From: Escherichia phage CJY920
Length of the DNA stretch: 64,000 nucleotides
Sequence record: PQ349265.1
Reading direction: 5' to 3' (one strand)
In this document: piece by piece, positions 1 to 64,000 of the stretch
Layout: each line of letters begins with the position of its first letter
Numbering within the stretch: position 1 is the first letter of the stretch
The notes under the pieces: model-generated
Told to the model about the DNA's origin: nothing
Seen by the model: only the letters and a program-made list of their open reading frames with translations
The model's database searches: none
Position numbers and translations under genes: made by a program

Positions 1-70
1 ATACCTTGATAAAGTTAAGGCCGTGCATCGGCATAAAGTAAATACAGGGCAAAAATGATAGGAGGCCTTT

Positions 71-364
71 ATGGCCTTAAAAGCAACGGCACTATTTGCC
101 ATGCTAGGATTGTCATTTGTTTTATCTCCATCGATTGAAGCGAATGTCGATCCTCATTTTGATAAATTTATGGAATCTGGTATTAGACACGTTTATATGC
201 TTTTTGAAAATAAAAGCGTAGAATCATCTGAACAATTCTATAGTTTTATGAGAACGACCTATAAAAATGACCCGTGCTCTTCCGATTTTGAATGTATAGA
301 ACGAGGCGCGGAGATGGCACAATTATACGCTAGAATTATGAACATTAAATTGGAGACTGAATGA
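71..364 (+). CDS. rI: RI-like lysis-inhibition regulator (antiholin), N-terminal signal-anchor
   Basis: 97-aa ORF with hydrophobic N-terminus (ALFAMLGLSFVL) then soluble domain; matches my memory of T4 rI in size and sequence. Confidence 0.55.
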   Translation: MALKATALFAMLGLSFVLSPSIEANVDPHFDKFMESGIRHVYMLFENKSVESSEQFYSFMRTTYKNDPCSSDFECIERGAEMAQLYARIMNIKLETE

Positions 365-747
365 AATTCAGCGACTTTTCACAAAGTGGAAAACCTTCAA
401 AGGCAGATGAATACTTAGGTTTATTAATGGCTGCGCAAGCTTATTTTCATTCTGCGCATTTTGAAACTAAAAGTTATGCTAGACACAAAGCATACGATTT
501 TATTTTCTCTGAGTTGCCAGATTTGATTGACAAATTTGGTGAGCAGTATTTGGGGTATTCTGGTAGAAAATACACGCCGGCAATTCCGGATGCCAGTAAA
601 CTTCCTACTGATACAGTTAAAATGATTGATCGCATACTAGACCAATCTAACAGCATTTATAAAGAAATGCCTCCAGCCATTCAAAGCACGATAGATGATA
701 TTACTGGAATGTTTTACCAGAGTAAGTATCTTCTTTCCCTCGAATAA
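361..747 (+). CDS. hypothetical protein (128 aa)
   Basis: ORF with ATGA start/stop overlap to upstream gene; followed by hairpin terminator. Confidence 0.55.
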
Positions 748-751
748 CATT

Positions 752-776
752 AGTCTCCTTCGGGAGACTTTTTTCA
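752..776 (+). terminator. intrinsic terminator hairpin (UUCG tetraloop) plus T-run
   Basis: agtctcc-ttcg-ggagact followed by tttttt. Confidence 0.6.
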
Positions 777-784
777 TTTTACCG

Positions 785-814
785 GTTTACTTTCCATTTG
801 AGCTGTGATACTAT
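785..814 (+). promoter_or_regulatory. early sigma70-type promoter
   Basis: GTTTAC -35-like hexamer, about 18 nt spacer, TACTAT -10-like; same architecture recurs upstream of many genes in window. Confidence 0.5.
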
Positions 815-842
815 ACAACCATCGGATAAAGAGGAGAACATC

Positions 843-1031
843 ATGAAAATTGAAGCACTTAATCAAGAAGGAAATATCTACGTCATCATTAATGGTGATT
901 TTTTCGTCAACATGGATGAAGTTACTAGTGAAGAACTTGTAGAACTTCTTAAGAAACGCTATAGTATGTGTGATGAAGCTGCAACTCATATGGCGTGTGC
1001 AATATTTTCTCTTTCATATGTGGTGGAATAA
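843..1031 (+). CDS. hypothetical protein (62 aa)
   Basis: ATG preceded by GAGGAG Shine-Dalgarno; track ORF 798..1031 trimmed to first ATG. Confidence 0.5.
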
Positions 1032-1213
1032 TGATTAGTATCAAACAAGCAGATAAAATTAAAGAATTGGTAGCTTTAATTCGCAAAGCAGATGAGGAAC
1101 GCATTAACTTTGCCTTATCAGGTATTGAAGAATTTGAAGCTAAAGTTGATAATGCTTTAGAAGCGTTAGATATGTTTCTTGATGAAATTATTGATCATAA
1201 TACGAGAGTTTAA
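1031..1213 (+). CDS. hypothetical protein (60 aa)
   Basis: TAATG overlap with upstream stop; helical-looking sequence. Confidence 0.45.
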   Translation: MISIKQADKIKELVALIRKADEERINFALSGIEEFEAKVDNALEALDMFLDEIIDHNTRV

Positions 1214-1215
1214 GT

Positions 1216-1410
1216 ATGCTAACACGCGAACAGTTTGAAAAAATCATTAAATTAGCACGTGATATTGAAATAGATTCATATCAATTAGCAGTTGAGCATT
1301 GTGAAGGATATTCATACGACGGTATAGAAGCAGCTAAAAAGGATTTGGATAAATCTAAAGCTAAGTTAGTTCAATATCTTGAAATGATTAGGTGGAATAA
1401 TGAAAACTGA
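1216..1410 (+). CDS. hypothetical protein (64 aa)
   Basis: ORF starting 2 nt after upstream stop. Confidence 0.45.
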   Translation: MLTREQFEKIIKLARDIEIDSYQLAVEHCEGYSYDGIEAAKKDLDKSKAKLVQYLEMIRWNNEN

Positions 1411-1573
1411 AAAGCAGATGTTTTTAATGAAGCTAATTGAAGAATATGCTAATGCAGTTTCTGACTATGAGTATTCTGCTCGGGAAAGAGGTACAGCTTT
1501 CGCCAAAGAAGAAATGAAAATCATGGTTGATGCTCATACAAAGCTTCAAAATTTTATTGAAAACGTCATTTAA
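1400..1573 (+). CDS. hypothetical protein (57 aa)
   Basis: short ORF below track threshold, ATG overlapping end of upstream ORF. Confidence 0.35.
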   Translation: MKTEKQMFLMKLIEEYANAVSDYEYSARERGTAFAKEEMKIMVDAHTKLQNFIENVI

Positions 1574-1575
1574 TG

Positions 1576-1605
1576 GTTTACAAGTTGGCAAGGTTATGAT
1601 ATAGT
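1576..1605 (+). promoter_or_regulatory. early sigma70-type promoter
   Basis: GTTTAC -35, TATAGT -10. Confidence 0.45.
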
Positions 1606-1740
1606 AATCTTGTCAACTGCCAAGGAGAAGAGAATGAAAATTTTGTTTGTTGTGTATGTGATGATTCAATATTATCACCCAATGTTTACTTATAATCTAG
1701 TGAACAACATTATTGATATTATTCAAAGGAGTATGTAATT

Positions 1741-2307
1741 GTGAGTGAGTCGAAGAGAATCAATATGAAACGATTAGTATTAGAAGTTAGTCCGCTTTTT
1801 GGTGAATTGGCTATAGAAAAAGTAAATAACATGTATCGTTTGACGCAAGAAGACGATATGCTGTATTTTACGCCTAGTGAAATCATTCATTTAACCCAAA
1901 TTGAATATCCTTATACTGATAAAATAGTAAGCATCAATGATGAGCATAAAATTCATTTTTATTCTTCATGCCCAGGATTTAATATTAAAAGTGAGTCAAT
2001 GTGTTTATCAGTTATTCATTGGGATAGTTTTATAGCTAAGATTAAATATTTTTATTATTCTAATGAAAGAAAACATAGTTTAAAATGGCTCAAAAATTGC
2101 AATGCTATTATTACTAACGCTTGCGATCAGTGCGATCAGAATGATGAAACTGTTTTAAACGTATCAAAATGTTATGAAGATGGAGATGTCTTAACTATTC
2201 GCCAAATTGACGATTTTCGATCACATATTGTCACATTTACCAAAGACGAAGCTATTGCGCTAAAGACTTATCTTGATTCTGTCATTCCAACTATGATTTC
2301 AAAGTGA
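1741..2307 (+). CDS. hypothetical protein (188 aa)
   Basis: ORF with GTG start preceded by AAGGAG; alternative ATG at 1765. Confidence 0.5.
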   Translation: MSESKRINMKRLVLEVSPLFGELAIEKVNNMYRLTQEDDMLYFTPSEIIHLTQIEYPYTDKIVSINDEHKIHFYSSCPGFNIKSESMCLSVIHWDSFIAKIKYFYYSNERKHSLKWLKNCNAIITNACDQCDQNDETVLNVSKCYEDGDVLTIRQIDDFRSHIVTFTKDEAIALKTYLDSVIPTMISK

Positions 2308-2381
2308 GGAAATATGTTTATTTCAAGTGGAACAGACATGTGTTATAAATGCAAAGCAAAATTAAATGAGACGAAGAACCA

Positions 2382-3161
2382 ATGAATTATACTAAAGTAT
2401 ATAATAATTTAATTAAGAAAGGAAAACTCAGAAAATTAGATAAATCTAAATTAAATTTTTATACGGAAAAGCATCATATTATTCCATCTTGTATTGGTGG
2501 TAATGATGATTCTGATAATTTAGTTTTATTAACAGCTAGAGAGCATTTTATAGCCCATTGGCTTTTAGCTAAAATTCATTATAATTCGCCTGGATTAATT
2601 TATGCATGGTGGTCATTTTATAATTTTGGAGAAGATTCTTTAGGAAGAAATCTCAAATTAACTTCAAGAGGATATCAGTTAGTTAGAGAAAAATTTTCAA
2701 AAATACATTCTAATACAATGAAAGAAATGTGGAAGTCTAATGAATACAGAGAAAAACGTTCGATAACATTAAGTCTTCCTGAAATAAGGGCTAAAATTTC
2801 AGAATCCCAGTTAGAAGCACAAAACAAACCGGAAGTTAAAGAAAAAATATCTAAAGGGGTGAAAGCTGCTTTTAAACGACCGGGAGTTAAAGAAAAACAC
2901 TCTGCTGCAGTCAAAAAATCTTTGAATAATTTTGAAACTAAAAAGAAACAATCAAATTCATCTAAAATTAGACAAAGAACTGGTAAACATTGGCAAGACT
3001 ATGACTTACTTTATAAGTTATGGATTAAATTAAATAGACCTAAACGTGGGTCATTCGGAACTTATATAAGTAAATTAGGATATCCAAAATCTAATTATCA
3101 TCGATTGATTGTACAATTTAATGAAGATTATGAAAGGTCTAATAATGAAAACTGTAGTTAA
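2382..3161 (+). CDS. Mob-type HNH homing endonuclease (MobD-like by position)
   Basis: N-terminal MNYxKxYNxLI and HHIIP..GG...N.V.LT..EH..H HNH motif; C-terminal DNA-binding tail shared with other Mob/Seg ORFs here. Confidence 0.8.
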   Translation: MNYTKVYNNLIKKGKLRKLDKSKLNFYTEKHHIIPSCIGGNDDSDNLVLLTAREHFIAHWLLAKIHYNSPGLIYAWWSFYNFGEDSLGRNLKLTSRGYQLVREKFSKIHSNTMKEMWKSNEYREKRSITLSLPEIRAKISESQLEAQNKPEVKEKISKGVKAAFKRPGVKEKHSAAVKKSLNNFETKKKQSNSSKIRQRTGKHWQDYDLLYKLWIKLNRPKRGSFGTYISKLGYPKSNYHRLIVQFNEDYERSNNENCS

Positions 3162-4155
3162 GTCTTATTTTGGTAGTCATCTTTATGGAACTTCTACTCC
3201 AGAATCTGATGTAGATTTTAAAGAAATCTTTGTTCCTCCTGCTCGTGATATTCTTATCGGAAATGTTAAAGAGCATATGAGTAAAAACACTAATAACACA
3301 TCATCTAAAAACACTAAAGATGATATTGACCATGAACTATACAGTCTTAAGTATTTCTTTAAATTAGCAGCAGATGGTGAAACTGTAGCATTGGATATGC
3401 TCCACACTCCACCTGAACTGGTAGTTAAATCTGATTTGCCTGATGTATGGAAGTTTATTCAAGACAATCGTTCTCGTTTTTATACGACTAACATGAAATC
3501 CTATTTAGGATATGTTCGCAAGCAAGCTTCTAAATACGGTGTCAAGGGTTCTCGTTTGGCCGCATTACGTGATGTATTGAAAGTAGTTAATCAAATCCCT
3601 GACCAGTGGGTTGATTACCAAGAAGACGGTTCTATTAAGCAACGTCGAACTAAAGTTGAAGATATTAAGCATCGTCTTCCAGAAAACGAATTCTGTGAAT
3701 GGGTGTTTCATAATCATGAGAAAACAGGCCCGCAAACGTTCTATACTGTGTTGGGTCGTAAATATCAGACAACGCTTTCTCTTATTGAGCTTAAGCAGTC
3801 TTTGAATAAACTTGATGCCGAATACGGTGAACGTGCTCGTAAAGCTGAAGCTAACGAAGGCATTGATTGGAAAGCTCTGAGTCATGCTTGTCGTGGTGGA
3901 CTCCAACTATTGGAAATTTACAAAACTGGCGACTTGGTTTATCCACTCCAAGATGCTCCGTTTATTCTCGACGTGAAGCTGAGTAAACATCCATTTAAAA
4001 CTGTTCAAGAGTTTTTGGAAGATGTGGTCGATCAAGTAGAAGCAGCATCCATTGAAGCTTCTAAGAACGGTATGCAGCAAAAAGTAGACATGGGTTTCTG
4101 GGATGACTTCCTTGAAAGGGTTTATCTTGAAAACCACCGAAGTTATTATAAATGA
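3145..4155 (+). CDS. Pol-beta superfamily nucleotidyltransferase-like protein
   Basis: GSHLYGTSTPESDVDF resembles the GS-x(9-13)-DxD nucleotidyltransferase signature; start chosen at ATG 3145. Confidence 0.55.
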   Translation: MKTVVKSYFGSHLYGTSTPESDVDFKEIFVPPARDILIGNVKEHMSKNTNNTSSKNTKDDIDHELYSLKYFFKLAADGETVALDMLHTPPELVVKSDLPDVWKFIQDNRSRFYTTNMKSYLGYVRKQASKYGVKGSRLAALRDVLKVVNQIPDQWVDYQEDGSIKQRRTKVEDIKHRLPENEFCEWVFHNHEKTGPQTFYTVLGRKYQTTLSLIELKQSLNKLDAEYGERARKAEANEGIDWKALSHACRGGLQLLEIYKTGDLVYPLQDAPFILDVKLSKHPFKTVQEFLEDVVDQVEAASIEASKNGMQQKVDMGFWDDFLERVYLENHRSYYK

Positions 4156-4157
4156 TA

Positions 4158-4182
4158 GGGAGCCTTCGGGCTCCCTTTTTTG
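4158..4182 (+). terminator. intrinsic terminator (UUCG hairpin plus T-run)
   Basis: gggagcc-ttcg-ggctccc followed by tttttt. Confidence 0.65.
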
Positions 4183-4204
4183 TTTAAAATGACGTCACAA
4201 AGTT

Positions 4205-4234
4205 GTTTACTTCTGCCGCAAAGCATATTATAAT
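4205..4234 (+). promoter_or_regulatory. early sigma70-type promoter
   Basis: GTTTAC -35 and TATAAT -10. Confidence 0.55.
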
Positions 4235-4280
4235 ATATGTGTAGTTAATTAATTGCTCTTTAAAAATTGAGGAGAATACA

Positions 4281-4766
4281 ATGCATATTTTAATGCAATG
4301 CCTTGGCAACAAAATTAATGATTTTAATCATAAGCGTGTTAATGATTACATTAAAGACAAACTTGAGATTAAAGACACACTTTTTAGAGGACTTACAATA
4401 GAGGAAGTGCTATCTTATAAGTTTGAAGTTAATAGGAGAATCAAATTTAAAAGAATAACTTCCTTTAGCAGTGAGTCTCATATAGCTGAAACGTTTGCGG
4501 CAGAACGCTATATGACTAATGTTTTAGTAGTGTTAAAAAATGCAAACGTTTTCGACTATTCGACTGCTATGATTGACATTTTAGAAAATTTAATCGCAAT
4601 TGAAGAATCTGGTCAAATTGACGATGATAAGCTTAACAAGCTTTATGATAACCTTTGTATGGTAGATTATGAAAGAGAGTTTTTACTGCCAATTAATTCT
4701 GAGTTAATAGTTAAAAACATATATTTTGATAGCAAAAAGAACATGCATATAGTAGAAATGGAATAA
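4281..4766 (+). CDS. Mod-like mono-ADP-ribosyltransferase paralog (R-S-E motifs)
   Basis: LFRG (Arg), SFSS (STS motif), EREF (ExE) in ModA/ModB-like spacing; VFDYSTAMIDI aligns with ModA AFNYSDHISDI at 43284; GAGGAG SD. Confidence 0.6.
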   Translation: MHILMQCLGNKINDFNHKRVNDYIKDKLEIKDTLFRGLTIEEVLSYKFEVNRRIKFKRITSFSSESHIAETFAAERYMTNVLVVLKNANVFDYSTAMIDILENLIAIEESGQIDDDKLNKLYDNLCMVDYEREFLLPINSELIVKNIYFDSKKNMHIVEME

Positions 4767-4776
4767 ATCAACACAA

Positions 4777-4802
4777 AGGGGGCCCTAGAGGTCCCCTTTT
4801 TA
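4777..4802 (+). terminator. intrinsic terminator-like hairpin plus T-run
   Basis: GC-rich imperfect stem (aggggg..cccct) followed by tttttatttc. Confidence 0.5.
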
Positions 4803-4826
4803 TTTCAAAAATTTTTTCACAAAACG

Positions 4827-4856
4827 GTTTACAAGCATAAAGCTTTATGGTACTAT
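4827..4856 (+). promoter_or_regulatory. early sigma70-type promoter
   Basis: GTTTAC -35, TACTAT -10. Confidence 0.5.
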
Positions 4857-4896
4857 ACAACTATCAACTACTGATACAGATTTGGAGAATAAAATG
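4849..4896 (+). repeat. conserved promoter-leader repeat, copy A
   Basis: ggtactatacaactatcaactactgatacagatttggagaataaaatg; near-identical copies at 28451, 49856, 63419. Confidence 0.7.
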
Positions 4897-5862
4897 AAAA
4901 CTGTAACTATCAATAAGGGTATCTACTTCGGTAAAGAAATCTCTGGAACTTTTGAGCTCTTAGGCGAATGGTTCCCAGATAATGCTCCGGTAGATGCACA
5001 AGGAGATGGTAAAGTTTTTGTTGAAATTGACGGTAAACGTCGCGGTGTTTGGGTTTACAAATCAGATATTTCATATGATGGTGTAAAAGTTGAAGAAGTT
5101 AAAGAATCATATGAAGATATGAAAACCCGCATTAATAAAAGATTTAATGTTATGGGAATGATGACGAACGGTATTATTAATGGAAATATTCGTTCATTAA
5201 TTATCTCTGGCGCAGCAGGTATTGGTAAAACGTATTCTTTAGATAAAGCTTTAAATAAAGCAAATGATATTGGATACATTGAATATAAAAGCATTAATGG
5301 TAAAATCTCTGGTATTGGTCTTTATGAACAGCTTTGGAATAATCGTGAAGAGAATTCTGTCCTTTTGATTGATGATGTGGATGTTTTCTCTGATATGGAC
5401 ATTCTTAATCTTCTAAAAGCTGCTCTGGACACTGGAGAGACCCGTAAAGTCTGCTGGAGCACTGCATCTTCTTACTTAGAAGAAAAAGGCATTGACCGTG
5501 AGTTTGAATTTAAAGGAACGATTGTTTTTATCACAAACGTTGACATTGACCGCGAATTAGACCGTGGTACTAAACTTGCCCCACACTTACAAGCATTGGT
5601 GTCCCGCTCAGTTTATTTGGATTTGGGTGTTCACACTAATGAAGAAATTATGGTCAGGGTTGAAGATGTTATTCTTTCAACTGACATGATGCAAAAGCGC
5701 GGTCTTTCTAGTGAAGAAACTTATAAAGCATTATCATGGATGAAAGTTAATGTTAATCGTTTACGCAATGTTTCACTGCGTACTGCTCTTTATCTTGCTG
5801 ACTTTATTATGACCGACAAAAACGGTTGGCAAGAAATCGCTGAGGTTACTCTTCTGAAATAA
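4894..5862 (+). CDS. AAA+/P-loop ATPase
   Basis: Walker A GAAGIGKT and Walker B LLIDDVD; start at ATG after GGAG SD. Confidence 0.7.
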   Translation: MKTVTINKGIYFGKEISGTFELLGEWFPDNAPVDAQGDGKVFVEIDGKRRGVWVYKSDISYDGVKVEEVKESYEDMKTRINKRFNVMGMMTNGIINGNIRSLIISGAAGIGKTYSLDKALNKANDIGYIEYKSINGKISGIGLYEQLWNNREENSVLLIDDVDVFSDMDILNLLKAALDTGETRKVCWSTASSYLEEKGIDREFEFKGTIVFITNVDIDRELDRGTKLAPHLQALVSRSVYLDLGVHTNEEIMVRVEDVILSTDMMQKRGLSSEETYKALSWMKVNVNRLRNVSLRTALYLADFIMTDKNGWQEIAEVTLLK

Positions 5863-5930
5863 ATTCATAAGAGGCCTTCTAAGACAAAAAGGCAGTTCAG
5901 AAATAGATTATATGGACTGCCATTAAAAAG

Positions 5931-6197
5931 ATGACTAGAACTAAACTGGTGAATGGAGGTAGTGATGTTATACTCAAAGACGGTTATAGATTTAGTGAAT
6001 ATATTTCCCCAGAGATGTATTCTTCAATAGAAAAAGGTGATAATATTACTGTAAGTTTACGTCCTTTCGACGTAAAACAGACACTGTTTGATAATATTGT
6101 TTGGTTCTTTGGGATGGTATTAGTTCAATCTGTGTGCGGTGCTTATGTAGTCTGTTCAATCATATTCTGTGTATTTAGTAAAATTGAAATTGAGTGA
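5931..6197 (+). CDS. hypothetical protein with C-terminal hydrophobic segment (88 aa)
   Basis: track ORF only; weak. Confidence 0.35.
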   Translation: MTRTKLVNGGSDVILKDGYRFSEYISPEMYSSIEKGDNITVSLRPFDVKQTLFDNIVWFFGMVLVQSVCGAYVVCSIIFCVFSKIEIE

Positions 6198-6204
6198 GGA
6201 AAAT

Positions 6205-7095
6205 ATGTCAGTAGCAATTAATAATGTCAATGCAGTAATTAAATCTTTAGTTAATAAAAAAATGATGAATGAATGGACTGTACTTCGCCGTGGAGAGCCA
6301 GATAAATTTTTTCATAGATTTAACCCAACTTTGGATTTGAATGTTATCGACAGAGATGTTCATGCTGAAATTTTAGATAAGTTTAAAGTTGATATTGGAT
6401 TTGGATTAGAAAAACATTTACAGCGAACAAATGGGTCTGGAATGAGTTTATCTAATCGCATTATGAAAGCCCTTAATAAAATTGGAGCGTTGTCTCGTAT
6501 TAATGCGAGTGAAATCCTTCGTAATTACAATAAAGGATATGACCTTTATGGTCGACTAATGCCAAAATTATCATTCGACCAAATGATTGCAGATTTGTGG
6601 GAAAATCAACGACGATTATTAGCATTGGGTGCTCGATTAGCTAAAGGTCTAGATAAACAAATGATTTTTAAGACCAATAATACAGAAGACCTTAAATGCT
6701 TTAAATTTAGTATTCGTGGAGATGATTATTACATCAGAGCTCACTCTACAGATTATGTTAATATGGGGCATCATCTCTGTTTAGCTTTTGAAGTTTTAAA
6801 AGAAGCTGGAACATTAGAATATTCATCTGGTGCAAAATGCCCTATTGGTTCAAGTTGTATTTTAATTTATCGCCCGGATGAATCCAGTTCAACTAAATTG
6901 CCTACGAAACCTGTACCAGTTCGTAGTAATGAAAAACATTCTGAACAAATTGATTATTTTAATAAACAGATTGAAGAGCTGAATATTTCTATTCAACAAT
7001 ATGACGATGAAATTTTCAGACTATCTGGATTGAGTAGTAAAGCTAAATCTGAGCGTGAAAAGTTAATTAAAATTGTTGATTTACTTAAATCTTAA
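6205..7095 (+). CDS. hypothetical protein with C-terminal coiled coil (296 aa)
   Basis: long ORF, ATG after GAGGA SD. Confidence 0.6.
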   Translation: MSVAINNVNAVIKSLVNKKMMNEWTVLRRGEPDKFFHRFNPTLDLNVIDRDVHAEILDKFKVDIGFGLEKHLQRTNGSGMSLSNRIMKALNKIGALSRINASEILRNYNKGYDLYGRLMPKLSFDQMIADLWENQRRLLALGARLAKGLDKQMIFKTNNTEDLKCFKFSIRGDDYYIRAHSTDYVNMGHHLCLAFEVLKEAGTLEYSSGAKCPIGSSCILIYRPDESSSTKLPTKPVPVRSNEKHSEQIDYFNKQIEELNISIQQYDDEIFRLSGLSSKAKSEREKLIKIVDLLKS

Positions 7096-7103
7096 GGAAC
7101 ACC

Positions 7104-8132
7104 ATGAAAACTCGTTCTCAAATTGAAGATATGGTTCGTAATGCCAGCTATACTCGTAATGTTATGACATTTTTGTGTGAAAATAATTTAGACCCTGATA
7201 AAGTTAATCGTGTTATTCATCACTTTAAGTATACGAATAGCAGTGAATGGGTGCGTAATTTTAGTAAAGCGGGGTATATTACACAAATGACTGCTCGTGA
7301 GCAGCTCACCGATTTCTGTAAAACTATTGATTATAAAAATCCTTTATTTGTTCAAGGCGTTGGTCAAAGTAAGGTCGATTTATCATCTGGATTTTTCAAT
7401 CCAAATCATTATCGTATTGAATGGAGATTTATTGCTCTGTTCCGTAGACAATTAAAGCAAATTTTATCAACTGCGAGTCGATTAAAAGGTTCTGATATTA
7501 ACTTAAAGAACCTGAAATTTGATGGTTATACTCTTCAGATGGAAGTAAGACCATTAAAAGAAAATAACAGAACTGCACGAATTAGCTTTAAACCTAATAC
7601 AAAAAATTCTCTTTCAATTTGCGAATGCCTTAAATCACAGTTGACAGAAGCATTTAAGTATATGGATGTTGTTGCTGCTGTTCAGTCTAAGATTTCACAA
7701 CATTTCGAACGATTTAAATTAGACACAACAACATATGAACTTGATATGATCGTTTCATTTAAATATGAATTTTTGAGAAAGGACGAAGTCCCGCAAGAGA
7801 AAAAGCAAGAAGTGCAAGATAACTTAAATTTAAATTTATCTAATTACTCATCAAACGATCCTAAATTTTGGATGTATAGTTCAGGTAATAAGGATGCATG
7901 GAAATTCAATAAAGTGAATTTTCTTCCTGATGAAAATCCGAGTCTTAAACCTGTTGAAAAATGGCATGCAGATGCGATTGAGAAGTCTATAAAGGCAGTA
8001 GATGATGAACTCGTTAAAGCAACTAATGAAGTGTTAGAAGCTGAAAAGATGCTAGAAAAAGCTCAAGAAAAAGTCAAAAATCTCACGAAGCAACGTTCTA
8101 AACTGAACAATGCACTAAATGCACTAAACTAG
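7104..8132 (+). CDS. hypothetical protein with C-terminal coiled coil (342 aa)
   Basis: long ORF with SD. Confidence 0.6.
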   Translation: MKTRSQIEDMVRNASYTRNVMTFLCENNLDPDKVNRVIHHFKYTNSSEWVRNFSKAGYITQMTAREQLTDFCKTIDYKNPLFVQGVGQSKVDLSSGFFNPNHYRIEWRFIALFRRQLKQILSTASRLKGSDINLKNLKFDGYTLQMEVRPLKENNRTARISFKPNTKNSLSICECLKSQLTEAFKYMDVVAAVQSKISQHFERFKLDTTTYELDMIVSFKYEFLRKDEVPQEKKQEVQDNLNLNLSNYSSNDPKFWMYSSGNKDAWKFNKVNFLPDENPSLKPVEKWHADAIEKSIKAVDDELVKATNEVLEAEKMLEKAQEKVKNLTKQRSKLNNALNALN

Positions 8133-8161
8133 TTTACTTTGCCACAAGGATGTGGTATAAT
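8132..8161 (+). promoter_or_regulatory. early sigma70-type promoter
   Basis: agtttactttgccacaaggatgtggtataat; nearly identical copy at 55488. Confidence 0.55.
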
Positions 8162-8189
8162 GTTCTTACTTTCTACTGAGGAGATTAAT

Positions 8190-9116
8190 ATGACTCGTAA
8201 ACATTATATTGATTATTTTAACAGTCTTATTACTAAACATCGTAATTATCAGATAGGACACAGAGCAGTAATCAATAATATTCTTCGTGATTTCCTTCAA
8301 TATGTTGGCCAGGAAAATCATATATGTAAAGATACACAGAACGCTTATTCTCATTCGTTAGGCAATTTGCTTCAATGGTTTAAACGTTCTCGTCTGTTAT
8401 CTTCTACTGTAGCTAGTGATAACATTAAAAACTTTATGAAGCCGAGCTTCATTAAATCTGCGACATCTATAACCGATTTGGTTGAATTTACCATTGTTAA
8501 CGATGTTAAAAAGACCCATTTGGCTGATTGGTTATCTACCATTCCTGAAACTAAATTTGCCGATAAATTCGCTTGTCAATTCAATGACCAAGTGAATATG
8601 CTTTTTAAGCATGCTCGTAAACTATTTACCGCGGGTGATGACCGTACAAATACAGTTCATGTTAAGGACTGGGTTATTGCTGATGAAGTAACACACAAGC
8701 CAGGCGGTTCATCAGTATTAATTAATATCCAGGTTCCTTATTATTACTCACGTAATCTCGGCACCATGACAGCTAGAGAAATTAATAAGCATAACAAAAC
8801 TATTCGTTCGTTGTCTTATAAACTCTGCACGATGGTGGAGATGATGGACGTAGTGGAAATGTATGATGAAACCGAAGATAATGGTTCAATGTTATACAGT
8901 TCACGTATTCTAATTAAACTGAAGAATCCTAATACATATAAGCCAGTTGTAAAAGAACCTAAAATAGAAAAAGTTGATAACTTGAGCGAAGAACGTGAAT
9001 ATCTCAATGCTCGTTTGATTGAAGTTGAAGCCCAGATTGCCGAACACACCAAATTGTTAAAAGCTCTTAATGCAAAAGCAAATGGTTTACGTAATGCTAT
9101 TGAGGTATTGAAATGA
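8190..9116 (+). CDS. hypothetical protein with C-terminal coiled coil (308 aa)
   Basis: ATG after GAGGAG SD downstream of promoter. Confidence 0.6.
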   Translation: MTRKHYIDYFNSLITKHRNYQIGHRAVINNILRDFLQYVGQENHICKDTQNAYSHSLGNLLQWFKRSRLLSSTVASDNIKNFMKPSFIKSATSITDLVEFTIVNDVKKTHLADWLSTIPETKFADKFACQFNDQVNMLFKHARKLFTAGDDRTNTVHVKDWVIADEVTHKPGGSSVLINIQVPYYYSRNLGTMTAREINKHNKTIRSLSYKLCTMVEMMDVVEMYDETEDNGSMLYSSRILIKLKNPNTYKPVVKEPKIEKVDNLSEEREYLNARLIEVEAQIAEHTKLLKALNAKANGLRNAIEVLK

Positions 9117-9430
9117 AAAAGCGTCTATTAGAAGATATTGCAGCTTCAAGTAATTCCAGTCTAATTAAAATTATTATGGCTGGTGAAGAAGACGATCTGG
9201 AAATGCGTGGAAAGATTCATGGTTGCGATGATTTAGACTTTAAACCTCCAGCTTGGGATGCCATTATGGTTATGGTTGAACGTCGTGAAAGGGCTTCTAA
9301 AAACGTTCCTAATTGTCCTGAATGCGGTACTGAACAGGTACAATTAGTTCATTGGCAGACTAGTATTCTTCGTTATAAATGTCGTCATTGCAAACACCGA
9401 TTTAACCGAGAAGAAAATGACAAAGCGTAA
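9113..9430 (+). CDS. zinc-ribbon protein (CPECG...CRHCKH)
   Basis: four Cys in CxxC-x(n)-CxxC arrangement; ATGA overlap. Confidence 0.55.
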
Positions 9431-9659
9431 AGAATATATGGAGATTGCTGAAAAAGCAGTCCGTGAATTAGCAATAGCGTATTATAATGAACATGGTAAA
9501 TTTCCTGATAGATACAGCGTGCTTAAATCTGCTTTAAATCGTTCATATAAAAATATGCTATCAGAAGTAAGTGATATTATATACAAGCATAAAGAACAAA
9601 CTGGCCAAAGTCTTGATTACGACGAGACTTTTAAACAAGTACTAGGAATTAAGGAATAA
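9417..9659 (+). CDS. hypothetical protein (80 aa)
   Basis: track ORF. Confidence 0.5.
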
Positions 9660-9660
9660 T

Positions 9661-9924
9661 ATGTTTAAAGTATATGGTTATGATAGCAACATCCACAAAT
9701 GCGTGTATTGCGATAATGCAAAACGTCTTTTGACTGTGAAGAAACAGCCGTTTGAATTTATCAATATTATGCCGGAAAAAGGTGCTTTTGATGATGAGAA
9801 AATCGCTGAGCTTCTGACGAAACTAGGTCGTGATACTCAAATTGGTTTGACAATGCCGCAAGTATTTGCTCCTGACGGAAGTCATATTGGTGGATTTGAC
9901 CAATTGCGGGAATACTTTAAATGA
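9661..9924 (+). CDS. nrdC: NrdC thioredoxin/glutaredoxin
   Basis: 87 aa MFKVYGYDSNIHKCVYCDNAK...; CxxC redox motif; matches remembered T4 NrdC. Confidence 0.9.
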   Translation: MFKVYGYDSNIHKCVYCDNAKRLLTVKKQPFEFINIMPEKGAFDDEKIAELLTKLGRDTQIGLTMPQVFAPDGSHIGGFDQLREYFK

Positions 9925-10136
9925 TGCTCGAAGGAACTGATTATATCCATGACTACCGCGGAAGCGCGGTATATGTAGGTGATGAGGTTGCAGTTTATTA
10001 CGGGTATGGAACTTTGATGACAGCAAAGGTTATTCAAATTAAAAATGGCCGTGCTAAACTCGAAGTTTATTATTCTAATGGTGAAAAGTCTATTTCTAAA
10101 TGGAAATACGGCGATTGCATGGTCAAATTGGGGTAA
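9921..10136 (+). CDS. hypothetical protein (71 aa)
   Basis: ATGA overlap with nrdC stop. Confidence 0.5.
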   Translation: MMLEGTDYIHDYRGSAVYVGDEVAVYYGYGTLMTAKVIQIKNGRAKLEVYYSNGEKSISKWKYGDCMVKLG

Positions 10137-10138
10137 AT

Positions 10139-10447
10139 ATGATTTATGATGTTGATGCAGTTCTGAGTGAAATCATCGAAGACCATGATGCATTTTCAGA
10201 AAATTATGATTTCGATTTTTCGGATTATCTTAAACCTGTCGAAATAGAAGATTGGGTACAAGATGGCAAATGCCAATATCGGCAGTGCGTTTATTTTAGT
10301 CCAAAACATAATGTACATGTTTCCGTAAATGAATCTCGCTCAGGTTCTTACCATTCTGACTGGTATTATGCAGTTCCGACTGTTGAACTAGTCGAGCCCC
10401 GTGAACGTGTAATAACTCAGACAATACGAGAATGGATTACGCTATAA
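10139..10447 (+). CDS. hypothetical protein (102 aa)
   Basis: ATG just after upstream stop. Confidence 0.5.
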   Translation: MIYDVDAVLSEIIEDHDAFSENYDFDFSDYLKPVEIEDWVQDGKCQYRQCVYFSPKHNVHVSVNESRSGSYHSDWYYAVPTVELVEPRERVITQTIREWITL

Positions 10448-10570
10448 AACCCTGGTGGGCGGCTAGATGGGAAACTGTAGAGCCAGAGCCGGAAGAACCG
10501 GTTTACACTGATGAAGAAACAGTATATAATGAACCTACAATAAATGACTTAATTGATATGGAGATGGGAC

Positions 10571-11017
10571 ATGATTACAGTAGATAAGTGGTTTAGAATT
10601 AATCGTGCTGATATAGGGCTGTGTAATTACTGGCCGGAACTTAGTGCAGATACTGTCTTTAAAGTTCGTGAACTTGTAAAAGAATGTGAAGATGATATAG
10701 AACCTGATATTGGAATTATTGAAATTGAACTTTCTGATGGAAAGATTATTAACATTTACGATAAGCCAATTACATATTGGTGCTTGTGGAATACTGAATC
10801 AGTAGAAAATGGCGAAATTGAAGAAGTTGTAGAACGAGTTGATCAAGCTATTCATAAACCTAAAGCCGCTTTTCAAGGTGAACGCATTTCATATGCATTA
10901 GCTAAATTAGCTGCGCAAGAAAACAACGATGGCTATGAAGGAAATTTAATGCAAGCTGCGGCAGAATATATTGAATGGCTTGAAACTCAAATTTCTTTTT
11001 CTGACCGAGCGTTTTAA
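10571..11017 (+). CDS. hypothetical protein (148 aa; syntenic with T4 pin/49.x region)
   Basis: ATG preceded by GGAG; track ORF trimmed. Confidence 0.5.
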   Translation: MITVDKWFRINRADIGLCNYWPELSADTVFKVRELVKECEDDIEPDIGIIEIELSDGKIINIYDKPITYWCLWNTESVENGEIEEVVERVDQAIHKPKAAFQGERISYALAKLAAQENNDGYEGNLMQAAAEYIEWLETQISFSDRAF

Positions 11018-11066
11018 TACTTGAAAATAATAAATACCCTTATCTATTTAAGGTAAGGGTTTTATT

Positions 11067-11540
11067 ATGTTATTGACTGGCAAATTATATAAAGAAGAAA
11101 AACAGAAATTTTATGATGCACAAAACGGTAAATGCTTAATTTGCCAACGAGAACTAAATCCTGATGTTCAAGCTAATCACCTTGACCATGACCATGAATT
11201 AAATGGACCGAAAGCTGGAAAGGTACGTGGGTTGCTCTGTAATCTATGTAATGCTGCAGAAGGTCAAATGAAACACAAATTTAATCGTTCTGGCTTAAAG
11301 GGACAAGGCGTTGATTATCTTGAATGGTTAGAAAATTTACTTACTTATTTAAAATCAGATTACACCCAAAATAATATTCACCCTAACTTTGTTGGAGATA
11401 AATCAAAGGAATTTTCTCGTTTAGGAAAAGAGGAAATGATGGCTGAGATGCTTCAAAGAGGATTTGAATATAATGAATCTGACACTAAAACACAATTAAT
11501 AGCTTCATTTAAGAAGCAGCTTAGAAAGAGTTTAAAATGA
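11067..11540 (+). CDS. 49: endonuclease VII (Holliday junction resolvase)
   Basis: 157 aa, HLDHDHELNGPKAGKVRGLLCNLCN zinc/HNH-like core; matches remembered T4 gp49. Confidence 0.9.
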   Translation: MLLTGKLYKEEKQKFYDAQNGKCLICQRELNPDVQANHLDHDHELNGPKAGKVRGLLCNLCNAAEGQMKHKFNRSGLKGQGVDYLEWLENLLTYLKSDYTQNNIHPNFVGDKSKEFSRLGKEEMMAEMLQRGFEYNESDTKTQLIASFKKQLRKSLK

Positions 11541-11869
11541 CAATTGAAAAAGAAATTGAAGGATTAACTATAACTGGAGGTGACCCTCTTTATCCTGATA
11601 ACCGAGATGTTGTTCATTGCATTGTTCAAACAGTAAAAAATCTTTATCCGAATAAAAGCATTTGGTTGTGGACAGGATATAAGTTTGAAGATATTAAACA
11701 ACTAGAAATGCTTAAATATGTTGATGTTATTATTGATGGGAAGTATGAGAAAAATCTTCCGACCAAAAAGCTGTGGCGAGGTTCAGATAATCAGCGACTT
11801 TGGTCAAATACCGATGGGGTGTGGAAACATGATTTTTCATTTTGGTCCAGAATTTTATTCGCAGTATAG
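11537..11869 (+). pseudogene. nrdG: truncated nrdG (anaerobic RNR activase) remnant lacking radical-SAM N-terminus
   Basis: LTITGGDPLYP...IWLWTGYKFED...IDGKYE...LWRGSDNQ aligns to NrdG C-terminal two-thirds; no CxxxCxxC part; ATGA overlap with gene 49. Confidence 0.55.
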
Positions 11870-11911
11870 TTTAGTGCTTATCAATGCTTGGTTAATCAAT
11901 TAAGGGTAAAT

Positions 11912-12127
11912 ATGTATAAATTTCGTAAAGGTTTAGCTGATTTTCTTACAACCGTAACATTCTTTTTGTTTATGGCAGTTGGAGCTATTTTCCTTATTCC
12001 TTTTATTGCTATATTTTTCGTGATTAGCTTAATTTCTCCAGAAAAAGGCTTATCTTCTAGCGAGTTTAATGAGCGTCTGGATAAAATTACTAACAAACTG
12101 AATGCTGTTCTTGATAAAAAGGCTTAA
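11912..12127 (+). CDS. small membrane protein (71 aa)
   Basis: ATG after AAGGG; long hydrophobic segment. Confidence 0.5.
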   Translation: MYKFRKGLADFLTTVTFFLFMAVGAIFLIPFIAIFFVISLISPEKGLSSSEFNERLDKITNKLNAVLDKKA

Positions 12128-12129
12128 TT

Positions 12130-12441
12130 ATGATTAGTTTTGAGCGGTACGTGGTAGAGAGTTGGAAGGGTTTTGATATGTTCGGTAATGACTATTATTT
12201 CTATGAATGTAGTCTAAATCCTAGTTTTTGGGCTGGACGAGAACGAGAACTTGAAGAAATTAATAACCGTGCTGAATTGTTAGGTGAATTACCTACGGTT
12301 TATTTTACCTTTGATGCATCTGGATTTGTTATCCAGGTTTATTTTCCTGAAGAAAATTCTGGCGATGATTCTGTTAACCCGCCATACTGGGCTTATCAAG
12401 GAATTATTTCTCGTGGAACAAAACTCGAACTTAAAGAATAA
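12130..12441 (+). CDS. hypothetical protein (103 aa)
   Basis: track ORF. Confidence 0.55.
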   Translation: MISFERYVVESWKGFDMFGNDYYFYECSLNPSFWAGRERELEEINNRAELLGELPTVYFTFDASGFVIQVYFPEENSGDDSVNPPYWAYQGIISRGTKLELKE

Positions 12442-12736
12442 GATTGAAGTCTATGGAATTCCAGATGAAGTAGGTCGTTGTCCTGGATGTCAATCAGTTA
12501 CAAAACTTCTAAAGGAGCTCAATGCTCCTTTTACTTTCTATAAAGTTCTTACAAATAATGGTAAGATTGAGTATGATCGCCCACTGATTGTATCTCTTGC
12601 TAAACGAGCTGGATTCACATCTCTTAACATTCGTTATCCAGTCATTTTCATCAATGATTCTAGACAAAAGAACATTAAACACTTCAAAGAAACTCTCATT
12701 TCACTTGGATATGATAGAGATATCATAGAAGACTAA
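12365..12736 (+). CDS. glutaredoxin/NrdH-like redoxin (start uncertain)
   Basis: KIEVYGIPDEVGRCPGCQ thioredoxin-fold N-terminus with CxxC; domain begins right after stop of upstream ORF with no ATG at the domain start. Confidence 0.45.
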   Translation: MILLTRHTGLIKELFLVEQNSNLKNKIEVYGIPDEVGRCPGCQSVTKLLKELNAPFTFYKVLTNNGKIEYDRPLIVSLAKRAGFTSLNIRYPVIFINDSRQKNIKHFKETLISLGYDRDIIED

Positions 12737-12739
12737 GAC

Positions 12740-12762
12740 GGGCCCTCTGGGCCTTTCTTTTT
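12740..12762 (+). terminator. intrinsic terminator hairpin plus T-run
   Basis: ggccc-tct-gggcc followed by tttcttttt. Confidence 0.55.
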
Positions 12763-12834
12763 CACATTCTGTATATTACCATTCTAAGCTATCGTTCCCT
12801 TCTTATCATTCCCTAAAATAATTTTCACAAAGTT

Positions 12835-12864
12835 GTTTACAAGAAGTTCAAACTGTGGTATTAT
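12835..12864 (+). promoter_or_regulatory. early sigma70-type promoter
   Basis: GTTTAC -35, TGTGGTATTAT extended -10. Confidence 0.55.
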
Positions 12865-12894
12865 TAACATATGAATTGCCTTTGAGGATTTGAT

Positions 12895-13070
12895 ATGGTT
12901 GATAAAGAGATTAAAAGGGATCAGTATTATCGAGTTAACGGACATATTGTTATTGTTACAGCAGTAGATGATCTAGATGTTCATTATACTGTGCTTAAAT
13001 GGAACAAACACATGATTTGTGACCGTGCTGTATTTAGTTCAGTTGCTAAGGAAATTAAACTCCATGGGTA
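12895..13070 (+). CDS. hypothetical protein (58 aa)
   Basis: first ORF after promoter; below track threshold. Confidence 0.4.
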
Positions 13071-13357
13071 AAACGTATCGTCGTAAAGATTTAAAAGTAC
13101 GTGATTATGACTATTTCGGAAAGCGTAAAGCTCCTGATGGTGTAAGTCATAAAGATATGGTTGAAAACATTTTTCGCTCAGATAAATGGCGTAGAATGAA
13201 AGGCATTGATTCAGAAGTTAAAGATGAGCTAAACCGTCAATTGCGTAGTGAAGTAAGAAAGTTGAAAAAATCAGTTTACATTGACGATGATTTTGATTAC
13301 AATACTTCTCAACGAGTTGCTAAGCGTAAATCAAACGAGTGCTATCGTTACAGCTGA
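13064..13357 (+). CDS. hypothetical basic protein (97 aa)
   Basis: ATG overlapping upstream stop; Lys/Arg-rich. Confidence 0.5.
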   Translation: MGKTYRRKDLKVRDYDYFGKRKAPDGVSHKDMVENIFRSDKWRRMKGIDSEVKDELNRQLRSEVRKLKKSVYIDDDFDYNTSQRVAKRKSNECYRYS

Positions 13358-13364
13358 GGAAAAT

Positions 13365-13565
13365 ATGAATCCTGAATCTAAATTATCGCAACGAATTGCT
13401 GAAGCTCGTCGTCAGTTCTTTGAAAATATGATAGCCCAGGGTATTGATGACGAAGTCTTTCTGAACTGGTTTTGGAATCACAAATATTCAAAATGCGCAG
13501 GAGCAATATTAATATCAGCTGCAATGATGTACGAAGGCTGGAAGGGTGCCAAACAGTTTAGCTAA
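13365..13565 (+). CDS. hypothetical protein (66 aa)
   Basis: ATG after GAGGAAAAT; track ORF trimmed. Confidence 0.45.
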   Translation: MNPESKLSQRIAEARRQFFENMIAQGIDDEVFLNWFWNHKYSKCAGAILISAAMMYEGWKGAKQFS

Positions 13566-13583
13566 GGGCTTCGGCCCTTTTTT
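13564..13583 (+). terminator. intrinsic terminator (UUCG hairpin plus T-run)
   Basis: agggc-ttcg-gccct followed by ttttt. Confidence 0.65.
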
Positions 13584-13618
13584 GGATAATAAAATTTTAA
13601 TGCAATTGAGGATAATGT

Positions 13619-13945
13619 ATGACTATTCAAATTAAAAACGCCATCAATTCTTACGCATATGATAAAGTAGTTTCTCTGCTAGAAAAAGGCGATATTGTAA
13701 CTCCTCAAATTTTGGATAAATGGGAAAAAGAGCTTCATCAGACGATGAAACAGAATGATCAGAAAATTGGACGCAATACTATCCGTGAATTGTTGGTTCA
13801 GTATATCTTGTCAGAATTTGATGTTAAAGCTTTTGGCGTAGAATCTAAAGCTTATCAAAAGCATGAAATTTCTGATAAAACTATTCGTCGTATGAAAAAT
13901 CAACGCAAGAAAAAATTTGCTGACCTGAAAATTACTAAGGTATGA
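13619..13945 (+). CDS. hypothetical protein (108 aa)
   Basis: track ORF with SD. Confidence 0.55.
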   Translation: MTIQIKNAINSYAYDKVVSLLEKGDIVTPQILDKWEKELHQTMKQNDQKIGRNTIRELLVQYILSEFDVKAFGVESKAYQKHEISDKTIRRMKNQRKKKFADLKITKV

Positions 13946-14163
13946 ATATGAACGAAGCTCTTATTAATGATTTACGTCTTGCCGGATATGAAGTAAATAC
14001 AAACGGCAGTGGTTTAACTCAAATTGAAGGAAATGGATTTATTCTTGAGTATGAATTTAGCCAATGGTGGTTATATGCTAATTACGGCGAATTGATTGAA
14101 TACGTTGACCAATTTGATTCACTAGATGCAGCTCTTGAAACGGCTAAGTTGATGAATGCATGA
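13942..14163 (+). CDS. hypothetical protein (73 aa)
   Basis: ATGA overlap. Confidence 0.5.
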   Translation: MNMNEALINDLRLAGYEVNTNGSGLTQIEGNGFILEYEFSQWWLYANYGELIEYVDQFDSLDAALETAKLMNA

Positions 14164-14429
14164 AATTTATTAATATTTCTATTACTATTGAAAATTATGG
14201 AATTTTCTATGTTGACCAATATATGAAAATTTCATTTTTCCCAAATAAGACTGGTGTTGGATATTGGGAAAGCCATGTTTCTGAATTAAATGAAAGTGAA
14301 TATGTTAGCACACATGAAAAGTTTTTAGACTTTTTATATCATGCTGATTTAACTAGTCATTACATAGATATTCATGAATTTAAAAAGATGATGGAGAAAG
14401 TGTTCCAAGCATACTGTTTACTTAGATAA
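14160..14429 (+). CDS. hypothetical protein (89 aa)
   Basis: ATGA overlap. Confidence 0.5.
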   Translation: MKFINISITIENYGIFYVDQYMKISFFPNKTGVGYWESHVSELNESEYVSTHEKFLDFLYHADLTSHYIDIHEFKKMMEKVFQAYCLLR

Positions 14430-14507
14430 CTGATATCCTCTATGCTTTAAGATAGATCTTCAAATATTATGATATAATAGATCTATGAATTGAGCTAAGA
14501 GGTGAAA

Positions 14508-15065
14508 ATGTCAGAAACTAAGCCTAAATATAATTACGTAAACAATAAAGAGCTTTTACAAGCTATTATTGATTGGAAAACAGAATTAGCAAATAATAAA
14601 GACCCAAATAAAGTAGTTCGTCAGAATGATACTATCGGATTAGCCATTATGCTTATTGCAGAAGGCTTATCTAAACGTTTCAACTTTTCAGGATACACCC
14701 AATCCTGGAAACAAGAAATGATTGCAGATGGTATAGAAGCTTCTATTAAGGGGCTTCATAATTTTGATGAAACGAAATATAAAAACCCACATGCATATAT
14801 AACTCAAGCTTGTTTTAATGCATTCGTCCAACGTATTAAAAAAGAACGTAAGGAAGTTGCAAAGAAATATAGTTACTTCGTTCACAATGTCTATGACAGT
14901 CGTGACGACGATATGGTTGCGTTAGTAGATGAAACTTTTATTCAAGACATCTACGATAAAATGACGCATTACGAAGAATCAACCTATAGAACACCAGGGG
15001 CTGAAAAGAAAAGTGTTGTAGACGATTCTCCTAGTTTGGATTTTTTATATGAGGCTAACGATTAA
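14508..15065 (+). CDS. 55: late-transcription sigma factor gp55
   Basis: 185 aa [23 protein letters not shown]...; matches remembered T4 gp55; GAGGTG SD. Confidence 0.9.
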
Positions 15066-15267
15066 CCTCTCCGGATTCTTGGAAGAAATACCTGAAGTTG
15101 AAGCTATTCCCTATTTACTTAAAATGTATCTCAGGGAAGTTTTAGCTCTTGACATTGATATTGATCCAGAAAATCCGTATGATACCGCTTTTAAATCTAA
15201 TGGTGTAGAATTAAACTATCGGTATCATTTAACAGATGATGATTTTTATTTTATATTAGAGAAATAA
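15049..15267 (+). CDS. hypothetical protein (72 aa)
   Basis: track ORF overlapping end of gene 55. Confidence 0.4.
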
Positions 15268-15268
15268 T

Positions 15269-15586
15269 ATGACTGATAAACCCGAAATTAATGATGAAGT
15301 GGAAAAGCTTATTTCTTCTATTGAAGAAAAGAACCGTCTTGAAGCAGAAAGAAAAGCAAATAAGTTATTGTCTAAAAATAAGCGCGAACTGAACCGTCTT
15401 TATAAACACGCTCAGATTGCAGCTGAAAACAATAATTTTGCTCAATACGAATATGCTATCAAGAAAAGTCGGGATATTCTAAAACAGCCATATAACGATG
15501 AACTCATTAGTATTCTTTGGAAGACTACTAGATCGCAGATTGAGGATATGATTGATGCTTACACACGTAAAATTCAAGCGTCTTAA
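15269..15586 (+). CDS. hypothetical protein (105 aa)
   Basis: track ORF. Confidence 0.5.
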   Translation: MTDKPEINDEVEKLISSIEEKNRLEAERKANKLLSKNKRELNRLYKHAQIAAENNNFAQYEYAIKKSRDILKQPYNDELISILWKTTRSQIEDMIDAYTRKIQAS

Positions 15587-15758
15587 AATTAATGCAGGAT
15601 TTACTGAATCTTTGAATGGTCATCTTTGTGTGAAAATTTCTGAAAAAGAATACCATGATACTTCAATTAAAGAAGTTAATCCTCCTATTGTAAGAGCAGA
15701 CCCTAATATGAAAGTGTGGGTTGATTCTTATCAAGTCAAAAAATGGTGGCAACTGTGA
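15552..15758 (+). CDS. hypothetical protein (68 aa)
   Basis: track ORF. Confidence 0.4.
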   Translation: MMLTHVKFKRLKINAGFTESLNGHLCVKISEKEYHDTSIKEVNPPIVRADPNMKVWVDSYQVKKWWQL

Positions 15759-15761
15759 AAG

Positions 15762-15935
15762 ATGAACATCCAGACTTCTGAAATAGATTATAATAAAATT
15801 CGTTCCTCTAAAGAGGAAATGATGAGACGTTTTAAAGAGTCTTATGATAAAGCTAAAGCCGAAGGAACTATTACGTACAAGCCCATTCGATTTAAAAGTT
15901 CAAATGAGCCTCTGTATGACGTATTATGCGGATAG
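15762..15935 (+). CDS. hypothetical protein (57 aa)
   Basis: short ORF below track threshold. Confidence 0.35.
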   Translation: MNIQTSEIDYNKIRSSKEEMMRRFKESYDKAKAEGTITYKPIRFKSSNEPLYDVLCG

Positions 15936-15950
15936 GAGCTTCGGCTCCTA

Positions 15951-15977
15951 TATTGCTTTATAAATTTTTGGTAAAAT
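15951..15977 (+). promoter_or_regulatory. candidate MotA-dependent middle promoter
   Basis: TGCTTTA MotA-box-like, about 11 nt, TAAAAT; preceded by UUCG hairpin at about 15935-15948. Confidence 0.4.
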
Positions 15978-16001
15978 AAACCAAAACAAAGAGGATATTA
16001 A

Positions 16002-16796
16002 ATGAATTATTTAAACATATATAATTCACTGATCGAAAAAGGACTAAACAGATGCAATGATAAAAGTCTTTTGACATACTATACTGAAACCCATCATATA
16101 ATTCCTAAATGCATGGGTGGTACAGATGATAAAACTAATTTAGTTCTTTTGACGCCAGAAGAACATTTTACCGCGCATTTATTGTTATTTAAAATTTATA
16201 GACTTCCTAAATTGGCTTTAGCTATTCGTATGATGTGTTATAGTTCTGACGGAACAAGACTAAATAATAAAATGTATGGATGGATTAAAACAGCTGTATC
16301 TTCCTCAATATCGGAAAGCATGAAAGAGTTCTGGAAAGATGATAATAATAAAAAATATATGTCTAACGCTAGACGAAATACTGGAAAACCAATTTATCAA
16401 TATGATTTAAATGGAAATTTTATTCGCAAATATAGATGTATTACAGACGCTGCAGAAGATATGTCATATAGATGTTCAAGTTCAATTAAACAGTGCGTAG
16501 ATGGGAAAAGGAAAACCGCTGGAGGATTTCAATGGAAATATTATTATTTTGATAACATAGGAAAGCCCTCTACGATGTCTAACACAACTAGACAAAAAAT
16601 GTCTAAGTCTAAACGTGGGATAACTCAGAAAAGAAATGTGCCAGTATTTCAATATGATACTGCTGGAAAATTATTACGAGTATTTCCTAAAATTAAAGAC
16701 GCAGCTGAATCCGTTAAAGGATGCATGTCTAATATTAAAAAGTGTATATCCGGAAAAAGTAAAATTGCTTATGGATACGTTTGGGCTTATTCGTAA
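16002..16796 (+). CDS. Mob-type HNH homing endonuclease (MobB-like by position)
   Basis: MNYLNIYNSLIEKG..., HHIIPKCMGG...NLVLLTPEEHFTAH; two C-terminal NUMOD1-like repeats. Confidence 0.8.
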   Translation: MNYLNIYNSLIEKGLNRCNDKSLLTYYTETHHIIPKCMGGTDDKTNLVLLTPEEHFTAHLLLFKIYRLPKLALAIRMMCYSSDGTRLNNKMYGWIKTAVSSSISESMKEFWKDDNNKKYMSNARRNTGKPIYQYDLNGNFIRKYRCITDAAEDMSYRCSSSIKQCVDGKRKTAGGFQWKYYYFDNIGKPSTMSNTTRQKMSKSKRGITQKRNVPVFQYDTAGKLLRVFPKIKDAAESVKGCMSNIKKCISGKSKIAYGYVWAYS

Positions 16797-16855
16797 TGCT
16801 TTTATAGTAAATAAAATGTTATTTACATAACTTATTAAATGGAAAGAGGAACTAT

Positions 16856-18058
16856 ATGCGTATTTGCATTTTTATGGCTCGAGGTCTTGAAGGTTGTGGT
16901 GTAACTAAATTTTCTCTTGAGCAACGTGATTGGTTTATTAAAAATGGTCATGAAGTGACTTTGGTTTATGCTAAAGATAAATCATTTACCCGTAATTGCG
17001 CGCATGATTATAAATCATTTTCAATTCCAGTTTTATTGGCAAAAGAATACGATAAAACACTTAAGCTGGTAAATGATTGTGATATTCTAATTATCAATTC
17101 AGTTCCTGCTTCTTCAGTCGAAGAAGACACTATTAATAACTATAAAAAAATTATTGATAACATTAAACCTTCGGTTCGTGTTGTAGTTTATCAGCATGAC
17201 CATTCTTCTCTTTCTTTGCGCCGAAATTTGGGATTAGAAGAAACTGTTCGTCGAGCTGATGTTATTTTTAGCCATTCTGATAATGGTGATTTTAATAAAG
17301 TTCTGATGAAAGAATGGTATCCAGAAACTGTTTCTCTGTTTGATGATATTGAAGAAGCACCGACAGTATATAACTTTCAGCCTCCTATGGATATTGCGAA
17401 GGTTCGGTCAACCTACTGGAAAGATGTTTCTGAAATTAATATGAATGTCAACCGTTGGATTGGTCGTACGACTACATGGAAAGGTTTTTATCAGATGTTT
17501 GATTTTCACGAAAAACATCTTAAACCTGCTGGGCTAAGTACTATTATGGAAGGTCTGGAACGTTCTCCAGCGTTCATTCCTATTAAAGAAAAAGGAATTC
17601 CATACGAGTATTATCGTCTTCACCAAGTAGACCAAATTAAAATTGCTCCTAATTTGCCGACGCAAATTCTCGACCGTTATGTAAATAGCGAAATGCTTGA
17701 ACGCATGAGTAAATCCGGATTTGGTTATCAGCTGAGTAAGTTGGACAAAAAATATCTACAACGTTCTTTAGAATATACTCATCTTGAATTAGGTGCTTGC
17801 GGTACAATTCCTGTTTTCTGGAAATCTACTGGCGAAAATTTAAAATTCCGTGTTGATAATACTCCTTTGACCTCACATGATAGCGGTATCATTTGGTTTG
17901 ATGAAAATGACATGGAATCAACATTTGAACGTATTAAAGAATTGTCATCTGACCGAGCTCTTTATGACCGTGAGCGAGAAAAAGCATATGAATTTTTGTA
18001 TCAGCATCAAGATTCAAGCTTCTGCTTTAAAGAACAGTTTGACATTATTACAAAATAA
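16856..18058 (+). CDS. a-gt: DNA alpha-glucosyltransferase
   Basis: 400 aa MRICIFMARGLEGCGVTKFSLEQRDWFIKNGHEV...; matches remembered T4 alpha-gt. Confidence 0.9.
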   Translation: MRICIFMARGLEGCGVTKFSLEQRDWFIKNGHEVTLVYAKDKSFTRNCAHDYKSFSIPVLLAKEYDKTLKLVNDCDILIINSVPASSVEEDTINNYKKIIDNIKPSVRVVVYQHDHSSLSLRRNLGLEETVRRADVIFSHSDNGDFNKVLMKEWYPETVSLFDDIEEAPTVYNFQPPMDIAKVRSTYWKDVSEINMNVNRWIGRTTTWKGFYQMFDFHEKHLKPAGLSTIMEGLERSPAFIPIKEKGIPYEYYRLHQVDQIKIAPNLPTQILDRYVNSEMLERMSKSGFGYQLSKLDKKYLQRSLEYTHLELGACGTIPVFWKSTGENLKFRVDNTPLTSHDSGIIWFDENDMESTFERIKELSSDRALYDREREKAYEFLYQHQDSSFCFKEQFDIITK

Positions 18059-18075
18059 AGGGCTTCGGCCCTTTA
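18059..18075 (+). terminator. UUCG hairpin (terminator/RNA stability element)
   Basis: agggc-ttcg-gccct then ttt. Confidence 0.5.
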
Positions 18076-18099
18076 GCTTTATACGGAGTTTGATATAAT
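18072..18099 (+). promoter_or_regulatory. candidate MotA-dependent middle promoter
   Basis: AGCTTTA box-like overlapping hairpin tail, 12 nt, TATAAT. Confidence 0.4.
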
Positions 18100-18234
18100 G
18101 ATATTTCTTGGATATGTGATACTTTTTCTTGCATTTTATCTGCTCACTAGAGCATGTTGGATTGGGTTCTTTAGCACTCCAGATGGATTTATTGCAATAA
18201 TTTTATTTTGCATTTCAATGACGGTTCTTGATAT

Positions 18235-19254
18235 ATGAAAATTTTAAATTTAGGTGATTGGCATTTAGGCGTTAAAGCTGATGATGAGTGGATTCGCGGT
18301 ATTCAAATTGATGGAATTAAGCAAGCGATAGAATATTCTAAGAAAAACGGAATTACTGTATGGATTCAATATGGTGATATTTTTGATGTGCGAAAAGCGA
18401 TCACGCATAAAACTATGGAGTTTGCTCGCGAAATAGTTCAAATGCTTGATGACGTTGGAATCACATTACATACTATTGTAGGAAATCACGATCTCCACTA
18501 TAAAAATGTAATGCATCCAAATGCTTCTACTGAACTTTTGGCTAAATACCCTAATGTTAAAGTATATGATAAGCCTACTACAGTAGATTTTGACGGATGT
18601 TTGATTGATTTAATTCCTTGGATGTGCGAAGAAAATACTGGTGAAATTCTTGAACACATCAAAACTTCATCTGCTTCCTTCTGTGTCGGTCACTGGGAAC
18701 TGAATGGATTTTATTTTTATAAAGGAATGAAATCTCACGGTCTTGAACCTGATTTCCTTAAGACTTATAAAGAAGTGTGGTCTGGTCACTTCCATACTAT
18801 CTCTGAGGCTGCTAACGTCAGATATATTGGGACACCATGGACACTAACTGCAGGTGACGAGAATGACCCTCGTGGGTTCTGGATGTTTGATACAGAAACA
18901 GAACGAATGGAATTTATTCCAAACAGCACTACCTGGCATCGTCGAATTCAATATCCATTTAAGGGAAAAATTGACTATAAAGATTTTACAAATCTGTCAG
19001 TACGTGTTATAGTAACTGAGGTAGACAAAAATCTGACAAAGTTCGAATCTGAACTAGAAAAAGTTGTGCATTCATTACGAGTTGTGTCAAAGATTGATAA
19101 CTCTGTCGAGTCAGATGATAGCGAAGAAGTTGAAGTTCAATCTCTTCAGACGTTGATGGAAGAATACATTAATGCAATTCCAGACATCACTGATTCTGAC
19201 CGTGAAGCACTTATTCAATATGCAAATCAGTTATATGTAGAGGCAACACAATGA
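18235..19254 (+). CDS. 47: recombination nuclease subunit gp47 (Mre11-like)
   Basis: 339 aa; phosphoesterase motifs (GDWH, GNHD, GHFH); synteny next to gene 46. Confidence 0.9.
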   Translation: MKILNLGDWHLGVKADDEWIRGIQIDGIKQAIEYSKKNGITVWIQYGDIFDVRKAITHKTMEFAREIVQMLDDVGITLHTIVGNHDLHYKNVMHPNASTELLAKYPNVKVYDKPTTVDFDGCLIDLIPWMCEENTGEILEHIKTSSASFCVGHWELNGFYFYKGMKSHGLEPDFLKTYKEVWSGHFHTISEAANVRYIGTPWTLTAGDENDPRGFWMFDTETERMEFIPNSTTWHRRIQYPFKGKIDYKDFTNLSVRVIVTEVDKNLTKFESELEKVVHSLRVVSKIDNSVESDDSEEVEVQSLQTLMEEYINAIPDITDSDREALIQYANQLYVEATQ

Positions 19255-19514
19255 CTTTTGATGAATTTAAAAATGTTATGATGAGTCAGCATTTTGAATG
19301 CGAAGTAAAAGATGATATTGGGCATAAAGAAATTATTGAATATTGGTTTGAACCACTAGAGGTTGAAGATAATTGTATTAAAAAGGTTACGGTCTGTACT
19401 GACTGGGCTGTATCTTTTAACTTCAACATTTTAGATAATGACACACCTAAATCATTACAAGATATGGCTGTATCTTATATTAAGGATGCATACTGTGAAG
19501 TTTTCGACATTTGA
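19251..19514 (+). CDS. hypothetical protein (87 aa)
   Basis: ATGA overlap with gene 47. Confidence 0.5.
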   Translation: MTFDEFKNVMMSQHFECEVKDDIGHKEIIEYWFEPLEVEDNCIKKVTVCTDWAVSFNFNILDNDTPKSLQDMAVSYIKDAYCEVFDI

Positions 19515-19701
19515 CATTAACGATGAATTCATAGCAAATATTGATTACACCGAAGAAGATTCTAGATATGTTGGAATAATTTATATCACATCAAAAGCAG
19601 CACAAGGTGTTGTTTGCATGGCTGAATTTGATGAATACTTTTTAGATTATGATGATATGATAGAATGGTCTAAAAGATACATTAAAAGGAATCTTTTGTG
19701 A
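19486..19701 (+). CDS. hypothetical protein (about 71 aa, start uncertain)
   Basis: track ORF 19438..19701 trimmed to internal ATG. Confidence 0.4.
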   Translation: MHTVKFSTFDINDEFIANIDYTEEDSRYVGIIYITSKAAQGVVCMAEFDEYFLDYDDMIEWSKRYIKRNLL

Positions 19702-21380
19702 AGAATTTTAAACTTAATAGAGTAAAATATAAAAATATAATGTCAGTTGGTCAAAATGGAGTTGACATTCAATTAGATAAGGTTCAAAAAACTCTTATTA
19801 CTGGACGAAATGGCGGTGGTAAGTCTACTATGTTAGAAGCCATCACATTTGGGCTTTTTGGCAAGCCATTCCGTGATGTAAAGAAAGGTCAATTAATAAA
19901 CAGCACAAATAAGAAAGAACTTTTAGTTGAACTGTGGATGGAATATGATGAGAAAAAGTACTATATCAAAAGAGGACAAAAACCAAACGTTTTCGAAATC
20001 ACCGTTAACGGTACACGTCTTAATGAATCTGCCAGCAGTAAAGATTTCCAAGCAGAATTTGAACAGCTTATCGGAATGTCATATGCCAGTTTCAAGCAGA
20101 TTGTTGTCCTTGGTACAGCAGGGTATACCCCTTTCATGGGTTTGTCGACCCCTGCGCGAAGAAAGCTTGTGGAAGACCTGCTTGAGGTAGGAACATTAGC
20201 TGAAATGGATAAGCTTAATAAAGCACTAATACGTGAATTAAATTCACAAAACCAAGTGCTTGATGTTAAAAAAGATAGTATTATCCAACAAATTAAAATA
20301 TATAATGATAACGTTGAACGCCAGAAAAAATTAACTGGTGATAACCTTACTCGTCTGCAGAATATGTATGATGATTTGGCAAAAGAAGCTAGAACGCTAA
20401 AATCGGAAATAGAAGAAGCTAATGAAAGATTAGTTAATATTGTTTTGGATGAAGACCCGACTGATGCATTTAATAAAATCGGTCAAGAAGCATTTTTAAT
20501 TAAATCAAAAATTGACTCGTATAATAAAGTCATTAATATGTATCACGAAGGTGGATTATGTCCAACCTGTTTGTCACAATTAAGTTCCGGTGATAAAGTT
20601 GTTTCTAAAATTAAAGATAAAGTTTCTGAATGTACGCATTCATTTGAACAGCTTTCAACGCATCGTGATAATTTAAAAGTTCTTGTTGACGAATACCGAG
20701 ACAATATTAAAACCCAGCAGACGTTGGCAAATGATATTCGCAATAAAAAGCAATCTCTAATCACGACGGTAGATAAAGCTAAAAAGGTTAAAGCGGCTAT
20801 AGAAAAAGCATCATCCGAGTTTATTGACCATGCTGATGAAATAGCACTGCTTCAAGAAGAACTTGATAAAATTGTTAAAACAAAAACTAATTTAGTAATG
20901 GAAAAATACCACCGAGGAATTTTGACTGATATGCTCAAAGATTCTGGTATTAAAGGTGCTATTATTAAAAAGTACATTCCATTATTTAATAAGCAGATTA
21001 ACCATTATCTTAAAATAATGGAAGCGGATTATGTGTTTACATTAGATGAAGAATTTAATGAGACAATTAAATCCCGTGGTCGTGAAGATTTTAGTTATGC
21101 TTCATTTAGTGAAGGCGAAAAAGCACGAATTGATATTGCTCTTTTATTTACTTGGCGTGATATTGCTTCTATTGTATCTGGTGTTAGTATTAGTACATTA
21201 ATACTCGATGAAGTGTTTGATGGGTCATTTGATGCCGAAGGTATTAAAGGTGTAGCTAATATTATAAATTCAATGAAAAACACTAATGTTTTTATAATTT
21301 CGCATAAAGACCATGACCCGCAAGAATATGGTCAGCATCTTCAAATGAAGAAAGTTGGTCGGTTTACTGTAATGGTTTAA
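19698..21380 (+). CDS. 46: recombination ATPase subunit gp46 (Rad50/SbcC-like)
   Basis: 560 aa; Walker A GRNGGGKST, zinc hook CPTC, C-terminal LILDEVFD; GTG start. Confidence 0.9.
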   Translation: MKNFKLNRVKYKNIMSVGQNGVDIQLDKVQKTLITGRNGGGKSTMLEAITFGLFGKPFRDVKKGQLINSTNKKELLVELWMEYDEKKYYIKRGQKPNVFEITVNGTRLNESASSKDFQAEFEQLIGMSYASFKQIVVLGTAGYTPFMGLSTPARRKLVEDLLEVGTLAEMDKLNKALIRELNSQNQVLDVKKDSIIQQIKIYNDNVERQKKLTGDNLTRLQNMYDDLAKEARTLKSEIEEANERLVNIVLDEDPTDAFNKIGQEAFLIKSKIDSYNKVINMYHEGGLCPTCLSQLSSGDKVVSKIKDKVSECTHSFEQLSTHRDNLKVLVDEYRDNIKTQQTLANDIRNKKQSLITTVDKAKKVKAAIEKASSEFIDHADEIALLQEELDKIVKTKTNLVMEKYHRGILTDMLKDSGIKGAIIKKYIPLFNKQINHYLKIMEADYVFTLDEEFNETIKSRGREDFSYASFSEGEKARIDIALLFTWRDIASIVSGVSISTLILDEVFDGSFDAEGIKGVANIINSMKNTNVFIISHKDHDPQEYGQHLQMKKVGRFTVMV

Positions 21381-21391
21381 TTTATAAGAGA

Positions 21392-21418
21392 TTATGCTTT
21401 AATTTATTAGAGTATAAT
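21392..21418 (+). promoter_or_regulatory. candidate MotA-dependent middle promoter
   Basis: TGCTTTA box, 11 nt, TATAAT. Confidence 0.45.
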
Positions 21419-21435
21419 CTCTATGGAGGAAAAAC

Positions 21436-21624
21436 ATGGAATATTCAACTGGACAGCATCTATTAACTATTCCTGAAATAAAACGATATATTCTGAGAAA
21501 TAATTTTTCTAATGAAGAGCATATAGTTACTGAATCTATGCTTAAGAATGCATTTAAATCAGAATATACGAAAATAATGTCCAACAGAAATGAAGCTTGG
21601 ACTGTTACTGATTATTATGACTAA
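21436..21624 (+). CDS. hypothetical protein (62 aa)
   Basis: ATG after GGAGGA SD. Confidence 0.5.
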   Translation: MEYSTGQHLLTIPEIKRYILRNNFSNEEHIVTESMLKNAFKSEYTKIMSNRNEAWTVTDYYD

Positions 21625-21633
21625 AGGTGTATT

Positions 21634-22023
21634 ATGACTAAAATTACTGTGAATTATACTGTTGATGTAAAAGATATTCAGCCAAAACACGTGCGTTCTG
21701 ATTCAAATCCACAAAACCAAAATAAAATTCGTCGAGCATGGGTTTTGTCTCTTTCTGATAACGCAATGGAAGTTATTCAGAACAAAATTAAATCTGCACC
21801 TGCTCGTCATGCGTATTATGAAGCTATCGATCGTGAAGTAAGTAATAAATGGATTGAACTAATGCGCAAACATACTACAGAATCCCTAAACGCCGGTGCT
21901 AAATTTATTATGACTTCATGTGGTGAACGCCTTGAAGATGATTATTGCGGTAATGCAGATGAACGTCTAATTGTTGCTGCTCAAATTGTTGCGGAAACAA
22001 TTGCTGCTGAGTTTAATAAATGA
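21634..22023 (+). CDS. rpbA: RNA polymerase-binding protein RpbA-like
   Basis: 129 aa, position immediately upstream of gene 45 region. Confidence 0.6.
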
Positions 22024-22907
22024 ATTTAGTATATCTTATTAGCTTTCCAGAGCGGGAAGCTAAAAATATTTTTCCGTGTTATTATATAGGTTCGAAAATT
22101 GACGCAATTTTCGATGGAACAAATATAATTGATTCAGCTGGAAAGATTTATACTGGAAGCGTGTCATCGAGTTATAGCGATGAATATTTTGAGCTTATTA
22201 AAACCACTAAATATACTGTTAAAATTTTAGCTGAAACTATATTAGATCCAAGAAAATTGGAAAGATTTTTTCAATTAAAAGTTAAAGCAAAAAGTAATAT
22301 AAAATATTTTAATAAAGCGTACGCAGATGAAAATACTTTAATTGGTGCTAAAGGATATGGAACATATAAAAATGTTTTAACTGGAAAAATTGTAAAGCTT
22401 TCGCAATCTGAAATCACGCCCGATTATGTTGGTATTCGTAAAGGTTACAAACATAGTTCTGACGTAAAATACAAAATATCTAATTCAATGAAGATTCACT
22501 GGACCGATGAGAAAAAGCTTAAACTCTCAAATAAGATGAAATTGAAATATCTTGATTGTAGTTATGCTAAAAAGTTTAGTGATATAATGAACTCAGAAAG
22601 TGTAAGATCAAAAATTTCTAAATCTCAAAAAGAATTATGGAATAATGCTGAAAGAAGACAGAGAGCTTCAATTCAAGCAACTGTTAGAAATAATTTACCG
22701 GAATTCAAATCAAAATTTAGAAAATCTAAAGCTAGAGGAACTTGGATTGAACATGAAGATGAATTAAAATCTTTATGGCATGCTTACGGAAAACCGAGTT
22801 ATAATAAATTTCGTAAAATTGCAGTAGCTAATGGGTTTAACGACGAATCTTATCAGGGTGCTGTACGGTCCTGGTCTAACTATTATGTAAATAGGAAATT
22901 GAAATGA
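22020..22907 (+). CDS. Seg-type GIY-YIG homing endonuclease
   Basis: N-terminal VYLISF...YYIGSK...YTGS GIY-YIG-like; repeated [35 protein letters not shown]-like motifs; ATGA overlaps on both sides. Confidence 0.65.
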
Positions 22908-23590
22908 AATTATCTAAAGACACGCTGAATATTTTGAAAAATTTCGCTACTATTAACTCTGGTATTATGCTTAAATCCGGTCAATTTATTATGACTCGCG
23001 CGGTTAATGGTACAACTTATGCGGAAGCAAATATTTCTGACACTATTGATTTTGATGTAGCAATTTACGATTTGAACGGTTTTCTCGGTATTCTGTCTCT
23101 AGTTAATGATGATGCAGAAATTTCCCAGTCAGAAGATGGTAATATTAAAATTGCTGATGCTCGTTCAACAATTTTTTGGCCAGCAGCCGATCCGAGTACA
23201 GTAGTTGCTCCTAATAAACCAATTCCATTCCCGGTAGCATCTGTTGTTACTGAAATTAAAGCTGAAGACCTTCAACAGCTGTTGCGTGTATCTCGTGGTC
23301 TGCAGATTGATACAATTGCTATCACAGTAAAAGAAGGTAAAATCGTAATTAACGGTTTTAATAAAGTAGAAGATTCTGCTTTGACTCGTGTTAAATATTC
23401 TTTGACTCTTGGTGATTATGATGGTGAAAATACATTTAATTTCATTATCAATATGGCAAATATGAAAATGCAACCAGGAAATTATAAACTTCTGCTCTGG
23501 GCAAAAGGTAAACAAGGCGCTGCTAAATTTGAAGGTGAACACGCGAATTATGTAGTAGCTCTTGAAGCTGATTCTACCCACGATTTTTAA
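22904..23590 (+). CDS. 45: sliding clamp gp45
   Basis: 228 aa [36 protein letters not shown]...; matches remembered T4 gp45. Confidence 0.9.
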   Translation: MKLSKDTLNILKNFATINSGIMLKSGQFIMTRAVNGTTYAEANISDTIDFDVAIYDLNGFLGILSLVNDDAEISQSEDGNIKIADARSTIFWPAADPSTVVAPNKPIPFPVASVVTEIKAEDLQQLLRVSRGLQIDTIAITVKEGKIVINGFNKVEDSALTRVKYSLTLGDYDGENTFNFIINMANMKMQPGNYKLLLWAKGKQGAAKFEGEHANYVVALEADSTHDF

Positions 23591-23592
23591 TA

Positions 23593-23610
23593 GAGGGCTT
23601 CGGCCCTTTA
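23593..23610 (+). terminator. UUCG hairpin
   Basis: agggc-ttcg-gccct then ttt. Confidence 0.5.
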
Positions 23611-23641
23611 TAATTTACACTAAAACTTGAATGAGGAAATT

Positions 23642-24601
23642 ATGATTACTGTAAATGAAAAAGAACACATTCTTGAACAGAAATATCGTCCATCTACTAT
23701 CGATGAATGTATTCTTCCCGCCTTTGATAAAGAAACCTTTAAATCTATTACAAGTAAAGGTAAGATTCCACATATTATTCTTCATTCTCCTTCTCCAGGA
23801 ACAGGTAAAACAACTGTAGCAAAAGCATTGTGTCATGACGTAAATGCTGATATGATGTTTGTGAATGGGTCAGATTGTAAAATTGATTTCGTTCGTGGTC
23901 CTTTGACTAATTTTGCTAGTGCAGCTTCATTTGATGGTCGTCAAAAAGTAATCGTCATTGATGAATTTGACCGTTCAGGGTTAGCAGAGTCTCAGCGACA
24001 TCTTCGTTCCTTTATGGAAGCTTATAGTTCAAACTGCAGTATTATTATTACTGCTAACAATATTGATGGTATTATTAAACCACTTCAGTCACGCTGCCGA
24101 GTTATTACGTTCGGTCAACCGACCGATGAAGATAAAATTGAAATGATGAAGCAGATGATTCGTCGATTGACTGAAATCTGTAAGCATGAAGGAATTGCTA
24201 TAGCTGATATGAAAGTTGTAGCAGCTTTGGTTAAAAAGAATTTTCCTGATTTTCGTAAAACTATTGGCGAGCTCGATAGTTATTCATCTAAAGGTGTTTT
24301 GGATGCTGGTATTTTATCACTGGTTACTAACGATCGTGGTGCTATTGATGATGTTCTTGAATCTCTCAAAAATAAAGATGTTAAACAGCTCAGAGCTTTA
24401 GCACCAAAATATGCAGCTGATTATTCGTGGTTCGTAGGTAAACTTGCCGAAGAAATCTATACACGCGTAACTCCACAAAGTATTATTCGTATGTATGAAA
24501 TTGTTGGTGAAAATAACCAGTATCATGGAATTGCGGCTAATACGGAATTACATTTAGCATATCTTTTCATTCAATTAGCATGCGAAATGCAGTGGAAGTG
24601 A
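23642..24601 (+). CDS. 44: clamp loader large subunit gp44
   Basis: 319 aa [17 protein letters not shown]...; Walker [11 protein letters not shown]; track start trimmed to ATG. Confidence 0.9.
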
Positions 24602-24602
24602 T

Positions 24603-25166
24603 ATGAGCTTATTTGAAGATGATATTCAATTAAACGAGCATCAAGTTGCTTGGTATTCAAAAGATTGGACAGCGGTCCAATCCGCTGCTGATTCTTTTAA
24701 AGAAAAAGCTGAAAATGAATTTTTTGAAATAATTGGAGCTATCAATAATAAAACTAAATGCTCTATTGCTCAAAAAGATTATTCAAAATACATGGTTGAG
24801 AATGCATTATCACAATTTCCGGAGTGCATGCCAGCTGTATATGCTATGAATTTAATTGGATCAGGTTTAAGCGATGAAGCCCATTTTAATTATCTGATGG
24901 CTGCTGTTCCTCGGGGTAAAAGATATGGTAAATGGGCAAAACTGGTCGAAGATTCTACCGAAGTATTGATTATTAAGTTACTTGCTAAGCGGTATCAAGT
25001 TAATACAAATGATGCAATTAACTATAAATCAATTCTTACTAAAAATGGAAAACTTCCTTTAGTATTAAAAGAACTAAAAGGTTTAGTCACGGATGATTTT
25101 TTGAAAGAAGTGACTAAGAACGTAAAAGAACAGAAACAACTCAAAAAACTAGCATTGGAATGGTAA
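24603..25166 (+). CDS. 62: clamp loader small subunit gp62
   Basis: 187 aa, immediately follows gene 44. Confidence 0.85.
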
Positions 25167-25167
25167 A

Positions 25168-25536
25168 ATGATTGAAATTACTCTTAAAAAACCTGAAGAT
25201 TTTCTGAAAGTTAAAGAAACTTTGACTCGTATGGGAATTGCTAATAATAAAGATAAAGTTCTGTATCAATCCTGTCATATTCTCCAGAAAAAAGGACTAT
25301 ACTATATCGTTCATTTTAAAGAAATGCTTCGTATGGATGGTCGCCAGGTTGAAATGACAGAAGAAGATGAAGTTCGTCGTGATTCGATTGCATGGCTGTT
25401 AGAAGATTGGGGACTGATTGAAATCGCTCCAGGTCAAAGAACTTTTATGAAAGATTTAACTAATAACTTCCGAGTTATTTCTTTTAAACAAAAACATGAA
25501 TGGAAACTCGTTCCTAAATATACGATTGGTAATTAA
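25168..25536 (+). CDS. regA: translational repressor RegA
   Basis: 122 aa, position between 62 and 43. Confidence 0.85.
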   Translation: MIEITLKKPEDFLKVKETLTRMGIANNKDKVLYQSCHILQKKGLYYIVHFKEMLRMDGRQVEMTEEDEVRRDSIAWLLEDWGLIEIAPGQRTFMKDLTNNFRVISFKQKHEWKLVPKYTIGN

Positions 25537-25538
25537 GC

Positions 25539-25560
25539 AAGGGGCTTCGGCCCCTTATTT
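25539..25560 (+). terminator. UUCG hairpin
   Basis: aagggg-c-ttcg-g-cccctt. Confidence 0.5.
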
Positions 25561-25575
25561 GGAGTATAATATATC

Positions 25576-25614
25576 AAGAGCCTAATAACTCGGGCTATAA
25601 ACTAAGGAATATCT
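25576..25614 (+). promoter_or_regulatory. gene 43 translational operator (autoregulatory hairpin plus SD)
   Basis: gagcctaataactcgggct hairpin then AAGGAA SD directly before gene 43 ATG, as in the T4 gp43 operator. Confidence 0.6.
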
Positions 25615-28311
25615 ATGAAAGAATTTTATATCTCTATTGAAACAGTCGGAAATAACATTGTTGAACGTTATATTGATGAAAATGGAAAGGAACGTACTCG
25701 TGAAGTAGAATATCTTCCGACTATGTTTAGACATTGTAAGGAAGAATCAAAATACAAAGACATTTACGGTAAAAACTGCGCTCCTCAAAAATTTCCATCA
25801 ATGAAAGATGCCCGAGATTGGATGAAACGAATGGAAGACATCGGTCTCGAAGCTCTCGGTATGAACGATTTTAAACTCGCTTATATCAGTGATACATATG
25901 GTTCAGAAATTGTTTATGACCGAAAATTTGTTCGTGTAGCTAACTGTGACATTGAGGTTACTGGCGATAAATTTCCTGACCCAATGAAAGCAGAATATGA
26001 AATTGATGCTATCACTCATTATGATTCAATTGACGACCGTTTTTACGTCTTTGATTTGTTGAATTCAATGTACGGTTCAGTATCAAAATGGGATGCAAAG
26101 TTAGCTGCTAAGCTTGACTGTGAAGGTGGTGATGAAGTTCCTCAAGAAATTCTTGACCGAGTAATTTATATGCCATTTGATAATGAGCGTGATATGCTCA
26201 TGGAATATATTAATCTCTGGGAACAGAAACGACCTGCTATTTTTACCGGTTGGAATATTGAGGGATTTGACGTTCCGTATATCATGAATCGTGTTAAAAT
26301 GGTTCTCGGCGAACGCAGTATGAAACGCTTCTCTCCAATCGGTCGAGTAAAATCTAAACTAATTCAAAATATGTACGGTAGCAAAGAAATTTATTCTATT
26401 GATGGCGTATCTATTCTTGATTATTTAGATTTGTACAAGAAATTCGCATTTACTAATTTGCCATCATTCTCTTTGGAATCAGTTGCTCAGCACGAAACCA
26501 AAAAAGGTAAATTACCATATGATGGTCCTATTAATAAACTTCGTGAAACTAATCATCAACGATACATTAGTTATAACATTATTGACGTAGAATCAGTTCA
26601 AGCAATTGATAAAATTCGTGGGTTTATCGATCTAGTTTTAAGTATGTCTTATTACGCTAAAATGCCTTTTTCTGGTGTAATGAGTCCTATTAAAACTTGG
26701 GATGCTATTATTTTTAACTCACTGAAAGGTGAACATAAGGTTATTCCTCAACAAGGTTCGCACGTTAAACAGAGTTTTCCAGGTGCATTTGTGTTTGAAC
26801 CTAAACCGATTGCCCGTCGATACATTATGAGTTTTGACTTGACGTCTCTGTATCCTAGCATTATTCGTCAGGTTAACATTAGTCCTGAGACTATTCGTGG
26901 ACAGTTCAAAGTTCATCCAATTCATGAATACATCGCAGGAACAGCTCCTAAGCCAAGTGATGAGTATTCATGTTCTCCGAATGGATGGATGTATGATAAG
27001 CATCAAGAAGGTATCATTCCAAAGGAAATCGCTAAAGTATTTTTCCAACGTAAAGATTGGAAAAAGAAAATGTTCGCCGAAGAAATGAATGCCGAAGCTA
27101 TTAAAAGGATTATTATGAAAGGTGCAGGGTCTTGTTCAACTAAACCAGAAGTTGAACGATATGTTAAGTTCAATGATGATTTCTTAAATGAATTATCGAA
27201 TTACACTGAATCTGTTCTTAATAGTCTGATTGAAGAATGTGAAAAAGCAGCTACTCTTGCTAACACAAATCAGTTAAACCGTAAAATTCTTATCAACAGT
27301 CTTTATGGTGCTCTTGGTAATATTCATTTCCGTTACTATGATTTGCGAAATGCTACTGCTATCACAATTTTTGGTCAAGTCGGTATTCAGTGGATTGCTC
27401 GTAAAATTAATGAATATCTGAATAAAGTGTGTGGAACTGATGGTGAAGATTTCATTGCGGCGGGTGATACTGATTCGGTATATGTTTGTGTAGATAAAGT
27501 TATTGAAAAAGTAGGTCTTGACCGCTTTAAAGAACAAAATGATTTAGTTGAATTCATGAATCAGTTCGGTAAGAAAAAGATGGAACCTATGATTGATGTT
27601 GCATATCGTGAGTTATGTGATTATATGAATAACCGCGAGCATCTGATGCATATGGACCGTGAAGCTATTTCTTGCCCTCCACTTGGTTCAAAGGGCGTTG
27701 GTGGATTTTGGAAAGCGAAAAAGCGTTATGCTCTGAACGTTTATGATATGGAAGATAAGCGATTTGCTGAACCGCATCTAAAAATCATGGGTATGGAAAC
27801 TCAGCAGAGTTCAACACCAAAAGCAGTACAAGAAGCTCTCGAAGAAAGTATTCGTCGTATTCTTCAGGAAGGTGAAGAGTCTGTCCAAGAATACTACAAG
27901 AACTTCGAGAAAGAATATCGTCAACTTGACTATAAAGTTATTGCTGAAGTAAAAACTGCGAACGATATAGCGAAATATGATGATAAAGGTTGGCCAGGAT
28001 TTAAATGCCCGTTCCATATTCGCGGTGTGCTAACTTATCGTCGAGCTGTTAGTGGTCTGGGTGTAGCTCCAATTTTGGATGGAAATAAAGTAATGGTTCT
28101 TCCATTACGTGAAGGAAATCCATTTGGTGACAAGTGCATTGCTTGGCCATCGGGTACAGAACTTCCAAAAGAAATTCGTTCTGATGTGCTATCTTGGATT
28201 GACCACTCAACTTTGTTCCAAAAATCGTTTGTTAAACCGCTTGCGGGTATGTGTGAATCGGCTGGCATGGACTATGAAGAAAAAGCTTCGTTAGACTTCC
28301 TGTTTGGCTGA
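25615..28311 (+). CDS. 43: DNA polymerase gp43 (family B)
   Basis: 898 aa MKEFYISIETVGNNIVERYIDENGKERTRE...; exonuclease and polymerase motifs (DIE, YGDTDS). Confidence 0.95.
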   Translation: MKEFYISIETVGNNIVERYIDENGKERTREVEYLPTMFRHCKEESKYKDIYGKNCAPQKFPSMKDARDWMKRMEDIGLEALGMNDFKLAYISDTYGSEIVYDRKFVRVANCDIEVTGDKFPDPMKAEYEIDAITHYDSIDDRFYVFDLLNSMYGSVSKWDAKLAAKLDCEGGDEVPQEILDRVIYMPFDNERDMLMEYINLWEQKRPAIFTGWNIEGFDVPYIMNRVKMVLGERSMKRFSPIGRVKSKLIQNMYGSKEIYSIDGVSILDYLDLYKKFAFTNLPSFSLESVAQHETKKGKLPYDGPINKLRETNHQRYISYNIIDVESVQAIDKIRGFIDLVLSMSYYAKMPFSGVMSPIKTWDAIIFNSLKGEHKVIPQQGSHVKQSFPGAFVFEPKPIARRYIMSFDLTSLYPSIIRQVNISPETIRGQFKVHPIHEYIAGTAPKPSDEYSCSPNGWMYDKHQEGIIPKEIAKVFFQRKDWKKKMFAEEMNAEAIKRIIMKGAGSCSTKPEVERYVKFNDDFLNELSNYTESVLNSLIEECEKAATLANTNQLNRKILINSLYGALGNIHFRYYDLRNATAITIFGQVGIQWIARKINEYLNKVCGTDGEDFIAAGDTDSVYVCVDKVIEKVGLDRFKEQNDLVEFMNQFGKKKMEPMIDVAYRELCDYMNNREHLMHMDREAISCPPLGSKGVGGFWKAKKRYALNVYDMEDKRFAEPHLKIMGMETQQSSTPKAVQEALEESIRRILQEGEESVQEYYKNFEKEYRQLDYKVIAEVKTANDIAKYDDKGWPGFKCPFHIRGVLTYRRAVSGLGVAPILDGNKVMVLPLREGNPFGDKCIAWPSGTELPKEIRSDVLSWIDHSTLFQKSFVKPLAGMCESAGMDYEEKASLDFLFG

Positions 28312-28323
28312 TAGAATAAATCT

Positions 28324-28346
28324 AGGGACCTCCAGGTCCCTTTTTC
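28324..28346 (+). terminator. intrinsic terminator hairpin plus T-run
   Basis: gggacc-tcca-ggtccc followed by ttttt. Confidence 0.65.
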
Positions 28347-28428
28347 ATACAAGTAATATAAATCTATACTTATGAAAAAGAGATGATTCTGGACCCTTTG
28401 GATTCCCTAAAAATTTTTTCACAAAACT

Positions 28429-28458
28429 GTTTACATCCCTGTTCTTCCATGGTACTAT
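28429..28458 (+). promoter_or_regulatory. early sigma70-type promoter
   Basis: GTTTAC -35, TACTAT -10. Confidence 0.5.
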
Positions 28459-28498
28459 ACAACTATCAACTACTGATACGGATTTGGAGAATAAAATG
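28451..28498 (+). repeat. conserved promoter-leader repeat, copy B
   Basis: ggtactatacaactatcaactactgatacggatttggagaataaaatg. Confidence 0.7.
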
Positions 28499-28732
28499 AA
28501 AATTGTTTATGGTTGCTTAGCAGTGTGTTTAGTTGCATTAGCAACTGTTCCATTTATTGATATTGAAAATGATACTCAGAATGTGATTGAATCTAATACT
28601 GTTATTCACATGAATGGTAAAGTATCAACAAAAATTGATGATAATCTTCATATGAATACTAATGGAACGCTGGGTGTTCAATTAGGTAATATCTGTGTAA
28701 GCACTACTGGAGTAATTACTACTTGTATTTGA
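28496..28732 (+). CDS. small secreted/membrane protein (78 aa)
   Basis: N-terminal signal-like hydrophobic segment; ATG after GGAG. Confidence 0.55.
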   Translation: MKIVYGCLAVCLVALATVPFIDIENDTQNVIESNTVIHMNGKVSTKIDDNLHMNTNGTLGVQLGNICVSTTGVITTCI

Positions 28733-28742
28733 GGAAATTATT

Positions 28743-29036
28743 ATGAAAATCGCTATTTTGGTTATTGCATTGGGTCTTACTGGTTGTGTAGCTCAAGGAC
28801 CGGTAGTAAATCAATCTGATGTAGGAAAAATTGTAAACTGTTCAAGCAAATTTTATAATCCTAATGTTAAGTGTTATAAAGAAGCTCCAAAACAGACAGT
28901 AGAACAAATGCAGGCGAATTTTGACGAAGCTATTCGTCCAGATGAATCTGCTCAAGCATATCGTAATTCAGATGTGATTACACGTGAAGAAAAAATTGAA
29001 AGTTACTGTGCCGAACTTTGGGCTAATTGGGCCTAA
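28743..29036 (+). CDS. putative lipoprotein (97 aa)
   Basis: signal peptide with lipobox-like LTGC. Confidence 0.55.
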   Translation: MKIAILVIALGLTGCVAQGPVVNQSDVGKIVNCSSKFYNPNVKCYKEAPKQTVEQMQANFDEAIRPDESAQAYRNSDVITREEKIESYCAELWANWA

Positions 29037-29131
29037 TAATTATCAATGGCGTACTGGTAAAAATGCTCCGATGGAGTATGTAGTAAATTCTTATAATTCA
29101 TGCGTAAAAAATTTGACTAAGTGAGGAAAAC

Positions 29132-29383
29132 ATGGAAACTTTAGTAGCAGGTTCAATTTTTATGGTTTTAGTTTCAGGTGTGTTGGCTATTATTATATAC
29201 ATGCTTCCATGGTTTATCGCCTTGATGCGTGGGTCAAAATCGACAGTAGGAATCTTTTTCACATCTTTACTGTTTAACTGGTCAATCATTGGTTGGTTTA
29301 TTACATTTATTTGGTCAATTGCTGGTGAAACTAAAAAATCTGTACAACAAAATCAAGTAATTATCATCAGAGAGAAGGAATGA
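29132..29383 (+). CDS. imm: superinfection immunity membrane protein Imm-like
   Basis: 83 aa, two hydrophobic segments, position between 43 and 42. Confidence 0.65.
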   Translation: METLVAGSIFMVLVSGVLAIIIYMLPWFIALMRGSKSTVGIFFTSLLFNWSIIGWFITFIWSIAGETKKSVQQNQVIIIREKE

Positions 29384-29529
29384 AAAGCAAAATTATAGCA
29401 GTGTTGCTTTTAATCTTGATGATTATAATAAGTATATACTATAGTGTAACGGTTCCTCTTATGATTCCAACGCTTATTATAGGGTGGAGTTTATTACTGT
29501 TACAAGTTAAATATGAATGTATCAATTGA
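29380..29529 (+). CDS. small hydrophobic protein (49 aa)
   Basis: short ORF, ATGA overlap. Confidence 0.35.
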   Translation: MKSKIIAVLLLILMIIISIYYSVTVPLMIPTLIIGWSLLLLQVKYECIN

Positions 29530-29536
29530 GGTTTAA

Positions 29537-30277
29537 ATGATTAATGACTCTATGACAGTTGAAGAAATCCGTCTTCATTTGGGAATTGCATTAAAGGAAA
29601 AAGATTTCGTAGTTGATAAAACTGGTGTTAAAACTATTGAAATTATTGGCGCATCATTTGTAGCAGATGAACCTTTTATTTTTGGTGCTCTTAATGATGA
29701 ATACATTCAACGTGAACTTGAATGGTATAAATCTAAAAGTTTGTTTGTTAAAGATATTCCAGGCGAAACGCCAAAGATTTGGCAACAGGTAGCATCTTCT
29801 AAAGGTGAAATTAACTCGAATTATGGTTGGGCTATCTGGTCAGAAGATAACTATGCCCAGTATGATATGTGTTTAGCTGAACTTGGTCAAAATCCTGATT
29901 CTCGCCGCGGTATCATGATTTATACTCGTCCATCCATGCAGTTTGACTACAACAAAGATGGTATGTCAGATTTCATGTGTACGAATACAGTACAGTACCT
30001 GATTCGTGATAAGAAAGTCAATGCAGTAGTTAACATGAGAAGCAATGATTGCTGGGCAGGCTATCGTAATGATTATGCATGGCAAAAATACGTATTAGAT
30101 AAATTAGTATCTGATTTGAATGCAGGCGACCCATCGCGGCAATATAAAGCAGGTTCTATTATATGGAACGTTGGAAGTCTTCATGTTTACGAAAATCAGT
30201 TTTATTTAGTTGACCATTGGTGGAAAACTGGTGAAACTCATATTGCGAAAAAAGATTATAACGGTGAGTGGAAATGA
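29537..30277 (+). CDS. 42: dCMP hydroxymethylase gp42
   Basis: 246 aa MINDSMTVEEIRLHLGIALKEKDFVVDK...; matches remembered T4 gp42. Confidence 0.9.
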   Translation: MINDSMTVEEIRLHLGIALKEKDFVVDKTGVKTIEIIGASFVADEPFIFGALNDEYIQRELEWYKSKSLFVKDIPGETPKIWQQVASSKGEINSNYGWAIWSEDNYAQYDMCLAELGQNPDSRRGIMIYTRPSMQFDYNKDGMSDFMCTNTVQYLIRDKKVNAVVNMRSNDCWAGYRNDYAWQKYVLDKLVSDLNAGDPSRQYKAGSIIWNVGSLHVYENQFYLVDHWWKTGETHIAKKDYNGEWK

Positions 30278-31116
30278 TTCAATTCGTAATTCCAAGCTAT
30301 CAACGAGTAGGGGCAGTTTCTGCCCTTGATATGTTTCCGACTGATTATGAACCTCATATTGTAGTACGTGAACACGAAGAAAAAGCTTATTATGACGCTT
30401 ATGGGTCTAAAGCTAAAATTATAACTATTTCTGATGATGTCAATGGAATTGCTGGAACTCGTAAAGCAATTACTGATATGTATGCAGGTCAACGAATTTG
30501 GATGATCGATGATGATACTACTATTCGTATGAGTTCAATACGAAAGAGAGACGATAAACGGCGCGTAGATAAAGTCAATCAATTGACTCGTGAGCAATTC
30601 TATGAATTAATTCAATACGTTGAGGATGCCATGGATTGCGGGTATTATCATGGCCATGCTCGTCTACCAATTTTTAAAATTACTTCATCTTGGGGTAATT
30701 ATCGTGAAAATTCATATGGATTCACGAATACATGGTATGACCTTGGAAAACTTACGACAGAACAAATTGGGTATGGAAAAATTGATTTATGCGAAGATAT
30801 GTATGCATTTCTCAATTTAATTAATCAAGGTTATCCGCATTTGGCCTTGTTCAAATATCTAGTTGTATCTGGAAAATCACACGCTCCCGGTGGATGTAGT
30901 TCAATTCGTAGTAATTCTAAACATAATAGAGCGCTTGAGCAAATCAATAGAGAGTTTCCAGAGCAAGCTCGTTGGAAAACATCGAATATTGAAAAACGAA
31001 AATCGTTGGGTGAAGAAGATGAACCACTAAAGGTTCTTCGCATGTGTGTTTCGCGTAAAGAAAAATCAGAAGCATTTCATAAGTTTAATGCTATTCATCC
31101 AATAGCAGTTGATTAA
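30274..31116 (+). CDS. glycosyltransferase (GT-A-like, DxD), candidate DNA glucosyltransferase, not T4-type beta-gt
   Basis: 280 aa, WMIDDD DxD-like motif; occupies beta-gt locus between 42 and segA/uvsX but does not resemble T4 beta-gt (351 aa). Confidence 0.55.
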   Translation: MIQFVIPSYQRVGAVSALDMFPTDYEPHIVVREHEEKAYYDAYGSKAKIITISDDVNGIAGTRKAITDMYAGQRIWMIDDDTTIRMSSIRKRDDKRRVDKVNQLTREQFYELIQYVEDAMDCGYYHGHARLPIFKITSSWGNYRENSYGFTNTWYDLGKLTTEQIGYGKIDLCEDMYAFLNLINQGYPHLALFKYLVVSGKSHAPGGCSSIRSNSKHNRALEQINREFPEQARWKTSNIEKRKSLGEEDEPLKVLRMCVSRKEKSEAFHKFNAIHPIAVD

Positions 31117-31120
31117 TGAC

Positions 31121-31786
31121 ATGAAAAGACACAAAGAAAAGAAATATAATTATACTTATGTTATAACTAATTTAGTTAATAATAAAATTTACTACGGAAC
31201 TCATTCAACCGATGACTTAAATGATGGTTATCTGGGGTCAGGAACTTTATTAGCACAAGCCAAGAAAAAGTATGGTAAGAAAAATTTTAATTTAAGCATT
31301 CTTGGGTTTTATAAAGATTTTAAATCAGCCCGTGATGCTGAAAGAGAATTAGTAACAATAGATGTGGTAAATGATCCTATGACCTATAATTTAAAAATTG
31401 GCGGAGAGGGTGGTAGAAGAATTGGTTATAGAGTTTCATCAGAAACCAAAGAAAAAATTTCAAAAGCTCAAAAAGGAAAACCAAAACATCTTGGATTTAG
31501 TGATGTTTGCCGGAAAGCCCAGCTAGGCAAAAAGCAGTCAGAAGAAACTAAAGCAAAACGAAAAGAAGCTTTGCTTAATAATCCATATGGTTATAATAGA
31601 AATAAACCATCACATAAACGTGACCCAATAATGTGGGATAACATTGAAAAGATTAAAGAAATATGGGAAAACTCTGGAAAACCCGGTGCTATTAAGCTTA
31701 AAAAATTAGCAATTGAAGCTGGATTTCCAAATAAATCTTATGCAAGAATGCTCGAAGTATTTCGTGGAACAAGAACACTACTATAA
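31121..31786 (+). CDS. segA: Seg-type GIY-YIG homing endonuclease (SegA-like by position)
   Basis: 221 aa; YTYVITNLVNNKIYYGTHS GIY-YIG motif; NUMOD-like ETKEKISKAQKGKPK; located just upstream of uvsX. Confidence 0.7.
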   Translation: MKRHKEKKYNYTYVITNLVNNKIYYGTHSTDDLNDGYLGSGTLLAQAKKKYGKKNFNLSILGFYKDFKSARDAERELVTIDVVNDPMTYNLKIGGEGGRRIGYRVSSETKEKISKAQKGKPKHLGFSDVCRKAQLGKKQSEETKAKRKEALLNNPYGYNRNKPSHKRDPIMWDNIEKIKEIWENSGKPGAIKLKKLAIEAGFPNKSYARMLEVFRGTRTLL

Positions 31787-31794
31787 GGTATTAT

Positions 31795-32970
31795 ATGTCT
31801 GATTTAAAATCTCGTTTGATTAAAGCTTCTACTTCTAAATTGACTGCAGAATTAACAGCATCTAAATTCTTTAATGAAAAAGATGTAGTTCGAACAAAAA
31901 TTCCTATGATGAATATTGCACTTTCTGGTGAAATTACTGGTGGTATGCAATCTGGTCTGTTAATTTTGGCAGGTCCATCAAAATCATTTAAATCAAACTT
32001 TGGATTAACAATGGTGTCATCTTACATGCGTCAATATCCTGATGCAGTATGTTTGTTTTATGATAGTGAATTTGGTATTACTCCTGCTTATTTGCGGTCT
32101 ATGGGAGTCGATCCAGAACGAGTAATTCATACTCCGGTTCAATCACTTGAGCAATTACGTATTGACATGGTTAATCAATTGGATGCAATTGAACGCGGCG
32201 AAAAGGTAGTCGTTTTTATCGATTCACTTGGTAACTTAGCTTCTAAGAAAGAAACTGAAGATGCTTTAAATGAAAAAGTTGTTAGTGATATGACTAGAGC
32301 TAAAACAATGAAAAGCTTATTTCGTATCGTAACTCCCTATTTTAGTACTAAAAATATTCCATGTATTGCTATTAACCATACATACGAAACACAAGAAATG
32401 TTTAGTAAAACCGTTATGGGAGGCGGGACTGGACCGATGTATTCGGCTGATACGGTATTCATTATCGGTAAGCGCCAGATTAAAGATGGTTCTGATCTTC
32501 AGGGGTATCAATTTGTTCTAAATGTAGAAAAATCTCGTACCGTCAAAGAAAAAAGTAAATTCTTTATTGATGTTAAATTTGACGGTGGCATCGATCCTTA
32601 TTCTGGATTGTTAGATATGGCTCTTGAATTAGGATTTGTAGTAAAACCTAAAAACGGTTGGTATGCTCGTGAATTTCTTGACGAAGAAACCGGCGAGATG
32701 ATTCGCGAAGAAAAATCTTGGCGTGCAAAAGATACCAATTGCACTACATTCTGGGGTCCTTTATTTAAGCATCAACCATTCCGAGATGCTATTAAACGTG
32801 CTTATCAGTTAGGTGCTATTGATAGTAATGAAATTGTTGAAGCTGAAGTTGATGAATTGATTAACTCAAAGGTTGAAAAATTTAAATCTCCAGAAAGTAA
32901 AAGTAAATCAGCAGCTGATTTAGAAACTGACCTAGATCAGTTAAGTGATATGGAAGAATTTAATGAATAA
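31795..32970 (+). CDS. uvsX: recombinase UvsX (RecA-like)
   Basis: 391 aa; Walker A GPSKSFKS. Confidence 0.9.
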   Translation: MSDLKSRLIKASTSKLTAELTASKFFNEKDVVRTKIPMMNIALSGEITGGMQSGLLILAGPSKSFKSNFGLTMVSSYMRQYPDAVCLFYDSEFGITPAYLRSMGVDPERVIHTPVQSLEQLRIDMVNQLDAIERGEKVVVFIDSLGNLASKKETEDALNEKVVSDMTRAKTMKSLFRIVTPYFSTKNIPCIAINHTYETQEMFSKTVMGGGTGPMYSADTVFIIGKRQIKDGSDLQGYQFVLNVEKSRTVKEKSKFFIDVKFDGGIDPYSGLLDMALELGFVVKPKNGWYAREFLDEETGEMIREEKSWRAKDTNCTTFWGPLFKHQPFRDAIKRAYQLGAIDSNEIVEAEVDELINSKVEKFKSPESKSKSAADLETDLDQLSDMEEFNE

Positions 32971-33307
32971 AGATGATTTAGATTTAGATCTAGAAATTAT
33001 CGATGAATCCCCCTCTTCGGAGGGGGAAGAAGAAAGAAAAGAACGTCTTTTTAATGAATCTCTTAAGATAATTAAATCTGCCATGGAAAATGTTATCCAG
33101 GAGATTGTCATTAAACTAGAAGATGGTTCTACACATATAGTGTATGTAACTAAACTGGATTGGGTTGATGGAAAGGTTGTAATGGACTTTGCTGTTCTTG
33201 ACCAAGAAAGAAAAGCTGAGTTAGCTCCTCATGTAGAAAAATGTATTACAATGCAACTACAAGATGCATTTAATAAAAGGTCAAAGAAAAAATTTAAATT
33301 CTTTTAA
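32963..33307 (+). CDS. 40: gp40-like protein (start uncertain)
   Basis: ORF between uvsX and 41; acidic N-terminus; contains UUCG hairpin inside coding sequence. Confidence 0.5.
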   Translation: MNKDDLDLDLEIIDESPSSEGEEERKERLFNESLKIIKSAMENVIQEIVIKLEDGSTHIVYVTKLDWVDGKVVMDFAVLDQERKAELAPHVEKCITMQLQDAFNKRSKKKFKFF

Positions 33308-33316
33308 GGAGTAAGT

Positions 33317-34744
33317 GTGGTAGAAATTATTCTTTCTCATCTCATATTTGATCAAGCTTATTTTTCAAAAGTTTGGCCATATATGGATTCAGAATATTTT
33401 GAAAGTGGTCCAGCTAAAAATACATTCAAATTAATTAAATCTCATGTTAATGAGTACCATAGCGTTCCATCTATTAATGCGTTAAATGTTGCATTAGAAA
33501 ATAGTTCATTTACTGAAACAGAATATTCTGGTGTAAAAACACTTATTTCAAAACTAACCGATTCTCCGGAAGACCACAGCTGGTTAGTAAAAGAAACAGA
33601 AAAATATGTTCAGCAAAGGGCGATGTTTAACGCCACATCTAAAATAATTGAAATTCAAACCAATGCTGAGCTTCCTCCAGAAAAACGAAATAAGAAAATG
33701 CCGGATGTAGGTGCTATTCCTGACATTATGCGCCAAGCATTATCAATTTCATTTGATAGCTACGTTGGCCATGATTGGATGGATGACTATGAAGCACGTT
33801 GGCTATCTTATATGAATAAAGCTCGTAAGGTTCCATTTAAACTCAAAATTCTAAATAAAATTACTAAAGGCGGAGCTGAAACTGGAACACTGAATGTTTT
33901 AATGGCTGGTGTTAACGTCGGTAAGTCATTAGGTCTGTGTTCATTGGCAGCAGATTATTTGCAGCTCGGACATAATGTTCTTTACATTTCCATGGAAATG
34001 GCAGAAGAAGTCTGTGCTAAACGTATTGATGCTAATATGCTTGACGTTTCTCTTGATGACATTGATGATGGGCATATTTCTTACGCTGAGTATAAAGGAA
34101 AAATGGAAAAATGGCGTGAGAAATCTACTCTTGGCCGTTTAATCGTTAAACAGTATCCTACTGGTGGAGCAGACGCTAATACATTTCGATCGCTTTTAAA
34201 CGAATTAAAGCTCAAGAAGAATTTTGTTCCAACAATCATTATTGTCGACTATCTAGGTATTTGTAAATCTTGTCGCATCAGAGTTTACTCAGAAAATAGT
34301 TACACAACTGTTAAAGCTATCGCAGAGGAATTGCGTGCTCTTGCTGTTGAAACCGAAACTGTTCTTTGGACTGCAGCACAGGTTGGTAAGCAAGCTTGGG
34401 ATTCTTCTGATGTTAACATGAGCGATATTGCAGAATCTGCCGGTCTTCCAGCAACAGCCGATTTTATGCTTGCGGTCATTGAAACTGAGGAGTTAGCAGC
34501 TGCTGAACAACAACTTATTAAGCAAATCAAATCACGATATGGTGATAAGAATAAATGGAATAAGTTTTTGATGGGTGTTCAAAAAGGAAATCAGAAATGG
34601 GTAGAAATTGAACAAGATTCTACTCCAACTGAAGTTAACGAAGTAGCAGGTTCGCAACAGATACAAGCTGAGCAGAATCGCTATCAAAGAAATGAATCTA
34701 CTCGAGCCCAGTTAGATGCTTTAGCAAATGAATTAAAATTTTAG
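33317..34744 (+). CDS. 41: replicative DNA helicase gp41 (DnaB-like)
   Basis: 475 aa MVEIILSHLIFDQAYFSKVWPYM...; Walker A GVNVGKS; GTG start. Confidence 0.9.
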   Translation: MVEIILSHLIFDQAYFSKVWPYMDSEYFESGPAKNTFKLIKSHVNEYHSVPSINALNVALENSSFTETEYSGVKTLISKLTDSPEDHSWLVKETEKYVQQRAMFNATSKIIEIQTNAELPPEKRNKKMPDVGAIPDIMRQALSISFDSYVGHDWMDDYEARWLSYMNKARKVPFKLKILNKITKGGAETGTLNVLMAGVNVGKSLGLCSLAADYLQLGHNVLYISMEMAEEVCAKRIDANMLDVSLDDIDDGHISYAEYKGKMEKWREKSTLGRLIVKQYPTGGADANTFRSLLNELKLKKNFVPTIIIVDYLGICKSCRIRVYSENSYTTVKAIAEELRALAVETETVLWTAAQVGKQAWDSSDVNMSDIAESAGLPATADFMLAVIETEELAAAEQQLIKQIKSRYGDKNKWNKFLMGVQKGNQKWVEIEQDSTPTEVNEVAGSQQIQAEQNRYQRNESTRAQLDALANELKF

Positions 34745-34773
34745 TTTACAAGCTGACAGGACTATGGTATAGT
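34744..34773 (+). promoter_or_regulatory. early sigma70-type promoter
   Basis: GTTTAC -35, TATAGT -10. Confidence 0.5.
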
Positions 34774-34802
34774 AGTCTTGTTGGTTAAATGAGGAGATTG
34801 TT

Positions 34803-34985
34803 ATGGAATTGGTAAAGGTAGTTTTTATGGGGTGGTTTAAGAATGAAAGCATGTTTACTAAAGAAATCACAATGATGAAAGACGACGTTCAATGGGCTAC
34901 TACTCAATATGCTGAAGTTAATAAAGCATTAGTTAAAGCTTTCATTGATGACAAGAAAGTATGCGAAGTGGATTGCCGAGGATAA
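34803..34985 (+). CDS. hypothetical protein (60 aa)
   Basis: ATG after GAGGAG. Confidence 0.45.
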   Translation: MELVKVVFMGWFKNESMFTKEITMMKDDVQWATTQYAEVNKALVKAFIDDKKVCEVDCRG

Positions 34986-34986
34986 T

Positions 34987-35229
34987 ATGCATATTGTTTT
35001 ATTTAAACCTACTCCGTATAATGTCAGGAAAAATACTCAATTCAAAGCACTTATTGCAGATACGTGGGAATTGGTGTTAGATATTCCAGCAGAAGAAAGT
35101 CCTCCATTTGGTCGAGTGGAATTTATTAAGTTTGCTGTGCGCCCTACGAAGCGACAGATTCGCCAATGCAAAAGATACTTTCGTAAAATAGTCAAGTTAG
35201 AGAAACAGTTATTGATGCTAGTAAAATAG
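34987..35229 (+). CDS. hypothetical protein (80 aa)
   Basis: track ORF trimmed to ATG after upstream stop. Confidence 0.45.
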   Translation: MHIVLFKPTPYNVRKNTQFKALIADTWELVLDIPAEESPPFGRVEFIKFAVRPTKRQIRQCKRYFRKIVKLEKQLLMLVK

Positions 35230-35231
35230 TA

Positions 35232-35261
35232 GTTTACAAGCTGATAGAGTTGTGTTATAGT
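35232..35261 (+). promoter_or_regulatory. early sigma70-type promoter
   Basis: GTTTAC -35, TATAGT -10. Confidence 0.5.
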
Positions 35262-35292
35262 AATTCTATCAGCTAATCGCGGAGAAAAGAAA

Positions 35293-35547
35293 ATGATGCT
35301 AGTTAATAGAGAATATCAGTTTAAATCAGAAGAAGATTTGGAAAAATTCGCAAGTGGTTGTGAACTGAATAGACGCACAGCTAAAGTCATAGGATTAAAA
35401 CCCTTTACAGTTCTAGATTGTGAAGTTTCTAAATTCCGCAGAGGGTGTTCTATTAGCGGTCATGCTCTGGTTGATGGGAACACATTTTTCTTTGTTTTTA
35501 GCGTCAGAGAACTTTTATTGATTAACGAACTTGAGGAAATAAAATAG
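35293..35547 (+). CDS. hypothetical protein (84 aa)
   Basis: ATG after GGAGAA. Confidence 0.5.
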   Translation: MMLVNREYQFKSEEDLEKFASGCELNRRTAKVIGLKPFTVLDCEVSKFRRGCSISGHALVDGNTFFFVFSVRELLLINELEEIK

Positions 35548-35578
35548 TTTACTTTTGTTAGAAATTGAGATACTATAT
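35547..35578 (+). promoter_or_regulatory. early sigma70-type promoter
   Basis: GTTTAC -35, TACTAT -10. Confidence 0.45.
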
Positions 35579-35604
35579 AAACATAAACTACTGAGGAGAT
35601 TATC

Positions 35605-35898
35605 ATGAAAAAATTTGTTTTTGCTGCAATTTTTGCTTTAGCTTCTTGCGCTGCTCAGCCTGCTATGGCAGGTTATGATAAAGATTTGTGCGAATGGTCT
35701 ATGACTGCAGATCAGACTGAGGTTGAAACTCAGATTGAAGCAGATATTATGAATATCGTTGAGCGTGATCGCCCTGAAATGAAAGCTGAAGTACAAAAAC
35801 AGCTTAAGTCTGGTGGTGTAATGCAGTATAATTATGTTCTGTATTGCGATAAAAACTTCAATAATAAAAATATCATCGCTGAAGTGGTAGGTGAATAA
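35605..35898 (+). CDS. putative lipoprotein/secreted protein (97 aa)
   Basis: signal peptide with ALASCAAQ lipobox-like. Confidence 0.55.
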   Translation: MKKFVFAAIFALASCAAQPAMAGYDKDLCEWSMTADQTEVETQIEADIMNIVERDRPEMKAEVQKQLKSGGVMQYNYVLYCDKNFNNKNIIAEVVGE

Positions 35899-36524
35899 TG
35901 CTTTATCAAATGCACAAGTGCAAAGACACGTACAAATATAAAGGTGCCCAGTGTTATATCATTAATCGTGAAAACGCAGGTCCAGGTCATTCGCATCAAT
36001 CAAGATTTGTATTTGTTAAAAATAATGAAATTATAGCAGTTGCTAATTACGTGCTTGTGACTAGTGATGTTAATCCGGTGCCTTTTACATATTATAATCT
36101 AATGGACTTGGCGTACGATTATAATTGGTTTAATCGTGACACTTTGGCTCATATCGAAGGCGTAGGATTTGACATCTCTTACTCTAGTTACTCGTTGTGT
36201 CCTATGAGCCGAGCTCATAAAGAGCCTGAATATTTTTCATTTCGGCGGCGCGTAGACTTTAAACGCAGCACAGAGTATATTGGTGGAATCTTTGTTAAAG
36301 ATAATCGAATTACTCGCATTATTTATCCTTTGGGTTGTGGTCAAAAAGATATTGATGTTGATTTAGACTTTACTGAAAACATCATTAATCATATTGCTTC
36401 TGTGTATTTTGATATTGATCACAAAATTGTAATATGCGGATATGAATTACCATCGGAAAAACAGTTTAAAGTAAAAGTTTCTATTGATGACCAAATTTTT
36501 AATGCTTTTATGAATAGAGGTTAA
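35898..36524 (+). CDS. hypothetical protein (208 aa)
   Basis: track ORF, ATGA overlap. Confidence 0.6.
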   Translation: MLYQMHKCKDTYKYKGAQCYIINRENAGPGHSHQSRFVFVKNNEIIAVANYVLVTSDVNPVPFTYYNLMDLAYDYNWFNRDTLAHIEGVGFDISYSSYSLCPMSRAHKEPEYFSFRRRVDFKRSTEYIGGIFVKDNRITRIIYPLGCGQKDIDVDLDFTENIINHIASVYFDIDHKIVICGYELPSEKQFKVKVSIDDQIFNAFMNRG

Positions 36525-36525
36525 T

Positions 36526-36690
36526 ATGAAAACATATAAAGAATTTATTAAAGAAGATATGGTAGCTGGAGATTCAGGTGGTAATCCTGAAAATATCTCT
36601 ACTGGAACAACGTCAGGCGCTGTAGTAAATAAAGGTCCTGAACAGATTCCTAAAAAGAAAAAAGAGGAATCTAAAGAAAAAGAAGAGTAA
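36526..36690 (+). CDS. hypothetical protein (54 aa)
   Basis: short ORF below track threshold. Confidence 0.35.
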   Translation: MKTYKEFIKEDMVAGDSGGNPENISTGTTSGAVVNKGPEQIPKKKKEESKEKEE

Positions 36691-36692
36691 AA

Positions 36693-37721
36693 ATGTCATC
36701 AATACCTTGGATTGATAATGAGTTTGCATATCGTGCGCTAGCTCATTTACCTAAATTCGCACAAGTAAATAATAGTTCAACTTTTAAATTACGGTTTAGA
36801 TGTCCTGTTTGTGGAGATTCAAAAACCGACCAAAATAAAGCCCGTGGATGGTATTATGGTGATAATAATGAAGGAAATATTCATTGTTATAACTGTAACT
36901 ATCATGCACCAATCGGAATATATTTAAAGGAGTTTGAACCTGATTTATATCGTGAGTATATCTTTGAAATAAGAAAAGAAAAAGGTAAAAGTCGTCCAGT
37001 AGAAAAACCTAAAGAACTTCCTAAACAACCCGAGAAGAAAATAATTAAATCTCTTCCGTCATGCATTAGATTAGATAAACTGACGGAAGACCATCCAATT
37101 ATAAAATACGTAAAAGCTCGTTGTATTCCAAAGGATAAATGGAAATATCTTTGGTTTACAACCGAATGGCCTAAATTAGTTAATAGTATAGCACCAGGAA
37201 CATATAAAAAGGAAATACCTGAGCCTCGTCTTGTTATTCCAATTTATAATGCTAATGGAAAAGCTGAGTCTTTTCAAGGACGTGCATTAAAGAAAGATGC
37301 TCCTCAAAAATATATCACCATCAAAGCTTATCCTGAGGCAACAAAAATCTATGGAGTCGAACGGGTTAAAGATGGCGATGTATATGTTCTAGAAGGACCT
37401 ATAGATTCACTTTTTATTGAAAATGGTATAGCTATTACAGGTGGTCAATTAGACCTAGAAATTGTTCCATTTAAAGATAGACGCGTGTGGGTTTTAGATA
37501 ATGAACCTCGTCACCCTGACACTATTAAACGAATGACTAAATTAGTTGATGCAGGAGAAAGGGTTATGTTTTGGGACAAATCTCCCTGGAAATCAAAAGA
37601 TGTCAATGATATGATTAGAAAGGAAGGTGCAACCCCTGAACAAATTATGGAATATATGAAAAATAATATTGCCCAAGGGCTGATGGCTAAAATGCGGCTA
37701 TCTAAATATGCTAAGATTTAA
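36693..37721 (+). CDS. 61: DNA primase gp61
   Basis: 342 aa; zinc ribbon CPVCGDS...CYNCNYH; Toprim region. Confidence 0.9.
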   Translation: MSSIPWIDNEFAYRALAHLPKFAQVNNSSTFKLRFRCPVCGDSKTDQNKARGWYYGDNNEGNIHCYNCNYHAPIGIYLKEFEPDLYREYIFEIRKEKGKSRPVEKPKELPKQPEKKIIKSLPSCIRLDKLTEDHPIIKYVKARCIPKDKWKYLWFTTEWPKLVNSIAPGTYKKEIPEPRLVIPIYNANGKAESFQGRALKKDAPQKYITIKAYPEATKIYGVERVKDGDVYVLEGPIDSLFIENGIAITGGQLDLEIVPFKDRRVWVLDNEPRHPDTIKRMTKLVDAGERVMFWDKSPWKSKDVNDMIRKEGATPEQIMEYMKNNIAQGLMAKMRLSKYAKI

Positions 37722-37918
37722 ATTAACCCAACCAAAGCAAATGTTAAATCTACGAATGTATCAAGAGTAATTACTGGAATACTAACGCCATGAGCAATAG
37801 CAACTGGCGATAAAACAAAATTCCAAAGTAAAATTCCTATCATAGCAGAAATAGTAAAAGCTATACGTTTTTTATTACCTTTGATGGCATTAACAAGTGC
37901 CATTAATTTTTGTACCAT
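37718..37918 (-). CDS. small hydrophobic membrane protein, antisense to flanking genes (66 aa)
   Basis: minus-strand ATG at 37916-37918 preceded by GAGGAGGA SD (6-nt spacer); two hydrophobic segments; stop overlaps gene 61 stop convergently. Confidence 0.45.
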   Translation of the reverse strand: MVQKLMALVNAIKGNKKRIAFTISAMIGILLWNFVLSPVAIAHGVSIPVITLDTFVDLTFALVGLI

Positions 37919-37967
37919 GCGTCGTCCTCCTCTAAATTAAATATTTATCGCAAATTTTACAAAATTT

Positions 37968-37997
37968 GTTTACTTTCTCAGCTTGCTGTGGTATTAT
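37968..37997 (+). promoter_or_regulatory. early sigma70-type promoter
   Basis: GTTTAC -35, TGTGGTATTAT extended -10. Confidence 0.55.
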
Positions 37998-38022
37998 AAA
38001 ATAAACTGCTGAGGATAATATA

Positions 38023-39362
<1,340 letters not shown>

Positions 39363-39423
39363 TTGCTTTATATTTAAATGATACAATTAATCTACTAATC
39401 CATGAATTGAAAGGAAAAATAAC

Positions 39424-39939
39424 ATGCCACATTTCAACGAATGTAGTCATCTGATCGAAGGCGCTGATAAAGCTCAAAATGAATACTGGGATATTCTCGG
39501 TGATGAAAAAGACCCGCTGCAGGTTATGCTTGATATGCAGAAATCTTTACAGGTTCGTTTAGCAAATGACCGCGAATACTGCTATCATCCAGATAAATTA
39601 GAAACTGCCGGTGATGTTGTTTCTTGGATGCGTGAACAAAAAGACTGCATTGACGATGAATTCCGCGAACTTCTGACTTCTCTTGGTGAAATGTCACGTG
39701 GTGAAAAAGATGCATCGGCAGTTTGGAAAAAATGGAAAGCACGTTATATTGAAGCGCAAGAAAAACGCATTGATGAAATGTCCCCAGAAGATCAGCTCGA
39801 AATTAAATTTGAGCTTGTGGATATATTTCATTTCGTATTAAATATGTTTGCTGGCCTTGGAATGAATGCGGAAGAAATCTTTAAACTTTATTATCTGAAA
39901 AACAAACATAATTTTGAACGTCAAGATAATGGATATTAA
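39424..39939 (+). CDS. 56: dCTPase/dUTPase gp56
   Basis: 171 aa, MazG-like pyrophosphatase; synteny. Confidence 0.85.
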   Translation: MPHFNECSHLIEGADKAQNEYWDILGDEKDPLQVMLDMQKSLQVRLANDREYCYHPDKLETAGDVVSWMREQKDCIDDEFRELLTSLGEMSRGEKDASAVWKKWKARYIEAQEKRIDEMSPEDQLEIKFELVDIFHFVLNMFAGLGMNAEEIFKLYYLKNKHNFERQDNGY

Positions 39940-40765
39940 TTTCAAATCTGCTCTTAAAGAAAAGTTCCCGCAATGGGAACTTTTAGATGAGTACTTAAAA
40001 ATTATAGATAAGTATAAGTTAAACACTCACATTAAATCTAAAACAGAAGCCCATCATATACTTCCTAAATGCGCATTTCCTGAGTATAGTGATTTTAAAA
40101 TATATCCTTGGAATAGAGTATATCTCCCAATATATCAACACATATATGTTCACTATCTCTTATGTTCAACTGGAAGATTTGGATTGCTGAATGCATTCCA
40201 GAGAATGACCTCAGTAAATAGCTCGCAATTTAAGAAGCTTTCTGACTTAGAGAAAGACTTTACTATTAAGTTATGGGCTGATAAACGTGAGCAATGGATA
40301 AACCAAGATACTCTTCGCAAAAGAAAATCTTTCATGTATTCCAACTTTGATTTTTGGTATAATGACTGGATTTCAAGGGATATGCCTCGTTACCGAAGAT
40401 ATTGGGGAATTTTAGTTGAAGAAAATAATCCAGAAATTTTAGGTACTCACAAAAATTGCCTAATAGCTGTAGTAAAAGATTTTTGCATAAGGTATTCAAA
40501 GGAAAATAATTTATCTATAGAAGAAGTTTTAAATATTCAAAAATTAAAACAATCATCCGAAAAAGCTTTAAAAGCTAAAGGAAAAACTTTAAGCAAAACT
40601 GCACGCAGAAATCAACTTAAATGGAATTATGAAAAAGAGCTTAGAGAATTATGGATTAATAACAACAAACCTAAATATGTCAATTTTAGAAAGTTAGCAG
40701 TTAGTCTAGGTTATCCCGATGAAAACTATATAAATATGATAAAGAGGTTTGAAAATGGTTTATAA
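39929..40765 (+). CDS. Mob-type HNH homing endonuclease
   Basis: EAHHILPKCAF...N.V.L...H..H motif; C-terminal LW..NKPKYVNFRKLAVSLGYPDENY tail shared with other Mob/Seg ORFs; ATG overlaps end of gene 56. Confidence 0.75.
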   Translation: MDINFKSALKEKFPQWELLDEYLKIIDKYKLNTHIKSKTEAHHILPKCAFPEYSDFKIYPWNRVYLPIYQHIYVHYLLCSTGRFGLLNAFQRMTSVNSSQFKKLSDLEKDFTIKLWADKREQWINQDTLRKRKSFMYSNFDFWYNDWISRDMPRYRRYWGILVEENNPEILGTHKNCLIAVVKDFCIRYSKENNLSIEEVLNIQKLKQSSEKALKAKGKTLSKTARRNQLKWNYEKELRELWINNNKPKYVNFRKLAVSLGYPDENYINMIKRFENGL

Positions 40766-40768
40766 ATA
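40761..40768 (+). promoter_or_regulatory. late promoter (TATAAATA)
   Basis: exact TATAAATA about 30 nt upstream of soc ATG; overlaps HNH stop. Confidence 0.55.
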
Positions 40769-40799
40769 CACTTGTAATTAAACAATAAAGGAGTTTATT

Positions 40800-41036
40800 A
40801 TGGGTGGTTTCGTTAACATCAAGACCTTTACTCATCCAGCGGGTGAAGGCAAAGAAGTTAAAGGTATGGAAGTTTCTGTTCCATTTGAAATCTATTCTAA
40901 CGAGCATCGTATTGCAGATTCTCATTATCAGACCTTTCCTTCTGAAAAGGCGGCATATTCTACTGTAGTTTCTGATGCAGCTGACTGGAAAACTAAGAAT
41001 GCTGCAATGTTTACGCCTACACAAATAGGTGGTTAA
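40800..41036 (+). CDS. soc: small outer capsid protein Soc
   Basis: 78 aa ...VNIKTF...HYQTFPSEKAAYSTV...; matches remembered T4 Soc. Confidence 0.8.
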   Translation: MGGFVNIKTFTHPAGEGKEVKGMEVSVPFEIYSNEHRIADSHYQTFPSEKAAYSTVVSDAADWKTKNAAMFTPTQIGG

Positions 41037-41043
41037 TAATTCA

Positions 41044-41069
41044 AGGACTCCCGAAGGAGTCCTTTTTTC
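41044..41069 (+). terminator. intrinsic terminator hairpin plus T-run
   Basis: aggactcc-cgaa-ggagtcct followed by tttttt. Confidence 0.65.
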
Positions 41070-41078
41070 ATTTTACTG

Positions 41079-41108
41079 GTTTACTTTCCAAAATGAGTAT
41101 GGTATAAT
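41079..41108 (+). promoter_or_regulatory. early sigma70-type promoter
   Basis: GTTTAC -35, TATAAT -10. Confidence 0.5.
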
Positions 41109-41134
41109 AGAATTATCTTATAGAGGAGAGCGCT

Positions 41135-41341
41135 ATGTTAAATCGTTGGATTAAACCAAATGAAGATTTAGATATTATCATTTCACGACATGTAATGAAG
41201 AAATATGAACTACAGCCATGGTCTACAGAAGTTGTTGTGCATTCATTTATGATGTACGCAGATGGTTCTGTCGAATTTAACGCAGAGATTCGATATGATT
41301 ATGGTGAGAAGCAAGTTGAATTCAAGAGAGGCTTTTTGTAA
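41135..41341 (+). CDS. hypothetical protein (68 aa)
   Basis: ATG after GGAGAG. Confidence 0.5.
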   Translation: MLNRWIKPNEDLDIIISRHVMKKYELQPWSTEVVVHSFMMYADGSVEFNAEIRYDYGEKQVEFKRGFL

Positions 41342-41679
41342 TGTTTATCTTTAATTGGTTTAAAAATTTCTTTACGGATTTTTTCTCTACAACTCCTGGA
41401 GAAGGTGTAGTTCCTATTTCAAACGACTACCTTCCTTTAACTGTAGTTGAATATGTTTATATGGGAGATGGAACAGTAGAAGCAGTTACTATGACTTATG
41501 AAGAAGCCCAGGAATATTATAAAAATCCTTGGCGTTGGTCAACACCTACATCATCTAATGCGCAGAATACACAGTCTAGTTCTGATTCATATGACACTAA
41601 TGTTCCTGTTCATGTATGGGCGGGCGATTCATGTGGAAGTTCTTGTGATTCTAGTTGTTCATCTACATCTTGTGATTGA
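41341..41679 (+). CDS. hypothetical protein with Cys/Ser-rich C-terminal tail (112 aa)
   Basis: track ORF; tail [16 protein letters not shown]. Confidence 0.5.
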
Positions 41680-42173
41680 GGAAAATTATGGAAGCGATTT
41701 TGTTTGAAATGTATATTAGCAGTAATAGTATGTCGTTTGCTAAAGATGTTCCAATTACAGTAGCAGTAATGATTGATAAGGGTTATTGTGACCCAATGTA
41801 TCTCGTAGAAAATTTCGTTTCAATGCCAGTTCCAGAAGATGCTGAAATAAAACTTAAAAAGATTGGTATTATTGAAACTGTACCAAATATTCCGTTTAGA
41901 GCAATTGAAGCATTTACTAAATCCGAATACATTAATGTTAGCGCAGAACAATATAATGATAAGCCTTTATCTTTTTATTCGTACGATTCAGTATATAACT
42001 GGAAAATAGATAAAGGAAATAAATTTATAATTGCAAGTGAAGATGCTTTATCATACTTTATTTCTTCTGTATGGAATAGTTTACATCCAAATTTGCTAAA
42101 AATTCATGAATTTGATGATGCTCCTACTGTTGTTTTAGGTAAAACAAATGAAAGTTCTGAAGAAAATGCTTAA
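41676..42173 (+). CDS. hypothetical protein (165 aa)
   Basis: track ORF, ATGA overlap. Confidence 0.55.
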
Positions 42174-42351
42174 ATGGTTCAATAGACCAAACTCAATGTA
42201 CATTGATGACGGTTGGGTTGAACAGGCAAATAAAGAAATGCAGAACGAATCAGAAGAATGGATGAAATCAATGATTAGTGCTGAGAAAGAAAAGAAATTA
42301 GAACGCTCAGCGCTTAAATTGATGAGAGACATCTACGGGGATAAATCATGA
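42148..42351 (+). CDS. hypothetical protein (67 aa)
   Basis: track ORF. Confidence 0.4.
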
Positions 42352-42512
42352 ACAGAGATATGACGTTAGAAGAGGCCAAGGCTAAAGCAAATGAAGCATT
42401 GGATTTGCTTCTTAAAATTGGCAGTAAAATGATGGAAGAAAATGAGAAATATATCCAGGAAAACAAAATTCCTGACGGCCCATTAGTAGGCAAGAGGAAA
42501 TCGCATGATTGA
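42348..42512 (+). CDS. hypothetical protein (54 aa)
   Basis: short ORF, ATGA overlap. Confidence 0.35.
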
Positions 42513-42581
42513 AGTAGCAAAACATTATTCAATAGAATTTATGTCTAAAGAAGGTAAATCAGTAAATACACTTGATAAAAA

Positions 42582-42974
42582 GTGCTCATTAATTATTCCT
42601 TTAGCAGAAAATCCGGTATTTTAATTAAAGATATAAAAGAAAGAAAATATCCAGAAAATGTTATTCTAATTATAAAGCATACTGAAGATATTTTGCAGAA
42701 TACTGATTCACCATTTTCTTCTTCTGAAGATTTAACTATTAAAGGCTATAAAAGAGCTCATGAATATGGTCTTTTTGACCTGTTTGAAGACGATAAAGTT
42801 AAATTAGCGAGTCAACCTTTTAAAAGTAAAACATTCATTATTGAAGATATTAAAGATATAAATGCATTCGTTAAGATGGTCTGGGCTCATTTTGATGTTG
42901 GACTACGCTGGAGAATGTCCGAAGAAGAAAGAAAGATTATTGAAGCTAATCGTCAATTTGGTTTTTATCGCTAG
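42582..42974 (+). CDS. hypothetical protein (130 aa, start uncertain)
   Basis: track ORF. Confidence 0.4.
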   Translation: MLINYSFSRKSGILIKDIKERKYPENVILIIKHTEDILQNTDSPFSSSEDLTIKGYKRAHEYGLFDLFEDDKVKLASQPFKSKTFIIEDIKDINAFVKMVWAHFDVGLRWRMSEEERKIIEANRQFGFYR

Positions 42975-42982
42975 GAATTAAT

Positions 42983-43165
42983 ATGGATTTATTTGAGATG
43001 TTAGAAGATAATCATTCTACGAATATCCAGAATGATTCTAGTGATTATAAGAAAGAGTACCGTATAGTATTACAGAATTATGGAATTGAAGCCCCAGATG
43101 CTCTTCTAGAAGAACTAGCTTCATACCATCTTGACCCTCCGCCCTGGGCTCCCTGGGCAAAATAA
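42983..43165 (+). CDS. hypothetical protein (60 aa)
   Basis: track ORF. Confidence 0.4.
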   Translation: MDLFEMLEDNHSTNIQNDSSDYKKEYRIVLQNYGIEAPDALLEELASYHLDPPPWAPWAK

Positions 43166-43176
43166 TTCAAAAAGTT

Positions 43177-43208
43177 GTTTACTTTTTCCTTTCTAACGAT
43201 GATATGAT
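43177..43208 (+). promoter_or_regulatory. early sigma70-type promoter
   Basis: GTTTAC -35, TATGAT -10-like. Confidence 0.45.
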
Positions 43209-43234
43209 AGCTTCTGAAGTATATGGAGGCTATC

Positions 43235-43384
43235 ATGATTATTAATCCTGCAGATGTTGAACAGTTATCTATAAAAGCTGAAAGTGTCGATTTTCAATAT
43301 GATATGTATAAAAAGGTCTGTGAAAAATTTACTGACTTTGAACAGTTCAGTTCTTTGGCAATGTATGGAAGCCAAAAAGAATGA
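43235..43384 (+). CDS. hypothetical protein (49 aa)
   Basis: ATG after GGAGG SD downstream of promoter. Confidence 0.4.
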   Translation: MIINPADVEQLSIKAESVDFQYDMYKKVCEKFTDFEQFSSLAMYGSQKE

Positions 43385-43859
43385 AGCTCTTCATCGGCAG
43401 TTGAATAAAATCATTAAAAAGCATTTAACTGAATCACCTTATCAGTTATATCGTGGTATATCAAAATCGACAAAAGAGCTCATTAAAGATTTACAAGTTG
43501 GAGAAGTGTTTTCAACGAACAGGGTAGATTCATTTACTACTAGTTTGCACACAGCGTGCGGTTTTTCTTATGTTGAGTATTTCACTGAAATAATATTTCG
43601 CTTAAAAACTGACAAAGCTTTTAATTATTCTGACCATATCAGCGATATTATACTTTCTTCTCCTAACACTGAGTTTAAGTATACATATGAAGATACTGAT
43701 GGATTAGATTCAGAACGTACTGATAACTTAATGATGATTGTGCGTGAACAAGAATGGATGATTCCAATTGGAAAGTATAAAATAACTTCTATTTCAAAAG
43801 AAAAATTACACGATTCATTTGGAACATTTAAAGTGTATGATATTGAGGTAGTTGAATGA
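43284..43859 (+). CDS. modB: Mod-family ADP-ribosyltransferase (ModB-like by order; start uncertain, possibly ATG 43365)
   Basis: LYRG, SFTTS, QEWMIP motifs in ART spacing; tandem with second Mod gene. Confidence 0.6.
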   Translation: MSIFNMICIKRSVKNLLTLNSSVLWQCMEAKKNEALHRQLNKIIKKHLTESPYQLYRGISKSTKELIKDLQVGEVFSTNRVDSFTTSLHTACGFSYVEYFTEIIFRLKTDKAFNYSDHISDIILSSPNTEFKYTYEDTDGLDSERTDNLMMIVREQEWMIPIGKYKITSISKEKLHDSFGTFKVYDIEVVE

Positions 43860-44458
43860 AATATTCAGCAATGCAATTAAAAGATTTTAAAATCAAATCA
43901 ATGGATGCATCGGTGCGTGCTTCTATTCGTGAAGAATTACTTTCTGAAGGATTTAATTTATCCGAAATTGAACTTTTAATTCATTGTATTACTAATAAGC
44001 CAGACGATCATTCTTGGTTAAATGAAATAATCAAATCTCGTTTGGTTCCAAACGATAAACCTCTTTGGAGAGGTGTTCCAGTTGAGACTAAGCAAGTGTT
44101 AAATCAAGGAATTGATATTATTACATTTGATAAAGTAGTATCAGCTTCATATGATAAAAATATAGCTCTACATTTTGCTTCTGGATTAGAATACAATACA
44201 CAAGTTATTTTTGAATTCAAAGCTCCTATGGTATTTAATTTTCAGGAGTATGCTATAAAAGCTCTACGTTGTAAAGAATACAGTCCGAGTTTTAAGTTTC
44301 CAGATAGTCATCGCTATCGTAATATGGAATTAGTTTCAGATGAACAAGAAGTAATGATACCAGCTGGAAGTGTATTTAGAATTGCAGATAGATATGAGTA
44401 TAAAAAGTATTCAACATACACTATCTATACTCTTGATTTTGAAGGATTTAATCTATAA
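43856..44458 (+). CDS. modA: Mod-family ADP-ribosyltransferase (ModA-like by order)
   Basis: 200 aa; LWRG, SASYD, EQEVMIP (ExE) motifs; ATGA overlap. Confidence 0.65.
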   Translation: MKYSAMQLKDFKIKSMDASVRASIREELLSEGFNLSEIELLIHCITNKPDDHSWLNEIIKSRLVPNDKPLWRGVPVETKQVLNQGIDIITFDKVVSASYDKNIALHFASGLEYNTQVIFEFKAPMVFNFQEYAIKALRCKEYSPSFKFPDSHRYRNMELVSDEQEVMIPAGSVFRIADRYEYKKYSTYTIYTLDFEGFNL

Positions 44459-44514
44459 TGGAAGGACTTAGATTCATTATACCATGAAAGTTTTAAAGCA
44501 TTTTTCATAAAGTT

Positions 44515-44544
44515 GTTTACAAGCTGAAGTAAAAATGTTATAGT
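44515..44544 (+). promoter_or_regulatory. early sigma70-type promoter
   Basis: GTTTAC -35, TATAGT -10. Confidence 0.5.
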
Positions 44545-44573
44545 ATAAGTAGTTAACCGTCCGTGAGAAAAAT

Positions 44574-45320
44574 ATGAAACTGTCTAAAAATCAAATTCGT
44601 AAAATTACACGTCGTCTAGAGCATACTCAGGCATCTGCCAAAAGACGTTCTAAAGATTTTAACTTAGACTTCAATTACATTAAGAACATTTTAGATCAGA
44701 AAGTTTGCGCTTACTCAGGAGAACCTTTTGATAATCGTATTGAAGGAGAGAAATTATCGTTAGAACGTTTTGATAATAACGTTGGATATATTAAAGGGAA
44801 TGTTATTGCAGTAAAGAAAAAGTATAATACATTTCGTTCTGATTATACTTTAGAAGAGTTGATTGAAAAGCGTGATTTATTTGCTTTGCGTATTGGTCGT
44901 TCATCTGCGAAAAAAGTTCATAAACTAAATTTAGATGAAAAGAAATGGGCTAAAATCAAAAAGACTTATAATCAAATTAAAGCTATACAGAAAAAACGTG
45001 AAAACCGAATTGAGCACATTTCTCAGCTTTCTAAGTCAAAACAAACATCTGACATTAAGCTAACGATTATAGCGCTTAAAGCTCGTATCGATGGTTCTCG
45101 TATAGCAGAAGGCGCTGAAGTTGTTAAATTGAACGTTCTTCTTAAAGGCTCGGATTGGAAAACTGTGAAAAAGTTGTCAGAAGCAGAAATGCAATATGAT
45201 ATGTGTGATAAAATTATTCAAGGTGTAGAGCGGTATCAAAACTTGTCTTTTATTGATAAACTTAAACTGAAAAGAGGATACCCGCTAAATTGTTCAATTT
45301 TTAAACTTATCCGAGGATAA
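44574..45320 (+). CDS. hypothetical basic protein (248 aa; syntenic position of T4 srd)
   Basis: track ORF between mod genes and dda; assignment positional only. Confidence 0.45.
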   Translation: MKLSKNQIRKITRRLEHTQASAKRRSKDFNLDFNYIKNILDQKVCAYSGEPFDNRIEGEKLSLERFDNNVGYIKGNVIAVKKKYNTFRSDYTLEELIEKRDLFALRIGRSSAKKVHKLNLDEKKWAKIKKTYNQIKAIQKKRENRIEHISQLSKSKQTSDIKLTIIALKARIDGSRIAEGAEVVKLNVLLKGSDWKTVKKLSEAEMQYDMCDKIIQGVERYQNLSFIDKLKLKRGYPLNCSIFKLIRG

Positions 45321-45321
45321 T

Positions 45322-45633
45322 ATGTTTTATGTATATGCGATAGTGTATAGAGATAAAGATGGATTTGCGGTGCCTGTTCCTCTTGATGAACATCGCCCTG
45401 CTGTATTTTTTGAAAGGGAGATTGCTGATAAAGTATTTACTGCTCTTAAAGAGCAATATCAACTAGCTTTAGGTATGGGAATTCCGAGATTAGTTGAGAC
45501 TCCACGCAAGTTTTGGTTTAATAAAATAGAAGTTAAACATGTTAAGCCTGATGTAGACACACAAAGATTATATCGGCGAATTTTAGATACTGGGCGTATT
45601 GTTAGTATACCAATTGCAGGGAATTTACGATGA
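45322..45633 (+). CDS. hypothetical protein (103 aa; dda.1 position)
   Basis: track ORF, ATGA overlap with dda. Confidence 0.55.
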   Translation: MFYVYAIVYRDKDGFAVPVPLDEHRPAVFFEREIADKVFTALKEQYQLALGMGIPRLVETPRKFWFNKIEVKHVKPDVDTQRLYRRILDTGRIVSIPIAGNLR

Positions 45634-46949
45634 CATTTGATGATTTGACCGAAGGCCAGAAAAATGCCTTTAACATTGTTATGAGGGCTATTAAAGAAAA
45701 GAAACATCATGTAACTATTAATGGACCTGCCGGTACCGGTAAGACTACTCTTACTAAGTTCATCATTGAAGCCTTAATATCTACGGGCGAAACTGGCATT
45801 ATTTTAGCAGCTCCTACACATGCAGCTAAAAAGATTCTTTCAAAACTGTCAGGGAAAGAAGCGAGTACTATTCACAGTATTCTTAAAATTAACCCAGTAA
45901 CATACGAAGAAAACGTTCTTTTTGAGCAAAAAGAAGTACCGGATTTGGCTAAATGCAGAGTATTAATCTGCGACGAAGTGTCAATGTATGATAGAAAGCT
46001 ATTCAAAATTCTGCTTTCAACTATCCCGCCGTGGTGTACTATAATTGGAATAGGTGATAATAAGCAAATTAGACCCGTTGACCCAGGAGAAAACACTGCT
46101 TATATCAGTCCGTTCTTTACGCATAAAGATTTTTATCAGTGTGAACTCACTGAAGTTAAACGCAGTAATGCTCCTATTATTGATGTAGCTACTGATGTTC
46201 GTAACGGTAAGTGGATTTATGATAAAGTTGTTGACGGGCATGGAGTACGTGGATTTACTGGTGATACCGCTTTACGCGATTTTATGGTAAATTATTTTTC
46301 AATCGTCAAATCGCTAGATGATTTGTTTGAAAATCGTGTAATGGCATTTACGAATAAATCTGTTGATAAGTTAAATAGCATTATTCGTAAAAAGATTTTT
46401 GAAACTGATAAAGATTTTATCGTTGGTGAAATTATTGTAATGCAGGAACCATTAATTAAAACATATAAAATTGATGGAAAGCCTGTGTCAGAAATTATTT
46501 TTAATAACGGACAATTAGTTCGTATTATAGAAGCAGAGTATACATCAACATTTGTTAAAGCTCGTGGCGTTCCTGGAGAATATCTAATTCGTCATTGGAA
46601 TTTAACAGTAGAAACTTACGGCGATGATGAATATTATCGTGAAAAGATTAAAATAATTTCATCTGATGAAGAGCTGTATAAGTTTAACTTATTTTTAGGT
46701 AAAACTGCAGAAACTTATAAAAATTGGAATAAAGGCGGAAAAGCTCCATGGAGTGATTTTTGGGATGCTAAATCACAATTTAGTAAAGTGAAAGCACTTC
46801 CTGCATCAACATTCCATAAAGCTCAGGGCATGTCTGTAGATCGTGCTTTCATTTATACACCTTGCATTCATTATGCAGATGCTGAACTAGCTCAGCAGCT
46901 TCTTTATGTTGGTGTAACACGTGGTCGTTATGATGTGTTTTACGTATGA
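45630..46949 (+). CDS. dda: DNA helicase Dda (SF1)
   Basis: 439 aa MTFDDLTEGQKNAFNIVMRAIKEKKHHVTINGPAGTGKTT...; matches remembered T4 Dda. Confidence 0.9.
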   Translation: MTFDDLTEGQKNAFNIVMRAIKEKKHHVTINGPAGTGKTTLTKFIIEALISTGETGIILAAPTHAAKKILSKLSGKEASTIHSILKINPVTYEENVLFEQKEVPDLAKCRVLICDEVSMYDRKLFKILLSTIPPWCTIIGIGDNKQIRPVDPGENTAYISPFFTHKDFYQCELTEVKRSNAPIIDVATDVRNGKWIYDKVVDGHGVRGFTGDTALRDFMVNYFSIVKSLDDLFENRVMAFTNKSVDKLNSIIRKKIFETDKDFIVGEIIVMQEPLIKTYKIDGKPVSEIIFNNGQLVRIIEAEYTSTFVKARGVPGEYLIRHWNLTVETYGDDEYYREKIKIISSDEELYKFNLFLGKTAETYKNWNKGGKAPWSDFWDAKSQFSKVKALPASTFHKAQGMSVDRAFIYTPCIHYADAELAQQLLYVGVTRGRYDVFYV

Positions 46950-46970
46950 TTAAATTCGAGGAAGCTATTC

Positions 46971-47216
46971 GTGGAAATAACTAAAGATCAGTTTTATCTG
47001 CTCCAAGATAAAGTGAGCGAAATTTATGAAATAGCTTATAGTAAAAATCGCAAAAACGTGAAAATTGAATCGGGAAAGTTAATGCTTCAATTGGAAGAAA
47101 TTGAACGAGATTTGATTGCGTTAGAATTCTTTTGCGGTGAAGTGAAAACTGTTACAATCAGTGATTATGTTTTAGGTGAAATTAGCCATCTTTATAAGGC
47201 GGTTATTAATGATTGA
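46971..47216 (+). CDS. hypothetical protein (81 aa)
   Basis: track ORF; paralogous to next ORF. Confidence 0.5.
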   Translation: MEITKDQFYLLQDKVSEIYEIAYSKNRKNVKIESGKLMLQLEEIERDLIALEFFCGEVKTVTISDYVLGEISHLYKAVIND

Positions 47217-47451
47217 ATTAAGTTTGCACCAGTTTAAATCTCTTATGGCAAGTGTTAAAGCTGTCATTCAAGAAAATCCAGGACCTGATAATGTTACTAT
47301 TCGCGAAAAAGCTTTAAAGATAGTATACAGTCTTGAAGAGATACAAAAAGATATTGAATCTATGGCAAAATTTATTGATGAGCCCATTAATAAAGTTTAT
47401 ATCCAAGATTATACTGTAGGTCAAATTCGCGATTTAGCGAGGAAAATTTAA
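47209..47451 (+). CDS. hypothetical protein (80 aa), tandem paralog of previous
   Basis: similar length and pattern (…HQFKSLMASVKAVIQ vs …DQFYLLQDKVSEIYE). Confidence 0.5.
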   Translation: MIELSLHQFKSLMASVKAVIQENPGPDNVTIREKALKIVYSLEEIQKDIESMAKFIDEPINKVYIQDYTVGQIRDLARKI

Positions 47452-48134
47452 TGTTTGATTTTATTATAGATTTTGAAACAATGGGAAGCGGTGAAAAGGC
47501 AGCTGTTATTGATTTGGCTGTTATTGCCTTTGACCCTAATCCAGAAGTAGTTGAAACATTTGATGAATTAGTTTCGCGCGGCATTAAAATCAAATTTGAT
47601 TTAAAAAGCCAAAAAGGACACCGTCTTTTTACTAAAAGCACTATCGAATGGTGGAAAAATCAGTCTCCTGAAGCTCGAAAAAATATTGCACCATCAGATG
47701 AAGATGTAAGCACCATCGATGGTATTGCAAAATTTAATGATTACATCAATGCGCATAATATCGATCCTTGGAAATCTCAGGGCTGGTGCCGTGGAATGTC
47801 GTTTGATTTTCCAATTTTAGTCGATCTCATTCGCGATATTCAACGTCTTAATGGCGTTTCTGAGAATGAACTTGACACGTTTAAGTTAGAACCATGTAAA
47901 TTCTGGAATCAGCGTGATATTCGTACCAGAATTGAAGCACTTCTGCTTGTTCGTGATATGACCACATGTCCTCTTCCAAAGGGAACTTTAGATGGGTTCG
48001 TTGCACATGATTCTATTCATGACTGTGCGAAAGACATCCTGATGATGAAGTATGCTTTGCGATATGCTATGGGTCTTGAAGATGCTCCGTCAGAGGAAGA
48101 GTGCGATCCTCTGTCTCTTCCAACAAAACGATAA
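47451..48134 (+). CDS. dexA: exonuclease A DexA (DEDDh 3'-5' exonuclease)
   Basis: 227 aa, MFDFIIDFET start typical of DnaQ-like exonucleases; synteny after dda. Confidence 0.85.
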   Translation: MFDFIIDFETMGSGEKAAVIDLAVIAFDPNPEVVETFDELVSRGIKIKFDLKSQKGHRLFTKSTIEWWKNQSPEARKNIAPSDEDVSTIDGIAKFNDYINAHNIDPWKSQGWCRGMSFDFPILVDLIRDIQRLNGVSENELDTFKLEPCKFWNQRDIRTRIEALLLVRDMTTCPLPKGTLDGFVAHDSIHDCAKDILMMKYALRYAMGLEDAPSEEECDPLSLPTKR

Positions 48135-48140
48135 AAAGTT

Positions 48141-48170
48141 GTTTACTTCCTCGGTTAGTTGTGGTATTAT
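48141..48170 (+). promoter_or_regulatory. early sigma70-type promoter
   Basis: GTTTAC -35, TGTGGTATTAT. Confidence 0.55.
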
Positions 48171-48197
48171 AACACCATAGCTACTGAGGATAATAAA

Positions 48198-48698
48198 ATG
48201 AAAATTTATCGTGTTGAATCATCTTTTAGTATTCTTAATTATGAAGATGCTATAACAATACGTCGAAATCTTTGTGTTCAAATAACGCCGTACAGGAGTA
48301 TAATAGATTCATGGAGCGAAGAGTGGCTATTACACGTAGGTTATGACAGACCTAATTTTATGCATCATAGCGATAATAATAAAAGAATTCCTTTACCACA
48401 CGAAGATAAACTATTAGTTAAAAACGCTAATATAGTAATTAATACTAAGTTCAAGAAAGATTATGTTGGAGTAGAATATCATATTCCAGGATGGTTTATA
48501 GCTCTTTATCATTTTGCTTTCGCTAGTGAATATGATATGATGAGATGGTTCACACGAGAAGAGCGGGAAGAATTATCTTCCAAAGGATTTTATCTCGCTG
48601 TATACGAAGTTCCTGAAGATGAAGTTATCATTGGCGGGCACCAAGTAATGTTCCGCAAATCGCATGCTGAACTCATAAATTTTATTGAAATGAGATAA
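48198..48698 (+). CDS. hypothetical protein (166 aa)
   Basis: ATG after GAGGA SD. Confidence 0.55.
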   Translation: MKIYRVESSFSILNYEDAITIRRNLCVQITPYRSIIDSWSEEWLLHVGYDRPNFMHHSDNNKRIPLPHEDKLLVKNANIVINTKFKKDYVGVEYHIPGWFIALYHFAFASEYDMMRWFTREEREELSSKGFYLAVYEVPEDEVIIGGHQVMFRKSHAELINFIEMR

Positions 48699-48700
48699 TT

Positions 48701-49243
48701 ATGAAATTTAATTATAATCCTGAATACACACCAAATCCGGTAGCTAAACTGATTGATTTTGATGTTGTAAGCACTTATGTATGCCCTGTTAAACCACTGG
48801 AAATTAAGGAACCTACTATGACTACCGCTATTGAAATCGGCAAAACCTACAAACTGGTTGAACCTGAAATTAAAACTAATGCCTTGATTTCCGGCCATAA
48901 AACTCTGACTGTTGTTTTTGGCGAAGGCGAATTTACTGTTGAAGACTTTGAAAAAAGTAAATGGTTTACTAAATCTTATATTGTGCACGGTCGTCGTTTA
49001 GACAATAACAAAATAGAGAAAATCCTGGTTTATGAAGCAGAGTTCATCCTGTTCCAAGAAGTTGAAGAACAAGACCCTACAGACCTTCTAACTCGTGCGG
49101 TAGCTATCAAGACTCCATTTATTTCAGTCTGTGGTTGGGTAACAGACCAGTGGATTGAAGATGGTGTTGAACTTCTGAACGTTGTTCATGCAGGTGATTT
49201 TAGTGTAGTACCTCGTAGTGCGGTGGTAGCTATTTTGAATTAA
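48701..49243 (+). CDS. hypothetical protein (180 aa), paralog of 49320 ORF
   Basis: C-terminal CGWVTDQWIEDGVELLNVVHAGDFSVVP matches CGYITDQWVEDGVKLYNVVFLGTYKVIP. Confidence 0.55.
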   Translation: MKFNYNPEYTPNPVAKLIDFDVVSTYVCPVKPLEIKEPTMTTAIEIGKTYKLVEPEIKTNALISGHKTLTVVFGEGEFTVEDFEKSKWFTKSYIVHGRRLDNNKIEKILVYEAEFILFQEVEEQDPTDLLTRAVAIKTPFISVCGWVTDQWIEDGVELLNVVHAGDFSVVPRSAVVAILN

Positions 49244-49246
49244 TAG

Positions 49247-49275
49247 TTTACAAACTCTTGGGACCAGAGTATAAT
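49247..49275 (+). promoter_or_regulatory. early sigma70-type promoter
   Basis: GTTTAC -35, TATAAT -10. Confidence 0.5.
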
Positions 49276-49319
49276 GGTCCTGTGGAGTATAAAATCTTTT
49301 TAACAAGTGAGAGATAACT

Positions 49320-49808
49320 ATGATTATTAATATTGGTGAAATTGCTCGTGTATCTGATAAATCCCGTTCTAAAGCAGCAGGAAAATTGGTTGAAATTGTA
49401 AGCATTCAGCTTAAACATGGCGTTAAAGATGAAGATTCTGAAGTAAAAGTGCGTATCATTCCTAAAGATGGAAAGTCTAAACCTCAGTTTGGCTATGTTC
49501 GTGCGAAATTTCTTGAATCTGCGTTTTTGAAAGCTGTTCCTGCTAAAGGAATTGAGACGATTGATACTTCGCATGTAGGTGTAGACTTTAAGTGGAAACT
49601 CGGTCAATCTATTAAGTTCATTGCTCCTTGCGAATTTAAATTCATTCCAGATGATGGAAAGGCTGTTTATACTCGTGCTATGTGTGGATACATTACCGAT
49701 CAATGGGTAGAAGATGGTGTTAAGTTGTACAACGTGGTATTTTTAGGAACATACAAAGTCATTCCTGAAAGTTGGATTAAACACTATAGAAATGCGCTCT
49801 ATGCATAA
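49320..49808 (+). CDS. MotB-like protein (162 aa; positional/size match)
   Basis: 162-aa ORF in dexA-39 interval where T4 motB lies. Confidence 0.45.
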   Translation: MIINIGEIARVSDKSRSKAAGKLVEIVSIQLKHGVKDEDSEVKVRIIPKDGKSKPQFGYVRAKFLESAFLKAVPAKGIETIDTSHVGVDFKWKLGQSIKFIAPCEFKFIPDDGKAVYTRAMCGYITDQWVEDGVKLYNVVFLGTYKVIPESWIKHYRNALYA

Positions 49809-49855
49809 AGTTTAAAATTTTTTTCATAAAACTATATACATCAGTAGTTGATTAT

Positions 49856-49909
49856 GGTACTATATCAATATCAACTACTGATACAGAAAACAATTTGGAG
49901 AATAAAATG
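49856..49909 (+). repeat. conserved promoter-leader repeat, copy C (variant with inverted-repeat flank)
   Basis: ggtactatatcaatatcaactactgatacagaaaacaatttggagaataaaatg; upstream atcagtagttgat is inverse of atcaactactgat. Confidence 0.65.
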
Positions 49910-50176
49910 GAAAACTTAATTATCATCGAACAATCTTTCAACGATTATGGTATGGCTTACGGTTATCGTGCGATAATGGAAGATTCTCGTGGATGTGTTA
50001 TCGATATTGCTGAATGTAAAGATTTACTGCAGCTTTTGAAGATTGTTCGTAAAAATTGGGATTGTGAAAACATTAAAGTTCGTGTTGTAACGGAAGAAGA
50101 AACTGTTTTTCATGATGTAAAATTTGCCAAAGGTGCTGCTACTCTTCTGAAACGCATCGCTCCACTGTTCAATTAA
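49907..50176 (+). CDS. hypothetical protein (89 aa)
   Basis: ATG after GGAG. Confidence 0.55.
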   Translation: MENLIIIEQSFNDYGMAYGYRAIMEDSRGCVIDIAECKDLLQLLKIVRKNWDCENIKVRVVTEEETVFHDVKFAKGAATLLKRIAPLFN

Positions 50177-50189
50177 TGAGGAAATTGTA

Positions 50190-50405
50190 ATGAAACGTAA
50201 AACTGTTCAGAAATGCACTAATGACGAATTTGAAGATGTATTATTCGATCCAGATTTGGTAGTGGTTCAAAAGGAACACACCATTAAGTTTACTCACTTG
50301 ACTTCGGTTTATGTTTATGAAAAGGTTGGTGATAAACAGCCAATTTACGGCGTATTTCGTGAAATTACTGAAGATGGCACAACTTACTGGAAGGAAATTT
50401 ATTAA
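50190..50405 (+). CDS. hypothetical protein (71 aa)
   Basis: ATG after GAGGAAATTG. Confidence 0.5.
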
Positions 50406-50824
50406 TGGCTATTAGATTTGAAGTTAATAAATGGTATCAATTTAAAAATAAACAAGCTCAAGAAAATTTTATTAAAGACCATATTAATAACGGAATTTAT
50501 GCGCGCCGTTTAGGTATGTATCCTTTTAAAATTTTAGATGTGGACGCTCTTGGGCGTCCTATTAAAATTTTGTCATCTACTGGAAATTTAGTACTATCTC
50601 CTGATAAAGATGTTTTGGATGAAGACTTTATTTGGCTTTCAAAAAGTGAAGCTGGGTTCTTTGATGAAGTTGAAAATCCATACCAGGCAGCTGAAGAACA
50701 AGAGCAGGAAGAGCAAGAACAAATAGAAGATTTCACAGAATTCCCGGTAATGAAAGTTACTATTGAAAATAATGAACAGGCATGGTCCTTGTATCAGATG
50801 TTGAAAGCACACTTTAAGGAATAA
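50405..50824 (+). CDS. hypothetical acidic protein (139 aa)
   Basis: track ORF, overlapping start. Confidence 0.55.
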
Positions 50825-50826
50825 TT

Positions 50827-51003
50827 ATGCCAATGTATGATTATAAATGCCAATCCGAAGATTGCGGGCATGAATATGAAAAAATTAAAAAGATTTCTGA
50901 ACGAGAAAATGATGTTTGCCCTAAATGTCATCGTTTGTCTACTCGTCGGCCTTCTGCTCCTAAGCATGTGAATGGTGGATTTTACGACTTACTTAAAGAG
51001 TGA
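50827..51003 (+). CDS. FmdB-like zinc-ribbon protein (58 aa)
   Basis: MPMYDYKCQSEDCGHEYE...CPKCH: Y-x-Y-x-C-x2-C ... C-x2-C pattern. Confidence 0.45.
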   Translation: MPMYDYKCQSEDCGHEYEKIKKISERENDVCPKCHRLSTRRPSAPKHVNGGFYDLLKE

Positions 51004-51005
51004 TT

Positions 51006-51377
51006 ATGTTTAAAATCGGTAAGAAATATCGTGTTCGCGAAGGTGAAGAAAAGAAATATCTACTTTCTTCTATTTATAGGAATGGTTCTATTAATGCCGT
51101 AATATCTACAAGTGAATTTATCGTTGAAGATATGAAAGGTAATAATGTTACAATGATTAGTACATCATCTGGAAATGATGGAAAAATTCTTCACAGTTTT
51201 CAGAGTAATGTTCTAATTTATGATGAAGAATTTGACTTCTTCGAAGAAGTTACAGAAGATTTTGATTTTGAATGCACTATCACTATGAAATCTGGTGACC
51301 CTCTTTCTTTTACAGTTAAAGATGAAAGAAGTCGCTTGAGAATTATTAGTCTCCTTCAAGCCATTAAATTTGAGTGA
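51006..51377 (+). CDS. hypothetical protein (123 aa)
   Basis: track ORF trimmed to ATG. Confidence 0.5.
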   Translation: MFKIGKKYRVREGEEKKYLLSSIYRNGSINAVISTSEFIVEDMKGNNVTMISTSSGNDGKILHSFQSNVLIYDEEFDFFEEVTEDFDFECTITMKSGDPLSFTVKDERSRLRIISLLQAIKFE

Positions 51378-51381
51378 AATT

Positions 51382-51644
51382 ATGAAATATGTTAATCGTT
51401 CTATCGCGGCATTAGTATTAGCAGTATATCTTTAGTAGGATGTACTGATGCTGATAATGCAACCAAAGTTTTGTCTTCAAGCGGGTTTACTAATATTGAA
51501 ATCACTGGATACAATTGGTTTGGTTGCTCTGAAAATGATTTCCAACACACTGGATTTCGTGCTATTGGACCTACCGGGCAGAAAGTAGAAGGAACAGTAT
51601 GTTCTGGGCTGTTCTTTAAGGATTCAACTATTCGTTTTAAATAA
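51382..51644 (+). pseudogene. lipoprotein gene disrupted by frameshift (signal peptide and mature part in different frames)
   Basis: MKYVNRSIAALVLAVYL then stop; downstream frame encodes ...SLVGCTDADNATKV... (LVGC lipobox) with no start codon of its own. Confidence 0.4.
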
Positions 51645-51662
51645 AAGGCCTTCGGGCCTTTA
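51645..51662 (+). terminator. UUCG hairpin
   Basis: aaggcc-ttcg-ggcctt. Confidence 0.5.
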
Positions 51663-51686
51663 GCTTTATGATTACCGGAGTATAAT
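51659..51686 (+). promoter_or_regulatory. candidate MotA-dependent middle promoter of gene 39
   Basis: AGCTTTA box-like, 12 nt, TATAAT. Confidence 0.45.
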
Positions 51687-51713
51687 ATTCCCGAAACCAA
51701 ACGAGGATAAGTG

Positions 51714-53264
51714 ATGATTAAGAATGAAATTAAAATTCTGAGCGATATTGAACATATCAAAAAGCGTAGCGGCATGTATATTGGCTCTTCTGCTAATGAA
51801 ATGCATGAGCGCTTTCTGTTTGGTAAATGGGAAAGTGTTCAGTATGTACCTGGTCTTGTTAAGCTTATTGATGAAATTATCGATAACTCAGTAGATGAAG
51901 GTATTCGTACTAAGTTTAAATTCGCAAATAAAATTAGTGTTACTATTAAAAACAATCAAGTAACAGTTGAAGATAACGGTCGCGGTATTCCACAGGCGAT
52001 GGTTAAAACACCTACTGGTGAAGAAATTCCTGGTCCTGTTGCTGCATGGACTATTCCAAAAGCAGGTGGTAACTTTGGTGATGATAAAGAACGCGTCACT
52101 GGCGGTATGAATGGTGTTGGTTCTAGTTTGACAAACATTTTTTCTGTGATGTTTGTCGGTGAAACTGGTGATGGTCAAAATAATATTGTAGTTCGTTGTT
52201 CAAATGGCATGGAAAATAAATCATGGGAAACTATTCCAGGAAAATGGAAAGGAACTCGTGTTACTTTCATTCCTGATTTTATGTCATTTGAAACTAATGA
52301 GCTGTCCCAAGTTTATCTTGACATTACACTAGATCGTCTCCAGACACTTGCAGTAGTTTATCCTGATATTCAATTTACCTTTAATGGTAAAAAGGTTCAG
52401 GGCAATTTTAAGAAATATGCACGCCAATATGATGAGCATGCTATCGTTCAAGAACAAGAAAATTGCTCTATTGCGGTTGGTCGTTCACCGGATGGTTTTC
52501 GTCAATTAACTTATGTGAATAACATTCACACTAAGAATGGTGGCCATCACATTGACTGTGTTATGGATGATATTTGTGAAGACCTTATTCCACAAATCAA
52601 ACGTAAGTTCAAAATTGATGTGACTAAAGCACGCGTTAAAGAATGTTTGACTATCGTTATGTTTGTCCGTGATATGAAAAACATGCGATTTGATTCTCAA
52701 ACTAAAGAGCGTTTGACTTCTCCATTTGGTGAAATCCGTAGTCATATTCAACTTGATGCTAAAAAGATTTCACGTGCTATTCTAAATAATGAAGCAATTC
52801 TAATGCCGATTATTGAAGCTGCTTTGGCTCGTAAATTGGCGGCAGAAAAAGCAGCAGAAACTAAAGCAGCTAAAAAGGCTTCTAAAGCTAAGGTTCATAA
52901 ACATATTAAAGCGAATCTTTGTGGTAAAGATGCTGATACTACTCTTTTCTTGACTGAGGGTGATTCGGCTATCGGATATCTTATTGATGTTCGTGATAAA
53001 GAACTTCACGGTGGTTATCCATTACGTGGTAAAGTTCTCAACAGTTGGGGTATGTCATATGCTGACATACTTAAAAACAAAGAACTGTTTGATATTTGCG
53101 CAATCACTGGATTAGTTCTCGGTGAAAAGGCGTTTGAAGAAAAAGAAGATGGCGAGTGGTTTACTTTCGAACTAAATGGCGATACAATTATCGTAAATGA
53201 AAATGATGAAGTACAGATTAATGGTAAATGGATAACAGTAGGTGAATTACGAAAAAATCTATAA
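51714..53264 (+). CDS. 39: topoisomerase II large subunit gp39 (GyrB-like ATPase)
   Basis: 516 aa; GHKL ATPase motifs (IDNSVDE, GRGIP); GAGG SD. Confidence 0.9.
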   Translation: MIKNEIKILSDIEHIKKRSGMYIGSSANEMHERFLFGKWESVQYVPGLVKLIDEIIDNSVDEGIRTKFKFANKISVTIKNNQVTVEDNGRGIPQAMVKTPTGEEIPGPVAAWTIPKAGGNFGDDKERVTGGMNGVGSSLTNIFSVMFVGETGDGQNNIVVRCSNGMENKSWETIPGKWKGTRVTFIPDFMSFETNELSQVYLDITLDRLQTLAVVYPDIQFTFNGKKVQGNFKKYARQYDEHAIVQEQENCSIAVGRSPDGFRQLTYVNNIHTKNGGHHIDCVMDDICEDLIPQIKRKFKIDVTKARVKECLTIVMFVRDMKNMRFDSQTKERLTSPFGEIRSHIQLDAKKISRAILNNEAILMPIIEAALARKLAAEKAAETKAAKKASKAKVHKHIKANLCGKDADTTLFLTEGDSAIGYLIDVRDKELHGGYPLRGKVLNSWGMSYADILKNKELFDICAITGLVLGEKAFEEKEDGEWFTFELNGDTIIVNENDEVQINGKWITVGELRKNL

Positions 53265-54060
53265 TGACTTAATAGTGCGGGGTAAAACCCGCGTTTCTAA
53301 ATTTAAGGGTGAAATTCATCATATCCTTCCAAGATCAATGGGAGGTTCTGATGATAAAGAAAATTTGGTGAAACTGACTTTTCGTGAACATTTTTTAGCA
53401 CATTTTCTACTATATAAAATTCATCGTAATCGTGAAATGGCATATGCGATGAATAGAATGTTAAACACTGAAAAATATTTACGTTCTAGTAAATTATATG
53501 AAATTGCTAGAATTTACCATCAAAGAGCAGTATCTGAATGGTCAAAAAACTTTATGAAAGATAAAGTTTTAATGAGAAGTATTAAATCGGGTAAATGCGC
53601 CTTATTAATTAAAGGATCATTTAACCCAAAGGAATGGTGCGGTGTTAATAAAGGTGTTAAGCTTCCTGGAATTAAAGGCATGACATGCTTTAAAAATGAA
53701 AAAGGCGAAGTTTTTCGTCTTCATGTTAATGATCCACGCATTAAAGCTGAAAAATTAGTTGGTATTGGAAATACTGTTGCTGCTACTGCAAAAGCAGCTG
53801 AACTTGAAAAAGCGAAACCATGGTATAATAAATCAGCGACAAATCCAGAGGCTGTAAAATTAATACCAAATTTATATGAATGGTACGTCACGAAATATGA
53901 CCCCGATCATTATAAACGAACGGGAGTTGCTAAATGGAAATCAGTTAATAATATAACTGTGAATTCAAAATTATTCGGCCGAGCATTTAATGAATTTAAA
54001 CGCGGTTGGATTCCTGATGAAAAGTTCTATGAGGTGTATAATGAAATTTGTAAAAATTGA
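53242..54060 (+). CDS. mobA: Mob-type HNH homing endonuclease (MobA-like, between 39 and 60)
   Basis: MNYEKIYNDLI..., HHILPRSMGG...NLVKLTFREHFLAH; GTG start inside last 23 nt of gene 39. Confidence 0.75.
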   Translation: MNYEKIYNDLIVRGKTRVSKFKGEIHHILPRSMGGSDDKENLVKLTFREHFLAHFLLYKIHRNREMAYAMNRMLNTEKYLRSSKLYEIARIYHQRAVSEWSKNFMKDKVLMRSIKSGKCALLIKGSFNPKEWCGVNKGVKLPGIKGMTCFKNEKGEVFRLHVNDPRIKAEKLVGIGNTVAATAKAAELEKAKPWYNKSATNPEAVKLIPNLYEWYVTKYDPDHYKRTGVAKWKSVNNITVNSKLFGRAFNEFKRGWIPDEKFYEVYNEICKN

Positions 54061-54573
54061 TTCTTCTAGCGTTGATATGAAAAAATATAAATTGCAGAAC
54101 AATGTTCGTCGTTCTATTAAATCCTCTTCAATGAACTATGCGAATGTCGCTATTATGACAGACGCAGATCACGATGGATAGCCTTCGGGCTATCTATAGA
54201 AATACCTCATAATTAAGAGATTATTGGATTAGGTTCTATTTATCCTTCTCTGCTTGGATTTTTTAGTAATTGGCCAGAACTGTTTGAGCAAGGACGAATT
54301 CGCTTTGTCAAAACTCCTGTAATCATCGCTCAGGTTGGTAAAAAACAAGAATGGTTTTATACAGTCGCTGAATATGAGAGTGCTAAAGATGCTCTACCTA
54401 AACATAGTATTCGATACATCAAGGGATTGGGCTCACTTCAGCGGGATGAATATAAAGAAATGATTCAAAACCCTGTGTACGACGTAGTTAAACTTCCTGA
54501 AAATTGGAAAGAACTATTTGAAATGCTCATGGGTAACGACCCTGAACTCCGTAAAGATTGGATGCTAGGATAA
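54041..54573 (+). CDS. 60: topoisomerase II small subunit gp60, join(54041..54178,54229..54573) via 50-nt translational bypass
   Basis: MKFVKIDSS...AIMTDADHDG to take-off GGA then UAG; landing GGA 54226-54228; resumes LGSIYPSLLGFFSNWPELFEQGRIRFVK...; 46+114=160 aa. Confidence 0.85.
54179..54228 (+). other. gene 60 coding gap (ribosomal hop) with take-off stem-loop
   Basis: UAG stop inside UUCG hairpin (gga-tag-cc-ttcg-gg-cta-tc); matching GGA codons 50 nt apart. Confidence 0.8.
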
Positions 54574-55370
54574 TGAATTATCGTAAAATTTATGATAAAC
54601 TTATCGCTGCGGCTAAAAACCGCAGCACTATTCCTAATTATACTGAAACTCACCATATTTTGCCTAAATCTATGGGCGGGAGTAATGCTAAATCAAATCT
54701 AGTTAAAATGACCCCTAGAGAGCATTTTATCGCCCATTTATTGCTTTATAAAATTCATAAGAACCGTTCTATGCTTATGGCTATTAGAGCTTTTTACATG
54801 GGAGCTAGAAATTCTAGAGATTATGATTGGCTTAAACAAGAATTCTCTAAAGAGCACTCTAGATTTATGAAAGAATGGATTGCTAAAAATGGCAACCCAT
54901 TTAAAGGTAAAAAACATACTAAAGCAACAAGAGAATTAATGTCACATATTGCTTCACAACGTATAGGCGAATTAAATCCATTTTATGGTAAAACTCATAC
55001 GCAAGAAGCAATAGATAAAATAATACAGGCTAACAAGTTATCTTGGGAGAATGGGCGAAAAGCACCTGTAAAAACAAAAGAACACCAGGATAAAATAACT
55101 AAATCAAGAATGGAAACATTTAAAACAAAAGGATTTAAACCATACACTCCTAGGTCAGAAGAAACTAAAGCTAAGACTAGAGAGTTGTATAAATCTAAAT
55201 ATGAAAGAAGGCCTATAAGAATCACAAGTGTAAAAACAGGCGAAACTATTGATTTTAACTATCTTTATGAATTAAGGGAGTATTTAGATATAGGGTCTTC
55301 TAATATATTGAAAGCATTAAATAATCCTAACAGAACCTGCAAAGGTTATAAAATGTGTTGGATGTCCTAA
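54573..55370 (+). CDS. Mob-type HNH homing endonuclease
   Basis: MNYRKIYDKLI..., THHILPKSMGG...NLVKMTPREHFIAH; NUMOD3-like NPFYGKTHT; ATG overlaps gene 60 TAA. Confidence 0.75.
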   Translation: MNYRKIYDKLIAAAKNRSTIPNYTETHHILPKSMGGSNAKSNLVKMTPREHFIAHLLLYKIHKNRSMLMAIRAFYMGARNSRDYDWLKQEFSKEHSRFMKEWIAKNGNPFKGKKHTKATRELMSHIASQRIGELNPFYGKTHTQEAIDKIIQANKLSWENGRKAPVKTKEHQDKITKSRMETFKTKGFKPYTPRSEETKAKTRELYKSKYERRPIRITSVKTGETIDFNYLYELREYLDIGSSNILKALNNPNRTCKGYKMCWMS

Positions 55371-55397
55371 GCTCCTTCGGGAGCTTCATTTTAATTT
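55369..55397 (+). terminator. intrinsic terminator (UUCG hairpin plus T-rich tail)
   Basis: aagctcc-ttcg-ggagctt then tcattttaatttt. Confidence 0.55.
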
Positions 55398-55412
55398 TAA
55401 TAAGGCTTAATT

Positions 55413-55487
55413 ATGAAAGTTATGTTTATCCCATCTCGTGCAGTCCCATTTAATCCTGACCTTCGCAAAGAATGGATGAGCCAATAG
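55413..55487 (+). pseudogene. remnant of an alternative gene 60 3' end
   Basis: 24-codon ORF ending ...PFNPDLRKEWMSQ*, resembling the actual gene 60 end ...GNDPELRKDWMLG*. Confidence 0.45.
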
Positions 55488-55516
55488 TTTACTTTACCAC
55501 AAGGATGTGGTATAAT
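55488..55516 (+). promoter_or_regulatory. early sigma70-type promoter
   Basis: agtttactttaccacaaggatgtggtataat; near-identical to 8132-8161. Confidence 0.55.
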
Positions 55517-55541
55517 TAATTGGGCAAATGAGGATATTGAA

Positions 55542-55745
55542 ATGAAATCATATAAAGTAAATTTAGAACTTTTTGATAAAGCAGTTCATCGAGAATATAG
55601 AATCATTCAACGCTTTTTCGATATGGGAGAAGCCGAAGAATTTAAAAACCGCTTTAAAGATATTAGAGATAAAATTCAATCCGACACCGCAACTAAAGAC
55701 GAACTACTAGAAGTTGCTGAAGTTATTAAGCGTAATATGAATTAA
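55542..55745 (+). CDS. hypothetical protein (67 aa; rIIA.1 position)
   Basis: track ORF upstream of rIIA. Confidence 0.5.
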
Positions 55746-55755
55746 TGAGGAAATT

Positions 55756-57933
55756 ATGATTATCACCACTGAAAAAGAAACAATTCTTGGTAATGGTTCT
55801 AAATCAAAAGCATTTAGCATCACAGCATCTCCTAAAGTATTTAAAATTCTGTCATCTGATTTGTATACAAACAAGATTCGCGCAGTAGTTCGTGAATTGA
55901 TTACCAACATGATTGATGCCCATGCTCTTAATGGAAATCCTGAAAAATTTATCATTCAAGTTCCTGGACGTTTAGATCCACGATTTGTTTGCCGAGATTT
56001 TGGTCCGGGTATGAGCGATTTTGATATTCAAGGTGATGATAATTCTCCTGGGTTGTATAATTCATACTTTAGTTCATCTAAGGCTGAATCTAACGATTTC
56101 ATTGGTGGATTTGGTTTAGGTTCTAAATCTCCGTTTAGTTATACTGATACATTTAGTATTACTTCATATCATAAAGGCGAAATTCGTGGTTATGTAGCTT
56201 ACATGGATGGTGATGGTCCACAGATTAAACCTACATTCGTAAAAGAAATGGGTCCAAATGATAAAACTGGTATTGAAATCGTAGTTCCAGTTGAAGAAAA
56301 AGATTTTAGAAACTTTGCTTATGAAGTTTCTTATATCATGCGACCATTCAAAGATTTGGCTATCATTAATGGTCTTGACCGTGAAATTGATTATTTTCCG
56401 GATTTTGATGACTACTACGGCGTAAATCCAGAAAGATACTGGCCAGATCGTGGTGGATTGTATGCTATCTATGGTGGTATTGTTTATCCTATTGATGGTG
56501 TTATTAGAGACCGTAACTGGTTAAGCATTCGCAATGAAGTGAATTACATTAAGTTTCCAATGGGTTCACTTGATATTGCTCCATCACGTGAGGCTCTTTC
56601 ACTAGATGATCGTACTCGTAAAAATATTATTGAGCGTGTTAAAGAGCTTAGTGAGAAAGCATTTAATGAAGATGTAAAACGATTTAAAGAATCTACATCT
56701 CCTCGTCATACATACCGTGAATTGATGAAGATGGGATATTCTGCTCGAGATTATATGATTAGTAATTCGGTCAAATTCACGACTAAAAATCTGTCATATA
56801 AGAAGATGCAAAGCATGTTTGAACCTGACAGTAAGTTATGCAATGCAGGGGTTGTGTATGAAGTAAATCTTGACCCTCGACTGAAGCGCATTAAGCAAAG
56901 CCATGAAACTTCAGCCGTTGCGTCAAGCTATCGTCTGTTTGGTATTAATACGACAAAAATTAATATTGTTATTGATAATACTAAAAATCGTGTTAATATT
57001 GTCCGTGGATTAGCACGTGCATTAGATGATAGCGAATTTAATAACACCTTAAATATTCATCACAATGAGCGTCTTCTGTTTATTAATCCGGAAGTAGAAT
57101 CACAGATTGATTTACTCCCTGATATTATGGCAATGTTTGAAAGTGATGAAGTTAACATTCATTATTTGTCAGAAATTGAAGCTTTAGTTAAAAGTTATAT
57201 TCCAAAGGCAGTAAAAAGTACAGCTCCTCGTCCTAAAACTGCCACTGCATTTAAGTTTGAAATTAAAGACGGGCGTTGGGAAAAAGAGGAATTGTTTACG
57301 CTCACATCAGAAGCAGATGAAATTACTGGTTATGTAGCATACATGCATCGTTCTGATATTTTCTCTATAGATGGTACTACATCGCTTTGTCATCCATCTA
57401 CGAATATTTTGATTCGTATGGCTAATCTTATTGGCATTAATGAATTTTATGTTATTCGTCCGCTTTTGCAGAAAAAGGTAAAAGAACTTGGTCAGTGCCA
57501 ATGTATTTTTGAAACTTTGCGTGATTTATATGTAGATGCTTTTGATGATGTAGATTATGATAAGTATGTAGGTTATTCAAGTTCAGCTAAACGATATATT
57601 GATAAAATTATCAAGTATCCTGAGTTAGATTTTATGATGAAGTACTTCAGTGTAGATGAAGTTTCTGAAGAATATACACGACTCGCTAATATGGTTAGTT
57701 CATTACAGGGTGTATATTTCAACGGTGGAAAAGATACCATCGGTCATGACATCTGGACAGTAACTAATCTTTTTGATGTATTATCAAATAATGCTTCAAA
57801 AAACAGTGATAAAATGGTTGCTGAGTTTACCAAGAAATTCCGTATTGTTTCCGACTTCATCGGTTATCGCAATTCTTTAAGTGATGATGAAGTTTCCCAA
57901 ATCGCTAAAACTATGAAGGCCCTTGCGGCCTAA
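55756..57933 (+). CDS. rIIA: rIIA protein
   Basis: 725 aa [30 protein letters not shown]...; matches remembered T4 rIIA. Confidence 0.9.
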
Positions 57934-57944
57934 TAAGGAAAATT

Positions 57945-58883
57945 ATGTACAATATTAAATGCCTGACCAAAAACGAACAAGCTGAAATTGTCAAACTGTA
58001 TTCAAGTGGTAATTACACTCAGCAGGAATTAGCTTATTGGAAGGATGTATCGGTTGACACAATCCGTCGTGTTTTGAAAAATGCTGAAGAAGCTAAACGC
58101 CCTAAAGTTACTATTAGCGGTGATATTACAGTTAAAGTTAATAGCGATGCAGTTATTGCTCCAGCTGCTAAATCTGACATTATTTGGAATGCATCTAAAA
58201 AATTCATTTCAATTACTGTTGACGGTGTAACTTATAACGCAACTCCTAATACTCATTCAAACTTCCAGGAAATTCTTAATCTGCTTGTAGCGGATAAGTT
58301 GGAAGAAGCGGCACAAAAAATTAATGTTCGTCGCGCTGTTGAAAAATATATTTCCGGTGATGTTCGAATTGAAGGTGGAAGCTTGTTCTATCAAAACATT
58401 GAATTGCGGTCTGGTTTAGTTGATCGTATTCTCGATTCGATGGAAAAAGGCGAAAACTTTGAATTTTATTTTCCGTTCCTGGAAAATCTGTTGGAAAACC
58501 CAAGCCAAAAAGCAGTATCTCGACTCTTTGATTTCTTGGTAGCAAACGATATTGAAATTACAGAAGACGGCTACTTCTATGCTTGGAAAGTAGTTCGTAG
58601 CAATTACTTTGACTGTCATTCAAATACTTTTGATAACAGCCCTGGTAAAGTAGTTAAAATGCCACGTACTCGTGTGAATGACGATGATACACAAACTTGT
58701 TCTCGTGGTCTGCATGTGTGTTCTAAATCTTATATTCGTCACTTTGGCAGTTCAACCAGTCGAGTTGTAAAAGTTAAAGTGCATCCGCGTGATGTAGTAT
58801 CAATTCCGATTGATTACAACGATGCTAAAATGCGTACCTGCCAATACGAAGTAGTTGAAGACGTTACTGAACAATTTAAATAA
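57945..58883 (+). CDS. rIIB: rIIB protein
   Basis: 312 aa, immediately downstream of rIIA. Confidence 0.9.
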   Translation: MYNIKCLTKNEQAEIVKLYSSGNYTQQELAYWKDVSVDTIRRVLKNAEEAKRPKVTISGDITVKVNSDAVIAPAAKSDIIWNASKKFISITVDGVTYNATPNTHSNFQEILNLLVADKLEEAAQKINVRRAVEKYISGDVRIEGGSLFYQNIELRSGLVDRILDSMEKGENFEFYFPFLENLLENPSQKAVSRLFDFLVANDIEITEDGYFYAWKVVRSNYFDCHSNTFDNSPGKVVKMPRTRVNDDDTQTCSRGLHVCSKSYIRHFGSSTSRVVKVKVHPRDVVSIPIDYNDAKMRTCQYEVVEDVTEQFK

Positions 58884-58912
58884 GGGCTTCGGCCCCTTAA
58901 CTAAGGAAAATT

Positions 58913-59107
58913 ATGTTAGGTTATCAAGCACGAGTAAAAGAAGAATACGATCAATTAATGCTCAAAATTAATGCATTGAGCAAATTTTTAGAAAGTGAAA
59001 AGTTTTCAACGGTTAATGCAGTTGAGCAAGAACTGTTGCTTTCGCAGTTTATTTCAATGAAATCTTATGCAGATTGTTTAGAGAAAAGAATTGCACAATT
59101 CAAATAA
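58913..59107 (+). CDS. hypothetical protein (64 aa)
   Basis: ATG after AAGGAAAAT; flanked by UUCG hairpins. Confidence 0.5.
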   Translation: MLGYQARVKEEYDQLMLKINALSKFLESEKFSTVNAVEQELLLSQFISMKSYADCLEKRIAQFK

Positions 59108-59111
59108 AATA

Positions 59112-59134
59112 AAGGGCTTCGGCCCTTTTGTTTT
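59112..59134 (+). terminator. intrinsic terminator (UUCG hairpin plus T-run)
   Basis: aagggc-ttcg-gccctt followed by ttgtttt. Confidence 0.6.
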
Positions 59135-59193
59135 AAGGGAAGTTATGATTTATTATATGAATATCAGTAATTCCGACGTGAAAGGAAAGTTTA

Positions 59194-59751
59194 ATGCAGA
59201 AAACAAATCCGGGTTTACAGAGACTATTTCAGATTCCAACATTTATCCTATCGAACGGTGACTTGACTAGTGAAATGAAGGTCAAAATTGCTGATACAGC
59301 AAGATACTCTTTAAAACAAAATCCTAATCAGGATAAAGCAGAAGTCATCGAAAGATGCCGTATCGCTGTGTATGCAGAGTTTTTTGTAGCAGATTGGCTG
59401 AGCGGGTATGTTAACAAAGGCCAAGAGGATGTTAATGACCCGTATACATACGCATGGGATGTATTGGCGCATCCAAGATATTGCGGGCTTCGTGTAGAAG
59501 TTAAGACACATCAAACTGACTCACGTTGGATTTCGGTAACAACCGGATGCAGCGGAGAGTATCCATATGGTTCTGGAATAAATCTAGGGCCCATTCTAAA
59601 TCATCAAGTCGCTGACTGTATAATTATATTCAACACTAAAGAAATTCATCCAGGTGTCATCCAGTACACTCCGAAGTTCATCGGTGACAGAGAAGACCTT
59701 CGTAAGGTTGTAAGAAAAAGCAACTACAACGGATGGTATCTTTCCATTTAA
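59194..59751 (+). CDS. denB: endonuclease IV DenB-like
   Basis: 185 aa, position adjacent to rIIB as in T4. Confidence 0.6.
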   Translation: MQKTNPGLQRLFQIPTFILSNGDLTSEMKVKIADTARYSLKQNPNQDKAEVIERCRIAVYAEFFVADWLSGYVNKGQEDVNDPYTYAWDVLAHPRYCGLRVEVKTHQTDSRWISVTTGCSGEYPYGSGINLGPILNHQVADCIIIFNTKEIHPGVIQYTPKFIGDREDLRKVVRKSNYNGWYLSI

Positions 59752-59767
59752 AAATTTTCACAAAACG

Positions 59768-59798
59768 GTTTACATACCACAAGGACTGTGGTACTATA
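59768..59798 (+). promoter_or_regulatory. early sigma70-type promoter
   Basis: GTTTAC -35, TACTAT -10; leader related to repeat family. Confidence 0.5.
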
Positions 59799-59824
59799 CA
59801 ACTATCAGCTACGGAGGAGTAAAA

Positions 59825-60013
59825 ATGAAATTTAAATTTTATTACGCTAAACATAAAATTACCGGTGAATTTATTGCATTTACGACTTCAACTACAGGTG
59901 AAGGAGATATTTTTACTGCAGTATTTTTATCAAAATGGGAATCAGATCAACCTTACTTATCATCGCGTGAAGATCTCCAACGATTAGTTAATGGAGAATA
60001 TAATGATTCATGA
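59825..60013 (+). CDS. hypothetical protein (62 aa)
   Basis: ATG after GGAGGAG. Confidence 0.5.
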   Translation: MKFKFYYAKHKITGEFIAFTTSTTGEGDIFTAVFLSKWESDQPYLSSREDLQRLVNGEYNDS

Positions 60014-60273
60014 TCATATTTAGTCCATGATTGTGTTAAAAAGGCAATAAAACAAAAACACCTGGAAATCGTTGAGATTGAACTATGAGTTCACTGTGGT
60101 GGTGTTTCGTTTGGTTAATTAGTATTCCAGTAATTTGTTTAACATTTACTTTTGTGATGAGGTTATTATGAAAATTTTGAATTCTGTACTTATTGCTTGT
60201 GCGTGGTGGGTTGTGCAAGTTTCAGCGGTAGTAGTTGGTATTCACATTTATTACGAATATTTTTAAAAAAGTT

Positions 60274-60303
60274 GTTTACAAGACTGTTCCTCTGTGGTAT
60301 TAT
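60274..60303 (+). promoter_or_regulatory. early sigma70-type promoter
   Basis: GTTTAC -35, TGTGGTATTAT. Confidence 0.5.
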
Positions 60304-60331
60304 TACCCTATCAACTACGGAGGAACAGAAA

Positions 60332-60445
60332 ATGAAAAAGATTGTTAAAGCTATATGGAATGTAGTTATAATACTAGTAGTTTTGAGTATATTCCCAATC
60401 GTTTTAATGATTGATGTATTAAACGCTTACTTTGGATTTATGTGA
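60332..60445 (+). CDS. small membrane peptide (37 aa)
   Basis: ATG after GGAGG; single TM helix. Confidence 0.4.
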   Translation: MKKIVKAIWNVVIILVVLSIFPIVLMIDVLNAYFGFM

Positions 60446-60452
60446 GGAAAAT

Positions 60453-60650
60453 ATGAAGCGTAAACGCAGTGCTTTTACATTTATGGAATGGTTTTTCGAT
60501 AATATTTTTCCAGCTTTATTCATTTTCATGCTGATTTTCGCCTTGGGTTCAGTTGTGGTTGGAATCTATTTGATGGCGGTTGTCGGAATGGACATTCATC
60601 AAAATGGCTTAAAATCCGTAGTTGAAACAATTTGGAATGGTGTAAAATGA
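60453..60650 (+). CDS. small membrane protein (65 aa)
   Basis: ATG after GAGGAAAAT; two hydrophobic segments. Confidence 0.5.
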   Translation: MKRKRSAFTFMEWFFDNIFPALFIFMLIFALGSVVVGIYLMAVVGMDIHQNGLKSVVETIWNGVK

Positions 60651-60765
60651 TGAATTTACTAAACATTTGGTTTTATATTCTTATGTTTTACATTGGTGCA
60701 AATTTCCCATATTGGATGGGATGGTCAACAACTGCATTTGGATTTTATACTCCCTGAGGTGAATT

Positions 60766-60981
60766 ATGAAAATTTTTAAAGATGTAAAAGTTGGTGAAAT
60801 TTTCTGTTTAGATAATGGTGATCAGTTAATTCGTATTTCACCTCTTAAGAGCACTAGCGAGAAAATGACAGTTAACGCTACTTTAGCAAATAACAGTAAT
60901 GAACGTTTCTGTATTGAAAATGATACTGAAACTTATACCGTAGAAGAGTTCTGGGAATTGAGCGTCGACTGCGACGATTAA
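60766..60981 (+). CDS. hypothetical protein (71 aa)
   Basis: ATG after GAGGTG. Confidence 0.5.
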
Positions 60982-61042
60982 TTTAACAGGCCGTGTGTAT
61001 TCATGCGGCCTTGGAGTAGAAAATAATTTAGAGGAAATCAAT

Positions 61043-61486
61043 ATGAAATACATGACTGTTACTGATCTGAATAATGCAGGCGCTACTGTTATTGGTACAA
61101 TCAAGGGCGGTGAATGGGTTTTTGGAACTCCGCATAAAGATATTTTATCTAAACCTGGATTTTACTTTTTAGTAAGTGAATTCGATGGTTCATGCGTATC
61201 TGCACGATTTTATGTAGGTAATCAGCGTTCTAAGCAAGGGTTCAGTGCAGTTCTAAGTCATATTCGCCAGCGTCGATCTCAGCTTGCGCGTACTATTGCA
61301 AATAACAATGTTCCATACACGGTATTTTATCTACCTGCTTCTAAGATGAAACCTCTGACGACGGGATTTGGAAAAGGACAGTTAGCTTTAGCGTTTACTC
61401 GTAATCATCATTCTGAGTATCAAACACTTGAAGAAATGAACCGTATGTTGGCTGATAATTTTAAATTCGTTTTGCAGGCATATTAA
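61043..61486 (+). CDS. ndd: nucleoid disruption protein Ndd-like
   Basis: 147 aa ORF immediately upstream of stp as in T4; ATG after AGAGGAAA. Confidence 0.5.
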
Positions 61487-61566
61487 TGAGTAATTTCCAC
61501 AACGAACACGTGATGCAGTTCTATCGTAATAATCTTAAAACTAAAGGCGTCTTCGGACGCCAGTGA
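61486..61566 (+). CDS. stp: Stp peptide (26 aa)
   Basis: [26 protein letters not shown]; matches remembered T4 Stp; TAATG overlap with ndd. Confidence 0.8.
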
Positions 61567-61573
61567 GGAAAAT

Positions 61574-61729
61574 ATGAATATCGCAAAATTATTAGGAGTT
61601 ATTTCATTTATTTGTTGGATAGTAGCATGTGTTTTAACTATCTGTATTGATGTTAGCAATGTGTTTTCGCAAGCTTTAGCTCAGGGTATGTGTGCATATT
61701 TAACATTTGTGTTGTTATCTAATGATTAA
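61574..61729 (+). CDS. ac: Ac-like small membrane protein (51 aa)
   Basis: 51 aa hydrophobic ORF after stp, SD GAGGAAAAT. Confidence 0.55.
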   Translation: MNIAKLLGVISFICWIVACVLTICIDVSNVFSQALAQGMCAYLTFVLLSND

Positions 61730-61862
61730 GAAAATCTTGGGCTATTCATTAGCCCTTGCTATTTTATTGATAGCATTATATTACGGAATAATGTTCGGAT
61801 TAATTCAAGTCGTGCTTTTCATTTCTGATGTTATTATGGCACTACATTCACTAGTATGGTAA
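61722..61862 (+). CDS. small membrane peptide (46 aa)
   Basis: short hydrophobic ORF overlapping ac stop. Confidence 0.35.
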   Translation: MIKKILGYSLALAILLIALYYGIMFGLIQVVLFISDVIMALHSLVW

Positions 61863-61866
61863 ATTT

Positions 61867-63195
61867 ATGCAACTGAATAATCGTGATTTAAAAAGTATCA
61901 TTGATAATGAAGCATTGGCTTATGCTATGTACACGGTTGAAAATCGTGCCATTCCAAATATGATTGACGGATTTAAGCCAGTTCAACGATTTGTTATTGC
62001 TCGAGCTCTTGATTTGGCACGAGGAAATAAAGATAAGTTTCACAAACTAGCTTCTATCGCAGGTGGTGTAGCGGACCTTGGATATCATCATGGTGAAAAC
62101 TCTGCGCAAGACGCAGGTGCTTTGATGGCTAACACTTGGAATAATAACTTTCCTCTGTTAGACGGTCAAGGAAACTTTGGTTCTCGTACTGTCCAAAAGG
62201 CAGCAGCAAGTCGTTATATTTTTGCTCGTGTAAGTAAAAATTTCTATAGCGTATATAAAGATACTGAATATGCTCCGGTACATCAAGATAAAGAACACAT
62301 TCCGCCTGCTTTCTATTTGCCTATTATTCCTACTGTTCTTCTTAATGGCGTTTCCGGTATTGCAACTGGTTATGCAACTTACATTCTTCCTCATAGTGTT
62401 TCTTCTGTTAAGAAAGCTGTATTACAAGCTCTTCAAGGAAAGAAAGTAACTAAACCGAAGGTAGAATTCCCAGAATTTCGCGGTGAAGTCGTTGAAATTG
62501 ACGGTCAATATGAAATTCGTGGAACGTACAAGTTTACTTCACGAACTCAAATGAATATCACTGAGATTCCGTATAAGTATGATCGTGAAACTTACGTGAG
62601 TAAAATCTTAGACCCGCTTGAAGATAAAGGCTTCATTACATGGGATGATGCTTGCGGTGAGCATGGTTTTGGCTTTAAAGTTAAATTCCGCAAAGAATAT
62701 TCTTTGAGCGATAACGAAGAAGAACGCCATGCAAAAATCATGAAAGACTTCGGGTTGATTGAGCGTCGTTCCCAAAATATTACAGTCATCAACGAGAAAG
62801 GAAAGTTACAAGTTTACGATAACGTAGTTGATTTAATCAAAGACTTCGTTGAAGTTCGTAAAACTTATGTCCAAAAGCGAATTGATAACAAAATCAAAGA
62901 AACTGAATCAGCATTTCGTTTAGCCTTTGCCAAGGCACATTTCATTAAGAAAGTAATTTCAGGTGAAATTGTTGTGCAGGGTAAAACTCGCAAAGAACTG
63001 ACCGAAGAACTTTCTAAAATTGAGATGTATTCTTCTTATGTTGATAAACTAGTCGGAATGAATATTTTTCATATGACTTCTGATGAAGCAAAGAAACTTG
63101 CTGAAGAAGCTAAAGCTAAGAAAGAAGAAAACGAATATTGGAAAACTACTGATGTAGTTACAGAATACACCAAAGATTTAGAGGAAATCAAATGA
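61867..63195 (+). CDS. 52: topoisomerase II medium subunit gp52 (GyrA-like)
   Basis: 442 aa, GyrA/ParC N-terminal domain-like; synteny. Confidence 0.9.
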   Translation: MQLNNRDLKSIIDNEALAYAMYTVENRAIPNMIDGFKPVQRFVIARALDLARGNKDKFHKLASIAGGVADLGYHHGENSAQDAGALMANTWNNNFPLLDGQGNFGSRTVQKAAASRYIFARVSKNFYSVYKDTEYAPVHQDKEHIPPAFYLPIIPTVLLNGVSGIATGYATYILPHSVSSVKKAVLQALQGKKVTKPKVEFPEFRGEVVEIDGQYEIRGTYKFTSRTQMNITEIPYKYDRETYVSKILDPLEDKGFITWDDACGEHGFGFKVKFRKEYSLSDNEEERHAKIMKDFGLIERRSQNITVINEKGKLQVYDNVVDLIKDFVEVRKTYVQKRIDNKIKETESAFRLAFAKAHFIKKVISGEIVVQGKTRKELTEELSKIEMYSSYVDKLVGMNIFHMTSDEAKKLAEEAKAKKEENEYWKTTDVVTEYTKDLEEIK

Positions 63196-63341
63196 GTCCA
63201 TTCATTGGTATTACAAGTGCGGCGTTAGTATCTGGTAGCATTTTACTGGCGGGTTTAGGCGTTGTTCCAGCCGTAGCAGGAGGTCTTCTTGCGTTCGGCA
63301 TTCAACGTGTTATCATGACAGTTATCACAGTCATGCAGTAA
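63192..63341 (+). CDS. small membrane peptide (49 aa)
   Basis: short hydrophobic ORF, ATGA overlap with gene 52. Confidence 0.4.
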   Translation: MSPFIGITSAALVSGSILLAGLGVVPAVAGGLLAFGIQRVIMTVITVMQ

Positions 63342-63344
63342 TTT

Positions 63345-63374
63345 TAGGGAGAGCCGAGGCTCTCCCTTTTTTAT
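63345..63374 (+). terminator. intrinsic terminator hairpin plus T-run
   Basis: agggagagcc-gagg-ctctccct followed by ttttttatttc. Confidence 0.65.
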
Positions 63375-63396
63375 TTCAAAAATTTTTTCACAAAAC

Positions 63397-63426
63397 GGTT
63401 TACAACCAAAGCATACTGTGGTACTA
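63397..63426 (+). promoter_or_regulatory. early sigma70-type promoter
   Basis: GTTTAC -35, TACTAT -10. Confidence 0.5.
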
Positions 63427-63470
63427 TACAACTATCAAATACTGATACAGAATTACGGAGATTAGAAAAT
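63419..63470 (+). repeat. conserved promoter-leader repeat, copy D
   Basis: ggtactatacaactatcaaatactgatacagaattacggagattagaaaatg. Confidence 0.65.
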
Positions 63471-64000
63471 GTCTAAAGTAACTTACATCATCAAAGCTTC
63501 TAACGATGTTCTGAATGAAAAAACTGCTGCGATTTTAATTACCATTGCTAAGAAAGATTTCATTACAGCTGCAGAAGTTCGTGAGGTGCATCCAGATTTA
63601 GGTAATGCAGTAGTTAATAGTAATATTGGGGTATTGATTAAAAAAGGCCTAGTGGAGAAATCCGGTGATGGATTAATCATTACAGGTGAAGCTCAGGATA
63701 TTATTTCAAATGCGGCAACTTTATACGCACAGGAAAACGCTCCTGAACTGCTGAAAAAACGAGCAACTCGTAAAGCTCGCGAAATTACTTCTGATATGGA
63801 AGAAGATAAAGACTTCATGTTAAAACTTTTAGATGAAAATGGATTTGTTCTTAAAAAGGTTGAAACTTATCGTAGTAACTATCTCGCTATTTTAGAAAAA
63901 CGCACTCACGGAATTCGCAATTTTGAAATTAACAACAATGGAAATATGCGAATTTTTGGATACAAAATGATGGAACATCATATTCAGAAATTTACTGATA
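63468..64000 (+). CDS. motA: middle-transcription activator MotA (3' end truncated by window)
   Basis: MSKVTYIIKASNDVLNEKTAAILITIAKKDFITAAEVREVHPDLGNAV...; matches remembered T4 MotA; runs off window end. Confidence 0.85.

Follow-up and report, generated by a model that had tools for sequence, protein, structure and literature searches.

Escherichia phage CJY920 carries, besides modA and modB, a third gene of Mod type (positions 4281-4766 of the window, plus strand), which we predict with a probability of about 80 % to encode a small mono-ADP-ribosyltransferase that is catalytically competent and belongs to the T4 Mod family and R-S-ExE clade; the window is the whole stretch of 64,000 nt that was analysed (sequence record PQ349265.1). 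The ADP-ribosyltransferases (ARTs) of the T-even phages are three in the textbook account, namely Alt, ModA and ModB. A fourth, the third of Mod type, is carried on a mobile cassette by the classic phage T2 and by a minority of relatives. The family assignment of this gene was already known, and our finding confirms existing annotation and is no discovery in that respect: the ortholog has been annotated as an 'ADP-ribosylase' since ACG-C40 (JN986846; UniProt K4FJU3), and it bears the RefSeq name 'RNA polymerase ADP-ribosylase' in T2, HY01, Moon and others. In the UFV-AREG1 genome paper it is listed (AREG1_00093, 'ModB ADP-ribosylase') as a 'cloud' gene, a class whose members occur in no more than 15 % of Tequatrovirus genomes (PMC10236363), and this listing is the sole mention that we found in the literature, with no functional study of the protein addressing its activity, target or expression. 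The distinct lineage of the gene, the missing N-terminal helices of its product and its transfer at the level of a cassette are absent from the literature searched, and are the incremental additions made here.

The ORF starts with ATG, encodes 161 aa (19.0 kDa, pI 5.3), and cannot be extended in the 5' direction past an in-frame TAG at 4242-4244. The R-S-E triad that a preliminary description of this DNA had read in it is present exactly as placed, with LFRG at residues 34-37 (R36 codon at 4386-4388), SFSS at residues 61-64 (S61 codon at 4461-4463) and EREF at residues 131-134 (codons of E131 and E133 at 4671-4673 and 4677-4679); R36, G37, S61, E131 and E133 are the predicted catalytic residues, and they occupy the conserved columns of the family. 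The promoter, strong Shine-Dalgarno sequence and terminator that had been ascribed to the gene were found as well. A promoter scan places an early-type sigma-70 promoter (GTTTAC-17-TATAAT, with 10 of 12 matches) at 4205-4234 on the plus strand, as a consensus match only; the Shine-Dalgarno sequence GAGGAG, read directly from the DNA, lies at 4269-4274, 6 nt 5' of the ATG; and a terminator scan places an intrinsic terminator at 4775-4801, consisting of a stem-loop (4775-4799) with a stem of 10 bp, of which 6 are GC pairs, and a T run that extends to 4801. Three terminator-like sites occur within 1.2 kb, compared with 0.5 expected from shuffled sequences. GTTTAC is the -35 consensus of T4 early promoters (PMC1524935), and the match suggests early transcription of the gene. 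At the codon level the gene is evidently under purifying selection, with a dN/dS of 0.15 relative to the T2 ortholog; against the distant relatives described below dS is saturated and dN is 0.29-0.40.

Membership of the Mod family is indicated by several comparisons. In BLASTP the 161-aa protein is 29 % identical over 146 residues to the product of the ORF at 43284..43859 (modB; E 4e-15) and 28 % identical to that of the ORF at 43856..44458 (modA; E 5e-11), and these two are themselves 27 % identical to each other (E 9e-16); the third Mod protein is therefore as similar to ModB and ModA as ModA is to ModB. The same alignments reproduce the proposed correspondence of its segment VFDYSTAMIDI with AFNYSDHISDI and VFNFQEYAI. 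PHROG 832 ('RNA polymerase ADP-ribosylase') matches the protein at E 6.5e-24 and the two canonical ORFs at 2.2e-37 and 4.1e-33, the profile region matched being the same in the third Mod protein, ModA and ModB, and a Mod-family HMM run on the six-frame translation of the window detects exactly three ORFs, which are the third Mod gene, modB and modA. In a large protein database PF26816 (Mod_ADP_RT) is pre-assigned to P0001, the 92 %-identical cluster representative, and likewise to P0002, P0003 and all other relatives. Our own Pfam and NCBIfam scans of the 161-aa ORF gave no match, which is uninformative given that ModA and ModB were not matched either. The family is small: searched exhaustively with a profile, 1.84 billion representative proteins yielded only 95 clusters at E <= 1e-3.

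The catalytic motifs are correspondingly well preserved. R36-G37 and S61 do not vary in any of three alignments of the family, with 6, 12 and 44 members respectively, and E131/E133 are nearly invariant; the patterns [FYW]RG, SxS/T and ExE are kept across all 44, including relatives that are 53 % and 61 % identical. R36-G37 align with R73-G74 of ModB, in which the substitution R73A abolishes both ADP-ribosylation and RNAylation (PMC10468400). Searching the PDB directly with the protein sequence gave a chance-level match only; a profile search of the PDB sequences weakly matched the arginine-specific toxin-type ART Vis (E = 1), with YRG, TSxS and ExE aligned in the correct order. No ModA or ModB structure was found in these PDB searches.

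A complete ADP-ribosyltransferase fold, the absence of which the preliminary description had named as evidence against its proposal, is confidently predicted for the third Mod protein. The AlphaFold2 model, built from a 12-sequence alignment, has a mean pLDDT of 90.5 and a pTM of 0.84, and the top 50 Foldseek matches to it in the PDB are all R-S-E ADP-ribosyltransferases (C3, Tre1, ExoS, XopAI, VIP2, Certhrax and Vis). When predicted viral structures are searched, the ACG-C40 ortholog K4FJU3, itself annotated 'ADP-ribosylase', ranks first (TM 0.98), and models of ModB and ModA type come next (TMq 0.78-0.88), so that the comparison with ModA and ModB that had been proposed, by HMM and by structure, places the protein in the Mod family on both counts. 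The head-packaged architecture of Alt/VIP2 type, a large protein that has a packaging or MuF-type region at its N-terminus and the ART domain at its C-terminus, was not found in this single domain of 161 aa, whose matches to Alt/VIP2-like proteins are at the level of the fold only.

The clearest structural departure is at the N-terminus. The model of ModB (pLDDT 87.2) has four N-terminal helices preceding the strand that carries R73; the third Mod protein keeps the last of these (H17-27) together with a low-confidence remnant of the third, and comparison of the models shows helices 1 and 2 and part of helix 3 to be missing. There are 32 residues before the R strand in the third Mod protein compared with 67-69 in ModA and ModB, and the length of this segment varies from 23 to 99 residues across the Mod family, from which it follows that the four-helix region is not family-wide. 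The absence of these helices could have consequences for stability or for the binding of targets. A helical hairpin (residues 93-110 and 115-131) is predicted with confidence for the third Mod protein in the stretch from F91 to the ExE motif.

T4 ModB is an NAD--protein ADP-ribosyltransferase of 207 aa that modifies S1, EF-Tu and trigger factor and carries out RNAylation (PMC10468400). The third Mod protein shares its core fold, the columns in which R-G, S and ExE stand, and a similarly acidic pI (5.3 compared with 5.5), and its gene, like T4 modB, is preceded by an early-type promoter, albeit one recognized here by consensus match only. It is 46 residues shorter than ModB, however, belongs to a separate clade and lies at another locus; it also has the well-ordered hairpin (93-131) before ExE where ModB has a low-confidence loop (147-156), and a Tyr immediately preceding ExE (D-Y-E-R-E, compared with V-R-E-Q-E in ModB). 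T4 ModA (200 aa), which ADP-ribosylates both alpha subunits of RNA polymerase according to the T4 annotation, likewise shares the motif and the fold (TMq 0.78 to the Sf22 and TG1 ModA models), while differing in its STS-like motif (SASY, where the third Mod protein has SFSS), in its longer N-terminus and in its location within the modB-modA tandem. The bacterial toxins of C3-like, Vis and Tre1 type have the ART core fold and the R / STS / [EQ]xE arrangement in common with the third Mod protein, and its ExE form matches that of arginine-specific toxins such as Vis, but identity to these toxins is only 10-16 % and TMq 0.45-0.55; unlike them, the phage protein has no secretion signal or immunity partner, and its N-terminal helical region is reduced.

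Reading of the canonical locus required some correction. The preliminary description had the ModA and ModB labels swapped: by comparison with the T4 annotation the ORF at 43856..44458 (plus strand, 200 aa, intact) is modA, and the ORF upstream of it is modB. The modB gene of the window (43235..43859, plus strand) contains a +1 frameshift caused by an extra T at 43346/43347, such that translation from the ATG at 43235 follows ModB for 37 codons, is then shifted in frame, and meets a TGA after codon 49; the ORF of 191 aa that starts with GTG at 43284 is an artefact of this frameshift. Of the 501 phage records matching modB, the best 60 each align with 700 of the 701 nt of the query; the extra T reflects either a mutation specific to this strain or an error in sequencing. 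The RefSeq record of T2 (NC_054931.1; 2152-2773 of the segment examined) also has a damaged modB, in which a 2-bp deletion at approximately codon 135, upstream of ExE, splits the gene into ORFs of 142 and 42 aa; modB is intact (207 aa) in an independent T2 record (MH751506.1), indicating that the lesion is specific to the RefSeq stock or record. We considered decay of modB as a general feature of phages carrying the third gene and rejected it, as both modB and modA are intact in nine other carriers (HMD-9, ECO07P3, W143, UFV-AREG1, F13076, EP01, GRNsp7, N2 and BW-1) and the lesions are sporadic or stock-specific. A 179-aa gene of W143, located between motB and motB.2 (542-1081 of the segment examined), is annotated as an 'adenylribosylating enzyme'; it was considered as a further Mod paralog and set aside, having no match to the Mod-family HMM at E <= 1, and it is either a member of a different family or a misannotation.

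The third Mod gene is unlinked to this tandem, as had been noted, and lies in the spacer between homologs of nrdC.11 (3145-4155; PHROG 388 nucleotidyltransferase, with Pfam RlaP in relatives) and nrdC.10 (4894-5862; PHROG 1250, with a weak AAA/clamp-loader-like match). The setting is not T4 itself: the window derives from a Tequatrovirus relative of T4, and the phages that match it best at genome scale are Tequatroviruses of mosaic make-up (24 kb compared, 93 % of it aligned at 97 % identity). T4 lacks the gene, and at the corresponding site has a bare spacer of 114 nt in which the early promoter of nrdC.10 comes directly after the terminator of nrdC.11. The ORF could therefore not be a conserved T4 nrdC.x protein without ART homology, an outcome named in advance as counting against the proposal; it belongs to a separate inserted unit.

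Alignment with the T4 spacer defines this unit as a cassette of about 620 bp (4182..4801, plus strand) comprising promoter, Shine-Dalgarno sequence, ORF and terminator. It is inserted exactly at the T run of the nrdC.11 terminator (4157..4181, plus strand; terminator scan), a stem-loop GGGAGCC-TTCG-GGCTCCC with a T run that is identical in T4 and forms the left boundary, and T4-like sequence resumes 3' of the cassette (ATTTCAAAA...GTTTACAAGC); both junctions fall at terminator T runs, and the breakpoint is ambiguous by a few bases as a result. Just outside the right boundary at 4801 is the early-type promoter of nrdC.10 (GTTTAC...TACTAT, 4827..4856, plus strand), which is common to T4. This organization is that of the PeSL (promoter-early stem-loop) cassettes of T4-type phages defined in RB49 and phi1 (Arbiol et al. 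2010, PMC2839356): a terminator stem-loop and then a strong early promoter are present on each side of the third Mod gene, the indel junctions are located exactly at these units, and presence or absence of the cassette is polymorphic at a site in a hyperplastic region. It differs in that the two terminators are similar in design and not identical in sequence.

Orthologs of at least 92 % amino acid identity are present in 43 of 50,697 phage records; for scale, the modB region is present in 501. The carriers include HMD-9 (100 % identical), T2, ACG-C40, HY01 and UFV-AREG1, as well as the Moonvirus-type phages Moon, CF1 and KM16, and the next-best matches after these 43 are at most 33 % identical and are ordinary ModB or ModA genes. 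The gene is thus dispensable, in that most Tequatroviruses, T4 included, are without it. Only two more distant relatives were found among 5.8 billion proteins. One, 61 % identical, is in the regA-gene 43 spacer of another T4-like phage (8001-8546 of the segment examined, from a 101 kb metagenomic contig); the other, 53 % identical, is downstream of an nrdC.11 homolog, as in Moon. Upstream of P0002 and P0003 there is a GTGTAC...TATAAT arrangement with 21-nt spacing. The 61 %-identical relative is followed by its own terminator, and is called as 181 aa, although it probably begins at the internal start MHILMA to give 157 aa.

Comparison with Citrobacter phage Moon indicates that the cassette moves independently of its neighbours. 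The third Mod proteins of Moon and the window are 92 % identical, whereas the flanking nrdC.11 and nrdC.10 products are 67 % and 79 % identical respectively, and the nucleotide match of the window to Moon (92 %) is limited to 4199-4819; it follows that the cassette has a history separate from that of its flanks and moves horizontally. In T2 the corresponding amino acid identities are 98 % for nrdC.11, 94 % for the third Mod protein and 99 % for nrdC.10. Horizontal movement is thus indicated by the Moon and T2 comparisons together with the relative located in the regA-gene 43 spacer.

The origin of the gene was approached with neighbour-joining trees (100 bootstraps), a distance method applied here to sequences that are short and divergent, and the groupings obtained are to be taken as provisional. 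The third-Mod clade itself has 100 % bootstrap support, and it joins P0013, P0014, P0017, P0018 and P0024 at 95 %; grouping with ModA or ModB is seen in only 1 % and 0 % of bootstraps respectively, values by which a recent duplication of modA or modB was rejected. P0013, P0014 and P0017 come from divergent T4-like phages, and each is the product of the only Mod gene there, located at the canonical soc-dda locus. The five proteins of this group (175-189 aa) are the nearest relatives outside the third-Mod clade and have the same motifs, but are only 26-31 % identical to the third Mod protein and have 43-46 residues before the R strand where it has 32; the genes of P0013, P0014 and P0017 stand alone at the soc-dda locus, in contrast to the position of the third Mod gene in the nrdC.11-nrdC.10 spacer, besides modA and modB. 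The description of the gene as a third Mod-like paralog stands as regards the family, on the evidence of BLASTP, PHROG 832 and the fold, and is loose as regards paralogy: the tree suggests that the gene is a xenolog with its source in a divergent T4-like lineage, and it is better described as a cassette-borne xenolog than as a modA or modB duplicate. The gene was probably captured from the single mod gene of such a lineage, and the cassette is exchanged horizontally.

Taken together with the signals and motifs, these observations suggest how the gene may act. Its transcription probably begins soon after infection, at the early promoter of the cassette. The enzyme would use R36, S61 and E133 to bind NAD+ and would transfer ADP-ribose to arginines of host proteins, adding a third Mod-type modifier to the phage takeover of host transcription or translation. 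Arginine-specific ADP-ribosylation is predicted from the E-x-E form of the motif, which is that of ModA, ModB and Vis. The target spectrum may differ from those of ModA and ModB; these two differ from one another in targets at comparable divergence. A further suggestion, which we advance tentatively as a possibility of less than even weight, is that this minimal Mod enzyme has a target, or a use of NAD-capped RNA, unlike those of ModA and ModB, and serves as a mobile module for host takeover or counter-defence. If this is true, then T2 and about 8 % of T4-like coliphages ADP-ribosylate a host protein that T4 does not, and the comparison of T2 with T4, or of T2 with and without the gene, would be a ready-made system for finding new ART targets.

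Several other roles have to be weighed against this one. The third Mod protein might be a redundant back-up of ModB or ModA that shares their targets (RNA polymerase alpha, or S1, EF-Tu and trigger factor) and relaxes selection on the canonical genes. It shares the family and the motif with both, and the modB of the window is frameshifted, as is that of the T2 RefSeq record with its 2-bp deletion upstream of ExE, but the nine other carriers have modB and modA intact, modB is also intact in the independent T2 record, and ModA and ModB themselves differ in targets at approximately 25-30 % identity (T4 annotation; PMC10468400); we consider redundancy unlikely. An RNAylating enzyme that attaches NAD-capped RNA chains to host proteins, as ModB does (PMC10468400), is brought to mind by the fact that ModB is the best pairwise match in the window. 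Grouping of the third Mod protein with ModB has a bootstrap of 0 %, however, RNAylation is efficient only for ModB among the T4 ARTs (PMC10468400), and the activity cannot be predicted from sequence, so that this role is assigned a low probability.

That the protein is an inactive remnant or pseudoenzyme, acting, if at all, by binding, would be in keeping with an N-terminus some 35 residues shorter than those of ModA and ModB and with a gene that is both dispensable and rare. Conservation of all the catalytic residues down to 53 % identity argues against it, as do the dN/dS of 0.15, the confident prediction of a complete fold and the existence of other family members with N-termini of 23-46 residues, and we regard it as very improbable. 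A counter-defence effector that ADP-ribosylates a host anti-phage protein, and not housekeeping machinery, would explain the patchy, horizontally transferred distribution of an accessory cassette that is located in a hyperplastic region, moves between genera and carries a gene of the rare 'cloud' class (PMC10236363). However, neither a partner nor a linked defence-related gene was seen, and ordinary cassette shuffling explains the distribution equally well, which makes so specific a role rather improbable. The reading that we prefer remains that of an active Mod-family ADP-ribosyltransferase acquired on a cassette. As a short and naturally minimal Mod enzyme the protein is a cheap and useful object for studies of target specificity, a use that is suggested by the different targets of ModA and ModB at similar divergence and by the RNAylation activity of ModB.

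The naming of these genes in public records calls for some care. Automatic pipelines label the orthologs of the third Mod gene 'modA_2' or 'modB_2', labels that are often misleading. In the HMD-9 and EP01 records the homologs of nrdC.4-nrdC.11 are labelled 'thioredoxin', and those of modA.2, modA.3 and modA.4 'molybdenum ABC transporter periplasmic molybdenum-binding protein ModA'; both are clearly name-collision errors that have been propagated from the names of the genes.

Follow-up and report, generated by a model that had tools for sequence, protein, structure and literature searches.

The window (the whole stretch of DNA analysed, 64,000 nucleotides of Escherichia phage CJY920, PQ349265.1) is of the Tequatrovirus type (T4/T2/HY01-like) and is read in the direction of early transcription, its + strand corresponding to the - strand of T4. 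HY01 is a close relative, with 99.3% identity across window positions 4700-5300. The 29-mer GGTACTATACAACTATCAACTACTGATAC occurs without mismatch at 4849 and 28451, with one mismatch at 63420 and with three at 49856. A sequence-only reading had reported a recurring promoter-leader element at these sites; the recurrence is confirmed, as are three of the positions, the fourth being 63420 and not 63419. The unit length of 45-50 nt given there is too short. A repeat search yielded a 92-nt family (D1, 62-87% identity) that extends upstream through the -35 GTTTAC into an A/T-rich block, and the whole repeated unit measures about 90-125 nt. Two further sites described as partial copies are copies with a short leader, one at 59790 as given and one at 60296 instead of 60297. 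A second promoter pair was also found as described, 8130-8161 being 97% identical to 55485-55516 over 32 nt (family D6); the pair is placed at 8132, as given, and at 55487 instead of 55488. The individual cassettes and one associated insertion are as follows.

4211..4776, + strand: inserted module missing from T4, with its own promoter and a 161-aa ORF (4281-4766), flanked by the nrdC.11 terminator on one side and cassette 1 on the other.
4778..4896, + strand: cassette 1, ahead of the nrdC.10 homologue, orthologous to T4 55433-55321; terminator hairpin GGGGGCCCTAGAGGTCCCC with T-run 4778-4801, UP-like A/T block ~4802-4826, -35 GTTTAC 4827-4832, TGG and -10 TACTAT 4848-4856, putative +1 ~4863, GGAGAATAAAA 4884-4894, ATG 4894.
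8130..8192, + strand: first copy of the second promoter type, orthologue of T4 P-nrdC.4, here placed to drive an nrdC.3-like gene; GTTTAC 8132-8137, TATAAT 8156-8161, GGAG 8180-8183, ATG 8190.
28405..28498, + strand: cassette 2, which follows DNA polymerase gene 43; -35 28429-28434, -10 28453-28458, GGAGAATAAAA 28486-28496, ATG 28496; it stands ahead of a 78-aa ORF (28496-28732) missing from T4, followed by imm.1 (28743).
49810..49909, + strand: cassette 3, between motB and cef, ahead of an 89-aa ORF (49907-50176); degenerate -35 ATATAC 49834-49839, -10 49858-49863, a 6-nt insertion in the leader, GGAGAATAAAA 49897-49907, ATG 49907.
55485..55544, + strand: second copy of the second promoter type, orthologue of the T4 rIIA.1 promoter; GTTTAC 55487-55492, TATAAT 55511-55516, Shine-Dalgarno (SD) GAGGAT (no GGAG), ATG 55542.
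59745..59827, + strand: short-leader copy ahead of a 62-aa ORF (59825-60013) missing from T4; -35 59768-59773, -10 59792-59797, GGAGGAG 59813-59819, ATG 59825.
60250..60334, + strand: short-leader copy ahead of the ndd.4 homologue; -35 60274-60279, -10 TATTAT 60298-60303, GGAGGAACAGA from 60319, ATG 60332.
63346..63471, + strand: cassette 4, ahead of motA; terminator hairpin 63346-63367, -35 63398-63403, -10 63422-63427, GGAG 63457-63460 (within GGAGATTAGAA), ATG 63469.

The + strand carries at least four more early promoters of this general kind, at 12857, 37990, 41101 and 48163, and other promoter-like copies are found at 34734, 35222 and 44497. Pfam and PHROG searches with the small downstream ORFs returned only families of unknown function, except for the 161-aa ORF, which gave a partial match to an 'RNA polymerase ADP-ribosylase' PHROG.

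From 5' to 3', the unit runs from a terminator hairpin (in some copies) through a UP-like A/T block, the GTTTAC box, 17 nt of spacer and TGG-TACTAT to a leader of about 30 nt that is predicted to be unstructured, followed by a GGAG-SD and the ATG. The 17-nt spacing and (T)GG-TAnnAT are present in 12 of 12 aligned cassettes and GTTTAC in 11, the exception being the copy at 49856, which has ATATAC, as does its T4 orthologue. The UP-like block aaaaattttttcacaaaac is conserved across the family (D1/D3), the 15 nt separating the -35 from the -10 vary from copy to copy, and the conserved unit extends through the SD to ATG(A/G)AA in all copies. By their -35, spacing, -10, UP-like block and orthology to T4, the cassettes would qualify as T4-type early promoters. 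They match the 'UP/-35/TGn/-10' description of these promoters (Hinton 2010, PMC2988021) and share with them (Liebig and Ruger 1989, via PMC9391042; PMC2988021) the UP-like block, GTTTAC, TGn, the -10 and extra conserved positions. Transcription probably starts at the conserved CTATCAA motif, about 7 nt past TACTAT. A clear GC-rich hairpin with a T-run precedes the copies at 4849 and 63420, and likewise that at 41101; a hairpin and terminator search detected no canonical terminator ahead of 28451, 49856, 59790 and 60296. With a clear terminator hairpin in just two of the main four, some copies fall short of a full 'PeSL' (promoter-early stem-loop). A generic sigma-70 pattern scan of the window showed no excess (58 found, 64.6 expected); such a scan is uninformative in an AT-rich genome, and the cassettes are distinguished only by their extended conservation.

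Every cassette aligns with a counterpart in T4. The orthologues belong to nrdC.10, imm.1, the regions upstream of cef and of ndd.6, ndd.4 and motA, and those of the two second-type promoters are the nrdC.4 and rIIA.1 promoters; the placement of promoter and leader ahead of early genes, as originally proposed, is borne out by orthology to the early-promoter cassettes of T4. Few substitutions separate the window cassettes from their T4 orthologues (two in cassette 4 against T4 163651), and at three loci another ORF lies immediately downstream. The T4 orthologue of cassette 2 (~27058) drives imm.1 directly, and behind that of cassette 3 (6608) T4 has a frameshifted remnant of the 89-aa ORF, left by a deletion. 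Conservation in relatives, which the sequence-only reading had named as a test, was checked: the same cassettes occur in T4 and its relatives, hundreds of Tequatrovirus genomes having 5-7 matches each (3,669 places, 997 records).

GGAG was claimed for the SD of each leader and is present in seven of eight; the copy at 55485-55544 has GAGGAT (GGAU). Three leaders contain exactly GGAGAAUAAAA (GGAGAATAAAA at 4884, 28486 and 49897), which according to Durand 2006 (PMC1702504) is the T4 consensus optimum for efficient cleavage by the RegB endoribonuclease with ribosomal protein S1. The pattern GGAGRAYARAA has three matches in the whole window, all within cassettes, against 0.46 expected. The motA site GGAGATTAGAA deviates from this pattern once, and its SD region does not differ from the one that is cleaved in T4; the motA SD is an experimentally proven, good RegB substrate in T4, as documented in Durand 2006 (PMC1702504) and Uzan and Miller 2010 (PMC3014915), which agrees with its designation as a classic target. 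The sites GGAGGAACAGA and GGAGGAGUAAA of the short-leader copies (59813, 60319) depart further from the consensus. The T4 site closest to them, that of nrdC.8, is described as 'moderately cleaved' in Durand 2006 (PMC1702504), which counts 24 efficiently cut T4 sites and of the relevant sites names nrdC.8 and motA in its text. The candidate sites overlap the SD and the ATG, and the predicted lack of structure in the leaders fits the need of RegB for a single-stranded site. The likeness to T4 RegB/S1 sites (PMC1702504, PMC3014915) lies in GGAG within an early SD followed by an A-rich tail, with three exact copies of GGAGAAUAAAA; the difference is that the short-leader copies are off GGAGRAYARAA and that the present sites are known from sequence. 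The regB gene is outside the window and is annotated in HY01 past the 5' edge of the window. The proposal that the repeats are RegB targets is supported by the exact optimum in three leaders, the T4-identical motA SD and the T4 literature, and the leaders of this phage would be expected to be cleaved.

Insertions and deletions between the window and T4 start or stop within 6-7 of 12 cassettes. Six of 38 T4 homology-breakpoint edges fall within cassettes, which occupy 2.2% of the window (0.8 expected, p ~5e-5 under random placement); the enrichment would be much weaker against an intergenic-only null, because about 10% of gene boundaries, on a rough estimate, carry such a promoter. For the second-type copies, homology breakpoints against T4 lie at 8193-8209 and at 55451. 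At the imm.1 locus the junction is an 8-bp repeat, ATGAAAAT; upstream of ndd.6 it consists of CTATCA and AAATCG, T4 having an imm.1-type leader patch there; and at 4211-4776 a 566-bp ORF module lies between two terminator-promoter units, an arrangement that illustrates gene insertion bounded by cassettes. Several junctions are microhomology events beside a cassette (the 8-bp ATGAAAAT, AAAAT) and not crossovers between cassettes. Recombination at microhomologies of 6-10 bp was shown experimentally in T4 (PMC9391042). The paralogues are mosaics, sharing some segments and not others, and relatives combine one and the same promoter half with differing leaders and with at least seven different downstream ORFs. 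The suggestion that the repeats serve as recombination substrates is therefore supported by T4 breakpoints in cassettes, by mosaic paralogues and by agreement with published PeSL shuffling.

Very probably, the repeats are early-gene expression cassettes of Tequatrovirus, the T-even form of PeSL elements. This rests on the repeats, their anatomy, T4 orthology, mosaicism and in-cassette breakpoints, all observed here. That the promoters are active, that RegB cleaves the leaders and that the cassettes recombine would hold by analogy with the literature on T4 and its relatives. Each unit would provide a strong sigma-70 early promoter (UP-like block, GTTTAC, 17-nt spacer, TGn and TACTAT), in two of the four main copies directly behind the intrinsic terminator of the upstream gene. 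Transcripts would start at CTATCAA and continue through the unstructured leader of about 30 nt to the GGAG SD and ATG-AAA, so that the downstream gene could be transcribed by host RNA polymerase immediately after infection. Within minutes RegB, with ribosomal protein S1, would cut the SD and silence the gene, giving a short expression burst. The cassettes, being dispersed and 60-95% identical, would be used as crossovers by the very active T4 recombination system, together with short ATG-proximal microhomologies. Such recombination would move, delete and swap small accessory ORFs and leader variants among loci, and would keep the copies alike yet mosaic.

Published PeSL cassettes are likewise dispersed, near-identical composite promoter-SD-ATG units, often with a terminator upstream (Arbiol 2010, PMC2839356, on RB49/phi1, and Comeau 2014, PMC4122927, on PST/T4 and nt-1/KVP40). 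They are described there as lying beside indels and replacements that distinguish close relatives, among them the ndd.4/ndd.5 region, which is variable here too. The PST/T4 PeSL consensus is TTTACW-N17-TAYWAT, AT-rich upstream, with an SD and ATG 3' and a stem-loop upstream (Comeau 2014, PMC4122927). In RB49 and phi1, PeSL mini-circles were shown by inverse PCR, with crossovers between the -10 and the SD/ATG (PMC2839356). Nothing essential differs, although only some window copies have a stem-loop and several junctions are microhomologies at the ATG.

Chance or low-complexity matching in AT-rich DNA might be suggested by the base composition and by the sigma-70 scan without excess, and is discarded: 100 dinucleotide-preserving shuffles gave no match to GGTACTATACAACTATCAACTACTGATAC at up to three mismatches, against four observed, and all four are on the early strand, directly upstream of ORF starts and conserved in T4. 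Convergence alone, or purifying selection that acts on strong promoters and optimal ribosome-binding sites with no role for recombination between copies, is improbable. It accords with the variability of the 15 nt of the -35/-10 interval in most paralogues between near-identical functional blocks, and with the motA promoter of other genera, which keeps GTTTAC, the -10, CTATCAA and GGAGAAAUAAA while all else differs; this retention points to real functional constraint on those blocks. However, paralogues also share unconstrained spacers and terminators: the window nrdC.10 cassette and that of T4 frd.3 are near-identical, with the 'free' spacer and the terminator included, and the spacer aagactgttcttcc is common to imm.1, ndd.4 and nrdC.8. 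Leaders are base-for-base identical over about 47 nt, linker bases included, and the leader type at one locus varies between phages, with chimeras joined at CTATCAA.

A third reading takes the segment CTATCAACTACTGATAC (+1..+17), conserved beyond promoter needs, as a cis-element in which the dyad TATCA-ACTAC-TGATA (+2..+16) would be an operator for a phage factor shutting off some of the early promoters or a 5' RNA hairpin for mRNA stability; if so, it would serve rapid shut-off or differential stability of some Tequatrovirus immediate-early transcripts. The 5+5 inverted repeat is found at the putative start site in four window copies, ViennaRNA places a 4-bp hairpin at the 5' end of three of these four, and the shut-off mechanism of early promoters is described as 'not completely understood' (PMC3014915). 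Even so, this reading is very unlikely. Whole-leader folds with the hairpin reach just -1.1 to -4.7 kcal/mol, and in the fold prediction proposed at the outset six leaders were no more structured than shuffles (z -0.8 to +1.4); with the 4-bp hairpin marginal, a structured RNA element in the leader was rejected. An Rfam scan of the whole window gave no family at the gathering threshold. The right arm is missing in the short-leader copies (59790, 60296), in motA leaders of Mosigvirus, Dhakavirus, Karamvirus, Gelderlandvirus, Winklervirus and Marfavirus, and likewise in some Tequatrovirus motA promoters. In T4 nrdC.10 and several relatives, a 3-nt deletion leaves a spacing of 2 instead of 5 between the arms. 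With the right arm absent from eight motA upstream regions of other genera and arm spacing variable in Tequatrovirus, a conserved operator was rejected as well. Compensatory changes were not seen; the 10 loci from an IMG/VR pattern scan and the 13 from a motA-based locus search show leader swapping and are too few for covariation statistics. A separate function for the weak dyad is thus unlikely, and it is likelier that the cassette, as it spreads, brings along not only its promoter but also a ready-made RegB 'off switch'.

Repeats, early promoters, RegB-sensitive SDs and PeSL-type shuffling are all already known, the literature having described this portable cassette as a gene-shuffling hot spot; what the raw sequence re-finds is three published T-even features, namely the 'über' early promoters, the RegB-sensitive SDs and the PeSL-type shuffling cassettes. 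For annotation, the cassettes point to immediate-early transcription units and predict a burst of expression that RegB would end; the small ORFs behind them (78, 89, 62 and 161 aa), which T4 lacks or has in degraded form, can be marked as accessory genes shuffled in recent times. Since the cassette carries an optimal RegB/S1 site, a captured gene would inherit the 'off' signal along with the 'on' signal. This modest point is absent from the PeSL papers (PMC2839356, PMC4122927) as far as their accessible text extends. RegB has no occurrence in Arbiol 2010 (PMC2839356), and no link between RegB and PeSLs was seen in the available part of Comeau 2014 (PMC4122927). The T4 RegB consensus GGAGAAUAAAA may in part reflect common descent of the copies and not independent selection, so that paralogy may inflate it. 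In the 91 kb of T4 examined, three of the four strict RegB-consensus matches lie in cassette paralogues.

Many Tequatrovirus genomes (HY01 and T2-like and T4-like coliphages) match the window at 97-99% identity; the + strand of the window, equivalent to the minus strand of T4, reads in the early-transcription direction. From left to right the window carries the rI/mobD region, nrdC, genes 55, 46, 45, 44 and 43, imm, uvsX, 41, 61, dam, modA/B, dda, dexA, motB, cef, 39, 60, rIIA, rIIB, ndd and 52, and ends at motA. The core 29-mer GGTACTATACAACTATCAACTACTGATAC is present on the + strand as exact copies at 4849 and 28451, with one mismatch at 63420 and with three at 49856, and had zero matches in 100 dinucleotide-preserving shuffles, which bears out the repeats described in a sequence-only reading. 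Alignment of the copies and reading of their flanks revealed that the repeated unit is longer than the 45-50 nt then stated. From 5' to 3' its parts are:

A/T-rich block aaaaattttttcacaaaac
GTTTAC
17-nt spacer, the first 15 nt variable among copies
TGG-TACTAT
ACAACTATCAACTACTGATAC(A/G)GA
TTTGGAGAATAAA-ATG, the 3' end

Copies at 59790 and 60296 (short-leader type) follow the same unit through CTATCA(A/G)CTAC and then pass directly to GGAGGA...ATG. The genes behind the cassettes are:

ATG 4894, + strand: nrdC.10 homologue
28496-28732, + strand: 78-aa ORF upstream of imm.1, PHROG of unknown function; absent from T4
49907-50176, + strand: 89-aa ORF upstream of cef, PHROG of unknown function; frameshifted remnant in T4
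59825-60013, + strand: 62-aa ORF, PHROG of unknown function; absent from T4
ATG 60332, + strand: ndd.4
ATG 63469, + strand: motA

The N-terminus of the 78-aa product resembles a signal or lipoprotein peptide (MKIVYGCLAVCLVALA). A second promoter type is represented by the pair 8130-8161 and 55485-55516, 97% identical (repeat family D6). GGAG had been assigned to every leader, and in that one detail the sequence-only reading was wrong, the 55509 promoter carrying GAGGAT instead.

In anatomy the cassettes match the T4 early promoters, which are exceptionally strong and combine UP, -35, TGn and -10 elements with extra conserved positions (Hinton review, PMC2988021), and they are orthologues of promoters catalogued in T4. 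They also fit the description of the promoter-early stem-loop cassettes (PeSLs) of T-even phages, although only some copies have a stem-loop; with that exception, they show the features of PeSLs, RegB targets and early promoters that can be checked in silico. Each of these loci also bears its cassette in T4, which has two extra (nrdC.8, frd.3). When queried with 561 nt containing the motA cassette, the Tequatrovirus records listed gave 5-7 places per genome, and the search overall 3,669 places in 997 records. The region upstream of motA was also compared in Mosigvirus, Dhakavirus, Marfavirus, Gelderlandvirus, Karamvirus, Winklervirus and one Klebsiella phage. GTTTAC, the -10 and GGAG(A/U)-A-rich-ATG are kept in all of these and a CTATCAA-like start-site motif in most, while the ACTACTGATAC segment is missing from them. 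From this retention it follows that the promoter, start-site motif and SD context are of old origin and under constraint; in its full 47-nt form the leader is a genus-level feature of Tequatrovirus.

The SD region of the copies at 4849, 28451 and 49856 is exactly GGAGAATAAAA, and the three matches to GGAGRAYARAA within the 64 kb (0.46 expected) all lie in these cassettes. They thus carry the published optimum for RegB, the phage endoribonuclease: in T4, this 11-mer is what RegB with ribosomal protein S1 requires to cut efficiently, the target has to be single-stranded, and motA is among the good substrates (Durand 2006, PMC1702504). The motA cut was reused as a standard RegB assay in 2022 (PMC9409239). 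The leaders are predicted to be unstructured (z-scores -0.8 to +1.4), and from GGAG to ATG the motA leader does not differ between the window and T4; together with the exact 11-mer, this argues for the leaders as probable RegB targets, as had been proposed. The short-leader type is similar to T4 nrdC.8, itself described as 'moderately cleaved' by RegB (PMC1702504). No regB gene lies within the window; in the close relative HY01 it is annotated past the position matching the window's 5' edge. By analogy, the cassettes of CJY920 would be transcribed immediate-early and then inactivated by RegB, a course well grounded for T4. The leader start also contains the dyad TATCA-ACTAC-TGATA at +2..+16, which could be taken for an operator or a 5' hairpin. 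Such a role is unlikely, because the predicted fold is marginal, the right arm is absent from the short-leader copies and from all other genera examined, the arm spacing is altered by a 3-nt deletion in T4 nrdC.10 and several relatives, and no compensatory changes were found among the copies compared.

The second proposal, that the repeats are recombination substrates, was examined by blastn against T4, which gave 19 breaks in collinearity. Six of the 38 breakpoint edges fall within 12 early-promoter cassettes covering 2.2% of the window (0.8 expected if placed at random, p about 5e-5; by a rough estimate the excess would be much smaller against a gene-boundary null), and a seventh lies 10 nt beyond a cassette, in that cassette's terminator. 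At imm.1 the T4 cassette abuts the gene, whereas the window adds the 78-aa ORF between them, and the differing segment is flanked by the repeat ATGAAAAT. In T4 the 89-aa ORF upstream of cef has a 208-bp frameshifting deletion, which begins just after the cassette's ATGGAAAA. The promoter upstream of ndd.6 is common to both phages as far as CTATCA; T4 continues with a long imm.1-type leader including ATGAAAATCGCT, joined to the 3' flank at AAATCG, and the window has a short leader and the 62-aa ORF in its place. The T4 arrangement has the look of an imm.1 cassette patch that was copied in and deleted the 62-aa ORF. In T4 (~167029-167004, counterpart of window 59790-60087) the cassette drives only an 8-codon ORF, MKIAEIEL*, whose first 12 nt equal the imm.1 start. 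A 566-bp module absent from T4 (4211-4776; own promoter and 161-aa ORF) is inserted between two terminator-promoter units, with the nrdC.11 terminator on one side and the nrdC.10 cassette on the other. Its ORF matches the PHROG 'RNA polymerase ADP-ribosylase' over the C-terminal part of the profile only (E 6.5e-24) and has no Pfam match. The nrdC.10 cassette, terminator and otherwise variable spacer included, has a near-identical counterpart in the T4 frd.3 cassette, ~90 kb from that locus on the T4 map. Relative to T4, the window also lacks ~3.7 kb at 11567-11647 (T4 42635-46355: nrdD, I-TevII, mobC and most of nrdG), nrdC.9/nrdC.8 (5972-5979) and nrdC.4 (8193-8209), the last deletion leaving the nrdC.4-type promoter to drive an nrdC.3-like gene.

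In IMG/VR Tequatrovirus contigs one promoter half occurs with different leaders, CTATCAA is the fusion point of the chimeric ones, and the long leader stands ahead of at least 7 unrelated ORFs. In three IMG/VR loci (L023, L024, L026; ~4611-4958), from Tequatroviruses whose MotA is 98% identical, the motA promoter is Mosigvirus/Dhakavirus-like and the leader a chimera joined at CTATCAA. The upstream half of the usual motA cassette drives an extra ORF (MKFKIENEIV...) inserted ahead of motA in L024 and L026; L023 has this ORF, but the -35 region of its motA cassette is not intact. Junctions and leader exchange of this kind are published behaviour of PeSLs, for which mini-circles with crossovers between the -10 and the SD/ATG were detected (Arbiol 2010, PMC2839356); the concept was widened to PST/T4, with ndd.4/ndd.5 exchange as an illustration (Comeau 2014, PMC4122927). 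Recombination of T4 at 6-10-bp microhomologies is experimentally documented (PMC9391042). Breakpoints in cassettes, mosaic junctions and leader exchange therefore point to the cassettes as likely recombination substrates.

Functional constraint and repeated exchange both shape the cassettes. Constraint on the flanking blocks is indicated by the variable 15-nt spacer that separates near-identical sequence, and by the cross-genus retention of GTTTAC, the -10, GGAG-A-rich and, in most, the CTATCAA-like motif. Exchange is indicated by leaders that match base for base across ~47 nt, by a spacer common to certain paralogues, and by a leader type that varies between phages at a single locus. Given the features found in silico, the T4 orthology and the RegB optimum, the original observation and both its interpretations are correct and already known. 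The sole mildly new remark is that the cassette spreads an optimal RegB site along with the promoter. Of the four strict matches to the RegB consensus in the 91 kb of T4 sequence covered, three lie in cassette paralogues, which suggests that common descent may account for part of the T4-specific consensus GGAGAAUAAAA.

A further early-promoter type is present at 34734-34797 and 35222-35285 (in T4, close to 20590 and 57968), one copy being the dmd/tifA promoter region. Its -10 box GGTATAGTA lies in the loop of a ~10-bp inverted repeat (gacaggacta...tagtcttgt), resembling RB49-style PeSLs, where the stem overlaps the -10. Four 124-nt segments of 65-70% mutual identity (family D2; 2465-2588, 16085-16208, 53310-53433, 54644-54767) fall in ORFs similar to HNH 'mob' homing endonucleases, and the 54564-55451 segment, adjoining the rIIA.1 promoter, is inserted or replaced when compared with T4. 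Terminator hairpins of nearly the same sequence, (A)AGGGCTTCGGCCCTT(T), each with its UUCG tetraloop, occur at 13552, 18052, 23581, 25528, 51639, 58870 and 59100, some readable on both strands. Two unlinked genes (23630-23675 and 55744-55789) have the SD and about the first 30 coding nt in common (AATGAGGAAATTATGATTA...; 80% over 46 nt), perhaps a further small trace, where a gene begins, of recombination or duplication.

Follow-up and report, generated by a model that had tools for sequence, protein, structure and literature searches.

The nrdD-nrdG locus of the T4-like Escherichia phage CJY920: a probable short-repeat deletion and the in-frame fusion that it left

In the T4-type phages the nrdD-nrdG operon lies in the slot between gene 49 and 55.8/nrdH, with the nrdD start codon in an ATGA overlap. 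Homing endonucleases occupy the same locus in several phages: the I-TevII intron and mobC in T4, and seg-like genes in phages Lv5cm and Pu-Krd-SF1. T4 repairs double-strand breaks through UvsX-dependent pairing of minihomologies of 3–13 nt, and the deletions that result, in non-essential DNA, range in size from 17 bp to 18 kb (Wu et al. 2021, PMC8262927). Both the classical "illegitimate" deletions of T4 and its CRISPR-escape deletions belong to this kind. In an engineered T4 clone, T4_583L (MZ375356), nrdD is mostly missing and nrdG has lost its 5' part; the clone was deposited as a complete genome and is presumed to be viable.

The window analyzed here is a stretch of 64 kb (64,000 nucleotides) of the ~168 kb genome of Escherichia phage CJY920 (PQ349265.1); comparison with its relatives identifies it as part of a Tequatrovirus (T4-like) genome. 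Its nrdD-nrdG locus occupies the T4-type slot, keeps the nrdD start with its ATGA overlap, and retains a 3' part of nrdG that is 99–100% identical to intact alleles. Unlike the T4-type operon it has lost 595 of the 605 nrdD codons, the first 64 codons of nrdG, which include the CX3CX2C motif, and the nrdG stop codon, so that the operon is predicted from sequence to be non-functional. In common with the T4 minihomology deletions there is one copy of a 4–10-nt repeat at each junction, the sizes, 39 bp to 2 kb, are covered by the reported range and the region is presumably non-essential; the differences are that CJY920 is apparently a natural isolate, has no known nuclease trigger and carries three events within 6 kb. 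Unlike the endonuclease-occupied loci this one contains neither an endonuclease gene nor an intron, the sites having been removed rather than invaded. Clone T4_583L was considered as a record of the same deletion and rejected, since it is engineered and its endpoints differ: it has a T4 backbone, a 95-aa NrdD stub and a separate 108-aa NrdG stub, and its genome, 151.8 kb long, carries many other designed deletions.

The gene 49 region and the 1,985-bp deletion

The features of the region are as follows.

9661..9924, + strand: nrdC (T4 thioredoxin/glutaredoxin), retained (Pfam Glutaredoxin, 4e-07; synteny with relatives)
11067..11540, + strand: gene 49, recombination endonuclease VII, intact (Pfam PF02945 Endonuclease_7, 5e-22; PF09124 Endonuc-dimeris, 1.5e-33)
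11537..11869, + strand: nrdD'-'nrdG in-frame fusion pseudogene of 110 codons (alignment to intact nrdD and nrdG)
11558..11567, + strand: junction of deletion 1, where GAAGGATTAA, a 10-bp direct repeat, survives as one copy (three-way alignment)
11912..12127, + strand: gene for a 55.8-like small membrane protein, intact and 3' of the deletion (almost identical to T4 gp55.8 of MZ375356)
12413..12736, + strand: nrdH-like glutaredoxin gene with a GTG start, retained (Pfam Glutaredoxin, 5e-05; matches a protein annotated as T4 NrdH)
14502–15065: gene 55

Gp49 is 100% identical to its counterpart in several Tequatrovirus phages, and the TGA stop of its gene overlaps the ATG start of the following ORF (11537–11869) as ATGA. 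The ORF listing contains nothing longer than 110 aa between gene 49 and nrdH and no large ORF between genes 49 and 55, and an Rfam scan of positions 9000–16000 revealed no intron or ribozyme remnants. This is in agreement with the first-pass annotation, which had found no ORF of nrdD size and no intron between genes 49 and 55, and had proposed a deletion of nrdD together with the 5' part of nrdG.

Such a deletion is what the alignment reveals. Against five relatives possessing an intact 49-nrdD-nrdG arrangement (REP4, W143, G2133, Lv5cm and Pu-Krd-SF1) CJY920 lacks 1,985 bp just after gene 49, in a clean gap. The segment removed comprises codons 11–605 of nrdD and codons 1–64 of nrdG, and no ORF of ~605 aa with a catalytic barrel and a glycyl-radical domain is present. 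REP4 carries two copies of GAAGGATTAA, at positions 1559 and 3544 of the compared stretch, that is, 1,985 bp apart, and the same net gap was found against W143 and G2133. The repeat encodes EGL in both genes (nrdD codons 8–10, nrdG codons 65–67); because the two copies share a codon phase, joining them gives an in-frame ORF. In nrdD-nrdG there are just six exact direct repeats of 10 bp or more, and among these the GAAGGATTAA pair is the most widely spaced. The junction was absent from 749 matching phage records, from IMG/VR, from GTDB genomes and from JGI metagenomes and is therefore not a known lineage variant.

A search by tblastn for a second nrdD or nrdG found none in the 64-kb window; the best NrdD match (E = 0.19) was to the stub itself (codons 1–10). 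The gene is essentially single-copy, with 2,943 places in 2,926 nrdD-containing phage records, and it follows gene 49 in the six relatives examined. NrdD of at least 90% identity occurs in 691 phage records, which approximates the number of Tequatrovirus records (683–749). Since NrdD and NrdG are thus near-universal in this genus, CJY920 represents a rare natural knockout. Such a phage might be used to ask how much its own anaerobic reductase adds to the anaerobic growth of a gut phage, a question of relevance to the choice of phages for intestinal therapy. Our search for the phenotype of T4 nrdD mutants found no open-access paper. Phage BME3 was considered as another case lacking nrdD and was rejected, as it has NrdDG.

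The fusion ORF

The reading frame that follows gene 49 consists of residues 1–10 of NrdD, residues 68–156 of NrdG and 11 read-through codons. Around the junction repeat its parts are:

11537..11557, + strand: retained 5' end of nrdD, start codon and codons 2–7 (REP4 nrdD begins with the same 21 nt)
11568..11833, + strand: nrdG 3' remnant, codons 68–156 (over residues 64–156, 99% amino acid identity to REP4 NrdG and 100% to Lv5cm NrdG)
11834..11869, + strand: read-through tail of 11 codons (FSFWSRILFAV) and a new TAG stop, from former intergenic DNA

The first-pass annotation had described this ORF as the C-terminal part of a truncated nrdG. Its relatedness to NrdG stands, for residues 7–99 match residues 64–156 of REP4 NrdG at 92 of 93 positions (99%). 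Its 5' end does not fit that description: the ATGA-overlapped start and the first ten codons (MTIEKEIEGL) are those of nrdD, so that the ORF is an nrdD'-'nrdG fusion and not merely a truncated nrdG. This nrdD 5' end, the 10-bp repeat at the junction, a second deletion and the loss of the nrdG stop codon were additional to what had been noted at first pass.

The absence of an N-terminal CxxxCxxC motif, which had also been pointed out, follows from the loss of NrdG residues 1–64. The fusion has a single cysteine; the 4Fe-4S-ligating CX3CX2C is missing, and with it the three cysteines that correspond to C26, C30 and C33 of REP4, in a part of NrdG that corresponds, on alignment to PFL-activase, to the cluster-binding region of the latter. 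The GGD(E) motif for SAM binding is kept (TITGGDPLYP). Of the Pfam Fer4_12 profile only positions 50–136 were matched, and PF04055 (Radical_SAM) gave no match. Against TIGR02491 (NrdG) the fusion scored 111.2 bits, below the curated cutoff of 126.1, over positions 62–153 of 154, whereas intact REP4 NrdG scored 199.2 bits. Judged as a full-length NrdG the protein thus has the homology, including GGD/E, and lacks the cysteine motif, a score above the cutoff and an adjacent nrdD. Because it has no ligands for the iron-sulfur cluster and no NrdD partner, we consider it a dead remnant, with presumed loss of the function of the operon as a whole. No record of the exact 110-aa protein was returned by an exact-protein look-up.

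We also considered whether a family of functional mini-NrdG proteins might exist, and rejected it. The 41 database homologues found among 5.8 billion proteins are 149–171 aa in length and possess a Radical_SAM domain, with the exception of two partial sequences of 107 and 123 aa, both on contigs of ~1 kb or less.

Deletions 2 and 3

Two more deletions are private to this phage.

11829..11834, + strand: junction of deletion 2 (39 bp), with ATGATT, a 6-bp repeat, present once (the 39 bp are there in all five relatives)
5972..5979, + strand: junction of deletion 3 (1,121 bp) in the nrdC.x region (microhomology ACTCAAAG versus ACTTAAAG, 4 nt exact)

Deletion 2 took the TAA stop codon of nrdG and 36 bp of intergenic DNA. 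A 28-mer spanning its junction occurs in no phage record and, among the matches listed (683 records), a 60-bp query was split over 99 bp; neither this junction nor that of deletion 1 occurs in 50,697 phage records. Inspection of the deleted 39 bp and its flanks for promoters of the sigma-70 type and for terminators indicated nothing convincing that had been lost. The segment does contain TATAAATG, which is near the late-promoter consensus and is listed as a candidate only.

The microhomology at deletion 3 is AAAG within ACT[C/T]AAAG (4–8 nt), and an empty insertion site for a homing endonuclease is found ~100 bp upstream of the junction. None of 502 phage records contained a contiguous match to this junction, and megablast gave no match. 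All three deletions therefore share the pattern of two repeats in the parent and one copy at the junction (GAAGGATTAA, 10 nt; ATGATT, 6 nt; AAAG, 4–8 nt). They lie at 5.9–11.9 kb of the window; comparison with three relatives disclosed no further private deletions at 25–58 kb.

Origin of the deletions

We consider it very probable that a recent deletion between short repeats removed most of a REP4-type nrdD-nrdG and left a dead fusion. The ancestor would have had gene 49, nrdD and nrdG in the plain arrangement of REP4, free of introns and of flanking endonuclease genes, and recombination or annealing between the two copies of GAAGGATTAA would have dropped the 1,985 bp. The resulting fusion would be translated from the nrdD start, coupled to gene 49, and the 39-bp repeat-mediated deletion would have stripped it of its stop codon. 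The phage would itself encode no class III (anaerobic) ribonucleotide reductase and, in the absence of oxygen, would depend upon host NrdDG and upon nucleotides from degraded host DNA. That the nrdG remnant is 99–100% identical to intact alleles, with no decay, suggests that the event was recent, and the phage presumably tolerated the deletion because it can do without nrdD and nrdG. Short-homology repair as in T4, possibly started by a double-strand break, is the likely route. The window includes uvsX, a 391-aa ORF (31795–32970) identified by synteny with the recombinase of the relatives. The mechanism is already well known in T4, and its outcome here is a new natural knockout allele, whose clean junctions offer a natural example beside the experimentally described minihomology repair.

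A refinement that keeps the deletion and concerns only its trigger is that the deletions are repair scars of attack by homing endonucleases, which we entertain as a tentative possibility. The endonuclease of a co-infecting relative would cut the empty allele, and the break would be rejoined at a minihomology instead of being homed into; with its target sites lost the phage would be immune. Illegitimate repair at microhomologies after endonuclease cleavage is documented in T4 (PMC2988022). In Lv5cm and Pu-Krd-SF1 the interval from gene 49 to nrdD holds a seg-like gene and that from nrdD to nrdG a seg-like gene of the GIY-YIG type, and Lv5cm has in addition an I-TevII intron in nrdD; the 1,985-bp deletion spans all three sites. 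In these two genomes nrdD is strongly diverged over its first ~240 nt, as would be expected for immunity or co-conversion tracts, so that presence/absence polymorphism of endonucleases is accompanied by diverged flanks at this locus. Codons 35–38 of nrdG, also in keeping with such tracts, are recoded (NKST to NRST) in Pu-Krd-SF1, the genome in which they were read, Lv5cm not having been read in register there. Another empty site, occupied in Lv5cm and W143 by a gene for a 239-aa GIY-YIG-like protein (motif read by eye), is ~100 bp from the start of deletion 3. The restriction of the three private deletions to 5.9–11.9 kb, with none at 25–58 kb, also fits. Against this, a third empty endonuclease site (~19707–19719) carries no scar, deletions at short repeats also arise spontaneously with no known break, and the association comes from two loci in a comparison of three to five relatives. 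That all three deletions are such scars, with cleavage rejoined rather than converted and with cargo genes (here the anaerobic reductase operon as a whole) lost along with the target sites, we regard as unlikely; if it were true, homing endonucleases would directly drive gene loss and immunity by deletion in T4-like phages. The position of the deletions beside empty endonuclease sites is in any case a testable lead on gene loss caused by endonucleases.

Alternatively the deletions might have been selected as compensation for genome size under headful packaging, restoring terminal redundancy, as in the compensatory deletions that are classical in T4 (Homyk and Weil, discussed in PMC8262927). 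Extra mobile genes amount to several kb in this genome. The window contains inserts with endonuclease domains at 16002–16796, 31109–31786 and 54558–55370, a weaker candidate at 53242–54060, an insert with no Pfam match at 22020–22907, and a dam methylase. With the deletions included it is still 2.3 kb longer than W143 over positions 1–57933 and 3.2 kb longer than REP4 over 10500–59440. Many Tequatrovirus genomes of 169–171 kb nevertheless keep nrdDG, and 39 bp are too few to matter. We consider size compensation a distinctly unlikely cause. Selection to shed DNA, in a genome limited in size and rich in endonucleases, may have acted in addition to endonuclease scarring.

Quite doubtful is an origin as an artefact or a laboratory product, be it an assembly error, a minority variant plaque-purified from aerobic culture, or an engineered or CRISPR-escape deletion. 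The junction is unique in all collections searched, the fusion protein is not on record, the remnant is undecayed, and engineered and CRISPR-escape deletions in T4 look alike. Three separate, clean, repeat-flanked deletions are nevertheless improbable as assembly errors, and a repeat of 10 bp is far shorter than the k-mers used by assemblers, which again speaks against such an error. The backbone, moreover, is not T4 itself but a natural mosaic that shares ~97% identity with wild isolates. A variant confined to a sub-population, or laboratory propagation, could also account for the deletion.

That the fusion is a functional new protein, or that nrdD and nrdG have been relocated elsewhere in the genome, is hardly credible: the ORF is in frame with the nrdD translation start kept and the nrdG part intact, but the in-frame join is automatic from repeats in the same phase, all cluster ligands are absent, no other genome has this architecture, and nrdD is essentially single-copy among the phage records, with no second copy in the 64 kb. 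In annotation the ORF should be called a fusion remnant or a pseudogene rather than "NrdG."

The ORF behind gene 49

The window is a segment of a Tequatrovirus (T4-like) genome given in the direction of the early genes, for which ORF lists and the annotations of relatives give the order tk/rI-side genes, nrdC, pin, 49, 55, alpha-gt, 47/46, 45/44/62, 43, uvsX, 41, 61, dda, 39, rIIA/rIIB and 52. It is not T4 itself but a natural mosaic, with ~96–98% identity to many wild isolates including REP4, EP01, W143, Lv5cm and Pu-Krd-SF1. Two overlapping ORFs are of concern here:

11067–11540, gene 49 (endonuclease VII), identified by Pfam
11537–11869, nrdD'-'nrdG fusion ORF, ATGA overlap with gene 49

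The first-pass annotation had described the second of these as a truncated nrdG fused behind gene 49, and the observation is real. The C-terminal NrdG portion was confirmed, residues 7–99 being identical to residues 64–156 of REP4 NrdG at 92 of 93 positions and to the Lv5cm allele throughout, but the start and first 10 codons are those of nrdD. The predicted protein consists of NrdD 1–10 (MTIEKEIEGL) joined in frame to NrdG 68–156, and the ORF is an in-frame fusion remnant which retains the nrdD start codon and the coupling to gene 49.

Matches to the family models are confined to their C-terminal part: Pfam matched Fer4_12 (positions 50–136) and gave no Radical_SAM match, while TIGR02491 matched at positions 62–153 only, with 111.2 bits against a cutoff of 126.1 (intact REP4 NrdG, 199.2). 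The CxxxCxxC motif is, as had been noted, missing: the ORF has one cysteine, and it is the absent N-terminus that aligns with the part of pyruvate formate-lyase activase which binds the cluster. Since the nrdG remnant shows no decay, having no frameshifts, stops or private amino-acid changes, the deletion is taken to be evolutionarily very recent. The ORF list holds no large ORF between genes 49 and 55, and no RNA families, and hence no intron remnant, were detected in 9000–16000, which agrees with the earlier statement that neither an nrdD-sized ORF nor an intron lies there. Nor does the 64-kb window contain any further NrdD match.

Deletion junctions

BLAST against the REP4 locus (L001) breaks the region into colinear blocks, the endpoints of which were taken from a base-level three-way alignment. 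The window tracks REP4 across gene 49 as far as nrdD nt 31, then resumes at nrdG nt 193. The switch point lies inside GAAGGATTAA, which REP4 carries in two copies 1,985 bp apart (L001 1559 and 3544) and the window in a single copy (11558–11567). The net gap is likewise 1,985 bp against W143 and G2133, whose layout is again plain 49-nrdD-nrdG. Alignment to intact operons upholds the view that a deletion took nrdD together with the 5' portion of nrdG, and that the ORF is NrdG-related at its 3' part. Both repeat copies share a codon phase (GAA GGA TTA, E-G-L, with Ile as the preceding residue in each gene), so that the junction is in frame. The operon contains just six exact direct repeats that are 10 bp or longer, and this pair is the one spanning nearly the whole of it.

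Approximately 260 bp downstream a further 39 bp, present in all five relatives with an intact operon, are missing from the window. They are flanked by two ATGATT hexamers, of which a single copy is left at 11829–11834. The nrdG TAA stop was lost with them, and the ORF therefore reads through 11 codons (FSFWSRILFAV) into former intergenic DNA before ending at a TAG.

Comparison of window 1–25 kb with four relatives and 13–59 kb with three revealed a third deletion, of 1,121 bp at 5972–5979 (ACTCAAAG/ACTTAAAG; 4–8 nt microhomology), seen in no relative compared. None of 502 matching phage records matches contiguously across this junction, and the deletion is robustly private. The lost segment (relative's locus L005, 7052–8166) takes in a 175-aa ORF, together with the greater part of a 104-aa nrdC.8-like gene and the 5' portion of a gene for a 135-aa membrane protein. 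The three private deletions all fall within 5.9–11.9 kb; none was found at 25–58 kb against three relatives. At 8193–8200 the window lacks a 1,057-bp segment which W143, G2133 and Pu-Krd-SF1 possess, the junction showing an 8-nt overlap; this loss is shared with Lv5cm and so is not private, and resembles the outcome of recombination between nrdC.x paralogues of ~39 kDa lying in tandem.

At each junction a short direct repeat survives in one copy, in presumably non-essential early-region DNA, an anatomy which is characteristic of the "illegitimate" or minihomology deletions of T4. T4 rejoins double-strand breaks via UvsX-dependent pairing of 3–13-nt minihomologies, which yields deletions ranging from 17 bp to 18 kb, and older T4 39–56 deletions have the same structure (Wu et al., PMC8262927). 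We therefore conclude that a short-homology recombination event removed nrdD along with the 5' portion of nrdG. Deletion with loss of function is very probable, and the original interpretation is supported with these refinements.

Homing endonuclease sites and inserts

Both large deletions adjoin sites that are empty in the window and occupied by homing-endonuclease genes in relatives. In Lv5cm and Pu-Krd-SF1 a seg-like gene separates 49 from nrdD, a seg-like gene of the GIY-YIG type separates nrdD from nrdG, and Lv5cm nrdD also has an I-TevII intron; all three sites are empty in the window. Similarly, ~100 bp upstream of the 1,121-bp deletion, Lv5cm and W143 have a 239-aa GIY-YIG-like gene (motif by eye) where the window has none. 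In Lv5cm (L003 14194–14430) and Pu-Krd-SF1 (L004 14109–14350) nrdD is strongly diverged over its first ~240 nt, with ~35% nucleotide differences and several amino-acid changes, beyond which both abruptly become near-identical to endonuclease-free alleles. In Pu-Krd-SF1 nrdG, codons 35–38 (L004 ~16848–16860), just after the CX3CX2C motif, show six substitutions in 9 nt (AATAAATCAACA to AATCGTAGTACT), changing NKST to NRST, which is presumably also what T4 NrdG has at this place. The patch may confer target-site immunity. Both tracts look like products of immunity or co-conversion, which would place the likely endonuclease targets inside the interval deleted in the window. The large deletions might thus be scars of endonuclease cuts that were closed by joining at minihomologies and not by homing; Edgell et al. 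(PMC2988022) summarise illegitimate repair at microhomologies where intron endonucleases have cut. Against this, a third empty site (~19.7 kb) bears no scar and the sample is small, and we consider this origin possible but rather unlikely.

Inserts in the window absent from REP4, W143 and G2133
2382–3161, homing-endonuclease-like
16002–16796, endonuclease domain
22020–22907, no Pfam match
31109–31786, endonuclease domain
38583–39362, Dam-type N6-adenine methyltransferase, in a 1.4-kb insert
53242–54060, weaker endonuclease candidate
54558–55370, endonuclease domain

The six inserts other than that with the methylase are homing-endonuclease-like, and the domain types among them are HNH + NUMOD1 (mobB-like), GIY-YIG + NUMOD3 (segA-like), NUMOD3 and weak HNH; two, at the mobD and rpbA/45 positions, have no Pfam match. 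The window is 2–3 kb longer than W143 and REP4 across the shared stretch. With these inserts and this surplus, headful packaging could favour the shedding of dispensable DNA, an idea complementary to that of endonuclease scars.

Rarity, consequence and neighbouring features

None of the 749 phage records matching a 341-bp probe matches contiguously across the 1,985-bp junction, its 25-mer was not found in IMG/VR, GTDB genomes or JGI metagenome contigs, and the exact fusion protein has no match on record. No 28-mer spanning the 39-bp junction occurs in the phage collection; among 683 matching records, all matches listed divide a 60-bp probe so that it extends over 99 bp. A total of 691 phage records contain NrdD with an identity of 90% or more, as against 683–749 Tequatrovirus records by neighbouring probes, so the operon is nearly universal in the genus. 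The sole other truncation met, in the engineered genome-reduced T4 clone MZ375356, has different endpoints. That the deletion is an assembly artefact or a minority variant, or arose in the laboratory, is improbable; misassembly is disfavoured by three clean, repeat-flanked junctions in a backbone which is a natural mosaic. That the ORF is a functional new mini-protein, or that the operon has moved elsewhere, is very unlikely: the window has no second NrdD match, and 41 NrdG homologues from a 5.8-billion-protein database are 149–171 aa with a radical-SAM domain, save two partials (107 and 123 aa) on contigs of ~1 kb or less.

We regard the deletion as a natural knockout allele, new and apparently unique, of an operon that is well understood, probably produced by a well-understood mechanism. 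By itself this is of modest interest, the link to empty homing endonuclease sites being the only part possibly beyond routine. The phage would lack its own class III reductase, and anaerobic growth should rely on host NrdDG and salvage of host DNA. It retains nrdC and an nrdH-like glutaredoxin; the aerobic nrdA/nrdB lie outside the window.

The nrdH-like gene requires a GTG start at 12413, overlapping by 29 nt a 103-aa ORF (12130–12441) between 55.8 and nrdH. This ORF, without Pfam or NCBIfam matches, occurs in REP4, W143, Lv5cm and Pu-Krd-SF1, and not in T4 or G2133. An AdfA anti-DarT factor gene (35898–36524) is shared with G2133 and REP4, not W143. Directly upstream of gene 49 is a stem-loop with a T-run (11036–11060), which we take to match the hairpin that regulates how T4 gene 49 is translated. 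Behind nrdH comes a GC-rich terminator-like hairpin (12740–12754), and 12836–12864 is a strong match to an early-type promoter.

Follow-up and report, generated by a model that had tools for sequence, protein, structure and literature searches.

A probable SegG-type homing endonuclease gene between rpbA and the sliding-clamp gene 45 of Escherichia phage CJY920

The 64,000-nucleotide stretch of Escherichia phage CJY920 DNA analyzed here (PQ349265.1; hereafter, the window) carries, between rpbA and gene 45, an extra open reading frame (ORF) that is in all likelihood a free-standing homing endonuclease gene, encoding a GIY-YIG nuclease of the SegG type followed by NUMOD3-like helices and a SegA-like module. 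The ORF is a previously uncharacterized but ordinary member of the well-known class of T4 mobile endonucleases. More tentatively, and with somewhat less than even confidence, we suggest that it belongs to a lineage specialized on the start of the clamp gene in three Tevenvirinae genera, with a target site that abuts the insertion (gene 45 codons 1-7), with carriers recoded at that site, and with the gene 45 promoter P45 captured by the element. Some GenBank records label the ORF “homing endonuclease” or “putative homing endonuclease” and many give only hypothetical protein; our literature search found no paper on an endonuclease at rpbA/45. The gene and the two edges of the insert that contains it are as follows.

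22020..22907, plus strand: probable free-standing homing endonuclease gene, SegG-like GIY-YIG type, 295 aa (from PHROGs matches, identity with SegG, and dN/dS)
22018..22023, plus strand: left insert edge, comprising the last rpbA codon AAA (CGT in non-carriers) and the TGA that overlaps the endonuclease ATG
22893..22898, plus strand: right insert edge, the gene 45 Shine-Dalgarno sequence AGGAAA, within the last endonuclease codons (from ~22893 on, T4 and SP21535 align again)

The ORF opens with an ATG and is tied to both of its neighbors by ATGA overlaps, as an earlier, sequence-only reading of this DNA had stated: at 22020-22023 the rpbA stop TGA (22021-22023) overlaps the ATG of the ORF (22020-22022), and at 22904-22907 the gene 45 ATG (22904-22906) overlaps the ORF's own stop TGA (22905-22907). 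The same reading named the flanking genes correctly, both assignments being backed by Pfam matches, with RpbA upstream (PF10789, E 4e-42) and the sliding clamp gp45 downstream (PF09116, E 1e-51; PF02916, E 8e-32). It was right, too, in expecting rpbA and gene 45 to be adjacent in T4, where only a 55-bp spacer (32604-32658) lies between rpbA (32659-33048) and gene 45 (31917-32603). The gene order of the window, 46, 45.2, rpbA, ORF, 45, 44, 62, is thus that of T4 plus the extra ORF.

Comparison of the rpbA-45 interval among related phages, as that reading had proposed, reveals an insertion: T4 and ~96% of the records of related phages are without the ORF. A megablast search with positions 21400-23700 matched 642 phage records, the whole query being covered in 24 of the 642; among the matches listed, the records without the insert show 62% query coverage in two pieces, which means that the flanks alone match. 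Because the 24 carrier records include GenBank/RefSeq duplicates, they correspond to ~20 distinct carrier phages, one of which, the isolate Bas45 PaulHMueller (complete genome record, locus tags bas45), we take to be a member of the BASEL collection. The ORF is likewise absent from all 16 of the IMG/VR loci retrieved with gp45, loci that served as non-carrier controls only. In global alignments against T4 and Shigella phage SP21535, the borders fall at 22017/22018 and ~22892/22893, such that a cassette running from ~22018 to 22892 stands in place of the 55-bp T4 spacer, with clean boundaries and with flanks that are 98-99% identical to those of non-carriers. Alleles of 55-62% identity occupy exactly the same rpbA/45 site in the Mosigvirus phages FL31 and AV115 and in the Gaprivervirus phage VR26, and alignment of FL31 with the Mosigvirus-like non-carrier L014 shows the swap of cassette for spacer again. 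Presence or absence of the ORF is therefore polymorphic at one fixed intergenic site among close relatives, and the ORF is neither universal in T4-like phages nor, as set out below, without catalytic residues.

The protein can be divided into four parts, for which the following coordinates apply.

22020..22334, plus strand: N-terminal GIY-YIG domain, aa 1 to ~105, with V4-Y5, Y22-I23-G24-S25-K26, Y44-x-G46-S47, E81, and F97-N98
22356..22436, plus strand: three-stranded beta region, aa 113-138, with K117, K123, R/K126, L127, V137, and G138 conserved in the family (AF2 model, alignment)
22437..22724, plus strand: NUMOD3-like helical repeats, aa ~140-235 (NUMOD3 score, homologues, AF2 helices 147-233)
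22737..22889, plus strand: C-terminal helical module, aa ~240-290, common to the window's SegA-like endonuclease (BLASTP, AF2 model)

The affinity of the N-terminal domain with SegG is seen in both profile and pairwise comparisons. The ORF matches two PHROGs “homing endonuclease” families, phrog_655 (E 2e-31) and phrog_7504 (E 3.3e-17, over aa 1-103), the latter of which is the T4 SegG family, since SegG itself matches it at 1e-133. Over the same aa 1-103, the identity with T4 SegG is 39% (BLASTP, pairwise E 5e-16). We set aside phrog_655 as a sign of catalytic type, because the window's HNH mob-like ORFs match the same PHROG via their NUMOD3 regions. An exhaustive HMMER search of a 1.8-billion-protein library yielded 130 homologues at E ≤ 1e-3, and alignment of 97 of these provides the conservation figures given here. 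Y22, G24, K26, Y44, S47, and N98 are invariant among the 97, while V4, Y5, P19, I23, S25, E81, and F97 are conserved at 90% or more (Y5 and E81 at 99%, F97 at 95%), and the window protein keeps every one of these invariant and highly conserved residues.

The AF2 model of the protein is confident (pLDDT 88 overall and 97 for the first 40 residues), and upon it the elements of a GIY-YIG nuclease can be located. The “GIY” box is represented by V4-Y5-L6 on strand 2-8 and the “YIG” box by Y22-I23-G24 on strand 21-26; the counterpart of the metal-binding Glu (I-TevI E75, motif D) is E81, in helix 77-87, and that of the conserved Asn (I-TevI N90, motif E) is N98. The domain has an alpha/beta fold with a three-stranded sheet. 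This fold is I-TevI-like, and the GIY-YIG enzymes 9u75_A, UvrC (1ycz_A), and T4 EndoII (2wsh_A) also appear. The one motif residue left over is I-TevI R27 (motif B), with which no family-conserved Arg could be aligned by sequence, helix 54-62 holding no conserved Arg; the only conserved basic residues near that position are the invariant K26 and R12 (85%). R27 could not be placed because the family profile, when compared by hhalign with just the catalytic domain of I-TevI, gave a probability of 1% and because a MAFFT alignment that included I-TevI mis-registered the YIG box. Active T4 SegG displays the same constellation of residues, likewise without an alignable R27.

Several general searches returned no match: the ORF has none to Pfam PF01541 (GIY-YIG) at E ≤ 1, the NCBIfam scan assigned it to no family, and neither a phmmer search of PDB sequences with the single protein nor Foldseek with the whole AF2 model found a match. 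As T4 SegG also is without a PF01541 match, the Pfam model does not cover this clade. DUF7132 was considered as a family and discarded, its score of 16.5 bits falling short of the cut-off of 27. Taken together, four of the five motif residues and the fold support membership in the GIY-YIG superfamily, and the GIY-YIG-like N-terminus that had been proposed from the letters alone is upheld by V4-Y5 and Y22-I23-G24, by homology to SegG, and by the I-TevI-like fold.

Beyond the catalytic domain, AF2 secondary structure places strands at 113-118, 124-128, and 136-138, and this beta region is probably a linker or DNA-contact element. The earlier proposal of NUMOD-like repeats in the stretch that follows stands in part. 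The best repeat of the protein itself (aa 140-158) scores 16.6 bits (E 0.0075) against Pfam NUMOD3 (PF07460), below the 20.4 cut-off, while 72 of the 97 homologues have NUMOD3 matches at E ≤ 0.01 and, in 1i3j, the DNA-binding domain of I-TevI, the NUMOD3 helix is matched by the family profile (E 7.5e-4). The repeats are presumed to be minor-groove DNA-binding modules. The C-terminal module, modeled as helices 241-255, 261-270, and 276-289, is presumed to be a sequence-specific DNA-binding domain, and its aa 247-278 are 38% identical over 32 aa to the C-terminus of the window's SegA-like protein (BLASTP, E 1e-5). Judged by these similarities, the protein is a modular chimera in which a nuclease of the SegG type is joined to NUMOD3-like repeats and a tail of the SegA type.

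No convincing Shine-Dalgarno sequence or recognizable promoter of the ORF's own was found, and its translation is probably coupled to that of rpbA through the ATGA overlap, at a low level. The lack of a promoter of its own fits the class of promoter-less cassettes to which segG belongs (PMC2988022). In T4, the MotA-dependent middle promoter P45 has its transcription start at 32626 (PMC2988021, Table 1), inside the 55-bp spacer, where we read it as TGCTTTA-N12-TAAAAT, one base past the rpbA stop. Since the cassette replaces this spacer, P45 is deleted in carriers of the insert. A candidate replacement lies within the endonuclease gene.

22781..22805, plus strand: candidate MotA-dependent middle promoter for gene 45, inside the endonuclease coding sequence, TGCTTAC-N12-TATAAT, predicted start ~22812

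In FL31 and VR26, whose alleles are 55-60% identical, the corresponding stretch is TGCTTTA-N12-TATATT, which agrees perfectly with the MotA box as published, TGCTTtA, and with its spacing of 12 ± 1 bp (PMC2988021); the window's own box is imperfect (TGCTTAC vs TGCTTtA). The window holds 10 occurrences of the pattern TGCTT-N13-15-TAWAAT, where 1.3 would be expected; nine of the 10 are on the coding strand, and two of the matches fall exactly at T4 P45.2 and P46i(2) after coordinate transfer. Given the conserved motif, the enrichment, and the recovery of T4 promoter positions, the cassette appears to have brought, or to have evolved, a substitute P45, and middle-mode transcription of gene 45 most likely now starts from the motif at 22781-22805. 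Embedded promoters of this kind are documented for segG/gene 32 and for further genes of the seg and mob groups (PMC2988022). The motif could also be conserved on account of the conserved peptide that it encodes, LW.A.GKPSY. With respect to late transcription, no TATAAATA was found near the ORF. Hairpins at 22005-22031 and 22039-22063 were considered as translational or terminator controls and rejected: their z-score is only -2.0, the former is broken by SNPs in other carriers, and FL31 is without both.

The start of gene 45 itself differs between carriers and non-carriers, as the first 20 nucleotides of the gene make plain.

22904..22923, plus strand: gene 45 5' end in recoded form (ATGAAATTATCTAAAGACAC), a variant linked to the endonuclease gene; candidate site of recognition or immunity
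Non-carriers (13 of 20 loci, from more than one genus): ATGAAACTGTCTAAAGATAC
Tequatrovirus carriers: ATGAAATTATCTAAAGACAC
Mosigvirus carriers: ATGAAACTTAGCCGTGAAAC
VR26 (Gaprivervirus carrier): ATGAAATTTAGTCGTGACAC

Over the junction, each of the 24 carrier records from Tequatrovirus has 98% identity or more with the window. When six carriers are compared with nine non-carrier Tequatroviruses, only six fixed differences between the two groups are seen within ±950 nt of the insert, three of them making up the last rpbA codon (AAA in carriers, CGT in non-carriers) and the other three being silent and falling in codons 3 and 6 of gene 45 (22910, 22912, and 22921). In the Mosigvirus carriers and VR26, whole codons are switched within the same 9 nt, TCT to AGC/AGT (Ser) and AAA to CGT (Lys to Arg). 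The carrier-type start was found in only three non-carrier records, RPN226, LH2, and ERS-1, and so the recoded start is no one-to-one marker of the endonuclease. We read the recoding as the probable result of target-site immunity or of co-conversion of donor flanks, both of which are homing signatures. The pattern of substitutions points to a putative target site at the gene 45 start, with flanking co-conversion, and lends indirect support to the localized gene conversion of gene 45 that the sequence-only reading had envisaged. For characterized T4 endonucleases of the free-standing kind, the cut is usually hundreds or thousands of bp away from the insertion site (PMC2988022). For this reason the target could be outside the gene 45 start, and it is by inference that we place it at that start.

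Seg-type homing endonucleases drive marker exclusion and localized gene conversion between co-infecting T-even phages, and the clamp encoded by gene 45 is used both in replication and as the activator of late transcription. Under the mechanism that we propose, the enzyme would, in a mixed infection, cut genomes that do not have the gene, at or near the conserved gene 45 start ATGAAACTGTCTAAAGATAC, whereupon recombinational repair would copy in the endonuclease gene together with the adjoining end of rpbA and start of gene 45. Carriers would escape cutting because their gene 45 codons 3-7 are recoded. The insert would have removed P45, with the embedded MotA-box/-10 promoter taking over transcription of the clamp gene, and deletion of the element would be penalized in consequence. 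If this is true, middle-phase clamp expression depends on a selfish gene, an arrangement that amounts to an anti-deletion lock, and the ORF would skew how the end of rpbA and the 5' end of gene 45 are inherited. The locus would then be a compact case in which known principles are joined, namely target recoding in an essential gene, independently in three genera, lock-in of a selfish element by promoter replacement, and modular shuffling that unites a SegG-type nuclease with a SegA-type DNA-binding tail; the current picture of how such elements work would be unchanged.

With a promoter embedded in it, the DNA would be kept by selection whatever the activity of the enzyme, and one may ask if the ORF is a decaying or inactive homing endonuclease relic, kept only for the promoter and Shine-Dalgarno sequence of gene 45. 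Broken copies do occur, that of EC121 having a +1 frameshift at codon ~19 and that of AV115 being split into two ORFs; such copies also fit the invasion-and-decay cycle of homing endonucleases. The relic explanation would further accommodate the want of a detectable conserved equivalent of I-TevI R27 and the failure to reach threshold with either Pfam model, GIY-YIG or NUMOD3. However, dN/dS is 0.08-0.11 between close alleles (dS ~0.07) and ~0.2 between diverged ones, and because the overall range of 0.08-0.25 applies to the whole ORF, selection has acted on the protein and not just in the 3' region that holds the promoter. All family-invariant residues have been kept, the same set of motifs is found in the experimentally active SegG (PMC2988022), and the ORF is intact in five of the six close copies inspected, EC121 being the exception, with full-length ORFs annotated elsewhere. 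On balance, we regard a relic as unlikely.

A domesticated protein that serves the phage, be it as a DNA-binding regulator of clamp expression or as a nuclease that attacks competitor or host DNA, seems to us more improbable still, even though the ORF lies immediately upstream of an essential gene for replication and late transcription and has a multi-module DNA-binding region, and though a precedent exists in I-TevI, which doubles as an autorepressor (PMC2988022). A selfish element is the better fit to the growth of ~96% of close relatives without the ORF, to its clean, cassette-like boundaries, to the toleration of decayed copies, and to the gene 45 recoding, which is linked to the ORF in three genera and has the character of a homing or immunity signature. 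That so many GenBank records say only hypothetical protein might bring to mind a chance ORF or mis-annotation without a product, a notion already refuted by the 130 homologues, the confident AF2 model, and the purifying selection, and by the 55-62% identity that is kept across three genera; its probability is negligible. A homing endonuclease gene thus remains our preferred explanation of the ORF, and it can be set beside three well-studied relatives.

The nearest of these in catalytic domain is T4 SegG (formerly gp32.1), an experimentally active free-standing GIY-YIG endonuclease that is encoded between genes 32 and 59 and cuts gene 32 (PMC2988022). The two have conserved N-terminal residues in common, and both genes are free-standing, share the orientation of their neighbors, have no promoter of their own, and are followed directly by an essential replication gene with promoters inside the endonuclease gene (PMC2988022), a candidate promoter in the case of the ORF. 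SegG is, however, a protein of 210 aa that aligns with the 295-aa ORF over aa 1-103 alone, the C-terminal two-thirds of SegG being unrelated to the ORF product, which has NUMOD3-like repeats and a SegA-like C-terminal module; SegG is inserted at 59/32 rather than rpbA/45. As both the C-terminal two-thirds and the locus differ, the ORF is not an orthologue of SegG. Moreover, whereas the inferred target of the ORF adjoins the insert, the title of the SegG paper speaks of a “distant cleavage site” (PMC2988022).

I-TevI, the endonuclease of the T4 td intron, resembles the ORF product, with its probable NUMOD3-type minor-groove helix, in having such a helix, and both are modular, with a nuclease, a linker, and a DNA-binding domain. 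The I-TevI gene lies in an intron, and the enzyme possesses a zinc finger and R27, whereas the ORF is free-standing, is without an alignable R27, and carries 27 inserted residues, among them the Y44-x-G-S47 motif, between the YIG box and helix 1; the catalytic domains have no detectable similarity at the sequence level. SegA and the window's own SegA-like ORF (31109-31786) share the architecture of the present ORF, with a GIY-YIG domain followed by NUMOD3 (NUMOD3-like in the present ORF) and then a C-terminal helical module, and on both sides the 3' end holds a middle promoter that serves the next gene downstream (PMC2988022), that of the present ORF being a candidate. The SegA-like protein, unlike the ORF product, is recognized by the Pfam GIY-YIG model (E 2.8e-9), and its catalytic domain belongs to PHROG 314 as opposed to 7504. 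Nonetheless, hhalign of the ORF family profile against the SegA-like protein gives a probability of 90%, pairing Y44-x-G-S47 with GYLGSG, E81 with the Glu of “...DAERE...”, and N98 with the Asn of “YNLK”.

Among the relatives of the window phage, two copies of the rpbA/45 endonuclease gene are decayed: in EC121 (L025, near position 1690) one extra C shifts the frame within the GIY-YIG domain, while in AV115 (L022, 1501-2395) the gene is split into ORFs of 179 aa and 120 aa. RPN226 (L028), LH2 (L031) and ERS-1 (L032) are without the endonuclease and retain the T4-type rpbA-45 spacer with its middle promoter P45, and the start of their gene 45 is of the recoded type seen in carriers (ATGAAATTATCTAAAGACAC). 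These three loci may represent resistant alleles or the products of endonuclease loss.

Two carriers of the rpbA/45 endonuclease also feature a different homing endonuclease, annotated on the opposite strand:

L027 (Salmonella phage F13076) 227-943, minus strand, 238 aa, between genes 46 and 45.2
L004 (phage FL31) 81-797, minus strand, 238 aa, between genes 46 and 45.2

The window is without this second gene. Because of its presence in F13076 and FL31, the 46-45 interval appears to be a hotspot for homing endonuclease insertions.

Elsewhere in the window, endonuclease-type ORFs and associated promoter motifs are found as follows:

15954-15977, plus strand, perfect MotA-box/-10 motif (TGCTTTA...TAAAAT), immediately 5' of the next ORF
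16002-16796, plus strand, mob-like HNH + NUMOD1 endonuclease ORF, 264 aa (HNH E 4.5e-6, NUMOD1 E 3e-23)
31109-31786, plus strand, SegA-like GIY-YIG + NUMOD3 endonuclease ORF (Pfam GIY-YIG E 2.8e-9)
31572-31597, plus strand, MotA-type promoter motif
53242-54060 and 54558-55370, plus strand, a pair of ORFs for mob-like endonucleases, matching phrog_655 (E 1e-56/-57), NUMOD3 (E 5e-9) and, weakly, HNH

The second promoter motif lies inside the 3' end of the SegA-like ORF, upstream of a 391-aa ORF at 31795 that, by T4 gene order, is probably uvsX; this is the same embedded-promoter layout as that proposed for the rpbA/45 endonuclease gene. The mob-like pair is flanked by ORFs of 517 aa (51711-53264) and 725 aa (55756-57933), which we take from T4 gene order to be gp39 and rIIA, respectively. 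With the rpbA/45 gene counted in, the window therefore has at least five endonuclease-type ORFs.

At the start of the rpbA/45 endonuclease gene, two RNA hairpins of uncertain significance are predicted, with a z-score of only -2.0:

22005-22031, plus strand, hairpin over the endonuclease AUG
22039-22063, plus strand, 10-bp stem followed by AAAUAUUUUU

The latter looks like a terminator. The former is broken by SNPs in other carriers, and neither is present in FL31.

One further ORF may bear on DNA modification:

30268-31116, plus strand, 282 aa, match to PF20691 (TET-associated glycosyltransferases) at E 2e-9

It occupies about the place of the beta-glucosyltransferase gene on the T4 map; this would suggest that the DNA glucosylation gene set differs from that of T4.

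The phage genome looks like a mosaic Tequatrovirus: the top records for 25001-50000, ranked by coverage x identity, reach only ~95-96% identity at 92-96% coverage (two records are >=99% identical over a span not stated), versus 99-100% identity with Lv5cm and F13076 in the rpbA-45 region.
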